Shown here piece after piece: positions 1 to 27,402 of a stretch of DNA of 27,402 bases. The DNA comes from an uncultured Candidatus Peribacteria bacterium. Its GTDB lineage: Bacteria > Patescibacteriota > Gracilibacteria > UBA1369 > 2-02-FULL-48-14. The stretch spans positions 1 to 27,402 of the forward strand of contig CAYGAB010000001.1 in assembly GCA_964347725.1 (NCBI GenBank), in the 5' to 3' direction. Made by a program: the position numbers and the translations under genes. The notes beneath the pieces are model-generated. The model was not told the DNA's origin. It ran no database searches and was given only the letters and a program-made list of their open reading frames with translations. Within the stretch, counting starts at the first letter, position 1. Each line of letters opens with the position of its first letter.

Positions 1-1
1 C

Positions 2-607
2 GTGAGGGAGACCACTTGCCGCAATCAAAGTGAATTCCGAGACATAATGGAAGATTTTGAAAAAGAAAAGCGATGGGACTTTTTACGCCAACTGTGGATG
101 ATCTACCGCGTAGAGCTCAATGACTGCAGGGCAGAATCATCGGAGACGCCAAATTTCGAGGAAATTTCATTGAGCCAAGCAGCTTATTGTTTGGCAAAAA
201 ACCCAACTGACACGAACCTTGCGAAGGGCGTCTGGACTCAGAAAGAAAGACTAAGCCAAGAAGCGCTCGAGCTGGGGCGCAAACTCTTGACGGAAGATGC
301 CTTGGGGGCAGAGGTGGAGCAAGTTCGCACCAATCTAAACCTGGAAGGAGGGCTTTACTTGAATCCAGAGCCCTACACTCCTGAGACTCTCCAAAAAATC
401 TCGCAGATCATGAGAAATTTAGGGGTGGTGGCCAGTGTGGCCTCTGTTCATCTTAAAGGATCAGATCCCTGGTTTAGAGAGCATCCAGTAGTAGCCTTTT
501 TGAGAAAAGAACGCCTCAAACAATGGAGAGGCAGGGCTCAGGGCGGTGGAGATCAAAACGAAGGCTTGAGCCAAATACTGGCCGACCAAATTTGCATGAA
601 TTCATAA
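2..607 (+). CDS. Hypothetical protein, probably 5'-truncated by the window edge
   Basis: 201-codon open frame from the window start to TAA at 605-607; no motif recognised. An internal ATG at 47 is an alternative start. Confidence 0.55.
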   Translation: MRETTCRNQSEFRDIMEDFEKEKRWDFLRQLWMIYRVELNDCRAESSETPNFEEISLSQAAYCLAKNPTDTNLAKGVWTQKERLSQEALELGRKLLTEDALGAEVEQVRTNLNLEGGLYLNPEPYTPETLQKISQIMRNLGVVASVASVHLKGSDPWFREHPVVAFLRKERLKQWRGRAQGGGDQNEGLSQILADQICMNS

Positions 608-619
608 ATCTGTTAAAAT
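592..619 (+). promoter_or_regulatory. Putative sigma70 promoter of def (TTGCAT-16-TAAAAT, extended -10 TGn), probably leaderless
   Basis: TTGCAT 592-597, TG 611-612, TAAAAT 614-619; def ATG is only 6 nt downstream. Confidence 0.55.
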
Positions 620-625
620 AAACGC

Positions 626-1129
626 ATGACTTTGCACGTACAAACTGGCACCACCAATGAGATTTTACGCACGGCCTCCAAGCCCGTGTCCAATTTCACC
701 AGCGAACTCAAAAGTTTTGCCTTGGACATGATCAAAACCATGGAAGCTGAAAACGGTGTTGGACTGGCAGCTCCTCAGGTTGGGCGCAACATTCGAATGG
801 TCATTTGCAAACTCAATCCTGGTGAAGACAATGAAGTGATCATTCCCATGCTCAACCCAGTCGTCATGCAAGCCTCCCCAGATCAAGAAGAAGGAGAAGA
901 AGGCTGTCTCAGCCTGCCAGGAACCTGGGGCCAAGTCCTCCGCTCAACCGAGATCGTATTGCGCTACAAAAACCTCAAAGGCCAAGACCAAACTCTGGTT
1001 CTCAACCACATCAACGCGCGGATCATCCAGCACGAAATCGACCATCTGGACGGCATTTTATTCGTGGACCGAGCCACGCAAATTGAAGAGAAAAAGGGGC
1101 GCAAGAAAAAAGACGGCGTGCAGATTTAA
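626..1129 (+). CDS. def: Peptide deformylase
   Basis: All three PDF motifs: GVGLAAPQVG, EGCLS, QHEIDHLDG. Confidence 0.97.
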   Translation: MTLHVQTGTTNEILRTASKPVSNFTSELKSFALDMIKTMEAENGVGLAAPQVGRNIRMVICKLNPGEDNEVIIPMLNPVVMQASPDQEEGEEGCLSLPGTWGQVLRSTEIVLRYKNLKGQDQTLVLNHINARIIQHEIDHLDGILFVDRATQIEEKKGRKKKDGVQI

Positions 1130-2124
1130 AACAGTTTAGCCGTTTTGTACACTCCCCACCAAAAAGGCCGAATCACCATCACTTGAGCGCCGTGGTAGTG
1201 AACTCGTTCGCCGCCAAAGCGAGTTTTGAATTGGGTCACGCCAGCCAGGCTGTGTTTTGCTGCGCCTTCAGGAGCAATTCCCAAAAAGTCGTAGTGGGAG
1301 AACCCTTCTTGTTTGGCCGTCTGAATGGCAAACCACTGCAAGGCGTAAGGGGCCATTTGGTCTCGATGGTGATTGCTGGAAGCGCCAAAATAATAAGTTG
1401 CGGTGGCCCCAAAATGTGTGGCCAAAAGTCCGCCAATGGGTTCGTGAGTGGCCGTGTAGGCCATGTAGAGCTTGGCTTGATCGCCGAGTTTATCAAAGAA
1501 ATCGATGTAAAAGTCTTTGTCGTGGACATGAAACCCGTCTCTTTCCCCGGTTTCTTTCAAGAGATCGTAAAAATCAGGAATGCCGTGAGCACCAGAAAGC
1601 CGCACGTAGACGCCCTTTTTCTCAGCTTGCCGAATGTTGTAACGGCCTTTTTGAGTCATTTGGCCCAAGAGAAATTCCTCGCTGTGGTGCAGCTTCAGCA
1701 TCAAGGTGTCTTGTGGCAAATAGGATTCGGAGGAAGTTTTTTCGTCAAGACACCAAAACTCTTCTGATGCCACGCCAGGTTCCATTCGGATGAAAACGTC
1801 GCCGTGGGATTTCGCCAAATTCTTTAGGCCATGCTTTAAAAGAGTCCAGGCAGCTTTTTGCGCCTCCTCATTTTCAGGCAATAAGGGGCCTCGTGGGCAC
1901 CAAAGCCAGGTTTTTTTGAGCCCCATGATTTGGCGTATCACCAAACTGGAAGCAATCCATTGTCCTTCTTCTTCCACCGCCAAAACATGAAAAGCAGGGC
2001 GGCCAGGGATTCCCGTTTGAAGCAATCCCCAGTCCCAAGATTGTTCTATTGAACCATGCGGATGATTTGCGACAAAGTGCTTGAGCGCCTCGCGGTCGTC
2101 AGAGGTGAGGTGGATCAGTTTCAT
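1126..2124 (-). CDS. FemABX-family peptidoglycan interpeptide-bridge aminoacyltransferase
   Basis: HGSIEQSWDWG, WCPRGP, KGRYNIRQAEKKG, ATYYFGAS, YDFLGI and FKTRFGG are FemAB/FemX signatures. Confidence 0.9.
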   Translation of the reverse strand: MKLIHLTSDDREALKHFVANHPHGSIEQSWDWGLLQTGIPGRPAFHVLAVEEEGQWIASSLVIRQIMGLKKTWLWCPRGPLLPENEEAQKAAWTLLKHGLKNLAKSHGDVFIRMEPGVASEEFWCLDEKTSSESYLPQDTLMLKLHHSEEFLLGQMTQKGRYNIRQAEKKGVYVRLSGAHGIPDFYDLLKETGERDGFHVHDKDFYIDFFDKLGDQAKLYMAYTATHEPIGGLLATHFGATATYYFGASSNHHRDQMAPYALQWFAIQTAKQEGFSHYDFLGIAPEGAAKHSLAGVTQFKTRFGGERVHYHGAQVMVIRPFWWGVYKTAKLF

Positions 2125-2140
2125 ACGCAGGCCAGTCTAT

Positions 2141-3475
2141 CTACTTACCCATGCGTTGTCGAATGAAGGCAGGAATGTCGTATTCACTGGTGGTTTCATC
2201 CAAAGTGGGGCGCTGAGGCGTCCCGGAAGAAGGGCGAGCAGCCACATCAGGCATGCTGTTTGGGCGTGCTGCGGGCGGAAGATTTGGACTCGCTGGAATA
2301 TTCCCCCCCAAAGCATTTTGAGATACGAGAGGCCGTTGAGGAGCCGGAGCCGTTGGAACAGACGCGGGGCGGAATTCACCCAGCGTTCGTGCCACATTGA
2401 TGCTGCGACGGTGGTCGTCAAACCCAGTGGCCACCACGGTAACTTTGATTTCACCCGTGTAAGAGTCGTTGATGACGGCACCAAAAATGATGTTCGCTTC
2501 TGGGTCGGCGGCTTCTGTAATGATCCGAGCGGCTTCGTCCACTTCAAACATGGAGAGGTCGCTTCCACCCGTGATGTTGAAGAGAATCCCCTTGGCTCCT
2601 TGAATGCTGAGTTCGAGAAGAGGGCTTTCCACAGCGGCACGAGCGGCTTCGCTGGCACGTTGTTCGCCGGTTCCGTACCCGATTCCCATGAGAGCGGATC
2701 CAGAATTTTCCATGATGGCTTTCACATCGGCAAAATCCACGTTGATCATTCCGTGAACGGTGATCAAGTCGGAAATGCCTTGCACTCCTTGACGGAGCAC
2801 ATCGTCCACAACGGTGAAGGCTTCTTGAAGCGGCGTTTTTCGGTCGATGAGAGAAAGAATCTTGTCGTTTGGAATCACAATCAAGGTGTCCACCTTGTTC
2901 TTCATGTTTTCTAGGCCTTCGTCGGCCTGAGTCTTGCGTCGGTGTCCTTCAAAAGAGAAAGGTTTCGTCACCACGCCAACCGTCAAAATCCCCATTTCTT
3001 TGGCAATTTCAGCGATCACAGGTGAAGCGCCCGTTCCCGTTCCTCCCCCAAGTCCACAAGTAATGAAAAGCATGTCGGACCCTTCCAAAGCGGCTTTGAT
3101 TTCTTCGCGGGATTCTTCGGCAGCTTGGCGGCCCACATCTGGGTGGCTTCCAGCTCCCAGTCCACGAGTGGTGGATTTTCCGATGTTGATCTTCACGGTG
3201 GCCTCATTGTGGTAGAGAGCCTGAGCGTCTGTGTTCACGGCGATGAATTCGATTCCTTTGATGTTGGAACGGATCATTCGGTTCAGAGCATTCCCTCCGC
3301 CCCCTCCAACCCCAACCACTTTGATGCGTGCCACAGGAGCCACGTCAGGAGTCACTTCATAAGTGCGTTTTTTGCTCGACGCACTAGCAGGACTTCCAGA
3401 GAAAAGGTGTTTTAAGCTGTCGTCGTTGTTTTGTCCACCTTGAGCCGCAGCTCCGGCGGTGTTGTCGCTGGCCAT
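2141..3475 (-). CDS. ftsZ: Cell division protein FtsZ
   Basis: [20 protein letters not shown] tubulin signature, INVDFADV, C-terminal DIPAFIR peptide. Confidence 0.99.
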
Positions 3476-3487
3476 ACAATAAAGGGG

Positions 3488-4735
3488 TTAAGGGAGAAGG
3501 CTACGGAACCAAGATTTGATTCCTTGAACCATTTTTGGAAAATCAATGGATTTCAGGTCGAGCTTGAGCCCCAGTGGCGTCTCACCCTGAAAACGAGAAC
3601 CCCAGATCGCAAGCCCTATCGCGGTGGCGTAGGCGGGGTCTTCAATTTTATCCACCACGCCTTCGTAATTGGTTGGAAAACCAATCTGAACGGGCAGATT
3701 GAGCACTTCACGAGACAAGTCGATCACGCCAGGCATTTTAACGGCGGCCCCAGTCAGGATGGCTCCAGCAGGAAGCATTCCGTCACGTTGAACCTTGGTG
3801 AGTTCGTCTTTTGCCATCAAGAAAATTTCGTGATAACGAGCCTGGATGATTTCAGCGAGCTGTTTTTTGGAAACGGTCTGGGTGTCGATTTTGGAGAGTA
3901 GAGAAAGGTCAATGGTTTCACGGTCGTGCACGTCTTCTGGCAAACAAGTTCCGTACTCAATTTTAATTTTTTCAGCCGTGTCGATGGAGGTTCTCAGTCC
4001 AATCGCAATGTCATTGGTCACGTTGTCTCCGCCAACGGGCAAAGCGGCTGTGTGCAAAACCGTTCCTTCTTCAAAAATAGTCACATTCGTTCCTCCGCAG
4101 CCCACGTCGATCACCACCACTCCCAATTCTTTTTGACGCTTGGTGAGCACGGCTTCGGCGGAAGCCAATCCAGCCGGAATGATGTCATTGATGTCCACGC
4201 CAGATTGATGCACACATTTCTCAATGTTTTTAACCGCAGGAACCAGTCCTGTCACCAGATGAGCCAACACTTCCAAACGAATCCCAGTCATGCCCACGGG
4301 GTACTTGATGCCGGTTTGTTCGTCCACAGTGAAGTACTTTGGGATGATTCGTAAAATGCGACGATTGTTCGGGATGGCAACGGCCTGAGCCGCTTCCAAC
4401 ACGCGGTCCACGTCGTCTTCAATGATTTCATTTCCGCTGTGAGAAATAGCGATCACGCCTTTGCTGTCTTGAGAAGAAATATGGTCACCGCCCAGCCCCA
4501 CAAAAACATGGTGAATTGGCTCTCCGGCCATGCGTTCGGCATCTTCAAGAGCAGAAGAAATGTTGTTCACGGTTTCTTCCACATCAATGACGCTTCCTTT
4601 TCGCAGTCCTCCTGATGGAGCCACCCCCACTCCGATGACATTCGGCACATGACTGTTTTCTTCCAACACGGCCACCACCACACGGATTTTTGAGTTTCCC
4701 ATGTCGAGTCCGGCGACGATCCTTGCTTTGGCCAT
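3488..4735 (-). CDS. ftsA: Cell division protein FtsA
   Basis: GLDMGNSK, GLRKGSVID, VIDVGCGGT, LPVGGDNVTNDIA, LTGAAV, C-terminal amphipathic helix; directly upstream of ftsZ. Confidence 0.97.
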   Translation of the reverse strand: MAKARIVAGLDMGNSKIRVVVAVLEENSHVPNVIGVGVAPSGGLRKGSVIDVEETVNNISSALEDAERMAGEPIHHVFVGLGGDHISSQDSKGVIAISHSGNEIIEDDVDRVLEAAQAVAIPNNRRILRIIPKYFTVDEQTGIKYPVGMTGIRLEVLAHLVTGLVPAVKNIEKCVHQSGVDINDIIPAGLASAEAVLTKRQKELGVVVIDVGCGGTNVTIFEEGTVLHTAALPVGGDNVTNDIAIGLRTSIDTAEKIKIEYGTCLPEDVHDRETIDLSLLSKIDTQTVSKKQLAEIIQARYHEIFLMAKDELTKVQRDGMLPAGAILTGAAVKMPGVIDLSREVLNLPVQIGFPTNYEGVVDKIEDPAYATAIGLAIWGSRFQGETPLGLKLDLKSIDFPKMVQGIKSWFRSLLP

Positions 4736-4938
4736 AGGGCTAAATTTAGATGATTTTTACAGGAGTGTTCAGACTTTATCTCAAGTGGTGAAAAGGAGCA
4801 AGCTTTTTGCACAAGCTAAATGGCTTAAGCAAGCCAAAAAACAAAGACTGAACCTAAAATTTACCCAGGGAAAAGGCGCATCCCCAAGCCCGAAAAAGCA
4901 AAACCAAGGCGTGAACTAAAAATGCACTCAGCAAATCT

Positions 4939-5859
4939 TCAAAAAAGGCTACCCTGAAGTTCTTCGGCGCGGCGTTTTTTCCACTCTTCATTGAGTTTTT
5001 CAACCCTCACCCAATGGCTTCTAAAAGCCAATTCATTGAAGATTTCCCTGAGAGCTTCCATCTTGAAGTCGTGCACCTTGCAGGCCTCGAGGTCAAAGTT
5101 GAAGTCGTCCTTTTTTAGAATGGTGGCCACTTCTCGGCACAAAAAAGCCTGGTCACGAAAAGCGGCCAGTTTCTCCCCCACTTTTGAAGGAATTGCGGCT
5201 AAGTTTTCGTAAACTCCTTCCAGATTTCCGTAGTTTTCAAGCAGGCTGATGGCGGTTTTCGGCCCAATGCCAGGCACGCCAACAATGTTGTCGCTGTTGT
5301 CTCCACAGAGTCCTTTGTAGTCTGGAACTTGTTCGGGCCAAACGCCCATGATTTCTTTCACCATGGCGCGGTCGTAACGCCGAACCTCCGAATAACCTTT
5401 TAAAGGAGCCACCACTCGAGTTTGTTCGGTGACCAACTGGAGCGCGTCTTTGTCGCTGGTGACAATCAAAGTTTGGATTTCTGGGTGTTTGGCTTCAATT
5501 TCTGCGGAGACAATTCCCAAGTAGTCATCGGCCTCCAAACCTGTTTTTTTGAACATGGGCACAGAAAAAGCTTCCAAAACCTGATAAACACGAGGAAATT
5601 GCTGGATCAGCTCGTCGTCTGTTTTGGCTCGGGTGCCTTTGTAGGTGCTGAGCATTTCGTCTCTAAACGTAGGCCCCTTCATGTCCCAGGCAGTGGCCAG
5701 GTAGAGGGGACGTTCTTTTTCCAAAATTCCCAGCAAAATGGACACAAAGCCATGCACCGCATTGGTCAGTTCTCCGCTCGCCGTTCGCAAGGTTTTTGGG
5801 AGCGCATGATAAGACCGATGGATGAGCGCGTTGCCGTCAATGATTACAAAAGTGGACAT
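4939..5859 (-). CDS. Stand-alone 5'-3' exonuclease / flap endonuclease (Pol I N-terminal domain only)
   Basis: IIDGNALIHR, YKGTR, EADD, TSDKDALQL, GDNSDNIVGVPGIGPKTA. Stops at 306 aa with no polymerase domain and ends in QGSLF. Confidence 0.93.
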   Translation of the reverse strand: MSTFVIIDGNALIHRSYHALPKTLRTASGELTNAVHGFVSILLGILEKERPLYLATAWDMKGPTFRDEMLSTYKGTRAKTDDELIQQFPRVYQVLEAFSVPMFKKTGLEADDYLGIVSAEIEAKHPEIQTLIVTSDKDALQLVTEQTRVVAPLKGYSEVRRYDRAMVKEIMGVWPEQVPDYKGLCGDNSDNIVGVPGIGPKTAISLLENYGNLEGVYENLAAIPSKVGEKLAAFRDQAFLCREVATILKKDDFNFDLEACKVHDFKMEALREIFNELAFRSHWVRVEKLNEEWKKRRAEELQGSLF

Positions 5860-5961
5860 GTCTCGCCAAGGATATCACGCCAGGAGCAAAACACCAAAAG
5901 ACTACTTTGCGCCAAAGCACAAGATGGTCAAGCCCTCCGCGTGGAAAAAAAGCTTTTTTTT

Positions 5962-5970
5962 TGCTATAAT
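5962..5970 (+). promoter_or_regulatory. Extended -10 promoter element (TGcTATAAT) for the 5996 gene
   Basis: Perfect TATAAT at 5965-5970 preceded by TG, in the divergent intergenic region; A7-GC-T7 palindrome at 5945-5960 just upstream. Confidence 0.6.
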
Positions 5971-5995
5971 GCTTTGAATCGCTCAAAACAAATCC

Positions 5996-6487
5996 ATGCA
6001 AAAATCAAAACCCAAAGCAAAGGCCAAGCTCGACGAAAGAATCCCAAGTTTAGTGGTGGACGTTCGTGGTGCTGATCCAAAGTTGCTTGAAGCTTTGATT
6101 CCTGCTCTTCAGGAAATGGTGGCCCACACTCAGGTTTTGGGAGGTCTAAAAATCAAGGCCAAAGGCTTGAGCAACGCTTTCTCAACGGAAGAAGCCATGG
6201 AGGAAGCGCATTTGTGGCTGATTTTGGGGGACAAACTCCCCTCGGACTTCTTGATGTTGGTGGAAAGGGGCATTGTTCCTGTGATGAGGTCTGGCCTGCA
6301 CGAAGAAGCCGAAAGCTACAGTCCTGTTTTAGAAAGCGGGAATTCTTTTTTGTTTGATAAGCTCAATGAATGGCACGTTCATGCGGCCATGATTCGCGCT
6401 CTGGAAAATTACAAGTTCCCCTACGACTGGCAAAACCTGAAAAACAACGTCAAAAATTTCACAAAACAGACGGTTCGCCTCAAATGA
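5996..6487 (+). CDS. Protein resembling only the C-terminal subdomain of glycogen synthase (GT5), catalytic motif degenerate
   Basis: VERGIVPVMRSG...SYSPVLESGNSFLFD...AMIRALENY...DWQNL parallels the GlgA pattern AMRYGTVPIVR..GG...YDP..GNGFLF...AIRRAL..Y...W..L. No KTGGL N-domain and no EPCGL. Confidence 0.55.
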   Translation: MQKSKPKAKAKLDERIPSLVVDVRGADPKLLEALIPALQEMVAHTQVLGGLKIKAKGLSNAFSTEEAMEEAHLWLILGDKLPSDFLMLVERGIVPVMRSGLHEEAESYSPVLESGNSFLFDKLNEWHVHAAMIRALENYKFPYDWQNLKNNVKNFTKQTVRLK

Positions 6488-6501
6488 GCGAACTTTTTTG
6501 T

Positions 6502-6909
6502 TTAGTCCAAAGAACTTCCGCCGTTGAAGTTGCTGCCACCGCCAGCGTTTTCTTGAACTGTGGAGGTTAGGCTTTCAATGAGTCTGAAAATTTCACTCAA
6601 ATTGATGTACTGGACCACGTTCAGTCCGAGTGCTCTTCCCACAAAACCGACAATCACCACGGACAGAATGGTGACGATCAAGCCAATGATGGCGTAACGA
6701 ATGGTGGAAACGGCCTGTTTGATTTTGTCGTCCTCCCCCCCAGACAAGATGAAAGAAATACCGCCAAAAAATATAAAAACAACGCTCAAAAACCCCGCAA
6801 TGATGATCGCATAAGCAATCGCACGGTTGATCACTTCCATGGCGTTGTAGCTTTGGGCCACGTCCAAAACCGAACCCTGGGTGACCGCAATGAGGAGTGG
6901 ATGAATCAT
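6502..6909 (-). CDS. Small two-TM pilin-like protein of the Patescibacteria TrbC/VirB2-like (T4SS_pilin) type
   Basis: Hydrophobic helix, then FGGISFILSGGEDDKIKQAVSTIRYAIIGLIV, then a second hydrophobic helix: the characteristic GG..I.SGG...K...A...I.YAIIGL pattern. Confidence 0.8.
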   Translation of the reverse strand: MIHPLLIAVTQGSVLDVAQSYNAMEVINRAIAYAIIIAGFLSVVFIFFGGISFILSGGEDDKIKQAVSTIRYAIIGLIVTILSVVIVGFVGRALGLNVVQYINLSEIFRLIESLTSTVQENAGGGSNFNGGSSLD

Positions 6910-6921
6910 ACAAAAAGCACT

Positions 6922-7200
6922 CTACACCACCGTGCCATCCGGTTCAATGATTTTCAGATTGTAGCGAGCGTCGTGTTTCGCCCCCATCATGCGGAGCAGA
7001 ACGCGCAAAGCCTTGGCGGTTTGCCCGCTTTTTCCAATGATCTTTCCCATGTCGGCCTTGCCAACCCTCAAAGTGATGAGCACGCCAAGGTCATCCACGG
7101 TTTGCGTGACTTCAACTTCTTCAGGAGTGCCAGTGATGCTGCGAACAACAAACTCAATAAAATCCCGAGCAGGACTGTTGGTGGGGTCAACGTGAACCAT
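6922..7200 (-). CDS. khpA: KH-domain RNA-binding protein KhpA
   Basis: DMGKIIGKSGQTAKALR (GxxG KH loop); conserved position downstream of rpsP. Confidence 0.92.
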   Translation of the reverse strand: MVHVDPTNSPARDFIEFVVRSITGTPEEVEVTQTVDDLGVLITLRVGKADMGKIIGKSGQTAKALRVLLRMMGAKHDARYNLKIIEPDGTVV

Positions 7201-7218
7201 AAGGATGGAGGAAAAGGA

Positions 7219-7533
7219 TTAAGCGGTCGGAGCTTCCTCGGCAAGAGGGTTTTTGGTGGCGCGTTTTTTGTTTCGGAAATCCATGAATTTTTCCATTCCA
7301 GCAACGCCATTGTACTTCAAAAGTCCAGCAACGGTATCGCTGGGCTGAGCTCCTTGAGCAATCCAATGGTCAATTCGATCTTGCTTGAAATCCGTTTTTT
7401 TACCTTCTCCTGGATTGTAAGATCCCACGATTTCAAGGAATTTACCCTGAACAGGGCGACTTTTCTCGGCCACAACAATACGGTAGGTGGCTTGATTTCT
7501 GCGTCCAGTACGGCTCAAACGAATGACTAACAA
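7219..7533 (-). CDS. rpsP: 30S ribosomal protein S16 (TTG start)
   Basis: LVIRLSRTGRRNQATYRIVVAE, GKFLEIVGSYNP, WIAQGAQPSDTV. Homology begins at TTG 7533, not at the 7611 start in the ORF track. Confidence 0.95.
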   Translation of the reverse strand: MLVIRLSRTGRRNQATYRIVVAEKSRPVQGKFLEIVGSYNPGEGKKTDFKQDRIDHWIAQGAQPSDTVAGLLKYNGVAGMEKFMDFRNKKRATKNPLAEEAPTA

Positions 7534-7567
7534 GGTGCTGAGGGTTAAATGTAATCTTTGCCTAAGG

Positions 7568-7595
7568 ATTGTAAGGATGAAAGCGGCATTGTCAA
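7568..7595 (-). promoter_or_regulatory. Near-consensus sigma70 promoter for rpsP-khpA-pilin (TTGACA-16-TACAAT)
   Basis: Plus-strand TGTCAA at 7590-7595 and ATTGTA at 7568-7573, 34 nt above the rpsP start. Confidence 0.8.
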
Positions 7596-7903
7596 GCGGA
7601 AGTTTCCACAACGGTGCGTAAATCCTTCACCCATTCATGTTTCAAACTGAGGTTCATCTTCATGATGATGTCGTGCCGATGGACGTAAACGTACTGAGCC
7701 CAAGCGCTGTGGTGCACGGCCACCACCAAGGTTCCACTTTTGAAATATTTGGGCTCCACGTGTTCGCTGATTTTTTTGCCCATGATTTCTGGCGCAAGGT
7801 CCCGAAAGCGTTTGCAAACCAGGGCCGCTCGAGTTTCACGAGTCATGTTGTAGCGCTCAATGGCTCGAGGCAAAAGTTTGGTGAAATCCCAAAAATCGTT
7901 CAT
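7592..7903 (-). CDS. DUF721 / DciA-family protein (replicative helicase loader-like)
   Basis: 103 aa with GTLVVAVHHSAWAQ...RHDII.K.N, the DUF721 core; ATGA overlap with the GT4 stop. Confidence 0.75.
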   Translation of the reverse strand: MNDFWDFTKLLPRAIERYNMTRETRAALVCKRFRDLAPEIMGKKISEHVEPKYFKSGTLVVAVHHSAWAQYVYVHRHDIIMKMNLSLKHEWVKDLRTVVETSA

Positions 7904-9012
7904 GTGGTTTCGTAAAGGGCCAAACTTTCTTCAGCCATGCTTTTCCAGGAGAATTTCCGGCTGTGGCGGAGTCCACGTTCTCGCAAGTCCTTGCGCAAGT
8001 CTCCGTCCAGCCACACTCGGCGAATCGCATTGGCCATGTCCTCAGGATCGTAAGGGTCAAAAAAGAGGGCGTTGTTTTCGCCGCAGATTTCCGGAATGCA
8101 GGAGGCTTTGGACGCGACCACCGGCGTTCCACAGCGCATGGCTTCTAGAGGCGGAAGCCCGAAACCTTCGTAAAGCGAGGGGAAAACGTAGGTGAAAGCG
8201 CCTTGGTAAAGCGCGGTCAATTCGTCTTCGGGAACCATTCCTGGGAAGATCACAGAATACTCCAAGCCAAGTTCTTTCACCGTGCGGCGAACTTCCGGAT
8301 AATAAGGATCTTCTTTCCCAGTGATGACCAATTGCAGGTCAAAACTTTCGTCTTGTTTTAAGATCGCAAAAGCACGAATCAAATTGATGAGGTTTTTGTG
8401 GCTGCGCCAAACTCCCGTGTAGAGCAAGTAGTCTTTGGTGATTCCGTATTTTTTCACGAGTTCAGCCAGACCTTCGCGGTCTTCTCTCGGAGTGAAGTTC
8501 TCCCCCACGCCTTCATAAATCACGGTGATTTTTTCTTGAGCGGTTCCAAGGACTTTGATCAAGTCGAGCTTGGTGTTTTCAGAAACGGCGATCACTTTTT
8601 TGGCATGACTCACGGCATTGCTGAGCGTGAAATGATAGGCCCTGCGGTGGAGCCAGGAATTCATTTTTTTGCCTGGATAAAAGGAAAGCGTGAGGTCATG
8701 AATGGTGACGACGCTGGGTTTTTTGTAGAGAATTGGCGCATTGAAGTGCGTGAAGTGCATCAAGTCGAGCTTGGCTTTGCGCAATTTCCAGAAAAAACTC
8801 CATTGCTCTTTTAAGGAATAGTGGTGAGCATTCACCAAAACTTTTTGGACGTTTTTTGGCGCTTCGTACTCCTGGAATTGAGGCGCGTTCATGAACAAGA
8901 CAAATTCGTGTTGAGGCGCAATTTGAGCCAGATGTTCCACCAATTCTTGAACGTAACGGCCAATGCCCGTGTACTGGCTTCCAAAGATCCGGGCGTCAAT
9001 ACCGATTCGCAT
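7900..9012 (-). CDS. Glycosyltransferase family 4 (group 1)
   Basis: MRIGIDAR start at 9012, TIHDL, HKNL, FPSLYEGFGLPPLEAM (EX7E motif), FSW. Confidence 0.93.
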   Translation of the reverse strand: MRIGIDARIFGSQYTGIGRYVQELVEHLAQIAPQHEFVLFMNAPQFQEYEAPKNVQKVLVNAHHYSLKEQWSFFWKLRKAKLDLMHFTHFNAPILYKKPSVVTIHDLTLSFYPGKKMNSWLHRRAYHFTLSNAVSHAKKVIAVSENTKLDLIKVLGTAQEKITVIYEGVGENFTPREDREGLAELVKKYGITKDYLLYTGVWRSHKNLINLIRAFAILKQDESFDLQLVITGKEDPYYPEVRRTVKELGLEYSVIFPGMVPEDELTALYQGAFTYVFPSLYEGFGLPPLEAMRCGTPVVASKASCIPEICGENNALFFDPYDPEDMANAIRRVWLDGDLRKDLRERGLRHSRKFSWKSMAEESLALYETT

Positions 9013-9034
9013 GAGTTGAATTTGAAGTGAGCGC

Positions 9035-9043
9035 ATTCTAGCA
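9035..9043 (-). promoter_or_regulatory. Extended -10 (TGcTAGAAT) for GT4-dciA
   Basis: Plus-strand ATTCTAGCA; the same 9-mer as the aro-operon promoter; 22 nt above the GT4 ATG. Confidence 0.5.
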
Positions 9044-9065
9044 GCAAAATGAAAAAGCGCGAGCA

Positions 9066-9094
9066 TTGACATAAATACAAATCAATGATAAAAG
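9066..9094 (+). promoter_or_regulatory. Putative sigma70 promoter for the 9121-10543 orphan cluster (TTGACA-17-TAAAAG)
   Basis: Perfect -35 at 9066-9071; imperfect -10 at 9089-9094 with TG at 9086-9087. Confidence 0.4.
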
Positions 9095-9120
9095 CCAGAA
9101 AAATTCACCCCTAGATTCAA

Positions 9121-9510
9121 ATGAACGAAAGAAAACAGGCTGGAAATGGAAATGCAGAATTGAGCTACTTAGTCGGCGCATTGAGTGTGCTTGGCCTGAC
9201 GGGACTTGTAGTGGCGGACAACGTAAAGGAAGAGACGGCCGCCACTTGTGCGGCCATTGCCAACTCAAATGATTTGCCACAGCACCCCCTCGACGGAACC
9301 TTGGCGCATCTGGTTGCAAAATGTGCTGAATTGGGGGTACCTATTACAGAAGCTCAAATGGCAGAGGTGGTTGTGAAGTCTTTTTACGTGAGAGGGCTCG
9401 ACCACAGCCCCGATTTATTGCGAGAGGCTTTGAAGCTTGAGGAAGCTCGCACAAAGGTCAGCCTCTGGACTCAAGCTTGTCTGGCTGATGGCGGTATTGA
9501 CAAAAAATAA
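9121..9510 (+). CDS. Hypothetical protein with N-terminal transmembrane helix
   Basis: 129 aa; LSYLVGALSVLGLTGLVVA hydrophobic stretch; no family recognised. Confidence 0.6.
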   Translation: MNERKQAGNGNAELSYLVGALSVLGLTGLVVADNVKEETAATCAAIANSNDLPQHPLDGTLAHLVAKCAELGVPITEAQMAEVVVKSFYVRGLDHSPDLLREALKLEEARTKVSLWTQACLADGGIDKK

Positions 9511-9551
9511 AACAGTTGATAGGCTAACACCTTCAACATTTCAATCCTCCA

Positions 9552-9755
9552 ATGGAAAATGCGAATTCTCGAGAGAAAGCCGCAATGGCCCAGGCTGATA
9601 AGGATTTGGTTCCAGTTCAAGGGGCAACAATTTTAGTCATAGGTTTATTCGTAGCTACTTTTGTGGGATTGGCGTTGAATGAGGACTCAAAGGAAAGAGA
9701 TTTTCGCTCAGAAATCTGGAAACAATTAGTAATAAATTTGACTCGAAAGCCATGA
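9552..9755 (+). CDS. Small single-pass membrane protein
   Basis: 67 aa; ATILVIGLFVATFVGLAL helix; ATGA overlap with the next ORF. Confidence 0.55.
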   Translation: MENANSREKAAMAQADKDLVPVQGATILVIGLFVATFVGLALNEDSKERDFRSEIWKQLVINLTRKP

Positions 9756-10543
9756 GATCAGATCGAGTGGGCCAACTCCTTCAAACCCCTGTCGATGAAG
9801 CCGTTGAGTTGGCGCTCTCCATCCGAGCAAAGCAGGATGATTTGGATGAACTATTAAGTGGGACCTTAAATCCAGTTTTTATTGTGCCACAAGGAGTTTA
9901 TCCTGATTTTGCGGGTATTTCTAAAATTCGTGGGCAGCTTAACTTTACTATTCTCCATGGGTTTGGAGGAGAAGACGTGATTAATTTTGTCGAGAGGTCA
10001 GATGGGAATGGCGGACAAATCGTCGATTTTGGAGAGAAGTGTGTCAACGATGCGCCAAGTATGTTGCATATATCAATATCTGAGGAAGGCTTTAACGGTC
10101 AGCCCGTTTGTTTGTGGACGGTTGCCCATGGCGCCAATCCTGTGCACAGAGATTTTGGGCTATTTTTGAAAGCTTTGGAAGTGTGGCCCAACACAGGTCG
10201 GCAGCAAATCATCCGCTCGGATGCCAATGTTCCGTCTTTGCTCAAAGCCCTTCCCTTCTGTTTGTCCAGTTTTAAAAACGGGTGCGCTTTGTTGGGCTTG
10301 CCACACGCAACTTTTAAACAAAGAGCAGAAGCTTTGACGGAAGTGCTCAGACTATTTTATGCCACCAAAGGTTACGAACCAATATCGATTTCTATTGCAA
10401 AAACCCAGCAAAGGCATGCGAAGAGCATGAGGGATGAAATTGGGTATTTGGGCTTTCTCTTCAAAAGAGAATTGACAAAAATGGGGCATTCCCCACAAGG
10501 GATTGAAGAAATTTGCCAGCAGCTGGGGTTGAGGAAGGAGTAA
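9752..10543 (+). CDS. Hypothetical protein
   Basis: 263-aa ORF coupled to the upstream ORF and followed by a hairpin; no family confidently recognised. Confidence 0.65.
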   Translation: MRSDRVGQLLQTPVDEAVELALSIRAKQDDLDELLSGTLNPVFIVPQGVYPDFAGISKIRGQLNFTILHGFGGEDVINFVERSDGNGGQIVDFGEKCVNDAPSMLHISISEEGFNGQPVCLWTVAHGANPVHRDFGLFLKALEVWPNTGRQQIIRSDANVPSLLKALPFCLSSFKNGCALLGLPHATFKQRAEALTEVLRLFYATKGYEPISISIAKTQQRHAKSMRDEIGYLGFLFKRELTKMGHSPQGIEEICQQLGLRKE

Positions 10544-10552
10544 CGGCCGTCA

Positions 10553-10576
10553 AAAAGTCTGCCCGGGCAGACTTTT
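10553..10576. terminator. Perfect 24-bp palindrome, probable intrinsic terminator insulating the trp promoter
   Basis: AAAAGTCTGCCCGGGCAGACTTTT is its own reverse complement, with A/T tracts on both sides, 9 nt after the 10543 stop. Confidence 0.65.
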
Positions 10577-10586
10577 GGGAATCCTC

Positions 10587-10615
10587 TTGACTTCCGGTCA
10601 CCACAAGCGTACTGT
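10587..10615 (+). promoter_or_regulatory. trp operon promoter (TTGACT-17-TACTGT)
   Basis: -35 at 10587-10592, exact 17-nt spacer, -10 at 10610-10615 embedded in the operator. Confidence 0.75.
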
Positions 10616-10626
10616 TCGATCAGTAC
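10609..10626. promoter_or_regulatory. TrpR operator (GTACT-N8-AGTAC)
   Basis: GTACTGTTCGATCAGTAC is a near-perfect 18-bp palindrome with the same half-sites and 8-nt spacing as enterobacterial TrpR operators; directly upstream of trpR. Confidence 0.85.
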
Positions 10627-10643
10627 AGCTTAGCTTTCTCCTC

Positions 10644-10904
10644 ATGAATCAGCAGCACTTGAAAGAATTGGGCGGACTCTTGGTTGGATTGAACACCAGA
10701 GAAGAAGCGCTCGCCATGCTCAAAGATTTACTCACGGATTCTGAACTGGAATCGGTGGCGGAGCGGGTGCAGATTCTCAAGCTTCTGAGCCAAGGAATGC
10801 CCCACCGCAAGATCAGTGAAACGCTGGGAGTCAGCATTTCAAAAGTGACGCGCGGGTCCCATTGGCTACAGGCCAACCCTGCCATTGCCAGTAAAATCGC
10901 TTAA
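10644..10904 (+). CDS. trpR: Trp repressor (TrpR family)
   Basis: DLLTDSELESVAERV...GMPHRKISETLGVSISKVTRGS aligns with E. coli TrpR, including the T44/R54/R84 equivalents. ATG at 10644. Confidence 0.9.
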   Translation: MNQQHLKELGGLLVGLNTREEALAMLKDLLTDSELESVAERVQILKLLSQGMPHRKISETLGVSISKVTRGSHWLQANPAIASKIA

Positions 10905-10919
10905 TTTTTTTTACCTCAC

Positions 10920-12281
10920 ATGTACCGATCAACCAATACGTCCGTCACCCCCAAGTTCAAAAAGTTTCCGCTGGACGAACGTCTCACATTGCCAGTGTTG
11001 TTTGAACAGCTCACGGCCGATCAGCCAGAAGCATTTTTGTTTGAAAGTGCCGACAATGTGGGCGGGAAAGGCCGCTATTCTTATCTGGGTTTTGACCCTG
11101 CCAAGCGTTTTGTGTTTGAAGCGGGAGCCAAGGAGAATCCGCTGGAAATCTTGCGCCACTTTTGCCAAGAAATAGAATTCCACAAGAGTCCGGAACTGCC
11201 GCCTTTTCAGGGTGGATTCGTGGGCTATTTCAGTTATGAAGTGGGCCGACATTTTGAAGACCTGAATTTGCCCTTGGACGGAGCCAAAATTCCGGAAGGG
11301 ATTTTTTTCTTGCCTCAACAAATGGTCGCCATAGACCACAATCTCAAGGAACTATTTTTGATCGCCACCACACAAGAAGCGTTGGAAAGATTGGAGGCAA
11401 AATTCCGAAACGTGGACTTGTCGCTCAAAAAAATAAAAGCGAGTGATGAGCTCGATCGGTCAGATGAATCGGCAGCGCACGAAGACGAAGAAGCACGGTT
11501 GTTAGAAGGCATTGCCATGGCTCAAGAACGAATCAAAGCTGGAGAGATTTTTCAGGTGGTGCTGAGCCGAGGGTTCCAAAGAAAAACCAATTTAAGTCCA
11601 CTGGAGTTGTACGCTCGTTTGCGTTTGGCCTCCCCCTCGCCCTACATGTTTTTTCTGAAATTTGCCGATTTTTGCATTGCCGGCGCTTCTCCAGAAACCC
11701 AGGTGAAGATTCAAGATCGGCAGGTCATGGTGAGGCCCATTGCGGGAACTCGTCGTCGAGGTAGAACTCCGCTGGAAGATCTGGAGCTGGCTGAAGAACT
11801 GAGTCAAGACCCAAAAGAATTGGCCGAACACCAAATGTTGGTGGACTTGGCTCGCAACGACGTGGGCCGAGTGGCCAAACCCGGAACCGTGAGAGTCAGT
11901 CAGCACAAGGACATTCAAAAATTTAGCCACGTCATGCACATGGTTTCAGAAGTGCGAGGAGAACAATCTGAAGACAAAGATCTCTTTGATGTATTTCAAG
12001 CCAGTTTTCCGGCGGGAACTTTGTCTGGCGCACCCAAAGTGAGGGCCATGAAAATCATTGCCGAATTGGAAGCCAAACCACGAGACATTTATGGAGGTGC
12101 GGTGGGCTACTTCGGTCTGGACGGAAACATGGACTTGGCCATCGCCATCCGCACCATGCTCATCAAAGACGGAACCGTGACTTTCCGAACGGGAGCTGGA
12201 ATTGTGCACGACTCTCAGCCGAATTTGGAACACAAAGAGTGCCTCAACAAAGCGCAAGGAATTTTAACCGCTCTCCAATGA
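10920..12281 (+). CDS. trpE: Anthranilate synthase component I
   Basis: LFESA and SPSPYMF (Trp-feedback motifs), GEIFQVVLS, RPIAGT, EHQMLVDLARND, FPAGTLSGAPK, GAGIV. Confidence 0.95.
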   Translation: MYRSTNTSVTPKFKKFPLDERLTLPVLFEQLTADQPEAFLFESADNVGGKGRYSYLGFDPAKRFVFEAGAKENPLEILRHFCQEIEFHKSPELPPFQGGFVGYFSYEVGRHFEDLNLPLDGAKIPEGIFFLPQQMVAIDHNLKELFLIATTQEALERLEAKFRNVDLSLKKIKASDELDRSDESAAHEDEEARLLEGIAMAQERIKAGEIFQVVLSRGFQRKTNLSPLELYARLRLASPSPYMFFLKFADFCIAGASPETQVKIQDRQVMVRPIAGTRRRGRTPLEDLELAEELSQDPKELAEHQMLVDLARNDVGRVAKPGTVRVSQHKDIQKFSHVMHMVSEVRGEQSEDKDLFDVFQASFPAGTLSGAPKVRAMKIIAELEAKPRDIYGGAVGYFGLDGNMDLAIAIRTMLIKDGTVTFRTGAGIVHDSQPNLEHKECLNKAQGILTALQ

Positions 12282-13783
12282 TCCAGCCACTGAAGACCCT
12301 CATCATCGACAACTTTGATTCTTTCACCTACAACCTAGTCCAGCTTTGTGCGGAGCTGGGCGGCAATCCAGAAGTCAGGCGCAACAAGGCCATCACTTTG
12401 AAAGAAATTGAAGCTGGCAACTACACCCACATCATTTTGTCCCCCGGCCCCGGCACCCCAGAAAACCCGGAAGATTTTGGAGTGTGTGCGGAGGTGATTC
12501 AGTCGGGGTCATGCCTCGTTCCCGTTTTGGGAGTTTGCCTTGGACACCAAGGAATCATCGCAGGTTTGGGAGGGAAAATCCTTCGAGCGCCCGTCCCCAT
12601 GCACGGAAAATCCAGCCGCATTCGAGTCGATTCCACTCACCCACTTTTTTCTGGATTGGGCGAAGAGCTGGAAGTCATGCGTTACCATTCTCTCATCGGC
12701 GAGCGAGCAAGTTTGCCAGAGGATTTAGACGTGATCGCCGAAACGGAGGACGGCTTGGTCATGGCGGTGAGCAGCAAAACTCGGCCTTTGTACGGAGTGC
12801 AGTTTCACCCAGAAAGTGTGGGCACGCCGGACGGACGGAAAATCCTGGAGAATTTCTTGAACGTGAATACCGAACAACTCTTGAGGAACATGGCTCAGCG
12901 TGGCGAAAGCGCCGAAGAGTTGAGTCTATTCTTGAAGGAGTTCAAATCAAAATCGGTGCCCTTTCCTATTGAAGCGGAAGAGTCGAAGGAAGTGATGGAC
13001 ATCTGTGGAACGGGAGGTTCTGGCTTGGCTCGTATGAACCTCTCGACGACGGTGGCTTTTGTTTTGGCGGCAGGCGGAGTGAAGGTGGCCAAACACGGAA
13101 ATAAAGCGGGGTCCGGTCGCTGCGGAAGTTTTGATCTTTTGGAAGCTTTGGGAGTTCGAACGGAGCTTAGTCCTCCAACCTTGCGCCGTTCACTCGAGCA
13201 ATTCGATCTGGTGTTTTTATTTGCGCCAGCCTTCCACCCGAGCATGAAGCAATTTGCAGAAATTCGAAAAAAAATAGCGCACCGCACGATTTTCAATCTG
13301 CTGGGACCCTTGCTCAATCCAGCCAATCCGGGATTTCAGTTGATCGGAACCACCGATGCCAAGACGGCGGAAACGCTCATGGCTGTTTTGCAAAAATCAA
13401 CCGAGAAAACTGCGATGGTGCTGCACAACGAAAGCGGTCTGGACGAAGCCATTGTGCACGGCCCGACTCAAATTCTTGAACTCAAAGACGGACAAATCAG
13501 CCGATGGGTTTTAGACCCAAAATCACTTGGACTTGGACACCCTCAAGCCCCTGAAATCGACTGGAAAAAGGCAAGCCCAGTGGACACGAATGTCCAGCTC
13601 TTTGACGACTTGCTCCACAAAAAAACGCCCGGACCTTTGATGGATCAACTGCTCCTCAATGCGGCGCTCGCCTTCAAATTGCGTGGCCGAGTGGCCAGCC
13701 TGGAAGACGGGGTGACATTGGCAAGAAATCTCATTCAAAGCGGCGCTGCTTTCCAAACTTTTCTAAACCACCAATCTTTATGA
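12278..13783 (+). CDS. trpG-trpD: Fused anthranilate synthase component II (GATase) and anthranilate phosphoribosyltransferase
   Basis: [31 protein letters not shown]; then [32 protein letters not shown]. Start at ATG 12278 (ATGA overlap with trpE). Confidence 0.93.
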
Positions 13784-15603
13784 ACGCATTTTACCAAGCC
13801 ATTCACGGCAAAGATCAGATTTCCATCATTGCGGAAATCAAAAAAGCCTCCCCCAGCCACGGGCCTTTTGGCCGTCACGCCGAACTGGATTTGATTCGCG
13901 CTTACGAATCGGCCGGAGCCAGTGCCATTTCCGTGGTGACAGAAGCACCTCGTTTTCAAGGGAGCATGGACTTGCTCAGGCGCGTGGTTCAAGCCACTTC
14001 ATTGCCAGTCATTCGCAAGGATTTTCTGACGCAAACTCAAGACATAGATGAAACGGCAGAGGCCGGTGCGTCGGCGGTTTTGCTCATCGCTCATTTGCTC
14101 AGTGTTCAGGAATTGGGGGCCATGATTCGCCACGCCCTCAAAAAAAATCTCATGCCATTGGTGGAATTGCACGACCAAGCCGATGTGGAAAAAATGAAAT
14201 CGCTCGGGCAAATTCCTGGGGTGGTTTTGGGCATCAACAATCGCGATTTGCAGACCTTGAAAACGGACGTGGACCACGCCCTTTCTTTGCTCGCCGAACT
14301 AGATCCTTTTTATCCCGTGGTGGCGGAAAGTGCTTTTGCGGAGGCCTCTCAACTGGAACCCTACTTTGGAAAAGTGGACGCCGCTTTGGTGGGCACCGCT
14401 TTTTTAACGGCGGAAGATCCTCAGGCCAAAGTGACATCTTTTGTCCACGCCGGAAACAAGGCCTACTTTGGGAATTACGGCGGACAATTCGTGAACGAAA
14501 TGTTGGTGCCCGTGCTCAAAGAAGTGGAGGAAGCTTTTGAACGATTTTGCGCCGATTCAACTCAGCAAGCCGAACTCGCCGATCTGCTCAAAAACTTTGC
14601 TGGTCGAGAAACACCCCTCACCCACGCGCGCAATCTTTCGAAGGAATTGGGCTTTCAGCTCTATCTAAAGCGCGAGGACTTATTGCACGGCGGAGCCCAC
14701 AAAACCAACAACGCGCTGGGGCAGGTTTTGCTGGCCAAGTTCATGGGCAAGAAAGAAATCATTGCGGAAACGGGAGCGGGACAGCATGGAGTGGCGACGG
14801 CCTTGGCCGGAGCCATGATGGGTTTGCCCGTCAAAATCTTCATGGGATCCGTGGACATTGAACGGCAGCAGCCCAACGCCCTCCGCATGAAATTGTTTGG
14901 CGCAGAACTCATTCCAGTAGAAACGGGATCCAAAACCCTCAAAGACGCGATCAATGAAGCCCTGCGCTATTACGTGGCGCACAACCAAGAAGTCTATTAC
15001 GTTTTTGGCACGGCGGCGGGACCTCATCCCTTTCCACGTTTGGTGAGCCACTTTCAATCGGTGATCGGCAAAGAAGCTCGTGCGCAAATTTTGGAGCGAA
15101 CCGGAAAACTCCCCAATAAAATTGTGGCCTGCGTGGGGGGTGGAAGCAACGCCATCGGCATTTTTTCCGCTTTTTTGAAGGACGAAAATGTTGAGCTGAT
15201 CGGCGTGGAGCCTGCGTTGGGCGCACCTCTCCAAAATGGAAGTCCCGGCATTGTGCACGGAGCCCTTTCCTATCTCATGCAAGACGAACACGGCCAGGTC
15301 ACAGAAAGCCACAGTTGCGCCGCTGGCCTGGACTACCCCGGCGTTGGCCCAGAACACAGCTTTCTCAAAGACCAAGGCCGAGCCAAGTACCTCTCCATCA
15401 CAGACGCAGAAGCCCTGCACGCGCTCCAAGTCCTTTGCCAAAAAGAAGGCATTTTGCCAGCGCTGGAATCGTCCCACGCTTTGGCTCAAGCTCTTAAATT
15501 CAAAGGGCAATTGGGCTCAGAGGACATCGTGATCGTTAATTTGTCTGGCCGTGGAGACAAAGACCTGGCCCAAGTGAACGAACTCCTAACCCAAATCCAA
15601 TGA
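13780..15603 (+). CDS. trpC-trpB: Fused indole-3-glycerol-phosphate synthase and tryptophan synthase beta chain
   Basis: [25 protein letters not shown], then in frame [24 protein letters not shown] (PLP lysine), [37 protein letters not shown]. No stop or TrpF sequence between the two domains. Confidence 0.93.
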
Positions 15604-16367
15604 AAGACCGCTACCAAGAAACTTTTGCCAGTCTGCGCCGAGAAAACAAAAAAGCCTTCTGTGCTTTTGCCGTTTTGGGCGATCCAAATCCAGAGGAATG
15701 TCTTCAGCGAATCCAAGAAATGTTGAAGGCCAAGCCCGATATTTTAGAACTCGGCATTCCCTTTTCGGATCCAGTGGCGGATGGCCCTGTCATTCAAGCC
15801 GCCGACGAACGAGCCTTAAAATCTGGAACCACGCCAAAATCCGCTCTGCAACTCTTGTCAAAAATTCGTCTCCAAACAGAGGTGCCGATTGGACTTTTGG
15901 TCTACGCCAACACGGTTTTTAAATACGGAATTGACCGATTTTACTCTGATGCCAAAAAGGCCGGCGCGGACAGCATTTTGATCGCCGATGTGCCTTTGGA
16001 AGAAATCCAGCCCTTCGCCGATTCGGCCAAAACTCACCAAATCCATCAAGTCATGATGTTGAGTGAAAACACCTCCACCGAACGCCTCAAACAACTCGAA
16101 CGCGTGGGCAGTGGATTTTTTTACGTGGTTTCTCAGATGGGCGTGACCGGGGACCGCCAAGGCCTCAATCCAAAAGTGGCGGAGCTTCTGGCACGATTCA
16201 AGTCCAGCACCAAAATCCCACTCCTTCTGGGATTTGGCATTTCGACGTCCGACCACATCCGAACTCTGAAAAACGCTCCCGTGGACGGATTGATCGTGGG
16301 AAGTGCGCTCGTCAAAACGCCAACCCATGAGCTGTTTGAAACCTTAAACGAACTCATCCATGCTTGA
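15600..16367 (+). CDS. trpA: Tryptophan synthase alpha chain
   Basis: [19 protein letters not shown] (catalytic Glu/Asp), GVTG, GFGIS, IVGSALV. Confidence 0.97.
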
Positions 16368-16851
16368 CCAAGACGCCACCGTTTTCACTTATTGTTACTC
16401 TCGCACGGTCTTTGCGATTTTAAAACAAGCCCAGCAAAAGGGACACAAAATTCAGGTTTTGCTTCCAGAAACTCGACCCAACTTCACGGGCCGACTCATG
16501 GCCAAAGCCCTTTTGGAAGCCGAAATTCCCGTCACTTTTTTCCCCGATATCCTGTCCTACGAACAGATGAAACGCGCCGATTTATTCCTCTTTGGCGTGG
16601 ATTTTATGGCTCCAGATGGGCGAATCCTCAACAAGGCTGGAACCGCCACCTTGGTTCAACTGGCGCGCCAGCTCAAAGTCCCCACCTTTGCCTGCACCTC
16701 TCCCAAAAAAACCGTCTCCCTTGAAGCTTTTCTTGCCGCGCAAAAACTCACCCGCCCTTCCTCCGAACTTTGGCCAGACGCTCCCGACTCGCCAAACCTC
16801 ACCTTGCTTTCCCCCGCTTACGATTTGGTGGACGGAGTGGACATTTGGTAA
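16360..16851 (+). CDS. IF-2B / MtnA / ribose-1,5-bisphosphate-isomerase family protein, C-terminal Rossmann domain only
   Basis: TVFTYCYS, ETRP..TGR, IPVTFFPD, LFGVD, GRILNKAGT, VPTF match the family core; 163 aa with the N-terminal helical domain absent; 8-nt overlap (ATGCTTGA) with trpA. Confidence 0.85.
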   Translation: MLDQDATVFTYCYSRTVFAILKQAQQKGHKIQVLLPETRPNFTGRLMAKALLEAEIPVTFFPDILSYEQMKRADLFLFGVDFMAPDGRILNKAGTATLVQLARQLKVPTFACTSPKKTVSLEAFLAAQKLTRPSSELWPDAPDSPNLTLLSPAYDLVDGVDIW

Positions 16852-16873
16852 CGACTGGCGCGGCCTTCACCCA

Positions 16874-16900
16874 AATCAAATGCAATGGATGTATTTGATT
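16874..16900. terminator. Inverted repeat after the trp operon (terminator or protein-binding site)
   Basis: AATCAAATGCA-atgga-TGTATTTGATT: 11-bp arms with one G:U-compatible mismatch, 22 nt after the last operon stop. AT-rich with no clean U-tract. Confidence 0.4.
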
Positions 16901-16922
16901 GTATGTGATTACATGCGATTCC

Positions 16923-16954
16923 GCTTGACTAAACCACAATTCAGTTTATCATTT
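16923..16954 (+). promoter_or_regulatory. Junction motif copy 1 / sigma70 promoter (TTGACT-16-TATCAT)
   Basis: gcTTGACTaaaccacaattcagttTATCATtt; 25/32 identical to 17705-17736. Confidence 0.65.
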
Positions 16955-16982
16955 CCGCTAAATCCCGAACCTACATTCAAGC

Positions 16983-17714
16983 GTGAAAAAGCAACATGTT
17001 GATTTAAGTCACCTCACAGGCCCTCGGTCAACTGAATTATTGTTGGATTGGCAGGAAATGGGCCGTGAGCCAAATCGCAGGGAAAATTATTCGAACGCAT
17101 CTGGTCTCCCAGAAGAATTGGTCATGGCCCTGTCTACTCTGCAGCAGGCGATTCAAGCACAAATACAGTTTCCACACAGTATGTCTAATTTGATGAGGCT
17201 CACTTCTGCGGCAGTGAAGTCCAGCAGTGCTACTTTCGTCAGAACCTCCACGTGGACGATCAAGGGCTTGGTAAACCCTAAAAAAAGAAGAGCTGGACGA
17301 GATTTATATACAGAAGCCGTGGTGGCTTGTTCCATTGCCTTGGGAAGATTGTCTTTAGGGAGTGACGAGCTGAATTCATTTGGGGTGGCACAAAGGGAGC
17401 TCACGCACAGTCGAGGCCTAGAGGAATTGAAAAGCAAATGGGCGGCAGAAGGGATAACAACCGTTGACATCAACGGGCTGGACAGGAGCAAGGCTTTGAA
17501 ACATCTGGGAGACAGGAACAGAAGGCTTTCCCAAAAGGATTTGGCACTGTTGCGTGCACCTGGAGATTTGAGAAGTTTAGAACGTCGTGCAGAGGCTGAA
17601 GCCAGCACGTGGTCTCCAGAAGTTCTCAGCCCAATCGCCCGGAGCAGCTTTCTGACCGCTGTGGACCACGCTGCGGAACGGAGGCAGCGAAAAGGGCTCA
17701 AAAGGCTTGACTAA
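16983..17714 (+). CDS. Hypothetical protein, paralog of the downstream gene (shared C-terminal motif)
   Basis: 243 aa, GTG start; EASTWSPEVLSPIARSSFLT at 17598-17657. Confidence 0.7.
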   Translation: MKKQHVDLSHLTGPRSTELLLDWQEMGREPNRRENYSNASGLPEELVMALSTLQQAIQAQIQFPHSMSNLMRLTSAAVKSSSATFVRTSTWTIKGLVNPKKRRAGRDLYTEAVVACSIALGRLSLGSDELNSFGVAQRELTHSRGLEELKSKWAAEGITTVDINGLDRSKALKHLGDRNRRLSQKDLALLRAPGDLRSLERRAEAEASTWSPEVLSPIARSSFLTAVDHAAERRQRKGLKRLD

Positions 17715-17736
17715 GCCAATATTTCGGTTATTATTT
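17705..17736 (+). promoter_or_regulatory. Junction motif copy 2 / sigma70 promoter (TTGACT-16-TATTAT) overlapping the upstream stop codon
   Basis: gcTTGACTaagccaatatttcggtTATTATtt; the TAA stop (17712-17714) lies at the end of the -35 box. Confidence 0.65.
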
Positions 17737-17760
17737 TTTCCAAAATTTGAGATTAAATCC

Positions 17761-18708
17761 ATGGAAATCGACAGAGCAAATGTGCCGAAAGAAATAATGA
17801 ATACCGGCCCCCTTGTGGACTGGTGGAAGGAAAAGATGAACATGGGTTTTCAAGTGCCCGAGCTTGAAATTGAAGAGGCGTCACCTCCAGATTCTGTGGC
17901 AAGTGTTCTGAGCGATACCAGAGAAGCTATCGTAAGAAGAATAGAATCAGGTAGACCGTGGAGTATCGGTAGCGTGCATGGGATTGTTCGTCAATCAATA
18001 GCCAGAGAACCGGCAGGCATGGTGGACCCTAAGGTAGATGCAATCCTATCTAGATGGGGTGTTGAAACATTGATGATCGCTGATCCAAGCAGAGTGTGTG
18101 CCATCGCCCTCACTAGACAAGCTTTGGTGGGAGGAGCACCTGGGTTTACTCCTGAAGTTAATCTTACGGAAGCAGAGCAGCAGGTGACGGAGGCGCAGCA
18201 GGCATATGAAGCATTGCTGTCAAAGAATAAGGAGATCTGGGCCGATATCGAGAGCCAAGATAGAGAATTAAGAGCGAAAAAACCCACGGCAGAAAGGCTT
18301 AGAGCTCTATTGGAGAAACTGGTGGGTGCGGCTTTCCCAGGTCGGAGTCTGAACTTTGCGGCGATTCAAACTGAAATAGCTCGAGCAGAACAAGGTGCTG
18401 GAGCAAAAACTTTGTTGGCCCACTCCAACATTATGACAACCCACAACGAGCTAGCAATTGCAGAAGAAGAGATTAGGAGCTTGACTGCTGCGATTGAGCG
18501 AAATGAGAGCTTTTTCAATAATTTGGAATATGACGATCGTAGTGCGTACGGAAACCAATTGAGGGCAGAGGGATTGGTGCTTGAGGCAAGAACATGGACT
18601 CAAGACTTTCTAGAGCCAATTGCGCAAAGCAGCTTTATGACAGGGCTTGCAATCAAAGCTATGAAAAATGCGGCAAAGTTAAAACGGGGAAAGATCAGTC
18701 TGAATTAA
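17761..18708 (+). CDS. Hypothetical coiled-coil-rich protein, paralog of the upstream gene
   Basis: ATG at 17761, downstream of the promoter, preferred over TTG 17707; heptad-like helices; EARTWTQDFLEPIAQSSFMT at 18583-18642. Confidence 0.75.
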   Translation: MEIDRANVPKEIMNTGPLVDWWKEKMNMGFQVPELEIEEASPPDSVASVLSDTREAIVRRIESGRPWSIGSVHGIVRQSIAREPAGMVDPKVDAILSRWGVETLMIADPSRVCAIALTRQALVGGAPGFTPEVNLTEAEQQVTEAQQAYEALLSKNKEIWADIESQDRELRAKKPTAERLRALLEKLVGAAFPGRSLNFAAIQTEIARAEQGAGAKTLLAHSNIMTTHNELAIAEEEIRSLTAAIERNESFFNNLEYDDRSAYGNQLRAEGLVLEARTWTQDFLEPIAQSSFMTGLAIKAMKNAAKLKRGKISLN

Positions 18709-18727
18709 GCCACCAATAAGGTCATTG
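18698..18727 (+). repeat. Junction motif copy 3 (degenerate)
   Basis: 19/30 identical to 17704-17733, with TAAGCCA again centred on the stop codon (18706-18708). Confidence 0.45.
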
Positions 18728-18746
18728 AATACTCAATATTCCTCAA

Positions 18747-19964
18747 ATGAAATCAAATCCAGATCAATGGCTCATTCTCGACAATGATTACACTATTTCC
18801 GGACAGGAGGGATACCGAAGTGAATGTCTGCCCGGCCTAGAGCCATTGTTAGTTAGGCAAGGTAAAGAAAGAAATGTTGCCGTTTATTCAAGGAGCGGCC
18901 TCGCGTCCATAAACAGAAGGTTAGGAGATAAAACTAAGCATTTGGACGGGATCTTCTCCCAGTGTGAACCTATGATGTCCGATTCAGACGTATTGCTTTT
19001 TCAGGGGGGTCTTCATCACAGAAGTGAAGTAGCGGAAATCACCGGAGAAACAAAGGCTCAAATTCAAGCAGCAAGGGAGGTAGTCGTGAGGCAAGACCAT
19101 CCCACCTTAGTTGAAGAGCTGCGTATCCTGACATTTGCTTATGAATTCCATGAGCGCTATAAAAAAACTATAGCGCCTGGACGAGTGGTTAGTAGGGATA
19201 AGATTCAAGAGGATATGGATTCTTATCCAGGTGACGTACAAATCCTAAAATCTAGCCCCAACACAACATACAGGAACTTTCATTTCCCATTTCCTCTGGG
19301 CACTACCTTAACGCCAGAACTGGAAAATGCCATTCGAATCCGCCTTGCACAACAACAAAAGGAAGGAAGTTCCAAACATCAAACAACAATGCAACCTCTA
19401 AAGGATCAACTACAAGCGTATCGCACGCAGACTAACTTTGAGGCTGTTTTAAATAAATATCGGGATTTAATTTCTGAACAATGGACTTACAAGGGCTCTG
19501 GGGGGTCTGTAAGTGCCGACTACTACCGAAATCCCTACACGGGGGCTGCTAATATGGACCTTAAAGATCTACACCGCTTACGACTGAGAATGAAATCGGA
19601 AGGACGTAGTGAATCGATGAAAATGGTCATGATTGAAGACTGGTATGGTATTCAAGAGGGGTCCATCCACGAAAGCGACCCCCTCACGCCAGTACTAGTG
19701 GTGGATCCTGAGGACAGCGGATGGATTCAAAGAGGGGCGATAGAAGGGCTCGTTGAACGACTGTTCCAGCATCCAGATGGCCCGAATCATGCTTTTCGTG
19801 CCATGCTATCGAACGCTCCATCTACAAATCACCGCTACGTCAAGCGTAGGTGCAGCCTTACTTTAGACGGTCATCGTTTTGTCTTAGGAGAAGGGAAAAG
19901 AGGAGGATTCGTTGGCACTGAAAACACTCCACGAAATCTGAAATTCTTTAACAAGCTTTCTTAA
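18747..19964 (+). CDS. HAD-superfamily hydrolase, NIF/FCP1-like motif arrangement with a large insertion
   Basis: Motif I WLILDNDYT (DxDxT), LPGLEPLL, motif II VAVYSRS, then after about 190 extra residues LKDLHRL (motif III Lys) and MVMIED (motif IV). Confidence 0.6.
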   Translation: MKSNPDQWLILDNDYTISGQEGYRSECLPGLEPLLVRQGKERNVAVYSRSGLASINRRLGDKTKHLDGIFSQCEPMMSDSDVLLFQGGLHHRSEVAEITGETKAQIQAAREVVVRQDHPTLVEELRILTFAYEFHERYKKTIAPGRVVSRDKIQEDMDSYPGDVQILKSSPNTTYRNFHFPFPLGTTLTPELENAIRIRLAQQQKEGSSKHQTTMQPLKDQLQAYRTQTNFEAVLNKYRDLISEQWTYKGSGGSVSADYYRNPYTGAANMDLKDLHRLRLRMKSEGRSESMKMVMIEDWYGIQEGSIHESDPLTPVLVVDPEDSGWIQRGAIEGLVERLFQHPDGPNHAFRAMLSNAPSTNHRYVKRRCSLTLDGHRFVLGEGKRGGFVGTENTPRNLKFFNKLS

Positions 19965-20002
19965 AGTGCATAGGAATTTCCTGCTCACCGGCCAATTTAA
20001 AA

Positions 20003-20030
20003 TTGCCCCATCCCATTTTTCTGCTAGAAT
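20003..20030 (+). promoter_or_regulatory. aro operon promoter (TTGCCC-16-TAGAAT with extended -10 TGn)
   Basis: -35 at 20003-20008, TG at 20022-20023, TAGAAT at 20025-20030; 21 nt above the leader ATG. Confidence 0.7.
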
Positions 20031-20051
20031 AAACGCACTCACACAAGTTTT

Positions 20052-20126
20052 ATGCAATTGCACACCTGGTACGGATTCTTTGGATTCTTTTACAACTTCG
20101 CTCCGGCGAGGCTAAGGGTTGTGTAG
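20052..20126 (+). CDS. Aromatic-amino-acid attenuator leader peptide MQLHTWYGFFGFFYNFAPARLRVV (24 aa; not in the ORF track)
   Basis: ATG CAA TTG CAC ACC TGG TAC GGA TTC TTT GGA TTC TTT TAC AAC TTC ... GTG TAG; 8 of codons 6-16 are aromatic (1 Trp, 2 Tyr, 5 Phe). Confidence 0.9.
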   Translation: MQLHTWYGFFGFFYNFAPARLRVV

Positions 20127-20157
20127 AAAATTTTTACTTCAACACCCAAAAGGCCTC
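20092..20157 (+). promoter_or_regulatory. Attenuator alternative structures: 1:2 (pause) and 2:3 (antiterminator) hairpins
   Basis: 1:2 is TTCGC-tccg-GCGAG (20097-20110) extended by ACAAC/GTTGT (20092-96/20118-22). 2:3 is GAGGC/GCCTC (20108-12/20153-57) plus GGGTTG/CAAC-A-CC and GTAGA/TTTAC. Confidence 0.8.
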
Positions 20158-20175
20158 CCCAGCGAGGTCTTTTTT
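20148..20175 (+). terminator. Attenuator terminator (3:4)
   Basis: AAAAGGCCTC-cccagc-GAGGTCTTTT stem followed by a T-tract (20170-20175); 29 nt before the aroA ATG. Confidence 0.88.
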
Positions 20176-20204
20176 GTTCTCAAGGCTTAATTTTACCCCC
20201 GATC

Positions 20205-21500
20205 ATGCGACTGCAAGTCTCCCCCATTTCCAAACTGAACGGCAGCGTCCGAATTCCCGGATCCAAGTCTCAAAGTGTGCGAGCTTTTTTGGTGGCGACT
20301 TTGGCAAAAGGGCGATCAGAAATTCACGCTCTGCCATCTGGAGAAGACGTGAAAGCAGCGGAAGCCGTGGCGCAAAGTTTGGGTGCTCAAGTGGACACGC
20401 TGGACTGCCATGGACATTGCGTGGCGTTGACGAGCCAGGGCCTGCCTTTGTCCATTTCTCCTGAAATGTGGACAGCCAATTCCGGCATCACGACCCGATT
20501 TGTTTTGCCAATTTTAGGGCTCAGTGCTCAGCCAGATCAAAGTGTGAAGGTGGACTGTGGATCTCAAATGCGTCAACGGCTCATCCAAAGTTACCTGCAA
20601 AACCTCCAAGATCTGGGCCTCAAAATTCAAGAAAGCGAGGGTGGTTGGCCTTTGCAAGTTTCCGGCCAACTCCAAGGCGGATCGGTCACGGTGGAAGGCC
20701 TCACCTCTCAATACCTGTCCGGGCTGTTGCTCTCAGCATGTTGCGCTCGACAAGACACGATTTTGACCGTTCACAATCTGAACGAAAGACCCTACGTGGA
20801 CATGACGCTCAAGTGGTTGAAGGACCAAGGCATTCGTTTTGAACACGAGCGAACCGCAACGCGAGATCGCTTCACGGTCTTTGCGGGGCAAAAATACTCT
20901 CCGATTGACTTCACCGTTCCGGGCGATTTTTCCTCAGCCTCTACCCTCTTGGCGGCAGGCGCTCTCTTCAAAGGCGAACTGCTCTTGCAAGGCTTGGACA
21001 TGGACGATCCTCAGGGCGATCGGCGACTCGTCGAGATTCTAAAAGAGATGGGAGTGGACATCCAAGTGGACAGTGCCGGCCTGAAAATCCGCGGTGGCAA
21101 ACCACTCAAAGGGCTAAGGGTGGACGCGAATGACATTCCAGACATGCTCCCCACTTTGGCGGTGCTCGGAACTCAAGTGGAAGGCGGAATAGAAATTGTG
21201 AACGTGCCTCAAGCTCGTTTTAAAGAGACCGACAGAATCCATTCCATGGCAGAAGGTTTGCGAAAAATGGGCGCTCAGGTGGAAGAAAAAACAGATGGAC
21301 TGACGGTGTATCCGGGCCCTCTCCAGGGGGCTGAGCTGCAGGGCTATGAAGATCACCGAACGATCATGGCACTCGCACTCGCAGGACTCTTGGCGGAGGG
21401 CAGCACAAAAATAGACACCGCCGAGGGCCTCAACAAAACCTATCCGGAATTCACGGAACACATGAACGCCCTGGGTGCAAAACTTTCTCTAATCGATTAA
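20205..21500 (+). CDS. aroA: EPSP synthase (3-phosphoshikimate 1-carboxyvinyltransferase)
   Basis: PGSKS, NSGITTRF, TSQYLSGLL, VPGDFSSA, DIPDMLP, KETDRI, DHRTIMA, KTYPEF. Confidence 0.96.
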   Translation: MRLQVSPISKLNGSVRIPGSKSQSVRAFLVATLAKGRSEIHALPSGEDVKAAEAVAQSLGAQVDTLDCHGHCVALTSQGLPLSISPEMWTANSGITTRFVLPILGLSAQPDQSVKVDCGSQMRQRLIQSYLQNLQDLGLKIQESEGGWPLQVSGQLQGGSVTVEGLTSQYLSGLLLSACCARQDTILTVHNLNERPYVDMTLKWLKDQGIRFEHERTATRDRFTVFAGQKYSPIDFTVPGDFSSASTLLAAGALFKGELLLQGLDMDDPQGDRRLVEILKEMGVDIQVDSAGLKIRGGKPLKGLRVDANDIPDMLPTLAVLGTQVEGGIEIVNVPQARFKETDRIHSMAEGLRKMGAQVEEKTDGLTVYPGPLQGAELQGYEDHRTIMALALAGLLAEGSTKIDTAEGLNKTYPEFTEHMNALGAKLSLID

Positions 21501-21511
21501 ACTCACTTCAA

Positions 21512-22039
21512 ATGAAAAAGCATCTCATCCTCATTGGATTCAAACACAGCGGAAAAAGCACGCTTGGCCGAGAGCTCGGCGCCAAGCTTGGTAGAAATTT
21601 TGTGGACTTGGACGAGGCGATCCAGGCCGCACACTTGGAGCAAACGGGCGAAGATCTCAGTTGCCGAGAAATTTTGCGTGGTCACGGAGAAGAACACTTC
21701 CGCGAATTGGAACACGAAGTCCTCAAGACGGCACTGGCCAATCCCAATCCACTCATTTTGGCTTTGGGCGGAGGTACTCCCATGATGCAAGAAAACCAAG
21801 ATCTAATTCGACCTCACCAAGTGGTTCACATTTCCGCTCCAAAAAGCGTGATTTTTGAACGGATCATGATCCACGGCAAACCCGCATTTTTCTCGGCGGA
21901 AGTGGACGCTTTTGACCACTTTCAAGAACTTTGGGCCAAACGAGCACCCATCTTTGAATCTTTGGCGGACGTGACCATTCAGAACAAAGGCGCGCTGGAA
22001 CCCGTCGTTAATGAAATCATCGAACACTTTCAAACATGA
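21512..22039 (+). CDS. aroK: Shikimate kinase
   Basis: LIGFKHSGKSTLG P-loop, FVDLD, GEEHFRELE, ALGGGT. Confidence 0.92.
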   Translation: MKKHLILIGFKHSGKSTLGRELGAKLGRNFVDLDEAIQAAHLEQTGEDLSCREILRGHGEEHFRELEHEVLKTALANPNPLILALGGGTPMMQENQDLIRPHQVVHISAPKSVIFERIMIHGKPAFFSAEVDAFDHFQELWAKRAPIFESLADVTIQNKGALEPVVNEIIEHFQT

Positions 22040-23217
22040 AAAAAATCCTTCTCATCCACGGACCAAATTTGAATCGTCTTGGCCGGCGCGACCCAAAACA
22101 TTACGGCACGATCACTCTGCCAGAGTTGGAAGCCTGTGTGCGGGAAGCGGCTCAAAAAAAAGGCTACGAATTGGAGGCTTTTCAGTCCAATCACGAAGGC
22201 GCTTTGATCGATTGGATTCAAGAAAAATCCGATTCCGCGGCTGGAATTTTGATCAACCCTGGGGCGCTCACTCACAGCAGTTACGCCTTGCACGATGCGC
22301 TTTTGGACACGGGTTTGCCTTGCGTGGAATTGCATTTGTCGGACCTTTCTCAGCGTGAAGATTGGCGGCAAAAATCTGTGACGGCTCCAGCTTGCATGGC
22401 CGTGAGACAAGGCAAAGGCAAGGACTCTTATTTGGAAGGGCTGGAACTTTTGACGACCCCGCTCAACGCCGTGATTGGCTTTCCGCTCGGGCATTCCCAA
22501 AGTCCCGCTTTCCATTCGGCGCAGTACCGTGAGCGCGGAATCAATGCCGTGATGCTGGCCTGGGCCAATCCGGATGTGAGGGTTTTGGTGCAAGTGATTC
22601 GCGACTATAAAATTGGTCTGACAGCAGTGACGCTTCCTCACAAAGAAAGCATTTTGCCACTTTTGGATCACGTGGACGAACTCGCAAAACGCATTGGCGC
22701 CGTGAACACGGTCTTGCAAATTCATGGAAAACTCCACGGTTTCAACACGGACTACCTCGGTCTGAAAACCGCCTTGAGCACCGTGGACTTGAAAGGGAAA
22801 ACGGTTTTACTGCTGGGAGCCGGTGGAGCGGCTCGTCCCCTCGCCGCCTTGGTTTCAGATTCAGGCGGACACTTGTTTTGCTTGAACCGCAGCCATGAAA
22901 AAGCCCAAGCTTTGGTGGAGGAATTTGGTGGCAGGGCCATCACGGAATCGGACTTGGACGGACTTTCTCCCAACATCATCGTCAACACCACGCCGCTCGG
23001 CATGCATCCAAAAGAGGACGAAACTCCTCTGGATTCTCGGCATTTTAAGCCGGGCCAAAGCGTTTTGGACATTGTCTACAATCCGGAAGAAACTCGATTT
23101 TTACGTGAAGCCAAGGTCGCCGGCGCCTTCACGATTTCCGGAAAAATCATGTTTGAAGCTCAAGCTCTGGAGCAAATTCAGCTCTGGGAAAACAACGTTT
23201 TATCGACTAACTCTTAA
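22036..23217 (+). CDS. aroQ-aroE: Fused type II 3-dehydroquinate dehydratase and shikimate dehydrogenase
   Basis: HGPNLNRLGRRDPKHYG, SNHEG, INPGALTH, VELHLS; then GFPLGHSQSP, VTLPHK, AVNT, NTD, GAGGAA, NTTPLGM, DIVYNP. Confidence 0.93.
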   Translation: MKKILLIHGPNLNRLGRRDPKHYGTITLPELEACVREAAQKKGYELEAFQSNHEGALIDWIQEKSDSAAGILINPGALTHSSYALHDALLDTGLPCVELHLSDLSQREDWRQKSVTAPACMAVRQGKGKDSYLEGLELLTTPLNAVIGFPLGHSQSPAFHSAQYRERGINAVMLAWANPDVRVLVQVIRDYKIGLTAVTLPHKESILPLLDHVDELAKRIGAVNTVLQIHGKLHGFNTDYLGLKTALSTVDLKGKTVLLLGAGGAARPLAALVSDSGGHLFCLNRSHEKAQALVEEFGGRAITESDLDGLSPNIIVNTTPLGMHPKEDETPLDSRHFKPGQSVLDIVYNPEETRFLREAKVAGAFTISGKIMFEAQALEQIQLWENNVLSTNS

Positions 23218-23220
23218 TCC

Positions 23221-24261
23221 ATGCGTTTCACCGTCACCAAAAAATTACCTCGCGCGGAGGACATCATTCAAAAGCATCCCCTCTCCGACCGAGCTTGGGA
23301 ACAAATCGACCAAGACAAAAAAGAACTCCAAGCGATTCTGTCTGGCCGAGATGACAGAAAAATCGTGATCGTCGGACCTTGTTCCGCCTGGCCTTTTGAA
23401 GGCGTTTTGGACTACGCCGCTCGACTCAAAGAACTCAGCAAAAAAGTGGATCACAAACTCAAAATCGTGATGCGCTGCTACATCCAAAAACCACGCACCA
23501 CCAAAGGCTGGTTGGGGCCAGTCAATCAACCCGATCCTTACGCCGTTCCCGACATTGAAGCCGGCGCTTATTACGCCCGCAGCCTCATGGTGCAGATCAT
23601 AGAAATGGGTTTGCCGATTGCGGACGAAGCCGTTTTCACCAACAATGCCAAAGGATTTGTGGAACTTTTATCTTGGTTGGCGATTGGCGCTCGCAGCACA
23701 GAAGATCAAGAACATCGCATTTTTGCCTCCGCCGTGGACTGCCCCGTTGGCATGAAAAATCCAACCAGCGGAATGATTGAAATTGGAGCGAACAGCGTGG
23801 TGGTGGCGCAACACCCGCACACCGCCGTTTTTGATGGAATGCAGGTGGAAACTCAGGGAAATCCTTACGCTCATTTGGTCTTGCGTGGAGGTCTGCATAG
23901 GTCCAACTACCACGTGGAAGACTTGTACGAAGCCAAAAAATGTCTGGAAGCCGCTCAAGTTAAAAACCCGGCTGTGATAGTGGACGCCAGCCACGACAAC
24001 TGCAAAATCAACGGTGCCAAAAACGCAGTTCAACAGATGCACGTCGTGAGAGAAATCATGTCCACTTTGGCGCTTTATCCAGAGCTCAATTCTCTCGTCA
24101 AAGGCTTCATGTTGGAAAGTTTCATCAAACGTGGCAGTCAAAAAATCGAATCCATGAAGCCTGAAGAAGTGGACATGGGCGGACTTTCCATCACAGACCC
24201 CTGCCTCGGTTGGGAAGACACCGAGCAACTGCTCCTAGAAATGGCCAACACGCTCGTATAA
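23221..24261 (+). CDS. DAHP synthase, class I-alpha (AroF/G/H family)
   Basis: GPCS, KPRTT, IGARS, PVGMKN, LVLRGG, IVDASHDN, MLES, SITDPCLGW. Effector specificity cannot be read from the sequence by eye. Confidence 0.93.
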   Translation: MRFTVTKKLPRAEDIIQKHPLSDRAWEQIDQDKKELQAILSGRDDRKIVIVGPCSAWPFEGVLDYAARLKELSKKVDHKLKIVMRCYIQKPRTTKGWLGPVNQPDPYAVPDIEAGAYYARSLMVQIIEMGLPIADEAVFTNNAKGFVELLSWLAIGARSTEDQEHRIFASAVDCPVGMKNPTSGMIEIGANSVVVAQHPHTAVFDGMQVETQGNPYAHLVLRGGLHRSNYHVEDLYEAKKCLEAAQVKNPAVIVDASHDNCKINGAKNAVQQMHVVREIMSTLALYPELNSLVKGFMLESFIKRGSQKIESMKPEEVDMGGLSITDPCLGWEDTEQLLLEMANTLV

Positions 24262-24272
24262 AAACTCTTTTC

Positions 24273-25310
24273 ATGCAAGAAAATTTTTCAATTCAAATCC
24301 CGGCCTCGCCACGCCAAACCCCCCTTTATTTTGGAGAAGCTTTGTTGACGCACTTGCCGGAACTTCTCAAAAAACACGCTCCGGCTCACCGCTACGCTTT
24401 GATCACGGACAGCACGGTGGAAACTTTGCATGGGAAAGCTTTGGCTCAGCAATTAAAATCCGCCGGACTCGATTTGACTTTGCTCTCTTTCCCGGCCGGA
24501 GAATCCAGCAAAAATGAAGCCACGAAACAGCAGCTCGACCACGAACTTTTGAAGCGCGGATTTGGCCGAGACACGGTCTTGTTGGCCTTGGGTGGTGGCG
24601 TGGTGGGAGACATGGTTGGCTTTGTAGCGGCCACGTATTTGCGTGGCATTCCTTTTGTCCAAATTCCGACCACGGTTTTGGCCATGGTGGACAGTTCCAT
24701 CGGAGGAAAAGTGGGCGTGGACACGCCTTTTGGGAAAAATTTGATTGGCGCTTTTTGGCACCCAAATTTGATTGTGGCGGACACGGACACGCTCTCCACT
24801 TTGTCGGAAGAACAAAAGCAAAACGGATTTTTTGAAGTGCTGAAAATGGCCCTGTGTTTGGACATGGAAGCCAACTCCATTGAACGCGCCATGCAACTCA
24901 AAGCCAAAATCGTGTCCGCGGACGAACGCGAGTCGGCCCAAAGAGCCGTCTTGAATTTTGGTCACACGGTGGGCCACGCTTTGGAATTGTTGAGCGATTA
25001 TCGTCTCTTGCACGGATTCGCGGTGGGACTTGGAATGTGGGTGGAAGCCCGCATTTCTTGTTTTCTGGGGCACTTGTCTCCAGCCGATTTCAAAGAAGTG
25101 GAGGCACGATTGATCGCTCACGGAACGGACCTTTCTGTCTTGCAACAATACGATCCAAATGCCGTGTGGGACGCCATGCAATCCGACAAAAAAAACCGAG
25201 AAGGAAAGGTGAAAATGGTGCTGCTCGCTGGCCTCGGCAAAGTGGTGGACGACGGCGGATTCACCCATCCCGTTTCCAAAGAAGATTTCTTGTCCAGCTT
25301 CAAAATCTAA
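24273..25310 (+). CDS. aroB: 3-dehydroquinate synthase
   Basis: GESSK, ALGGGVVGDMVGF, PTTVLAMVDSSIGGK, KNLIGAF, LNFGHTVGHA, LLHG, DKK. ATG at 24273. Confidence 0.95.
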   Translation: MQENFSIQIPASPRQTPLYFGEALLTHLPELLKKHAPAHRYALITDSTVETLHGKALAQQLKSAGLDLTLLSFPAGESSKNEATKQQLDHELLKRGFGRDTVLLALGGGVVGDMVGFVAATYLRGIPFVQIPTTVLAMVDSSIGGKVGVDTPFGKNLIGAFWHPNLIVADTDTLSTLSEEQKQNGFFEVLKMALCLDMEANSIERAMQLKAKIVSADERESAQRAVLNFGHTVGHALELLSDYRLLHGFAVGLGMWVEARISCFLGHLSPADFKEVEARLIAHGTDLSVLQQYDPNAVWDAMQSDKKNREGKVKMVLLAGLGKVVDDGGFTHPVSKEDFLSSFKI

Positions 25311-25320
25311 TCCCATTTCT

Positions 25321-26025
25321 ATGTCTGAATTGCCCAAAAAAATCATCTACGCCGGAAACGAAGGCTCTTTTTCCTGGGCCGCCGCTCGACTGATTGAAGG
25401 AATGGATTTGCCTCTTGAACCTTCCCTCAGCCCGGGACGAGTGATCGAACGGCTCCACGCCGGTGAGGCCTCGCACGGGATGATTCCCTTCCGAAATCCG
25501 GACGTGGGAGAAGGCACCATTCTTTCTACGGAAGAAGCCTTTGCACAACTCGGCCTGCCTTTGCCAGAAGCAAAACTCAAAGGCGAAGCTTGGTGGGAAT
25601 CCTTGCAAGCCATGCATCCCGATTGGATTTTGAGCCACCGCATTCCCCTGCCCGTGCGATTCCACGTCTTGGCAAAACCGGGACTCAAGCCCGAGGACAT
25701 CACCAGAATCATTGCTTTCACGATTGCTTCCGCTCAGTGTGGCGCAGGGTTTGAACGCGTCATTGGCCGGCCTTTCGACTTGATCACGGACTACAGCGAC
25801 ACCGCCAAAGCCGCCGCCGATCTCCAGAAATTGTTGCAAGACCCAAGCTTGGTGGACCGCGACCCAGAAGTGAAACTCCTCTTGCCCGTGGAACACACGG
25901 GAGTTCTCGGCAACGAATGGTGCGCCGTCATGTACGGTTTGGACATCGTTTACCGTGACGTTCAAAATCAACCCGAAGGCAATGTCACCACCTTTGCTCT
26001 ACTCCGTAACCCTTGGCACAAATGA
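25321..26025 (+). CDS. Divergent prephenate/arogenate dehydratase, catalytic domain only (no ACT domain)
   Basis: IYAGNEGSFS, HGMIPFRN, SAQC, DTAKAA, YGLDIV.RDVQNQ..NVTTF parallel the PDT motifs (LGPEGTFS, PIENS, LAQC, STAEAA, YGL..L...IED...NTTRF); 234 aa. Confidence 0.75.
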   Translation: MSELPKKIIYAGNEGSFSWAAARLIEGMDLPLEPSLSPGRVIERLHAGEASHGMIPFRNPDVGEGTILSTEEAFAQLGLPLPEAKLKGEAWWESLQAMHPDWILSHRIPLPVRFHVLAKPGLKPEDITRIIAFTIASAQCGAGFERVIGRPFDLITDYSDTAKAAADLQKLLQDPSLVDRDPEVKLLLPVEHTGVLGNEWCAVMYGLDIVYRDVQNQPEGNVTTFALLRNPWHK

Positions 26026-26990
26026 AATTTGGAATCCTAGGCCATGGCCGATTTGGAAAACTCTGGGCGGAGTGCCTCCGGCCTTTTGGAGACGTTTTGG
26101 TGCACGACCCAAACCAAGAAAAAACGGACTCACTCACGGACACTCTGAACGTAGATTTTCTTTTTCTCGCCGTGCCCATGTCCAGCTTTGAGCAAGTCTG
26201 CAAAGACATCGCGTCGCACATTCCAGCGCACACGGTCGTGGTGGATTTGTGTTCCGTGAAAGTGCATCCAGCGGAGGTCATGCTCAAAGAGTTCTCAAGC
26301 GATCAGCCACTCATTGCTACCCACCCTTTGTTTGGCCCAGATTCCGTGAAAAGCCTCGGCTTGGCAGGGCGAAAAATAGTGGTTTGTCCTTTGCGAGTTG
26401 AGCCAGTTCACACACAAAAACTCCTGAACATTTTCGAGAAAATGGAGCTCGTGGTCATGCTTTCCACACCCCAAGAGCACGACGAACAAATGGCCAAGTC
26501 TCAAGCTTTGGTCCACTTCATTGGCAGGGGTTTGGCCTCCCTCCACCTCTCTGAACAAGCCATGTCCACGCCCGACTACCAAGCTCTCTTGAAAATCGAC
26601 AGCGTCGTCAACAACGACACCTGGGAACTCTTCTACAACATGCAGCAGCTCAATCCATTCACTGCCCAAATTCGCCACAGCTTCCTTCAAAAACTCCAAG
26701 ACCTCAATGACGAAATTGACCAACCGTCTTGCCTAGACGAGTACCGCCAAAACATCGAATTCATCGACCAAAGCATTGTCCATTTATTGGGCCAGCGCAT
26801 GAAGTGGGCGCACAACATCGGACGCATCAAAAAACAAGAAGGCCAGGCCGTTCGAGACGAAGCCCGCGAACAAAAACTCAAAGCCCTGCACCGTGAACTC
26901 GCTGAAAAAGAAGGCGTGCCTCACGAACTCGTGGAAGAACTCTTTGAACAAGTCATGGCCGCCTCACGTTCTCTCCAATCCAAACTTTAA
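26022..26990 (+). CDS. tyrA: TyrA-family (prephenate/arogenate) dehydrogenase with C-terminal AroQ-class chorismate mutase
   Basis: GILGHGRFG Rossmann motif, DLCSVK, ATHPLFGP, EHDEQMA; C-terminal LDEYRQNIEFIDQSIVHLLGQR..IGRIKK..VRDEARE chorismate mutase motif. ATG at 26022 (ATGA overlap). Confidence 0.9.
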   Translation: MKFGILGHGRFGKLWAECLRPFGDVLVHDPNQEKTDSLTDTLNVDFLFLAVPMSSFEQVCKDIASHIPAHTVVVDLCSVKVHPAEVMLKEFSSDQPLIATHPLFGPDSVKSLGLAGRKIVVCPLRVEPVHTQKLLNIFEKMELVVMLSTPQEHDEQMAKSQALVHFIGRGLASLHLSEQAMSTPDYQALLKIDSVVNNDTWELFYNMQQLNPFTAQIRHSFLQKLQDLNDEIDQPSCLDEYRQNIEFIDQSIVHLLGQRMKWAHNIGRIKKQEGQAVRDEAREQKLKALHRELAEKEGVPHELVEELFEQVMAASRSLQSKL

Positions 26991-27000
26991 TCAAGCAAAA

Positions 27001-27402
27001 ATGCCTGCGTCCCCAAAAACATTTCAAGCCTCGGCCACGGTGCAAATCAATTCTTTGGCTCAGCAAAAAAAAGCCCGCGGCGAACGCATTTACAACCTCA
27101 GTGCCGGCGAGCCCATTTTGAATTCCGGGCATTTTTACAAAGCGACCATGAGCCGAATTTTGGACGAAGGCAAAACCCTTTACCCGCCCACGGCCGGCCT
27201 AGACGCTCTCCGCAAAACCGCCGCCGATTGGATGAATCGCCACCATCAAACTGACTACAACGCCGCCAACACCATGGTCACTCCCGGTGGGAAATTCGCC
27301 CTCCATTTGGCCATGCAATCGCTCTTGAATCCCGGCGACGAAGTGCTCCTTCCCTCTCCGCATTATTTGTCCTACCCTCCCATGTTGGAACTCGTCGGAG
27401 CC
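27001..27402 (+). CDS. PLP-dependent class I aminotransferase (subgroup I-beta AspAT-like), 3'-truncated by the window edge; not in the ORF track
   Basis: Manual translation: MPASPKTFQASATVQINSLAQQKKARGERIYNLSAGEP...YPPTAGLDALRK...VTPGGKFAL...NPGDEVLLPSPHYLSYP; open to the window end. Confidence 0.9.
   Translation, partial: MPASPKTFQASATVQINSLAQQKKARGERIYNLSAGEPILNSGHFYKATMSRILDEGKTLYPPTAGLDALRKTAADWMNRHHQTDYNAANTMVTPGGKFALHLAMQSLLNPGDEVLLPSPHYLSYPPMLELVGA

Follow-up and report, generated by a model that had tools for sequence, protein, structure and literature searches.

The only flap endonuclease (FEN) of this Peribacteria cell is probably a remnant of DNA polymerase I (Pol I), one that appears to have lost the proofreading and polymerase domains and to have kept a tail ending in a pentapeptide predicted to bind the β clamp, DnaN. 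The gene lies on the minus strand at positions 4939–5859 of the window, the whole stretch of 27,402 nucleotides that was analysed. Translation of this open reading frame (ORF), from the ATG at 5859–5857 to the TGA at 4941–4939, gives a product of 306 amino acids plus stop. The genome to which the window belongs measures 1.09 Mb in 198 contigs and is 88.75% complete. Its named relatives are the Candidatus Peribacteria/Peregrinibacteria, within the Patescibacteria. The protein is the sole match to PF02739 in this genome.

A stand-alone nuclease of the Pol I type

Pfam identified a pair of 5′ nuclease domains. The N-terminal PIN/resolvase-like nuclease domain (PF02739, 5_3_exonuc_N) comprises residues 4–171 (positions 5347–5850, minus strand) and scores 164 bits (2.7e-48) against a cut-off of 34.3. 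The H3TH/SAM-fold DNA-binding domain (PF01367, 5_3_exonuc H3TH) comprises residues 173–266 (positions 5062–5343, minus strand) and scores 108 bits (3e-31) against a cut-off of 40; a weak match to HHH_5 falls in the same region. No Pfam domain was found in the protein besides this pair, and a polymerase domain is absent. The nine carboxylates expected in a Pol I 5′ nuclease are all there: D8, D59, E109, D111, D112, D136, and D138 sit in the N-terminal domain, and D187 and D190 belong to the GDNSDN string of the H3TH domain, which also carries GVPGIG. The equivalence of these residues to those of the E. coli and Taq enzymes is based on known motifs. In an alignment of 60 FEN sequences, eight of the carboxylates are invariant and D8 is conserved in at least 90%. 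The carboxylates of both metal sites are complete in the protein. From its domains and catalytic residues, the protein is predicted to be a flap endonuclease/5′ exonuclease. The sequence-only reading had described a stand-alone Pol I-type 5′ nuclease that lacks a polymerase domain and carries the full carboxylate set, including the strings DGN, EADD, SDKD, and GDNSD, and both descriptions were borne out.

On the chromosome, femAB, ftsZ, and ftsA lie downstream of the gene, and an unknown ORF, a pilin-like gene, khpA, and rpsP lie upstream. No functional link was seen from this neighbourhood.

We compared the protein with family models and solved structures. Of the models of full-length Pol I, TIGR00593 gives 281.7 bits (cut-off 600) and NF004397 gives 298.8 bits (cut-off 720), and these NCBIfam models align to the protein over about positions 2–294 of approximately 890 only. 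An assignment to full-length Pol I was rejected since the 3′–5′ exonuclease and family A polymerase domains are missing. The model of the PRK14976 stand-alone 5′–3′ exonuclease (NF011547) matches over its full length (1–285) with 257.7 bits against a cut-off of 305. This is a near miss, in which the architecture is shared and the lineage, as judged from sequence, is different. The Xni/ExoIX model NF007017 gives 141.4 bits against a cut-off of 261. The archaeal FEN1 model TIGR03674 (fen_arch) gives 20.6 bits, in the H3TH region only, and membership of the archaeal/eukaryotic FEN1 family was rejected because this score is far below the cut-off of 351.95. The closest solved structure by sequence is the FEN domain of Mycobacterium smegmatis Pol1 (6vde, 2.6e-53), followed by Taq (3e-37), Xni (3e-30), and the mycobacterial FenA (3e-24). 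The protein is thus a nuclease of the Pol I type and not a FenA or Xni paralog, an assignment that we rejected since the Pol1 domain is much nearer.

Stand-alone 5′ nucleases of the same superfamily are well known. They include FenA (Bacillus subtilis; M. smegmatis, 6c33) and ExoIX/Xni of E. coli (3zd8), and the B. subtilis FenA (YpcP/ExoR) is the main primer-maturation nuclease in that organism (PMC10191290, PMC13220808). Unlike the present enzyme, FenA and Xni occur alongside a Pol I, and one metal site is missing from Xni. Both are much more distant from the Peribacteria protein than Pol I is. We came across no description of a clamp motif on FenA or Xni, and review articles on replication in B. 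subtilis and E. coli refer to FenA but name no such motif. A closer parallel in genome content is the solo Exo5-3 described in Tenericutes and Verrucomicrobia, where Pol I has been lost, in a survey of more than 3000 genomes (PMC12926913). The domain pair, the two complete metal sites, and the missing Pol I are shared with those enzymes. Genomes of the candidate phyla radiation were outside the coverage of that survey, in which a clamp motif on solo FENs is unreported (PMC12926913).

The absence of Pol I was examined in the host genome and its order. At its 88.75% completeness, the genome yielded no full-length polA and no Klenow-type gene. Seven full-length Pol I proteins of Patescibacteria and Chloroflexota, used as tblastn queries, matched the FEN gene alone. 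None of the 41 genomes of the order (this genome plus 40 relatives) gave a match to PF00476, the family A polymerase domain; completeness reaches 90% or more in 34 of the 41, and several are closed. Taken by itself, this genome would give only soft evidence of absence at a completeness of 88.75%, and it is the closed relatives that carry the argument. The sequence-only reading had suggested a free nuclease "instead of, or alongside" a fused Pol I; as no polA was found, whether full-length or of the Klenow type, "instead of" applies in this lineage. We also considered that the whole class is without a family A polymerase. This was rejected: the domain is absent from 52 of the 61 sampled class genomes, and a separate polymerase-domain gene of approximately 420–500 residues is present in the other nine. 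In a wider sample of the phylum, PF00476 was found in 251 of 301 genomes and the FEN domain in 298, mostly within a Pol I of approximately 900–950 residues.

The C-terminal pentapeptide

Behind LxFxS, where the Pol I nuclease domain ends, the protein continues into a helical tail or spacer (residues 280–301, ...SHWVRVEKLNEEWKKRRAEEL; positions 4957–5022, minus strand). The C-terminus reads ...KKRRAEELQGSLF, and the last residues are EELQGSLF. The pentapeptide QGSLF, a candidate β-clamp-binding motif, comprises residues 302–306 (positions 4942–4956, minus strand). It is encoded by CAG GGT AGC CTT TTT, read from 4956 to 4942, with the TGA stop codon directly behind, exactly as had been read from the letters. 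It fits the clamp motif, with Q at position 1, a hydrophobic L/M at position 4, and F/L at position 5. The AlphaFold2 (AF2) model of the protein is of high overall quality (pLDDT 94.3, pTM 0.91). Residues 280–305 form one continuous terminal helix with KKRR inside, in keeping with the basic helical tail described earlier; the pLDDT drops to 84 along it and then to 67 at the end. The pentapeptide lies at the extreme C-terminus, yet it is drawn as the end of this helix, at a pLDDT of 67. A tail modelled as a continuous helix and not as a floppy peptide counts against an explanation by clamp tethering.

The ending is strongly conserved. A FEN ortholog is present in all 41 genomes of the order, and 27 of the 28 readable C-termini end in Q-x-x-[L/M]-F, the exception being QWISLF. 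The same ending is found in 118 of 120 database homologs, which are 43–100% identical to the protein. Among these 118, Q, F, and L/M are each present in 118/118, and the middle position is S/T/A in 111/118. Position 2 is unconstrained, with G, A, V, S, W, E, and others, and the residues ahead of it vary. This is, at the level of sequence, the pattern of the known clamp motif Q-L-[S/D]-L-F. In the class, the FEN match was found in 61 of 61 sampled genomes, and of the 46 C-termini that were read, 33 end in the strict motif and 6 in a loose one. The carriers include lineages with genetic code 25, in which TGA encodes glycine. The ending Qxx[LFM][FLI], at most one residue from the terminus, is also present in 18 of 20 solo FENs that belong to other families of Patescibacteria. 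Conservation of a terminal QxxLF, which had been put forward as a check, was therefore found at the level of order, homologs, and class. A few solo FENs are without the motif (G135/L125, G179, L151, and L153), so the tag is not obligatory. The orthologs are phylogenetically related, and their counts thus overstate independence.

The region in front of the pentapeptide behaves differently from the pentapeptide itself. Across class and phylum, the tails before the motif measure 8–47 residues and are unrelated in sequence, and in the split FEN-exonuclease pieces described below the tail reaches approximately 120–160 residues. With a constant end behind tails of differing length and sequence, the pentapeptide behaves as a short linear motif. 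These data bear on the idea that the terminal residues are purely structural, capping or packing the last helix on the nuclease core and conserved for folding. The AF2 helix 280–305, drawn with fair confidence, would agree with such a role, as would the tail as a whole (RVExLNKxW...), which is fairly conserved within the family in the alignment of 60 sequences. We consider a purely structural role very improbable, because unrelated tails of 8 to about 160 residues all keep the last five residues constant and because the same pentapeptide also ends an unrelated protein with a DnaQ fold.

That second protein was found in a search of the 1370 ORFs of at least 100 residues in this genome. Two end in Qxx[LM]F against 0.37 expected, and both are replication nucleases: the FEN and a 203-residue DnaQ-like exonuclease on contig C145 (PF00929 at 5.5e-38), which likewise ends in QGSLF. 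All 24 complete orthologs of this exonuclease in the family end in Q-x-S-[L/M]-F. The QGSLF ending is more than chance. It could still serve another partner: Q-x-S-L-F may dock on a protein other than DnaN (SSB, DnaE/tau, or a protease adaptor) or be a C-terminal degradation tag, the likeness to the clamp motif being coincidental. Hydrophobic C-terminal peptides are known in bacteria as degrons and as docking signals similar to the SSB tail, and the acidic residues before the motif (EEL-QGSLF) recall acidic-hydrophobic tails. We nevertheless judge another partner or a degron to be unlikely. Position by position, what is conserved and what varies agrees exactly with the clamp motif, and the sole other ORF with this ending is a DnaQ-type proofreader. 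DnaQ-type proofreaders bind β in E. coli. From the sequences, we infer that the candidate motif binds DnaN.

The ε subunit of E. coli Pol III (DnaQ) offers a comparison, with the clamp motif QTSMAF (PMC3664792). As in that system, a nuclease would occupy the second cleft of the clamp beside the polymerase, and the tags of the FEN and the DnaQ-like exonuclease are of the same kind, with binding predicted for both. The motif of ε is internal and weak, whereas the FEN and the DnaQ-like exonuclease of this genome each terminate in a canonical pentapeptide.

The motif in fused and split Pol I

Many fused Pol I proteins of Patescibacteria and Anaerolineae also have a QxxLF-type motif, in the linker that joins their FEN and exonuclease domains. 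In the phylum sample, 2 of 9 fused Pol I linkers carry it. Among the best matches from a library of 1.8 billion proteins clustered at 50%, it is found in 27 of 84, against 1.2% in control windows. When the motif was sought within 45 residues behind the FEN domain, it was present in 6 of 24 fused Pol I proteins from other Patescibacteria classes and in 9 of 17 from Chloroflexota (in Anaerolineae, Caldilineae, and Chloroflexia, with none in Dehalococcoidia), and in 0 of 25 from Bacillota plus Actinomycetota. In the Anaerolineae proteins L132 and L137, for example, the linker reads QLSLF. The linkers that hold the motif are disordered-looking and of low complexity. Both of the alternatives above are weakened by these linkers: a motif placed internally cannot be a C-terminal degron in the fused Pol I, and one placed in a disordered-looking, low-complexity linker does not suit the packing of a terminal helix. 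Since the motif is present in the linker of many fused Pol I proteins, it was not invented by the free nuclease. A clamp-type motif in this linker, as identified by sequence, is new.

A second group of proteins shows the motif at the point where a Pol I gene is split. Class members of 440–465 residues had at one stage been taken for a FEN with a truncated exonuclease and no polymerase. That interpretation was rejected, as a separate polymerase-domain gene is kept. Because the class-wide search with PF00476 found this polymerase gene, the 440–465-residue proteins are split Pol I genes. Elsewhere, where Pol I is divided between two genes, the motif closes the FEN piece (G072, G274, G045, and others). 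In two genomes of the class, the first Pol I gene ends in ...DQMSIF (G352) or ...QLSLFS (G339), followed directly by the stop codon, and the polymerase piece starts one codon later.

The occurrence of the motif both in fused linkers and at the stops of split genes suggests that the solo FEN is a Pol I remnant with a retained clamp tag. In a tree of FEN domains, the solo forms are nested among the Patescibacteria Pol I domains, with weak deep nodes. Parsimony gives 9 changes for the origin of solo forms on this tree, and the well-supported branches force only 1. Within the Patescibacteria, the strict motif is commoner on free nucleases (73 of 101) than in fused linkers (6 of 24), as raw counts that ignore kinship. 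The Fisher p value is about 1e-6, for which 6/28 was used, with four split FEN-exonuclease pieces counted as fused. We interpret the tag as part of the nuclease module: fused ancestors in this part of the tree would already have had it, and it would have survived both the splitting of the gene and the disappearance of the polymerase. Evolution would have proceeded from a linker motif in fused Pol I to a gene split behind the motif, and then to loss of the polymerase piece.

Clamp motifs are known from other Pol I relatives. The actinobacterial PolA2 carries QSSLF in a vestigial exonuclease domain and was named the first A-family enzyme with QxxLF in the 2026 survey, where it is the sole carrier reported (PMC12926913). 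M. tuberculosis Pol I has QLSLLDD in its Klenow part according to a 2026 preprint, in which no such motif was found in E. coli Pol I (bioRxiv 10.64898/2026.09.19.751633). The present enzyme resembles PolA2 and M. tuberculosis Pol I in being a Pol I relative with a peptide of the Q-x-S-L-F type, here predicted to reach DnaN. In those two proteins the motif lies in the exonuclease or Klenow part and serves the polymerase, whereas here it lies directly behind the FEN domain; unlike theirs, it remains attached to the nuclease after splitting or truncation of the gene. A solo FEN with loss of Pol I and clients of DnaN are known already, and it is a solo FEN with a clamp-type tag, in a lineage without a Pol I polymerase, that is new. 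In the full-text literature outside subscription journals, no bacterial FEN was found to be described with a clamp tag.

The clamp and Okazaki fragment maturation

The partners that a clamp-tethered nuclease would need were sought in this genome and in four relatives, three of which are closed. DnaN and DnaE were found in all five. The cognate DnaN has 374 residues and three β domains, and it aligns end to end with B. subtilis β (4e-44). The segments ATDSYRL, FPEY, and IMPL are conserved relative to B. subtilis β; we take them to be the lining of the peptide cleft, as in the E. coli structure. Judged by these residues, the peptide-binding cleft of the cognate DnaN is intact. DnaE contains an internal QTDIF at residue 930, at the site of the internal clamp motif QADMF of E. 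coli α (E. coli position: PMC13254535). RNase HI, RNase HII, and the ligase LigA are present.

Other polymerases are few. PolB was not found in the five genomes, and among these PolY is present solely in the more distant G025. The four relatives have a short family X polymerase (PolX) of approximately 320 residues, or 611 in G025. The probe was PF14791, since PF14792 is insensitive and barely matched the controls. PolX was not found with PF14791 in the present genome, which is 88.75% complete. A clamp-like ending is absent from the PolX of the four relatives. The view that DnaE is the only DNA polymerase was softened on account of this short PolX in the relatives, and for the same reason DnaE need not be the enzyme that fills gaps.

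We infer the following order of events on the clamp. When DnaE completes an Okazaki fragment, the DnaN ring would remain at the nick, beside the RNA primer of the older fragment. The last five residues of the FEN tail would then enter the hydrophobic cleft of one DnaN protomer. Held in this way at the 5′ end, the tethered FEN would remove the RNA left after RNase HI/HII, as a 5′ exonuclease or as a flap cutter. The gap of a few nucleotides might be filled by DnaE on the other protomer or, in the relatives, by the small PolX, and the nick would be sealed by the NAD-dependent LigA. The DnaQ-type exonuclease, which has the same tag, may compete for the same DnaN cleft or alternate with the FEN on it. 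Much of the primer removal could, however, fall to RNase HI and RNase HII.

The motif might also bind the clamp in a nuclease that serves mainly repair or recombination (long-patch excision repair, R-loops, or stalled forks), with the Okazaki primers left to RNase HI/HII and to DnaE acting free of an exonuclease. Both RNases H are encoded in the genome, the relatives have a Pol β-like PolX, a typical repair polymerase, and the FEN gene adjoins ftsA–ftsZ and not replication genes. All three observations would suit such a nuclease. We still regard a mainly repair-directed role as unlikely. RNase H enzymes cannot take the last ribonucleotide at the RNA–DNA junction, and no second 5′ nuclease of the FEN family was found in the genome. 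In addition, the 5′ nuclease function is kept in 99.8% of bacteria, even in those without Pol I (PMC12926913).

The reading that we favor, a clamp-tethered Pol I remnant that trims primers, has a parallel outside bacteria. The FEN1 of archaea and eukaryotes docks on PCNA through a C-terminal PIP box, for example in the PCNA1–PCNA2–FEN1 complex (PMC1636371). Both systems have a free flap endonuclease, a C-terminal clamp-docking peptide behind a spacer, and a polymerase on the same ring, the docking being predicted in the present case. They differ in that the Peribacteria FEN belongs to the Pol I-type branch, DnaN is a dimer and PCNA a trimer, and the peptide is QxSLF as opposed to QxxLxxFF. The resemblance is one of functional convergence and not of membership.

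In the textbook view of Okazaki fragment maturation in bacteria, Pol I locates the nick by itself. Roughly 4% of bacteria are without Pol I. For these, a conserved tag of the kind described here offers a concrete answer as to how maturation could work: the replicase clamp that is left over would mark the nick and recruit the nuclease. Our analysis suggests that the primers of the lagging strand are trimmed on the clamp, much as by FEN1 on PCNA, which would be a bacterial route to the solution used by eukaryotes and archaea. A broader proposal, which we hold tentatively and at somewhat less than even confidence, is that the FEN module of Pol I is a client of the clamp in Patescibacteria (and Anaerolineae), with a QxxLF tag right after the FEN domain that is ancestral there and was kept through fission and polymerase loss. 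Whole orders would then use DnaE as the sole replicative or gap-filling polymerase, together with two nucleases tethered to one shared ring, the FEN and a DnaQ-type proofreader. If this is true, bacteria would have in such a ring their own equivalent of the PCNA tool-belt that serves Okazaki fragment maturation.

The list of DnaN clients would be widened accordingly, and a contact between Pol I and the clamp is predicted in Anaerolineae and in many lineages of the candidate phyla radiation. Antibiotics that bind the clamp target the interaction between such tags and the DnaN cleft, so the tag may be relevant to their action on these organisms. The fused, split, and truncated forms make up a natural series, in which a multidomain enzyme may be seen as it is dismantled during genome reduction.

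Surroundings of the FEN gene

Immediately downstream of the gene for FEN, the solo Pol I-type 5' nuclease, and on the same strand, lie a femAB-family gene, ftsZ and ftsA (window 1126-4735, minus strand), for which no functional tie to FEN is evident. Divergent from the FEN gene is an ORF of 163 aa (5996-6487, plus strand) with no Pfam match. A membrane protein of 135 aa (6502-6909, minus strand) with a T4SS-pilin-like match (PF18895, 3.3e-8) adjoins khpA (6922-7200) and rpsP (7219-7611).

A DnaQ-type exonuclease and a family X polymerase

The QGSLF C-terminus of FEN is also that of a DnaQ-type DEDD exonuclease (203 aa; PF00929, 5.5e-38), which is encoded outside the window in the same genome (G000; contig C145:720-1328, plus strand; locus L063:720-1328). 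Within the bacterium's family, all 24 complete orthologs of this exonuclease (24/24) end in Q-x-S-[L/M]-F. The clamp motif of E. coli epsilon is internal and weak, whereas the tag here is canonical and C-terminal, and the enzyme is a candidate clamp-tethered proofreader.

Relatives within the bacterium's family (L155:305-1267; L156:329-1291; L157:323-1339, minus strand; L158:394-2226, minus strand) carry a Pol beta-like family X polymerase, short at ~320 aa and without a PHP domain. The version in the more distant relative G025 measures 611 aa and has extra domains. The short polymerase had no match in the window's own genome, which is 88.75% complete.

Clamp-type motifs in split and full-length Pol I

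Two genomes of the same class encode Pol I as two adjacent genes (G352, L236:1-2634; G339, L237:1-2631). The first pieces, which join FEN to an exonuclease-like part, terminate in DQMSIF* or QLSLFS*, and the polymerase pieces start one codon past that stop. The two pieces are separated by 80-240 kb in the code-25 family f155.

In Coriobacteriia Pol I (L084, L087, L088), Q[E/A/V]SLF lies ~50 residues past the FEN domain and occupies the expected ExoI-motif site of the 3'-5' exonuclease domain, reminiscent of the clamp motif of actinobacterial PolA2, which sits in a vestigial exonuclease domain.

The linker pentapeptide Qxx[LM]F was found in 0/25 Pol I sequences from Bacillota/Actinomycetota and in none of the Dehalococcoidia sampled. 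It is present 6-30 residues past the FEN domain, before the 3'-5' exonuclease domain, in full-length Pol I of Chloroflexota (L132, L137, L138, L152, L107, L097, L078, L106, L142) and Patescibacteria (L080, L100, L105, L119, L121, L064, L065), thus suggesting a previously unreported contact between Pol I and the clamp in these two groups.

Follow-up and report, generated by a model that had tools for sequence, protein, structure and literature searches.

The trp operon of a member of the Peribacterales, within the CPR, is very probably controlled by TrpR and autoregulated, the repressor being encoded by the first gene of the operon itself. We base this reading on a 27,402-nt stretch of genomic DNA, hereafter the window, and on its comparison with orthologous loci. 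CPR bacteria (Patescibacteria) are commonly portrayed as auxotrophic symbionts that possess few regulators. Only a few amino-acid biosynthesis genes were reported in the first complete genomes of Peribacteria (PMC4736985), TrpR has been described as confined to the gammaproteobacteria among the Proteobacteria (PMC5343134), and our literature search found no paper linking TrpR with the CPR. That the locus represents a circuit of a known kind in an unusual lineage is well supported. It also appears to include an unreported detail, a second predicted operator that lacks a promoter and is placed on the start of trpE. The coordinates of all features are collected in Table 1.

Table 1. Predicted regulatory elements and genes of the trpR-trp locus, with positions counted from the first letter of the window.
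Feature	Position	Strand	Details
Terminator-like hairpin	10553–10576	+	10-bp stem, A-run before, 4-T run after; −13.4 kcal/mol, z = −1.8
−35 hexamer TTGACT, trpR promoter	10587–10592	+	read in sequence
Operator 1 (predicted), GTACTGTTCGATCAGTAC	10609–10626	.	GTACT-N8-AGTAC palindrome
−10 hexamer TACTGT, trpR promoter	10610–10615	+	embedded in left half-site of operator 1
trpR (P0001), TrpR family	10644–10904	+	86 aa; PF01371, 64.4 bits
Run of 8 T directly after trpR stop	10905–10912	+	kept in relatives with operator 2
trpE (anthranilate synthase component I)	10920–12281	+	453 aa; profile matches
Operator 2 (predicted), GTACCGATCAACCAATAC	10922–10939	.	20.3 bits, second-best in genome
trpG-trpD fusion	12239–13783	+	listed ORF; true start may be slightly downstream
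trpC-trpB fusion	13780–15603	+	607 aa; 4-nt overlap with previous gene
trpA	15600–16367	+	4-nt overlap with previous gene
IF-2B/MtnA-family gene, last of operon	16360–16851	+	8-nt overlap with trpA

The operon is tightly packed, with genes that overlap or nearly abut. The choice of ATG 10644 as the trpR start is backed by the N-termini of orthologues (MNKQHL.., MNKEHL..), and the trpR stop codon TAA (10902–10904) is followed by 15 nt before the trpE ATG at 10920. Matches to promoter or terminator patterns inside the operon are no commoner than chance, and the next promoter-like site after its end is at 16925–16952. On the 5′ side, the upstream gene (9752–10543) is closed by the terminator-like hairpin, which delimits the trp transcription unit at its 5′ end, so that the trpR promoter starts a new unit; our terminator scanner missed this hairpin because its T-run comprises only four T. 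Among the operon genes we saw no trpF domain, and the final IF-2B/MtnA-family protein is truncated. The starts of trpR and trpE show no Shine-Dalgarno-like purine run before them (10627–10643 and 10905–10919) and are preceded by pyrimidine-rich CTCCTC or CCTCAC, with similar CTCC/CCACCACC leaders in genomes G082 and G042. A tblastn search against PLSDB, which addressed a plasmid origin, returned no match. The sequencing runs in which the locus turned up were DNA metagenomes only, and it was found in no RNA run.

A first-pass annotation of the window, made from the sequence alone, had described a TTGACT-17-TACTGT promoter ahead of trpR with a GTACT-N8-AGTAC palindrome over its −10, and we found each of these elements where it had placed them. 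The hexamers are separated by a 17-nt spacer. Operator 1 has perfect arms (GTACTG/CAGTAC), is self-complementary at 16 of its 18 positions, and is predicted to extend from about −13 to about +4 of the trpR promoter, leaving 17 nt (10627–10643) before the ATG. With 3/6 matches to TATAAT, TACTGT is a weak −10 by the E. coli consensus, which is why this promoter went undetected by a generic scanner. When up to one mismatch is allowed, GTACT-N8-AGTAC occurs once in the window, compared with 0.04 occurrences expected from shuffles; an exact match is found a single time in the 1.09-Mb genome, where GTAC itself is rare (1483 copies). A single operator match is not significant alone, because shuffled genomes reach PWM scores of 14–22 bits. 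Operator 1 owes its significance to its position, over the promoter of a gene for a TrpR-family protein, and to its conservation across orthologous loci.

To assess this conservation, we defined close TrpE orthologues by E < 1e-90, a threshold passed in about 22 of 151 Peribacterales genomes, almost all of which carry a trpR orthologue (40–60% identity) directly upstream. Fifteen orthologous trpR-trpE loci, drawn from five further families of the order and none from that of the window, were compared, and a match of 10/12 or better to GTACTG-N6-CAGTAC was counted as a site. Such a site lies within 80 nt upstream of trpR in 15/15 loci, the outcome of a test of orthologous operons that the first-pass annotation had set for its own reading in advance. 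The remaining ~61 kb of these loci contain ten matches, confined to three loci, and the flanks around the conserved sites cannot be aligned. Six orthologues (L041, L028, L029, L033, L027 and L026) share the window's layout, termed class I: a TTGACN-type −35, exactly 17 nt, and TAC(T/C)GT inside the left half-site. The −35 of these six loci and of the G082 trpE promoter is TTGACT or one base off, 16 nt before the operator. The nine other orthologues follow a class II layout, in which a TATAAT-like −10 is immediately followed by GTACTG. In both promoter classes, a bound repressor would mask the −10 together with the start site.

Derived from the PWM frequencies, the lineage motif is GTACTGnTnnAnCAGTAC, with the consensus GTACTG-N6-CAGTAC. 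A second Peribacterales lineage, exemplified by G040, carries trpR-trpE-trpG-trpDC-trpB-trpA behind GTACTATTGCAATAGTAC, and Parcubacteria and Magasanikbacteria MAGs contain trp operons that begin with trpR and have GTACTGGTACAnCAGTAC immediately downstream of the −10. TrpR-family genes are present in 83 of the 301 sampled genomes of the phylum, and several of those encoding TRGS-type proteins have GTAC palindromes upstream. A different arrangement is found in G082 (L025:1410–1500 and L102, G082:C95), where a trpR pseudogene interrupted by one TGA and one TAA lies ~0.8 kb upstream of trpE, with two small ORFs between. There, a class I promoter (TTGACT-17-TACTGT) drives trpE directly and bears two perfect operators in tandem, spaced 19 bp apart, and the same query found no other TrpR-family gene in this 95%-complete genome. 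L045, L039 and L033 have additional operator-like sites that match at 10–12 of 12 positions; these lie at a greater distance upstream of trpR as well as within or beyond trpE (one is GTACTGCTACAGCAGTAC at L039:3419), which suggests multi-site control in that sub-clade.

The protein encoded by trpR belongs to the TrpR Pfam family and is probably a functional TrpR. Its residues 5–78 align to model positions 2–76 of 88 in PF01371, and the score of 64.4 bits compares with a gathering cut-off of 27. TIGR01321, the NCBI TrpR equivalog, is the best-scoring NCBIfam model, although its 52.1 bits fall below the cut-off of 67.25; TIGR02531 (YerC/YecD) scores 34 bits and is likewise below its cut-off (42.2). 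Using AF2 with an alignment of 16 orthologues, we obtained a six-helix model with a pLDDT of 93.8. It has the all-helical TrpR fold, in which helices D and E make up the helix-turn-helix, and every one of its 41 best PDB matches is a TrpR or TrpR-like chain. E. coli TrpR leads these matches (TM 0.80–0.81, 31–32% identity), and the HisR-like structures 3KOR, 3G1C and 3FRW rank behind it by E-value. The family match, the E. coli TrpR-like fold and the packed trp genes bear out the first-pass view of trpR as the first gene of a trp operon, and proteins of this kind are already labelled “Trp family transcriptional regulator” in public annotation.

Residue conservation was examined in the 13-member clade of the window protein, in E. 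coli TrpR numbering. T44, E47, R54, R69, I79, T83, R84 and G85 are invariant in all 13 members, I57 is kept in 11 and V58 in 8. The invariant residues include all four positions that we take, from E. coli structures, to form the tryptophan pocket (T44, R54, R84 and G85), whereas S88 is not kept, being W in the window protein and A in most relatives. Four of the six DNA-contact residues listed for TrpR (R69, I79, A80, T81, T83 and R84; PMC9413887) are also retained, namely R69, I79, T83 and R84. At the two others, A80 varies within the clade (S, D, A or E) and is S in the window protein, and T81 is replaced by K in 12/13 clade members, the window protein among them.

The gaps of 17 nt and 15 nt on either side of trpR leave no room for an attenuator, and the leader and junction fold no better than shuffles (z = +0.96 and +0.53). 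On this point we concur with the first-pass annotation, as the locus contains no structure that could form one. A trpL-type attenuator and a T-box were both rejected on account of the small gaps, the lack of structure and the lack of an Rfam family (no match at E ≤ 1). The end of trpR was also considered as a Trp-sensing leader and discarded for the window, given a single Trp codon located 13 codons before the stop, positive fold z-scores and the lack of any hairpin adjoining the T-run, both in the window and in 12 relatives. Neither the scanner nor folding identified an intrinsic terminator after trpR.

We then scanned the whole 1.09-Mb genome with a PWM built from 20 sites of relatives, the window's own sites being excluded. 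Only operators 1 and 2 score 14 bits or more; operator 1 is the best match in the genome (21.9 bits), and the next best after the pair reaches 13.1 bits. The first-pass annotation had proposed a genome scan for further sites: its exact pattern occurs just once, whereas the PWM adds operator 2, which that annotation had missed. The first base of operator 2 is the G of the trpE ATG, so the site overlaps the start codon, 313 bp downstream of operator 1. Beyond the locus, nothing exceeds 13.1 bits. The shikimate/aro operon near 20000, about 3 kb downstream, has no PWM site, and the scan found no aro or transporter targets in the genome. The genome-wide TrpR regulon appears, from these matches, to be the trpR-trp locus alone.

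A site at the trpR/trpE junction is present in 9/15 relatives. It lies 17–23 nt after the trpR stop in compact loci, and its placement relative to the trpE start ranges from overlapping to 60 nt upstream. In compact relatives, it stands behind a conserved T-run, and 7–9 T follow the trpR stop in L041, L026, L029, L037, L030, L034 and L035, all of them loci with operator 2; the T-run of the window has no hairpin before it. In the window, part of operator 2 is coding sequence, and the site is identical at 17/18 nt to the homologous G133 codons, so part of its conservation could reflect coding constraint. The distances between operators (304–317 and 380–383 bp) show no consistent helical phase and hence give no support to a fixed loop geometry. 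The trpE gene of G133 itself (L026/L068, G133:C7) is unusual in that its 482-codon frame contains no ATG, GTG or TTG within the first ~110 codons and has ATA where the window has ATG, followed by the same YRSTNT codons. This could represent a non-canonical start, a recent loss of the start codon or a sequence error.

The 6/15 relatives without operator 2 carry a terminator-like hairpin at the same place instead. In L038, L031, L036, L045 and L039, the trpR-trpE spacer contains a hairpin with a GC stem and a T-run that leaves insufficient space for a promoter behind it, and in 3/5 of these loci a Trp codon occurs towards the 3′ end of trpR. This spacer hairpin may be a regulated terminator. The two arrangements hint that limiting read-through from trpR into trpE could be a theme common to the junction site and the hairpin.

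We propose the following mechanism. A sigma-70-type promoter (TTGACT, 17 nt, TACTGT) would drive a polycistron of trpR, trpE, trpGD, trpCB, trpA and the IF-2B-like gene. The 86-aa TrpR-family protein, a predicted dimer, would bind L-tryptophan as a co-repressor, and the loaded repressor would occupy the 18-bp operator 1, which contains the −10 and the likely transcription start. Occlusion of the promoter would exclude RNA polymerase, so that the operon and the repressor gene would be switched off together, and because trpR is the first cistron this would amount to negative autoregulation. Control would be of the classical co-repressor type, with no attenuator or other RNA layer. Operator 2, of similar predicted strength and with no recognisable promoter of its own, would most likely act as a roadblock to polymerases that have escaped operator 1, lowering the enzyme genes more than trpR, or as a cooperative site. 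More tentatively, and with some doubt on our part, we suggest that the two-operator layout is a distinct design of one Peribacterales trpR-trpE clade, in which the junction site would serve as a Trp-dependent roadblock that uncouples basal repressor synthesis from enzyme synthesis.

It is unlikely that operator 2 instead forms part of a TrpR-controlled internal promoter of trpE, which would divide the locus into two transcription units. Such an arrangement has parallels, as gammaproteobacterial trpR and trpE have separate operator-bearing promoters (PMC5343134), a TATAAT follows the junction site in L028, where the spacer is long, and the trpE of G082 has its own promoter with operators. Operator 2, however, already overlaps the trpE ATG, its first base lying 2 nt beyond the A, and any transcript initiated downstream of the site would therefore begin within trpE. 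Moreover, neither the window nor its compact relatives contain a −35/−10 of either layout at this place, having sequences such as CTTAAT, CTAATT and GTAATA instead, and the scanner finds no promoter on the + strand at operator 2. A different objection accepts both the repressor and the operator as real and questions the effector, which might be indole, anthranilate, another aromatic compound or none rather than L-tryptophan. The family does include sensors of other ligands, such as HisR/YerC, which responds to histidine (PMC9413887), the window protein scores below the TrpR equivalog cut-off, and it carries W at S88 (A in most relatives) and K at T81. We nevertheless consider another effector very unlikely: the trpR gene is always linked to trp genes; T44, R54, R84 and G85 are invariant, while the HisR-like paralogues in the order carry other residues at L43, P45, I79, G85 and S86; and a separate HisR-like gene in the genome leads hisZ-hisG.

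The most radical alternative, that the palindrome is a chance or non-regulatory element, such as a restriction-type GTAC motif or the site of another factor, and that the operon is constitutive, is strongly disfavoured, to the point of being highly improbable. The exact pattern is expected about 0.1–1 times per genome and shuffled genomes reach similar PWM scores (20–22 bits), yet the site persists in every orthologous locus despite protein identities of 40–60% and unalignable flanks, and its register with the promoter is fixed. In addition, the two strong matches in the genome both flank trpR, and GTAC is otherwise rare.

A TrpR-repressed, autoregulated operon, the reading that we favour, would place a near-complete trp pathway in a Peribacterales member under a recognisable feedback circuit of the ligand type. 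Its operator motif can be read across many uncultured genomes, and the locus offers an easily testable pair of transcription factor and operator from a lineage without genetics. It could also serve as a marker for CPR lineages that make tryptophan rather than scavenge it, and the natural variants of operator and recognition helix (A80S and T81K with CTG vs CTAG) are suited to the study of TrpR specificity. If the two-operator design is true, it would, together with the hisR-first operon described below, make repressor-first TrpR-family operons a main means of amino-acid control in these reduced genomes.

In a TrpR protein tree, the window TrpR groups with those of G072 and G133, which belong to other families, and the genomes of the window's own family have other TrpR clades or none. 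This pattern would fit a transfer of the operon between members of the Peribacterales. With about 90 columns and E. coli TrpR on a long branch, however, the tree is too short to demonstrate such a transfer or to resolve where the CPR clade stands with respect to E. coli TrpR; we therefore make no claim about origin.

Comparison with HisR separates the two TrpR-fold repressors of this genome. HisR proteins (YerC/YecD) are small TrpR-fold repressors that bind palindromes of roughly 20 bp and are often autoregulated and often encoded first in their operons (PMC9413887). A second PF01371 gene, on contig C12 of the same genome, G000 (L023:1938–2222, 83.6 bits), is HisR/YerC-like and groups with the HisR-like proteins in a clade with high support (100/99). 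As the first gene of its operon, it is followed by a HisRS-paralogue (hisZ-like) gene and hisG (L023:1–2290, minus strand), which indicates that the two paralogues have separate jobs, and the promoter of this hisR-first operon, TTGACA-17-TATGTT, runs into the partly palindromic GTTCTAACAAGCTAAAAC. The HisR-like paralogues of the order have Y at the Q68 position, T79 and TRVA, whereas the window protein lacks this pattern and has TRGS; it also lies outside the HisR-like clade and is linked to trp rather than his genes.

The gammaproteobacterial TrpR motif is TGTAcTnGTnnACnAgTACA (PMC9413887). The lineage motif shares with it the outer GTACT, T8 and A11, whereas the inner CTAG is replaced by CTG...CAG. 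Operator 1 conforms to the TrpR pattern of two palindromic GNACT half-sites, 8 bp apart, that overlap the promoter of trpR and the trp genes. The E. coli trpR operator GTACTCTTTAGCGAGTAC (MG1655) has the same outer GTACT/AGTAC arms with 8-bp spacing, and the trp operator CGAACTAGTTAACTAGTACG (MG1655) lies over the trp −10, just as operator 1 overlaps the −10 of trpR. The enterobacterial likeness proposed in the first-pass annotation is accordingly right for the outer pentamers, the spacing and the −10 overlap, and does not extend to the inner CTAG, which is not kept. The same annotation noted that the recognition helix differs while the operator is conserved: A80S and T81K are present, and the outer arms are kept. 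One may speculate that the inner change from CTAG to CTG...CAG goes with the changes at A80 and T81.

E. coli TrpR, with operators at trpR, trpEDCBA and aroH (PDB 1TRO, 1TRR, 1ZT9), has the same fold as the window protein (TM 0.80), and the TRGS motif of the recognition helix and T44, R54, R69 and R84 are common to both. As trpR and trpE form the conserved core of the TrpR regulon in gammaproteobacteria (PMC5343134), the predicted autoregulation and the trpR/trpE core would be further points of likeness to the E. coli system. Unlike in E. coli, the repressor gene of the window heads the biosynthetic operon rather than forming a separate unit, and the operon has no trpL attenuator. Other differences are S and K in place of A80 and T81, an inner half-site of CTG/CAG instead of CTAG, the second operator without its own promoter, and the absence of aro or transporter targets from the scan. 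The 86-aa window TrpR is also shorter at its N-terminus, where the alignment shows 13 residues of E. coli TrpR without a counterpart.

Chlamydia trachomatis provides the trpR-first precedent that the first-pass annotation had invoked, and the trpRBA operon does have this order, trpR and trp genes sharing one transcript from a promoter that TrpR represses. Between trpR and the enzyme genes there is a second palindrome, and transcripts from the trpR promoter terminate at it (PMC6504234, PMC7755916), so that a second regulatory palindrome at the junction of trpR with the enzyme genes is common to Chlamydia trpRBA and the window. The chlamydial intergenic region, however, is 348 bp long and contains an alternative promoter, and the protein that binds its palindrome is the iron repressor YtgR, binding of TrpR there not having been observed (PMC6504234, PMC7755916); the junction in the window is 15 nt with a TrpR-type site. 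Finally, the chlamydial operon is a salvage remnant (trpBA), whereas that of the window encodes a near-complete pathway.

Follow-up and report, generated by a model that had tools for sequence, protein, structure and literature searches.

Does a stretch of CPR DNA that carries housekeeping genes together with two operons for aromatic amino acids represent a real chromosome and, if so, are the operons native to it and the pathways whole? The window analysed here, 27,402 nucleotides, is the whole of one contig, and an earlier note on it had proposed a CPR host that makes and regulates the costliest amino acids with a cluster acquired long ago. We argue that it is very probably a genuine CPR chromosomal segment with two native, long-resident aromatic amino-acid operons; what is odd about this genome, and about several relatives, is that the usual TrpF enzyme is missing.

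The host is a member of the CPR, as had been supposed, and belongs to the Peribacteria/Peregrinibacteria lineage. Its genome is 1.09 Mb in size at 88.75% completeness, and the FtsZ of the window is 75-78% identical to that of Ca. Peribacteria MAGs. The best 80 FtsZ loci, at 63-80% identity, come from Peribacteria, Peregrinibacteria, Gracilibacteria or 'Patescibacteria group' MAGs, bar three, of which two carry the label Nitrospirota/Nitrospirae and the third just 'bacterium'. Other housekeeping proteins match the lineage at up to 86% (FtsA), 81% (KhpA) and 83% identity (T4SS-type pilin), and the gene order def-femAB-ftsZ-ftsA-exo-pilin-khpA-S16-dciA-GT4 is common to it, with each gene present in 34-80 of the best 80 relative loci. 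We infer placement in the GTDB class Gracilibacteria.

Two operons and their predicted control

Profile searches with Pfam and NCBIfam identified TrpE, G, D, C, B and A in the order trpR-trpE-trpGD-trpCB-trpA and, 3.35 kb further on the same strand (about 3.3 kb had been estimated), a second operon in the order aroA-aroK-aroQE-DAHPS-aroB-pheA-tyrA/CM-aminotransferase (Table 1). Catalytic motifs had been described as mostly intact. A sample of them is present in the window's enzymes; the motifs as we defined them for AroA and DHQase found no match, although both of these domains align over their full length to solved structures or Pfam profiles.

Table 1. Features of the trp and aro segments of the window.
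Feature	Coordinates	Strand	Evidence and remarks
Promoter-like TTGACT and 18-bp palindrome GTACTG-N6-CAGTAC, putative TrpR-type operator	10587..10626	+	Palindrome at 10609-10626, 5' of trpR
trpR-like repressor	10644..10904	+	86 aa from ATG at 10644; PF01371 at 2e-17; gene call on ENA contig agrees
trpE, anthranilate synthase component I	10920..12281	+	PF00425, PF04715; LFES and GGAVGY motifs
trpG-trpD fusion, amidotransferase and anthranilate phosphoribosyltransferase	12278..13783	+	PF00117, PF00591; GVCLG, CGTGGSG and KHGN motifs
trpC-trpB fusion	13780..15603	+	607 aa; PF00218 at residues 3-220, PF00291 at residues 275-589
trpA	15600..16367	+	PF00290 at 8e-79
IF-2B family ORF	16360..16851	+	163 aa; PF01008 profile positions 105-263 of 280; 8-nt overlap with trpA
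Three ORFs between trp and aro operons	17124..19964	+	196, 315 and 405 aa
Promoter-like site, leader ORF and terminator hairpin upstream of aroA	20003..20180	+	Leader ORF 20053-20127; hairpin 20148-20173
aroA, EPSP synthase	20205..21500	+	PF00275 at 4e-91
aroK, shikimate kinase	21512..22039	+	PF01202; Walker A motif
aroQ (type II dehydroquinase)-aroE (shikimate dehydrogenase) fusion	22036..23217	+	PF01220, PF08501, PF01488; PDB matches over both halves
DAHP synthase type I-alpha (AroF/G/H type)	23221..24261	+	PF00793; NF009395 346 bits, cut-off 343
aroB, 3-dehydroquinate synthase	24273..25310	+	PF01761, PF24621
pheA-like prephenate dehydratase domain	25321..26025	+	PF00800 at 3e-15 (57 bits, weak); no ACT domain
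tyrA (prephenate dehydrogenase) with C-terminal AroQ-class chorismate mutase	26022..26990	+	PF02153, PF01817; TIGR01791 above cut-off
Class I/II aminotransferase, 5' part, cut by contig end	27001..27402	+	PF00155; full length 388 aa

The trpC-trpB product is identical in the ENA and Logan assemblies, and a profile search found no TrpF domain within it. It matches TIGR00263 and, over residues 9-599, the model of a bifunctional IGPS/TrpB (NF010375); however, its score of 504 bits lies below the cut-off of 1386, and we therefore regard it as an independent fusion. A Thermodesulfobacteriota MAG gives a contiguous match to the fusion, and trpC and trpB are separate in the nearest trp operons (G108, G244 and G041). 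Likewise aroQ and aroE, fused here, are separate genes in close relatives. The three ORFs between the operons have no Pfam match at E values up to 1 and are absent from the relatives' loci examined, being present in strain L304 and run X3.

Six of the seven shikimate enzymes lie in the window and AroC just outside it, making the pathway complete. The profile searches agree with the earlier note that neither aroC nor trpF is to be seen in the window, and the downstream search that it proposed located aroC past the right edge: the gene is on contig C6 of the same genome, and on an 87-kb ENA contig it stands in convergent orientation 0.75 kb beyond the window, directly after the aminotransferase. 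The latter is complete on the ENA contig, and its C-terminus is also found on C6 (17681-17535). The Phe and Tyr branches are covered by matches to CM_2, PDT, PDH_N and Aminotran_1_2. That to PDT is weak, with NCBIfam scores far under the cut-offs, and the position of the gene is kept in relatives at 42-46% identity. The aro operon and the adjacent aroC together encode all seven shikimate steps and, for the terminal branches, chorismate mutase, prephenate dehydratase and prephenate dehydrogenase along with an aminotransferase; the enzymes of both operons are presumably active.

The view that the cluster is regulated gains support from elements at both operons that are conserved in relatives. 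The palindrome upstream of trpR occurs once in the window, where 0.04 copies are expected by chance, and once in the 1.09-Mb genome. The same palindrome precedes trpR in L112 and L288, with a second copy between trpR and trpE, and a single variant copy (GTACTT-N6-CAGTAC) is found in L108 upstream of trpR only. At the promoter it has the form GTACT-N8-AGTAC, which matches the half-sites of the enterobacterial operator. In this it resembles the E. coli system; the repressor, by contrast, scores 51 bits against the NCBIfam TrpR model (TIGR01321), under the cut-off of 67, and its DNA binding is a prediction. Control of the trp operon through a TrpR operator is thus supported at the level of sequence, and the six trp enzymes would be encoded behind an autoregulated TrpR-type repressor.

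Upstream of aroA, a leader ORF of 24 codons, eight of them aromatic, contains the stretch W-Y-G-F-F-G-F-F-Y-N-F and is followed by a terminator-like hairpin and a T-run. In the minimum-energy fold (z = -3.2) the 3' part of the leader pairs with the terminator arm, an alternative long-range pairing, and F/Y-rich leaders are found 50-130 nt upstream of aroA in nine of ten relatives. Probably, then, the aro operon is switched by a leader peptide whose Phe, Tyr and Trp codons are sensed by the ribosome, together with the terminator. With its short leader ORF rich in aromatic codons, its terminator and its alternative pairing, the region resembles the pheL and pheM attenuators of E. coli. In contrast to these, the putative attenuator would govern the whole common pathway, and the region matches no Rfam family at gathering score. 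Both regulators may work as in E. coli.

Joint clusters of this kind have a precedent in the aromatic supraoperon of Bacillus subtilis (aroFBH-trpEDCFBA-hisC-tyrA-aroE), in which the trp genes are likewise clustered with tyrA, an aminotransferase gene and genes of the shikimate pathway, all on one strand. B. subtilis, however, uses TRAP and has trpF, whereas the window has two units under separate predicted control, one by a TrpR operator and the other by a leader peptide; it lacks trpF, and several of its genes are fused (GD, CB, QE and TyrA-CM).

Origin of the operons

Aromatic clusters are common and inherited in this class, neither exceptional nor recent. Chorismate synthase (PF01264) is present in 142 and TrpA (PF00290) in 81 of 301 sampled genomes of the class; in a sample of 401 from the phylum, PF01264 was found in 32, half of them inside the class, and in about 4% of Patescibacteria outside it. 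The aro operon has the same gene order in three genomes of the same family (G014, G024 and G016) at 42-75% identity and is similar in G025, of the same taxonomic order. For Gracilibacteria, the parts of Chiriac et al. (2022, Microbiome, PMC9166423) that concern us report tryptophan and 'other aromatic' amino-acid genes, and a metabolism that clusters with that of free-living bacteria; these parts deal with the same CPR class through pathway-module maps and do not go into how the operons are built and regulated, their phylogeny or the lack of TrpF. Ca. Peribacter riflensis itself was reported to have few genes for making amino acids (PMC4736985). Of the proposal that the cluster was acquired long ago, long residence is borne out by the operon in relatives, by the trees and by composition. 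An exceptional acquisition is unsupported, because about half of the sampled genomes of the class have the shikimate pathway and about a quarter TrpA, because the operon occurs within the family and in view of the published report.

Synteny with the relatives ends after GT4 at 9072, where there are two orphan ORFs, and GC climbs from 0.46 at this junction to 0.52 in the operons, as might be seen had assembly or binning joined a CPR housekeeping segment to an aromatic segment of another organism. Such a chimera is scarcely credible, however. Two Logan contigs of run X1, covering 7000-11381 and 14272-22701, show no difference to the window, and the 87-kb ENA contig is 100% identical to positions 6360-27402. 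At least two other assemblies span both junctions with zero mismatches and at an even depth of 13-17, so there is no assembly break across 9000-11000, where a check of continuity had been suggested. Furthermore, a strain of about 92% identity, from another pond sample and another study, has pieces from both sides (housekeeping genes, spacer and aro genes), the same aro operon occurs in CPR genomes of the same family, and in G013 and G022 aro and trp operons are side by side too.

That the supercluster as a whole came recently, by horizontal transfer, from a donor outside the CPR is very improbable, if a little less so than a chimera. In its favour, the window's TrpB lineage differs from that in three other genomes of the family, non-CPR TrpB proteins reach 57-60% identity, and operon GC (0.515 and 0.519) is slightly above the genome mean of 0.474. 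Against it, the closest neighbours of AroA and TrpB are CPR sequences throughout. AroA groups with seven rows of the same family inside an essentially all-CPR clade of 22 rows with 100% support, and TrpB with G041 and G108 (98% support) inside a CPR-only clade of ten rows (99% support); in both trees, which are quick searches, the outgroups come from non-exhaustive peptide-pattern scans. The donor trees that had been advised, run for TrpB and AroA, thus display no donor outside the CPR. The aro operon is also near the housekeeping level of identity to family relatives (DAHP synthase 74%, FtsZ 77%; DAHP synthase is 73-74% identical in G014, G024 and G016), and in tetranucleotide distance the trp segment stands at the 83rd and the aro segment at the 92nd percentile of the genome's own chunks, inside its range. 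A recently acquired genomic island was rejected: composition is not foreign, relatives share the operon and the phylogeny is that of the lineage. Native, long-resident operons are hence our reading, in which the aro operon has been passed down vertically within family and order and the trp operon belongs to a CPR-only TrpB lineage; transfer of the latter within the CPR, or differential loss, is possible. Points that count against this reading are the undetected TrpF, the weak prephenate dehydratase without ACT domain, the TrpR score and the raised GC of the operons.

The missing PRA isomerase

PRA isomerase (PF00697) was sought by profile across the entire genome (G000, 88.75% complete) and not found, while the control gave a match in each of 14 genomes. 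Nor was a TrpF detected in six trp-positive relatives, of which five are 97% complete or better: PF00697 is absent in G041, G108, G040, G209 and G233 and unlisted for G244, and a TrpF-domain protein query returned nothing in the four genomes searched (G000, G041, G108 and G244). That the lineage makes tryptophan, as the earlier note proposed, is unproven, because no gene was found for the PRA isomerase step.

These absences in seven genomes could mean that the Trp branch is partial, with TrpBA serving, for example, in indole salvage and the upstream genes otherwise used or being lost. Partial trp operons for salvage are known in Chlamydia. We consider this unlikely, although far more plausible than either a chimera or a recent acquisition. 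The other six genes are intact, and at least seven such genomes, from three families, conserve them with 32-70% identity, a pattern that speaks for selection acting on the pathway as a whole; the operon also retains its predicted TrpR control. A pathway that has kept every step but one points to an unrecognised isomerase, with which tryptophan may be made despite the missing TrpF.

Neither of two candidates accounts for all TrpF-less genomes. In Actinobacteria without trpF, the bifunctional HisA/TrpF enzyme PriA takes part in both pathways, and the present genome, also without trpF, encodes barrels of the HisA family, in a HisA-HisF fusion on C175 and in a divergent HisA-like gene of 217 aa on C38. 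However, these score 58 and 222 bits, far under the cut-off of 306, against the PriA model TIGR01919, and the HisA barrel, found in G000, G244, G209 and G233, is lacking in G108, G041 and G040, so that we rejected a PriA-type HisA as a general substitute. Relatives that do have TrpF carry orthologues of the C38 gene.

The IF-2B-like ORF after trpA was rejected as a general substitute (with its e2b2 relatives) since PF01008 is absent in the TrpF-less G040, G209 and G233; PF01008 is also widespread among those families of the order that are Trp-negative. The ORF corresponds to the Rossmann-like C-terminal domain of a protein resembling IF-2B or ribose-1,5-bisphosphate isomerase. It aligns to residues 143-254 of 3a11, retaining the Cys, ETRP and GxD motifs, and shares 37% identity with e2b2, which in G108 and G244 is full-length and lies downstream of trpA. 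Its dN/dS of 0.16 against an 88%-identical strain indicates that it is under purifying selection.

Host, continuity and gene content

The window makes up the entire contig C1 of its genome (G000; 1.09 Mb in 198 contigs, 88.75% complete, 1.98% contamination). Family matches on the window agree with the gene list of the earlier note and with its 3.3-kb spacing between the trp and aro operons (see table). The AroA and type II dehydroquinase calls are based on full-length profile and PDB matches, the motif patterns tried for both being unmatched. None of the five orphan ORFs either side of the trp operon matches a family or has a homologue among the related genomes examined; strains that are 88-92% identical keep the three downstream of the operon.

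Assignment of the host to the CPR is borne out by FtsZ, for which the best 80 loci from 185,579 species genomes (63-80% identity) come nearly all from MAGs of Ca. Peribacteria, Peregrinibacteria, Gracilibacteria or the 'Patescibacteria group', and by the def-to-GT4 block, which as a whole is common to the window and these relatives. TGA is read inside genes in some genomes of the same-class sample, as would fit the GTDB class Gracilibacteria. CPR-type genes also turned up in MAGs with other labels (L022, L054, L200, L204): Nitrospirota/Nitrospirae, with FtsZ at 65-66% identity, and Gammaproteobacteria, with an AroA that nests among Magasanikbacteria. These bins are probably mislabelled or contaminated; the two FtsZ hits under the Nitrospirota label have the look of mis-binned contigs.

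An assembly chimera of housekeeping and aromatic segments is ruled out by three assemblies that cross the junctions, and the boundary is continuous, without a break. An independent Logan assembly of sequencing run X1 covers 7000-11381 and 14272-22701 with a single contig each, both free of differences and at a depth of 13-17, and the public ENA contig ERZ27247837 (87,086 bp, 100% identity to window 6360-27402) spans both junctions. Run X3, from another study, yields pieces ~92% identical on the GT4/orphan ORF, spacer ORF, aroA and aroQE.

Features of the window and of related loci (aa, amino acids)
Feature	Location	Strand	Remark
Housekeeping genes def, femAB, ftsZ, ftsA, 5'-3' exonuclease, T4SS-type pilin, khpA, rpsP, dciA, GT4 glycosyltransferase	window, left 9 kb		
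Two orphan ORFs	window 9121-10543		between GT4 end of housekeeping block and trp operon
Palindrome GTACTG-N6-CAGTAC	window 10609-10626		18 bp; between TTGACT hexamer and trpR start codon
trp operon: TrpR-like, TrpE, TrpG-TrpD fusion, TrpC-TrpB fusion, TrpA	window 10644-16367	+	
IF-2B-family ORF	window 16360-16851	+	163 aa; after trpA, 8-nt overlap
Three orphan ORFs	window 17124-19964		
aro operon: aroA, aroK, aroQ-aroE fusion, type I-alpha DAHP synthase, aroB, prephenate-dehydratase domain, tyrA-chorismate mutase fusion, aminotransferase	window 20205-27402	+	aminotransferase cut by contig end
aroQ-aroE fusion	window 22036-23217	+	type II dehydroquinase joined to shikimate dehydrogenase
Separate, overlapping aroQ and aroE of closest relatives	e.g. 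L100 8658-9095 and 7891-8661		
Second chorismate-binding enzyme	G000:C122:12-1064		30% identical to TrpE; probably pabB
Second amidotransferase	G000:C14:888-1460		49% identical to TrpG; probably pabA
HisA-HisF fusion	G000:C175:230-1669	-	479 aa; on 1.9-kb contig
Divergent stand-alone HisA-like barrel	G000:C38:4715-5368	+	217 aa; between ychF and relA/spoT
Second IF-2B family protein	G000:C34:466-1443		325 aa, full-length, very divergent, 29% identical to window ORF; adjoins ArsB/NhaD-type transporter fragment
IF-2B ORF of 88%-identical strain	L304:535-1026		same length, same 8-nt trpA overlap
AMP-phosphorylase-like gene and e2b2, directly downstream of trpA	L288:11830-14746 (G108); G244:C5:12092-14380		plus cytidine deaminase in G108
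AMP-phosphorylase-like gene of G041	G041:C6:46889-48406		three different in-frame stops (TGA, TAG, TAA)
Second DAHP synthase within trp operon	L112:4911-5912 (G041); L102:15112-15912 (G013)		between trpC (or trpDCF) and trpB

Distribution, descent and control of the aromatic pathways

The suggestion that aroC may lie beyond the right edge proved correct. Chorismate synthase is encoded next to one end of contig C6 of the same genome; this end also codes, on the opposite strand, for the C-terminal 49 residues of the cut aminotransferase. In G014 and G016, both close relatives, aroC is convergent and directly behind the aminotransferase. Beyond the window, contig ERZ27247837 carries the remainder of the aminotransferase (388 aa in full), then aroC (382 aa, minus strand) and the reversed C6, to which it is 99.85% identical; C1 and C6 are separated by 612 bp. 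The shikimate pathway is thus complete, and as the genome also carries probable pabB and pabA genes, chorismate may feed folate synthesis too.

The aromatic cluster is native, regulated and already on record, a trait typical for part of this CPR class. Three genomes of the same family (G014, G024, G016) share the gene order aroA-aroK-aroQ-aroE-DAHPS-aroB-pheA-tyrA/CM-aminotransferase, with identities of 42-75%; DAHP synthase, at 73-74% in same-family genomes, is near the FtsZ value of 77%. A similar aro cluster is found in another family of the order (G025), and trp and aro operons also lie side by side, in other layouts, in G013 and G022. In a quick IQ-TREE search the window AroA and seven same-family rows fall within a 22-row clade with 100% support, made up of CPR sequences except for three MAGs whose labels are doubtful. 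In the Gracilibacteria/Peribacteria class the shikimate pathway is kept by about half of the genomes sampled (chorismate synthase in 142 of 301) and trpA by about a quarter (TrpA in 81 of 301); across the phylum chorismate synthase was found in 32 of 401 sampled genomes, 16 of them from the window's class. Freshwater Gracilibacteria are described as encoding tryptophan and 'other aromatic' pathways and as metabolically like free-living bacteria (Chiriac et al., 2022, PMC9166423); in contrast, Ca. Peribacter riflensis has few such genes (PMC4736985).

The same operon in relatives, the frequency across the class and the earlier literature together mark the cluster as typical rather than as a singular acquisition, and the remarkable, separately acquired supercluster proposed in the earlier note is not upheld. 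A foreign island is likewise ruled out by synteny, by the trees and by tetranucleotide composition: in their distance from the remaining genome, trp and aro stand at the 83rd and 92nd percentiles of its own 6.5-kb chunks. These segments have a GC content of 0.515-0.519 against a genome mean of 0.474, and neither segment bears a foreign signature.

For trp the history within the family is more intricate. In a quick TrpB tree of 113 rows the class falls into three separate clades and no non-CPR donor was seen; the window, G108 and the Peribacteria MAG G041 form a group with 98% support, nested in a ten-row clade made up of CPR alone (99% support), and the same-family G013, G016 and G022 sit in a different CPR clade. 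This pattern indicates that the operon has long been present in the CPR; its occurrence in this family reflects either replacement by a copy from another CPR lineage or differential loss that it survived. The trp operons of G041 and G013 contain a second DAHP synthase, with a ferredoxin-like regulatory domain (PF18152) in the G041 copy, which points to an entry enzyme dedicated to Trp.

The aromatic pathways of the class have been inherited over long periods and are predicted to be under classical repressor and attenuator control. The palindrome ahead of trpR is unique in the genome; G041 and G108 have the same palindrome upstream of trpR and a second copy between trpR and trpE, and G036 has a variant, GTACTT-N6-CAGTAC, upstream of trpR only. 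The aroA gene is preceded by a promoter-like site and by a 24-codon ORF with W-Y-G-F-F-G-F-F-Y-N-F, after which come a hairpin and T-run, with an alternative pairing that sequesters the terminator arm (z = -3.2); F/Y-rich leaders are found 50-130 nt upstream of aroA in nine of ten relatives. An Rfam scan of the window gave no match. Palindromic operator and leader attenuator are classical devices and would be expected to operate as such here. As the prephenate-dehydratase domain has no ACT domain, allosteric Phe control of this step is not evident.

The view of CPR bacteria as uniform amino-acid auxotrophs is therefore an over-generalisation that these findings correct, with a bearing on models of CPR host dependence and on the design of cultivation media.

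Tryptophan operons without trpF

The one unexplained feature of the locus is the trp operon without trpF. No match to PF00697 (PRA isomerase, PRAI/TrpF) was found in the window's genome (88.75% complete). A cross-tabulation of the class sample gave twelve TrpA-positive, PRAI-negative genomes; six belong to the window's order (G000, G040, G108, G209, G233, G244), five of these being at least 97% complete, and G041 is a seventh TrpF-less, trp-positive case. The TrpF-less operons (L307 in G040, L308 in G233, L309 in G209, L288 in G108, L289 in G244, L112 in G041) read trpR-E-G-D-C-B-A, intact and with no room for trpF. In the sister genomes G109, G110 and G153 trpF stands beside trpB; in G013 and G022 it is part of a TrpD-C-F fusion. 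One reading, somewhat less likely than not, is that the seven genomes of this Peribacterales group can make tryptophan with no TrpF and, in some members, with no barrel of the HisA family either; an unrecognised enzyme would then supply PRA isomerase. The repeated loss of trpF from operons that are otherwise intact presents a concrete, testable missing-enzyme case.

That the TrpC-TrpB fusion, an architecture with a curated NCBIfam model, excised trpF is unsupported: the nearest operons are already trpF-less, with a separate trpC directly before trpB (G108, G244) or a DAHP synthase in between (G041), so that the loss predates the fusion. A HisA-family barrel could stand in for TrpF, and HisA-HisF fusions occur in G000, G244, G209 and G233; together with the stand-alone HisA-like gene on C38, the fusion indicates that histidine-pathway genes are also present in the window's own genome. 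As a general substitute HisA/PriA is ruled out by the TrpF-less G108, G041 and G040, which are without HisA, and the C38 gene is not specific, having orthologues in the TrpF-positive G013 and G016. The IF-2B family is ruled out as a general substitute in the same way, since TrpF-less G040, G209 and G233 lack any IF-2B gene. Neither family is thus present across all seven genomes, and G040 (99% complete, 6 contigs) is without PRAI/TrpF, HisA and IF-2B genes alike. TrpC is the only phosphate-binding barrel besides TrpA common to all seven, and this barrel of the operon itself, acting bifunctionally, is a candidate PRA isomerase.

The IF-2B ORF behind trpA

The IF-2B ORF is equivalent to the C-terminal domain of a ribose-1,5-bisphosphate isomerase, with the Cys, ETRP and GxD motifs retained, including the catalytic Cys and Asp. 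In G108 and G244 its syntenic counterpart is a full-length e2b2, which lies downstream of trpA behind an AMP-phosphorylase-like gene; this deoA-e2b2 synteny would suggest a decaying remnant. Against decay stand its identical length in the 88%-identical strain and a dN/dS of 0.16, similar to the 0.12 of neighbouring trpA, a substitution pattern that argues for a maintained, functional protein under purifying selection. No RuBisCO or AMP phosphorylase was found in the window's own genome to offer the usual role, and there the ORF is a candidate PRA isomerase. The genomes of G108 and G244 are also without RuBisCO, so the product of an e2b2 isomerase would have no usual consumer in them. The AMP-phosphorylase-like gene of G041, because of its in-frame stops, is probably a pseudogene.

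Follow-up and report, generated by a model that had tools for sequence, protein, structure and literature searches.

Ribose-1,5-bisphosphate isomerase (R15Pi) and the phosphoribosylanthranilate (PRA) isomerase TrpF carry out reactions of the same kind, each converting a C1-substituted ribofuranose 5-phosphate to a C1-substituted ribulose 5-phosphate. TrpF, one of the enzymes studied most closely in research on how enzymes evolve, uses a Cys/Asp acid-base pair, a feature that it shares with the protein described here. The only natural TrpF replacement that we found named in the literature examined is PriA, a dual HisA/TrpF enzyme, and PriA is a homologous barrel; we found no literature connecting the IF-2B family to TrpF. 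In Pyrococcus R15Pi, four side chains bind the substrate 1-phosphate, Arg22 and Arg65 (both from the N-terminal domain), Gln166 and Lys215, and the sugar hydroxyls are bound by Asn214 and Lys215 (PMC5789824); the R15Pi ligand roles used below are drawn from PMC5789824 and PMC6423476. Here we describe IF2Bs, a stand-alone C-terminal domain of the R15P-isomerase/IF-2B family encoded in a trp operon. On balance, we favour the view that IF2Bs is a non-orthologous PRA isomerase and a single-domain derivative of R15Pi. Because its relatives recur in trp operons of TrpF-less genomes, it is a strong candidate for a novel type of enzyme at the TrpF step.

The window (the whole stretch of DNA that was analysed, 27,402 nucleotides) contains, on the + strand, a trp operon with the gene order trpR-E-GD-CB-A and with IF2Bs as its final gene. 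In particular, the operon opens with a trpR-like repressor gene (10644..10904; 86 aa, Pfam Trp_repressor), followed by trpE (10920..12281; Pfam Chorismate_bind and Anth_synt_I_N), a trpG-trpD fusion (12239..13783; Pfam GATase and Glycos_transf_3), a trpC-trpB fusion of 607 aa (13780..15603; Pfam IGPS at residues 3-220 and PALP at residues 275-589, and NCBIfam), and trpA (15600..16367; Pfam Trp_syntA, E 8.3e-79). Pfam identifies no PRAI domain in the window's trp operon, and there is no TrpF domain between the TrpC and TrpB parts of the fusion. IF2Bs is a 163-aa open reading frame (16360..16851, + strand) whose ATG falls within the final codons of trpA, in an 8-nt overlap (ATGCTTGA, 16360..16367, + strand), just as an earlier note on this DNA had placed it. 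IF2Bs is probably translationally coupled to trpA, with predicted co-transcription. A promoter-like site that would serve the next gene (TTGACT-16-TATCAT, 16925..16952, + strand; 10/12 matches, a consensus match only) suggests that the trp transcription unit ends with IF2Bs. A search for evidence of expression turned up DNA runs only.

The sole Pfam match of IF2Bs is IF-2B (PF01008; 102.9 bits against a cut-off of 22.4, E 2.4e-29), and PRAI (PF00697) is not among its Pfam matches. Residues 3-157 align with profile positions 105-263 of 280; because this coverage begins at position 105, the N-terminal helical domain is missing, and IF2Bs lacks the two-domain IF-2B architecture of an N-terminal helical and a C-terminal Rossmann-like domain. 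The open reading frame starts 5 residues ahead of the first strand of the C-terminal domain, and the DNA upstream is a complete trpA. The earlier note had called both the loss of the helical domain, which the profile span confirms, and membership of the IF-2B/MtnA family; it departs from the present result in one point, as the closest relatives with a known function are R15P isomerases and not MtnA. IF2Bs falls below the cut-offs of the NCBIfam equivalogs for R15Pi (TIGR00511, EC 5.3.1.29; 71.1 bits, cut-off 314.1) and MtnA (TIGR00512; 37.7 bits, cut-off 279). An AlphaFold model of IF2Bs (pLDDT 97.2, pTM 0.90) finds its best PDB matches by Foldseek in the archaeal R15Pi structures 3a11 and 5yfj (TMq 0.85, rmsd ~2.2 Å, ~160 residues), and this model predicts an intact catalytic domain with a Rossmann-like fold.

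Compared with the IF-2B family, IF2Bs is shortened at either end, a point in favour of a decaying remnant. We consider it extremely unlikely that IF2Bs is such a remnant or, alternatively, that a trpF is hidden in the 11% of the genome left unassembled. Specifically, comparison of IF2Bs with an 88%-identical copy (L043), equal in length and without indels, gives a dN/dS of 0.164 (dS 0.42), beside 0.119 for the adjacent trpA, and this pattern of substitution indicates that IF2Bs is under purifying selection and is a real gene. The confident AlphaFold model and the conservation of a clade of such short proteins likewise argue against decay; the low dN/dS, the lack of indels and the conserved clade led us to reject a pseudogene identity.

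The clade in question, hereafter the short clade, comprises proteins of 163-205 aa without the N-terminal domain from Peregrinibacteria/Gracilibacteria. Among 151 representatives, every bearer of the signature C-[YF]-S plus RP-x-x-[TL]-G is short, and 12 short proteins form an exclusive clade in the tree (SH-aLRT 90).

Alignment of IF2Bs to 3a11 and 5yfj places Cys12 (TGT, 16393-16395, within TYCYS) on the catalytic Cys of the Thermococcus/Pyrococcus R15P isomerase and Asp81 (GAT, 16600..16602, + strand, in the FGVD motif) on the catalytic Asp, so that Cys12/Asp81 correspond to Cys133/Asp202 of the T. kodakarensis enzyme and Cys135/Asp204 of the P. horikoshii enzyme; the assignment of these two residues to the catalytic positions, made earlier from the DNA alone, is thereby upheld. 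Cys12 is followed by a clade-specific Tyr13 and by Ser14, a 5-phosphate-binding residue (codons 16393..16401, + strand). In the short clade, the Cys, a Tyr or Phe next to it, and the Ser (Ser137 equivalent) are each present in 13/13 members, and the Asp204 position holds Asp in 10/13 and Glu in 3/13; in full-length proteins the residue beside the catalytic Cys is His in 97/124. The sugar-hydroxyl ligands Asn214/Lys215 (Asn91-Lys92, 16630..16635, + strand) and the 5-phosphate ligand Lys240 (Lys117, 16708..16710, + strand) are also conserved in 13/13. By contrast, three of the four side-chain ligands of the 1-phosphate are lost. Arg22 and Arg65 are missing because the N-terminal domain is missing, and the Gln166 position (Thr43 in IF2Bs, 16486..16488, + strand) holds Thr in 10/13 short-clade members, Leu in 3/13 and Gln in none, versus Gln in 105/124 full-length proteins; the Lys215 equivalent, Lys92, remains. 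The suggestion that loss of the lid had removed the ribose-1-phosphate site is thus borne out, with both Arg gone, Gln replaced by Thr or Leu, and the other tabulated ligands kept.

These residues bear on two readings that differ from ours. In one, IF2Bs is still an isomerase of ribose-1,5-bisphosphate or a related 1-phospho-pentose, and its place in the trp operon is accidental or serves PRPP/ribose-phosphate supply. Retention of the catalytic dyad fits this reading, which we consider improbable given the loss of most of the 1-phosphate ligands and a score with the NCBIfam R15Pi equivalog (71 bits) that falls far short of the cut-off (314). In the other, IF2Bs has no catalytic role and serves, like eIF2B-alpha, as a regulatory or sugar-phosphate-binding subunit that might modulate a Trp enzyme on sensing a pentose 5-phosphate. 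eIF2B-alpha too keeps the sugar and 5-phosphate ligands without those for the 1-phosphate (PMC5789824), but it has lost the catalytic Cys, whereas the short clade keeps Cys in every member and Asp or Glu at the second position; moreover, IF2Bs lacks the N-terminal domain on which the regulatory motion depends. We regard a regulatory subunit as very unlikely.

For IF2Bs as a PRA isomerase, we envisage that an R15Pi ancestor shed its N-terminal lid domain and was retuned. The substrate would be N-(5-phosphoribosyl)anthranilate (PRA), a ribose 5-phosphate whose C1 carries a group other than phosphate; the Cys/Asp pair would perform ring opening and the 1,2 aldose-ketose shift, as for R15P to RuBP; and the product delivered to TrpC would be 1-(o-carboxyphenylamino)-1-deoxyribulose 5-phosphate. 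IF2Bs would in this way replace TrpF with a different fold, non-orthologously. A point against a lid-less enzyme is that the N-terminal domain closes over the active site in the parent enzyme; because the closing domain is absent, the IF2Bs pocket would be exposed, unless oligomerisation or a partner covers the site.

Diverged relatives of the window carry the short gene in the same setting, so that the check for co-occurrence with trpF-less trp operons, proposed in the earlier note, comes out in favour of its reading. Short genes whose products have 35-45% identity to the window protein lie directly after or overlapping trpA at seven further loci (L056, L060, L063, L120, L121, L122 and L123). 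Most short-clade genes in trp operons overlap trpA (by 14 nt in L060, 14 nt in L063 and 29 nt in L056); in L062, the short gene sits between trpB and trpA and overlaps the downstream trpA by 4 nt. No TrpF was detected on the contigs of these loci (L056, L060, L062, L063 and L120-L123), and no fusion of the short domain to a Trp enzyme was found among the longer matches. TrpB of six of the operons (window, L060, L062, L063, L120 and L121) forms one clade (100/100); because the linked operons share one ancestor, the many trp-linked loci represent few independent events. As controls, we took the surroundings of the nearest non-CPR TrpA relatives, 79 loci in all: TrpF lies within 10 kb in 56/79, and an IF2Bs-like gene is present in 0/79. 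The pattern that would have told against a TrpF role, homologs sitting beside trpF-containing operons, was accordingly not seen in these loci.

The genomic setting bears further on whether IF2Bs still acts on ribose-1,5-bisphosphate. The nearest relatives are R15Pi genes adjoining AMP phosphorylase. The order pta-ackA-AMP phosphorylase-R15Pi is ancestral in the taxonomic order, and two members of the short clade (P0005 and P0076, subclade B) are positioned after ackA, outside trp operons, at this ancestral ackA/R15Pi locus. Set against this, the neighbours of IF2Bs in the window are trp genes, with no adjoining AMP phosphorylase gene there, and the trp-operon position is conserved across deep divergence. 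P0005 and P0076 also prompted the idea of a functional connection with acetate kinase, which we rejected, the position after ackA being that of the ancestral R15Pi locus. RuBisCO was found in 0/12 genomes tested; we dropped this absence as an argument against R15Pi activity because it does not discriminate, relatives with canonical R15Pi also lacking RuBisCO.

At the genome level, neither Pfam PRAI nor a query with a relative's TrpF protein finds trpF in the genome that carries the window (G000), and a trpF elsewhere in the genome was rejected on these grounds. G000 is 88.75% complete in 198 contigs, which leaves room for an unassembled trpF, but none of the six carriers of the short form (G000 and G418-G422) has PRAI (PF00697). 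Among 16 TrpA-bearing genomes in a 41-genome sample of G000 and relatives, 11 have PRAI. The earlier note had held that an intact trpF or PriA elsewhere in the genome, together with a failure to complement, would refute its proposal; no trpF was found, whereas the objection from PriA/HisA is only partly cleared because G000 has HisA, in the form of a HisA-HisF gene plus a further HisA-like paralog.

The HisA genes of G000 bring in the reading in which a bifunctional (beta-alpha)8 barrel (TrpA, TrpC or HisA) isomerises PRA while IF2Bs acts on a pentose 5-phosphate in some other role linked to trp. We judge this reading rather unlikely. Three relatives (G040, G026 and G031) have intact trp operons that include neither trpF nor the short gene; one of them, G040, is 99% complete in 6 contigs, and no IF-2B, HisA or TrpF was found in it. 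Some other way of isomerising PRA therefore exists in the order. In addition, point mutations in either trpA or hisA compensate for a deleted trpF in Salmonella (bioRxiv 10.64898/2026.01.20.700655), and TrpF side activity persists in extant HisA enzymes (PMC4732765). On the other hand, a barrel isomerase would leave unexplained why the short gene occurs only in PRAI-less genomes, within trp operons at 35-45% protein identity, and why the 1-phosphate site in particular has been dismantled. Furthermore, two carriers (G421 and G422) have no HisA/HisF family gene, and the TrpA loop-2 Asp-Gly-Pro motif, the site of the Salmonella rescuing mutations, is unchanged here. The stand-alone HisA-like paralog (C38) is itself an unlikely missing isomerase: it lacks the beta-1 Asp, is absent from G040, and is found in many relatives without trp genes. 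As for another role on a pentose 5-phosphate, RpiB is present in 6/6 carrier genomes and already covers ribose-5-phosphate isomerisation, so that IF2Bs is not needed as an analog of that enzyme.

A second lineage speaks for the reading of IF2Bs as a PRA isomerase. Full-length proteins of Altiarchaeum (G423-G425) carry both active-site substitutions of the short clade, of independent origin from it. PRAI is found in 0/3 of these genomes, compared with 46/61 genomes of the phylum, and TrpA is present in both genomes checked for it (G423 and G424). The fuller proposal is that a CPR clade makes tryptophan with a lid-less, R15Pi-derived PRA isomerase, retuned when it lost the 1-phosphate site, and that trpF-less Altiarchaeum came to both substitutions independently; it strikes us as evenly poised between being right and wrong. 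If it is true, non-orthologous displacement would be seen here in a clean form, with a Rossmann-fold PRA isomerase reached by domain loss and two or so residue changes, and a textbook pathway step would gain a new analogous enzyme family. It would also correct pathway calls, since these Peregrinibacteria would otherwise count as tryptophan auxotrophs, their pathway being called "incomplete".

Among known systems, four come closest to IF2Bs. Like eIF2B alpha/beta/delta, members of the same family, it has lost 1-phosphate ligands and kept the sugar and 5-phosphate ligands (PMC5789824); unlike IF2Bs, these subunits keep the N-terminal domain, have lost the catalytic Cys and are non-enzymatic. MtnA (5-methylthioribose-1-phosphate isomerase) belongs to the same superfamily and catalyses an isomerisation of the same type, on a 1-substituted ribose, but is a weaker match than R15Pi, has the N-terminal domain and binds a 1-phosphate. 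With TrpF (PF00697) and PriA (dual HisA/TrpF, Actinomycetota), IF2Bs has in common the pathway gap that it occupies and the trp-gene context; those enzymes are (beta-alpha)8 barrels, IF2Bs is Rossmann-like, and there is no sequence similarity, so any relation would be one of function only, through a candidate activity. With R15Pi (e2b2; T. kodakarensis TK0185, 3A11/3VM6; P. horikoshii PH0208, 5YFJ), it shares the fold of the C-terminal domain (TMq 0.85), the aligned catalytic Cys and Asp, the sugar and 5-phosphate ligands, and the proposed reaction type, from a C1-substituted ribose 5-phosphate to a ribulose. It differs from R15Pi in having no N-terminal domain, and hence no Arg22, Arg65 or lid, in the short-clade replacement of Gln166 by Thr/Leu and of His136 by Tyr/Phe, and in its place in a trp operon, whereas the order's full-length orthologs adjoin AMP phosphorylase.

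Our analysis of the window reveals that a 163-aa ORF (IF2Bs; 16360-16851, + strand) follows a trpR-like gene, trpE, trpG-D, trpC-B, and trpA, with its ATG inside the final trpA codons (ATGCTTGA, 16360-16367). Specifically, the protein matches the Pfam IF-2B family at profile positions 105-263 of 280 only (E 2.4e-29), the upstream genes of the operon contain no Pfam PRAI domain (the domain of TrpF), and Cys12 (codon 16393-16395, + strand) and Asp81 (codon 16600-16602, + strand) align with the catalytic Cys and Asp of ribose-1,5-bisphosphate isomerase (R15Pi). ORF calling, Pfam, and PDB alignment thus confirm what the earlier note had read from the sequence: an IF-2B-family ORF that overlaps trpA in an operon without PRAI and keeps the Cys/Asp pair. 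The IF-2B placement stands, while MtnA as parent gives way to R15Pi: the best PDB sequence matches are the R15Pi enzymes from Thermococcus kodakarensis and Pyrococcus horikoshii (E 7e-17), and NCBIfam ranks R15Pi first, ahead of MtnA, although its 71 bits fall short of the 314-bit cut-off.

IF2Bs is a selected, foldable, single-domain protein. A search of 5.8 billion proteins yielded a single further copy, again of 163 aa and with 88% identity, from a JGI metagenome contig, where it also overlaps the trpA end. The two copies have a dN/dS of 0.164 (dS 0.42; zero indels), and the neighbouring trpA piece on the same pair of contigs has a dN/dS of 0.119. The AlphaFold2 model (150 homologs; pLDDT 97.2, pTM 0.90) is a complete alpha/beta domain, and its top Foldseek PDB matches are the R15Pi structures 3a11, 3a9c, 5yfj, and 3vm6 (TMq ~0.85, rmsd ~2.2 Å, ~160 residues). 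The dN/dS, the absence of indels, and the confident, complete fold therefore rule out a remnant.

Searches of the genome of the window (G000; 1.09 Mb, 198 contigs, 88.75% complete) with the Pfam PRAI profile and with the TrpF protein of a relative detected no PRAI/TrpF, so the trpF elsewhere in the genome that the earlier note had listed as an alternative was not found. For priA/hisA, a HisA-HisF ORF plus a third HisA-like paralog are present. The third paralog, a stand-alone 217-aa protein (contig C38:4715-5368; L004:1495-2148) encoded between ychF and relA/spoT, has the N-terminus IIPSLFIQRGK and no beta-1 catalytic Asp; most genomes of the family have a similar single-copy paralog, even some that lack his or trp operons. 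In the same class, family f29 has in-frame TGA codons, which suggest an alternative genetic code like that of Gracilibacteria and thus point to the Peregrinibacteria/Gracilibacteria branch of the candidate phyla radiation (CPR).

Genes for related N-domain-less proteins (short genes; 35-45% identity to IF2Bs) lie in trp loci of other genomes. The gene order is trpE, trpGD, trpC, trpB, trpA, short gene in L063; trpR .. trpGD, trpC, DAHP synthase, trpB, trpA, short gene in L060; and trpE, trpGD, trpC, DAHP synthase, trpB, short gene, trpA in L062. L120 and L121 are full operons ending in trpA and the short gene, and L056, L122, and L123 comprise trpA followed by the short gene. TrpF was not detected on the contigs of any of these loci. 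The short form is also present in five more GTDB genomes (G418-G422; Peribacteria, Gracilibacteria, Peregrinibacteria), all of which lack PRAI; G421 and G422 also lack a HisA/HisF family gene at E <= 1e-8. The predicted co-occurrence with trpF-less trp operons is thus seen, and the opposite pattern, homologs routinely beside trpF-containing operons, was sought in 79 control loci surrounding the closest TrpA homologs from beyond the group (among them Methanoregula, Phycisphaerae, and Pirellulales): TrpF lies <=10 kb away in 56/79, and an IF2Bs-like gene in 0/79. Among G000 and 40 relatives, TrpA is present in 16 genomes, 11 of which encode PRAI, in most cases within a TrpD-C-F fusion.

The closest known relatives of the window trp genes are those of L060, L062, L063, L120, and L121 (TrpB 65-71%, TrpA 48-60% identity). 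In the TrpB tree, these and the window, the six linked operons with usable TrpB, form one clade (100/100), which a long branch sets off from every other Peribacteria trp operon. Outside the Peregrinibacteria clade, the nearest TrpA relatives (window 10644-16851; L132-L210) belong to Methanoregula, Phycisphaerae/Sedimentisphaerales, and Pirellulales (37-47% identity), which, with the long-branch TrpB clade, suggests horizontal acquisition of the operon. In most closest relatives (compared: L060, L062, L120, L121), a DAHP synthase gene separates trpC from trpB, whereas the window has a trpC-B fusion (13780-15603) and carries DAHP synthase further downstream, within the aro operon (23221-24261). 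What the fusion displaced was therefore a DAHP synthase gene, not trpF. Three ORFs downstream of IF2Bs (16983-19964) have no Pfam or NCBIfam match and are not kept beside the short gene at other loci; for the 405-aa ORF among them, the relative's contig has two paralogs in tandem (55% and 46% identical; L043:1133-4753).

An exhaustive HMMER search over 1.84 billion representatives returned as top matches the short proteins P0003, P0004, P0005, P0009, P0012, P0024, and P0076 (173-205 aa, 36-45% identity), which outrank every full-length R15Pi. Their signature is C-[YF]-S, versus C-H-S in 105/151 representatives, and RP-x-x-[TL]-G, versus a canonical version ending in Q-G; among the 151, both motifs together mark a short protein in every case. 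Twelve distinct short proteins, four of them added from GTDB genomes, form an exclusive clade (SH-aLRT 90) with two subclades. G000 also encodes a full-length, 325-aa IF-2B paralog (contig C34; L002:466-1443), which is probably non-catalytic: the catalytic Cys is replaced by Ser (HSHS), and the RP..QG motif is missing. G007, G027, G029, G031, and G418 have similar paralogs. In P0020, a 318-aa metagenome protein, an IF-2B C-domain precedes a Peptidase_C69 fragment; the gene may be a chimera or mis-called.

Against the link to trp, P0005 (G418) and P0076 are encoded directly 3' of ackA, outside trp operons. The ancestral arrangement in the order is pta-ackA-AMP phosphorylase-R15Pi, so this position reflects ancestry rather than a link with acetate kinase; nothing follows ackA in G040 and G097. 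The G418 genome does contain a trp operon without trpF at another locus, and in the TrpB tree it is sister to G040.

Intact trp operons without TrpF and without the short form occur in G026 (TrpD-C-B fusion, 976 aa; L047), G031 (TrpG-D-C; L049), and G040 (TrpD-C; L048), and therefore a different solution exists in the order. In G040 (99% complete, 6 contigs; operon trpR-E-G-(D-C)-B-A), no query detected IF-2B, HisA/HisF, or TrpF. One possibility is that a bifunctional TrpA or TrpC isomerises N-(5-phosphoribosyl)anthranilate (PRA) in these three genomes. Such a bifunctional barrel is the main rival for IF2Bs also, and has a precedent in Salmonella, where a trpF deletion is rescued by point mutations in trpA or hisA (bioRxiv 10.64898/2026.01.20.700655); however, the TrpA loop-2 Asp-Gly-Pro motif, the site of rescuing mutations, is unchanged in the window, and we consider this explanation rather improbable.

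A parallel occurs in Altiarchaeum, where full-length IF-2B proteins (288-295 aa; 233 aa in G425, cut at its locus end) carry HCYS and RPN[RFW]TG, the substitutions also seen in the short clade (L119, L124, L211-L213, L219-L221; G423-G425). The tree does not place these proteins as sister to the short clade, which means two separate origins of the signature. PRAI is absent from all three carriers and present in 46/61 genomes of the phylum; G423 and G424, the two checked for TrpA, have stand-alone trpA. Other members of the phylum checked have canonical THC[NQ]S...QG motifs. A further point against is that the linked operons descend from one ancestor, so independent events are few: the linked-operon clade, the G418 lineage, in which the gene is retained alongside another type of trp operon, and possibly Altiarchaeum.

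Every carrier has RpiB, so IF2Bs need not act as a ribose-5-phosphate isomerase, and the absence of RuBisCO is uninformative because relatives with canonical R15Pi also lack it. An eIF2B-alpha-like regulatory role is unlikely because the Cys is invariant in the short clade. Our literature search found no publication pairing trpF with eIF-2B and nothing on trpF loss in Peregrinibacteria.

The complex of P. horikoshii R15Pi with RuBP has Cys135 and Asp204 as catalytic residues; the 1-phosphate is bound by two N-domain residues, Arg22 and Arg65, together with Gln166 and Lys215, the 5-phosphate by Ser137, Lys240, and backbone amides, and the sugar oxygens by Asp204, Asn214, and Lys215 (PMC5789824; PMC6423476 agrees). 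Comparison of 13 short-clade with 124 full-length sequences (IF2Bs number = Pyrococcus number minus 123) reveals that Cys135, Ser137, Asn214, Lys215, and Lys240 are each conserved in 13/13 short proteins (full-length: 105, 124, 117, 120, and 119 of 124, respectively), and that position 204 is Asp in 10 and Glu in 3 (full-length Asp 120/124). Gln166 is Thr in 10, Leu in 3, and Gln in none (full-length Gln 105/124), His136 is Tyr in 12 and Phe in 1 (full-length His 97/124), and the Arg22 and Arg65 equivalents are lost together with the N-domain. By these counts, the catalytic residues and the half of the site that holds ribose 5-phosphate are intact, and the 1-phosphate half is dismantled. Without the lid, the site is exposed unless covered by a partner or an oligomer, which counts against a PRA isomerase.

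The TrpF-replacement interpretation has nonetheless withstood every available computational test, and non-orthologous PRA isomerase is the most likely function of IF2Bs, a candidate assignment that we hold with slightly better than even confidence. PRA, the plausible substrate of the short-clade proteins, is a ribose 5-phosphate bearing anthranilate at C1, and TrpF, like R15Pi, catalyses an aldose-to-ketose shift with the C1 substituent retained.

Follow-up and report, generated by a model that had tools for sequence, protein, structure and literature searches.

A predicted phenylalanine- and tyrosine-sensing leader-peptide attenuator upstream of the aromatic amino acid operon of a Candidatus Peribacteria bacterium

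In the pheL-pheA, pheM-pheST and trpL/hisL/thrL class of Escherichia coli systems, as outlined in PMC11802643, a short open reading frame (ORF) carrying codons for the end product is combined with alternative 1:2, 2:3 and 3:4 hairpins and a terminator, with the position of the ribosome deciding which of these form. The same source summarises the work of Neshat et al. (2014) on the aroR leader (F-Y-F) of Corynebacterium glutamicum, a mixed Phe/Tyr attenuator located upstream of the aroF (DAHP synthase) operon; in that summary, only Phe limitation had an effect (PMC11802643). In mycobacteria, leaderless polycysteine short ORFs constitute Cys-responsive attenuators (bioRxiv 10.1101/834739). According to a survey from 2010, leader-peptide systems were at that time known only in the Proteobacteria and Actinobacteria, to which it added the Firmicutes (PMC2965389).

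The locus described here is situated on contig CAYGAB010000001.1 (GenBank assembly GCA_964347725.1) of an uncultured Candidatus Peribacteria bacterium, of which the whole stretch analysed, 27,402 nucleotides in length, is referred to as the window. The CPR (Patescibacteria) are generally portrayed as minimal symbionts that possess few biosynthetic pathways and about whose regulation little is known. A short aromatic-rich ORF, competing hairpins and an intrinsic terminator are located upstream of aroA in this genome, and we consider it very probable that they constitute a classical ribosome-mediated leader-peptide transcription attenuator with charged tRNA-Phe and tRNA-Tyr as its input.

The leader region and its genomic context

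A sigma-70-type promoter on the forward strand at 20003-20030, comprising TTGCCC (20003-20008), a 16-nt spacer and the extended -10 element TG-n-TAGAAT (20025-20030), is the sole promoter-like site in a consensus scan of the leader region and coincides with the promoter originally predicted ahead of the leader. The leader ORF (MQLHTWYGFFGFFYNFAPARLRVV; forward strand, 20052-20126) begins with an ATG at 20052, located 21 nt from the end of the -10 hexamer, the start site being placed by the promoter match, and ends with a TAG codon at 20124-20126. Direct reading confirms the predicted length of 24 codons and the predicted counts of five Phe, two Tyr and one Trp codons in the regulatory run W6 to F16 (20067-20099), which reads W-Y-G-F-F-G-F-F-Y-N-F and is aromatic in eight of eleven residues. 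The start and stop codons and the enrichment in end-product codons that characterize the leader peptides of attenuators are all present in this predicted ORF. When all frames of the 1.09-Mb genome (198 contigs, ~89% complete) were scanned, giving approximately 57,000 small ORFs, eight aromatic residues in eleven were found only in this leader and in one ORF inside a coding region, making the leader the only intergenic small ORF of this composition and the one with the highest aromatic density in the genome. The second such ORF and all 7/11 cases checked sit inside long ORFs. The aromatic density of the leader is not due to chance. A perfect 9-nt tandem duplication (two copies of GGATTCTTT; 20073-20090) is present within the aromatic codon run and has added a second Gly-Phe-Phe, and because of this duplication the leader is longer and richer in Phe codons than those of its closest relatives.

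Shine-Dalgarno (SD)-like cores were observed upstream of 6% of 726 long ORFs, versus 13% in random 17-mers, and positions -16 to -7 are depleted in G. Since SD-like motifs are depleted upstream of genes, a leader without an SD is normal for this host. A relative of the same order (G025; record OZ246407.1) is labelled Candidatus Peribacteria, and the remaining close aroA relatives carry the labels Magasanikbacteria, Peregrinibacteria, Gracilibacteria, Parcubacteria or Patescibacteria group. These CPR labels, together with the SD depletion, support the earlier description of the host as an SD-less CPR bacterium. All sequencing runs listed as containing this DNA are DNA metagenomes.

Folding places segment 1 (CUUCGC) at 20096-20101 and segment 2 (GCGAGGCU) at 20106-20113, both on the forward strand, as are the elements that follow. 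A 1:2 hairpin had been proposed at 20092-20122; its core helix, between CUUCGC and GCGAGG (20106-20111), is recovered, whereas the outer limits, though possible, are absent from the minimum-energy fold. Segment 2 pairs either with segment 1 or, via GAGGCU, with segment 3. The latter pairing, predicted as a 2:3 antiterminator spanning 20108-20157 via GAGGC/GCCTC, appears in folding as GAGGCU (20108-20113) paired with GGCCUC (20152-20157) and encloses a spacer hairpin at 20116-20147, with a total of -16.4 kcal/mol in the stalled-state fold. The intrinsic terminator at 20148-20175 was found as predicted by both approaches, with a consensus scan returning one terminator-like hairpin at 20148-20173 (10 pairs, 6-nt loop, T-run on to 20175) and folding pairing segment 3 (GGCCUC; 20152-20157) with segment 4 (GAGGUC; 20164-20169), extended by A-U pairs and followed by the U-tract at 20170-20175 (-11.8 kcal/mol). 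Segment 1, as 20095-20102, can also pair with segment 4 in this locus, because segment 4 resembles segment 2.

The antiterminator excludes the terminator and is itself excluded by the 1:2 hairpin, with weaker support at this locus (z -1.7): the 2:3 duplex amounts to -15.0 kcal/mol compared to -11.2 +/- 2.3 for dinucleotide shuffles, 5% of which are as good, and the helix is short, with six pairs including one G-U, and its gain over the shuffles is marginal. A putative outer helix, P0, the 5′ half of which (20058-20067) pairs with 20116-20126 and would enclose 1:2, reaches -11.8 kcal/mol (z -1.9) in this locus; although visible by eye in many loci, it is kept as tentative because, across the 23 loci, it averages no more than z -1.0 relative to shuffles. 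The terminator sequence GGCCUC-CCCAGC-GAGGUC (20152-20169) carries the word CUCCCCAGCGAGG, of which the 1:2 hairpin within the leader ORF of a relative (L002) is also made, and the terminator of this window may have been copied from or rearranged out of the upstream hairpin.

The operon downstream of the terminator is encoded on the forward strand and was annotated by Pfam comparison. It comprises aroA (20205-21500), aroK (21512-22039), an aroQ-aroE fusion (22036-23217), a DAHP synthase gene (23221-24261), aroB (24210-25310), and genes coding for a prephenate dehydratase (25321-26025), a prephenate dehydrogenase with chorismate mutase (26013-26990) and an aminotransferase (26893 onward) which runs off the window. 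These genes are tightly packed over 20205-27402, where they overlap or lie no more than 11 nt apart. Control over the "whole shikimate operon", as the original prediction had it, holds for six of the seven common-pathway steps and for the Phe and Tyr branches, but the chorismate synthase gene (aroC) is located on another contig behind a plain promoter without a leader. The 234 amino acid prephenate dehydratase matches the catalytic PDT domain only (residues 8-230, Pfam), with no room for a C-terminal ACT regulatory domain. If feedback at the enzyme level were weak, as this domain match may suggest, control of the pathway could fall mainly to the RNA switch. The U-tract is separated from aroA by 29 nt, a gap in which no promoter match was found. 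No Pfam match was obtained for the two genes upstream of the promoter (17707-19964). That the hairpin serves as the terminator of the upstream gene was ruled out, as the promoter separates the two and different genes occupy the upstream position in different loci.

The same window harbors a trp operon at 10920-16367, comprising trpE, trpG-D, a trpC-trpB fusion and trpA, which is led by a gene of the Trp repressor family (PF01371; 10575-10904). The promoter of this TrpR-like gene, TTGACT-17-TACTGT, overlaps an 18-bp palindrome, GTACTGTTCGATCAGTAC (GTACTG..CAGTAC; 10609-10626), which resembles the enterobacterial trp operator and represents a putative operator.

A second candidate leader is located outside the window on another contig of the same genome (C31:8704-8845), where the ORF MKPCCTNTFTTTGSTRQEA, with five Thr in seven residues, lies behind a TTGACT promoter. 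A long hairpin (GGCUUGAGU...ACUCAAGCC; -23.5 kcal/mol) overlaps a terminator composed of AGCGAC...GUCGC and U6. The gene directly downstream is cut by the contig end, and its N-terminus reads like that of a threonyl-tRNA synthetase (thrS). This Thr-rich candidate would follow the same logic before thrS.

Conservation of the leader and antiterminator

The original prediction proposed that relatives be searched for aromatic-rich ORFs upstream of aroA, and such ORFs were found in 22 other loci, where an ATG-started, F/Y-rich ORF of 13-26 codons is located 110-280 nt upstream of aroA. Seven of these loci belong to the same family, five are of the Peribacteria/Peregrinibacteria type and ten of the Magasanikbacteria type. 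The resulting 23 loci, drawn from the host's own family, Candidatus Peribacteria/Peregrinibacteria, and Candidatus Magasanikbacteria with other CPR-labelled metagenome-assembled genomes (MAGs), are related and do not represent independent samples. The five Peribacteria/Peregrinibacteria-type leaders share the motif MNN..KT(F/Y)GYFFYNF..LKA, while ..FYFYF(W/F/G)..TS is found in the ten of the Magasanikbacteria type. In all 23 loci a promoter match (9-11 of 12 positions) is present just upstream of the leader, and a hairpin with a U-run precedes aroA, so that each has a counterpart of the terminator that separates the leader ORF from the first structural gene in this window. The ATG, the open frame, Tyr codons besides those for Phe and a stop codon adjoining segment 2 are likewise kept throughout (23/23). 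The related loci that were checked retain the order aroA-aroK-aroQE-DAHPS but differ in their upstream gene. Family members without a leader beside aroA also occur, at least two of which (L008 and L014) have aroA directly behind another gene, inside an operon. A metagenome scan for further leaders of the host's own family returned only the two other sequence types.

The -10 hexamer ends 7-12 nt before the leader ATG in 18/23 loci (L002-L004, L006, L009-L011, L033-L045 and L089-L095), compared to 21 nt in this window, and in those 18 loci the mini-ORF would be translated from a leaderless or near-leaderless mRNA. Most genomes of the same order (L013-L026) encode an aroA product only ~30% identical, with no leader beside the gene, whereas in MAGs labelled as other CPR classes (Magasanikbacteria; L033-L045) the aroA operon is 50% identical and is preceded by a leader. 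This distribution hints that the operon and its putative attenuator have spread laterally within the CPR.

One design is served by three unrelated helix sequences across the 23 loci. In the host's own family, segments 2, 3 and 4 read GCGAGG, CCUCGC and GCGAGG, respectively, compared to UGAAGGC, GCCUUCA and GAAGGC in the Peribacteria type. The Magasanikbacteria type has GUCGAGG or GCCGAGG as segment 2, CCUCGAC or CCUCGGY as segment 3 and GAGG as segment 4. In each of the 23 loci the 2:3 duplex is more stable than its dinucleotide shuffles (z from -1.4 to -6.5, with a mean of -3.0). Native 2:3 partners reach -12.8 kcal/mol on average, compared to -11.0 when partners are swapped within a type and -7.7 when swapped between types.

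The search for covarying stems that had been proposed yielded compensatory antiterminator changes in the Magasanikbacteria type but almost none by RNAalifold within types. Antiterminator pairs were counted by an anchored script because segment 2 was misaligned in four rows of the MAFFT alignments. In the Magasanikbacteria type, a switch between G-C and A-U is found at antiterminator position +2 in 4/10 loci and at +1 in 2/10, and one locus shows a change from C-G to U-A at position -1. In the terminator, all ten loci leave position +2 unpaired, and six of them position +1 as well. The complementarity at +1, +2 and -1 is explained by the predicted antiterminator only. RNAalifold detected double changes within a type in 0/19 pairs (Peribacteria type) and 1/9 pairs (Magasanikbacteria type), and within one type the predicted helices are simply conserved.

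Ribosome position and the amino acids sensed

In the proposed mechanism, transcription would begin at the promoter at 20003-20030, and a ribosome would translate the 24-codon leader while RNA polymerase moves on downstream. With Phe and Tyr plentiful, the ribosome would reach the TAG codon and cover segment 2 (20106-20113), leaving segment 3 free to pair with segment 4, and transcription would terminate at 20148-20175, 29 nt before aroA. When tRNA-Phe or tRNA-Tyr is scarce, the ribosome would stall on the F/Y codons, with approximately F13 to F16 weighing most, and cover segment 1, upon which segment 2 would pair with segment 3, enclose the spacer hairpin and prevent the terminator, such that the aro/phe/tyr operon is transcribed. 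In the RNA without a ribosome, either 1:2 together with 3:4 or a nested 1:4 and 2:3 structure would form. As both of these folds place a stem directly beside the U-tract, termination would be the default.

The folding under ribosome-footprint constraints that the original prediction had proposed as a check was carried out with a mask of 28 nt (-17 to +10 relative to the first base of the A site) and agrees with this scheme, a stall on F/Y codons sequestering the 5′ arm of the terminator and a ribosome at the stop codon leaving it largely free. In transcripts ending before segment 4, a ribosome on the 3′-proximal F/Y codons gives segment 3 a pairing probability of ~0.7-1.0 in nearly all loci (0.92-0.99 in this locus), with lower values for distal codons of some Peribacteria-type leaders. 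With the ribosome at the stop codon this value falls to 0.02-0.65 (0.44 in this locus), L011 being the exception. When segment 4 is included, most loci show a high terminator probability at the stop codon and a low one during stalls.

For this locus, equilibrium folding with segment 4 yields no clean on/off picture. The free RNA and early stalls (W6 to F10) give the nested 1:4 and 2:3 hairpin, which also ends at the U-tract; as such stalls do not cover segment 1, termination should still follow. When the A site holds Y14 or F16 and segment 4 is present, the terminator 3:4 is favoured at equilibrium (P 0.92-0.94), and read-through must therefore be kinetic, with a pre-formed 2:3 helix. In the E. 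coli trp leader, 3:4 is also the more stable helix and kinetic read-through is the accepted picture. Because pairing between segments 1 and 4 blurs the equilibrium picture, folding of the truncated transcript was judged the more relevant test. The effective codons in this leader are probably F13, Y14 and F16. The geometry put forward in the original prediction, with stalling on the aromatic codons covering segment 1 and the stop codon position covering segment 2, stands for codons F13 to F16 and for the stop codon and fails for W6 to F10.

The original prediction further proposed that a single device integrates Trp, Tyr and Phe. Sensing of Phe and Tyr is retained here; that all three end products are integrated and the single Trp codon forms a physiologically meaningful input is, in our estimation, unlikely. 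A Trp codon is present in 8/23 leaders, one in each, and 15/23 have none, but where it occurs it is always inside or directly beside the F/Y run and never elsewhere. Five Magasanikbacteria-type leaders (FYFYFW or FYFYW) carry it at the 3′ end of the run, right by segment 1, whereas W6 is the 5′-most aromatic codon in this leader and the farthest from segment 1. When W6 occupies the A site, the ribosome covers ~20050-20077 and stops 18 nt short of segment 1, so that a stall there leaves 1:2 or 1:4 free to form; Trp is also the first aromatic codon in L004, again too distant to mask segment 1. Trp synthesis also draws on chorismate from this operon, but the trp operon is equipped with a TrpR-like regulator and putative operator of its own. 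Because W6 is too far from segment 1 and the trp operon appears to be under separate TrpR-like control, a sensor of Phe and Tyr is the best reading of this leader.

We regard it as improbable that the hairpin acts simply as a terminator or insulator, or as a switch operated by a protein or small ligand, with the aromatic-rich ORF untranslated or incidental. Translation of the ORF is deduced from its sequence and U-rich spacers easily yield Phe codons, but all 23 loci maintain the ATG, the frame, both Phe and Tyr codons and the stop beside segment 2. The ORF has no SD, as would be expected if it were untranslated, yet the host is generally SD-poor. Furthermore, a promoter is placed between the upstream gene and the hairpin, the 29-nt gap before aroA holds no promoter match, and no Rfam riboswitch or T-box match was found, all of which speaks against this reading. 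Even less credible is that the small ORF encodes a functional hydrophobic micro-protein to which the hairpins are unrelated: the aromatic richness of the peptide is conserved, but outside the F/Y run the peptides of the three types are unrelated, and the C-terminal FAPQRG conserved in the host's own family coincides exactly with RNA segments 1 and 2, so that the constraint acts at the RNA level.

Comparison with known attenuators

A full-text literature search combining CPR/Patescibacteria with leader peptide or attenuator returned no paper on such a system by title or abstract. The mechanism of the putative attenuator is ordinary and conforms to the textbook; it is the phylum that is new, none seeming to have been published there. 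What it contributes is annotation and a view of CPR physiology, and not a new principle. A conserved attenuator before a near-complete aromatic pathway would show that Phe and Tyr are made and regulated in these lineages, that transcription and translation are coupled closely enough for attenuation, and that a regulatory mini-ORF is started independently of an SD, often from a very short 5′ UTR. More tentatively, and with some doubt, leader-peptide attenuation could be a general device of biosynthetically competent CPR bacteria, operating on SD-independent, often near-leaderless mini-ORFs and rebuilt at least three times with unrelated helices on the same aro operon, with Trp being integrated with Phe and Tyr in some lineages, possibly this one included. 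If so, tight transcription-translation coupling and real amino-acid homeostasis would exist in organisms that are usually called auxotrophic symbionts.

No Rfam family reached its gathering score anywhere in the window, and a permissive scan of 19950-20230 returned sub-threshold terminator matches only. The element is not a member of the Phe_leader family (RF01859), which scored 17.8 bits against a gathering score of 55 (E = 1.3) and matched the terminator only. Likewise, no curated Rfam model of a T-box or riboswitch matched in the window.

In its architecture the element resembles the E. coli pheL and pheM leaders, with a short ORF of end-product codons, alternative hairpins and an intrinsic terminator, between which the position of the ribosome would decide. 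It has no homology to them in sequence or structure, as the Phe_leader score shows, and it differs in its SD-poor host, in its mixture of Phe and Tyr codons and in preceding the common pathway together with the Phe and Tyr branches, where pheL precedes pheA alone. The regulatory ORF shares with the mycobacterial polycysteine ORFs a location at or near the 5′ end of the transcript in 18/23 loci, as judged from start sites placed by promoter matches, but the amino acid and the phylum are different and the predicted 5′ UTR in this window is longer (21 nt from the -10 to the ATG). Besides E. coli pheL, the closest precedent is the C. glutamicum aroR leader, which is also a mixed Phe/Tyr leader on a common-pathway aromatic operon, the two being likened by the description summarised in PMC11802643 and not by sequence. 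The novelty that the original prediction attached to a leader over the common pathway was overstated, as the F-Y-F leader of aroR precedes it (PMC11802643). As summarised there, aroR has three aromatic codons and belongs to a different phylum, whereas the leader described here carries five Phe, two Tyr and one Trp codons.
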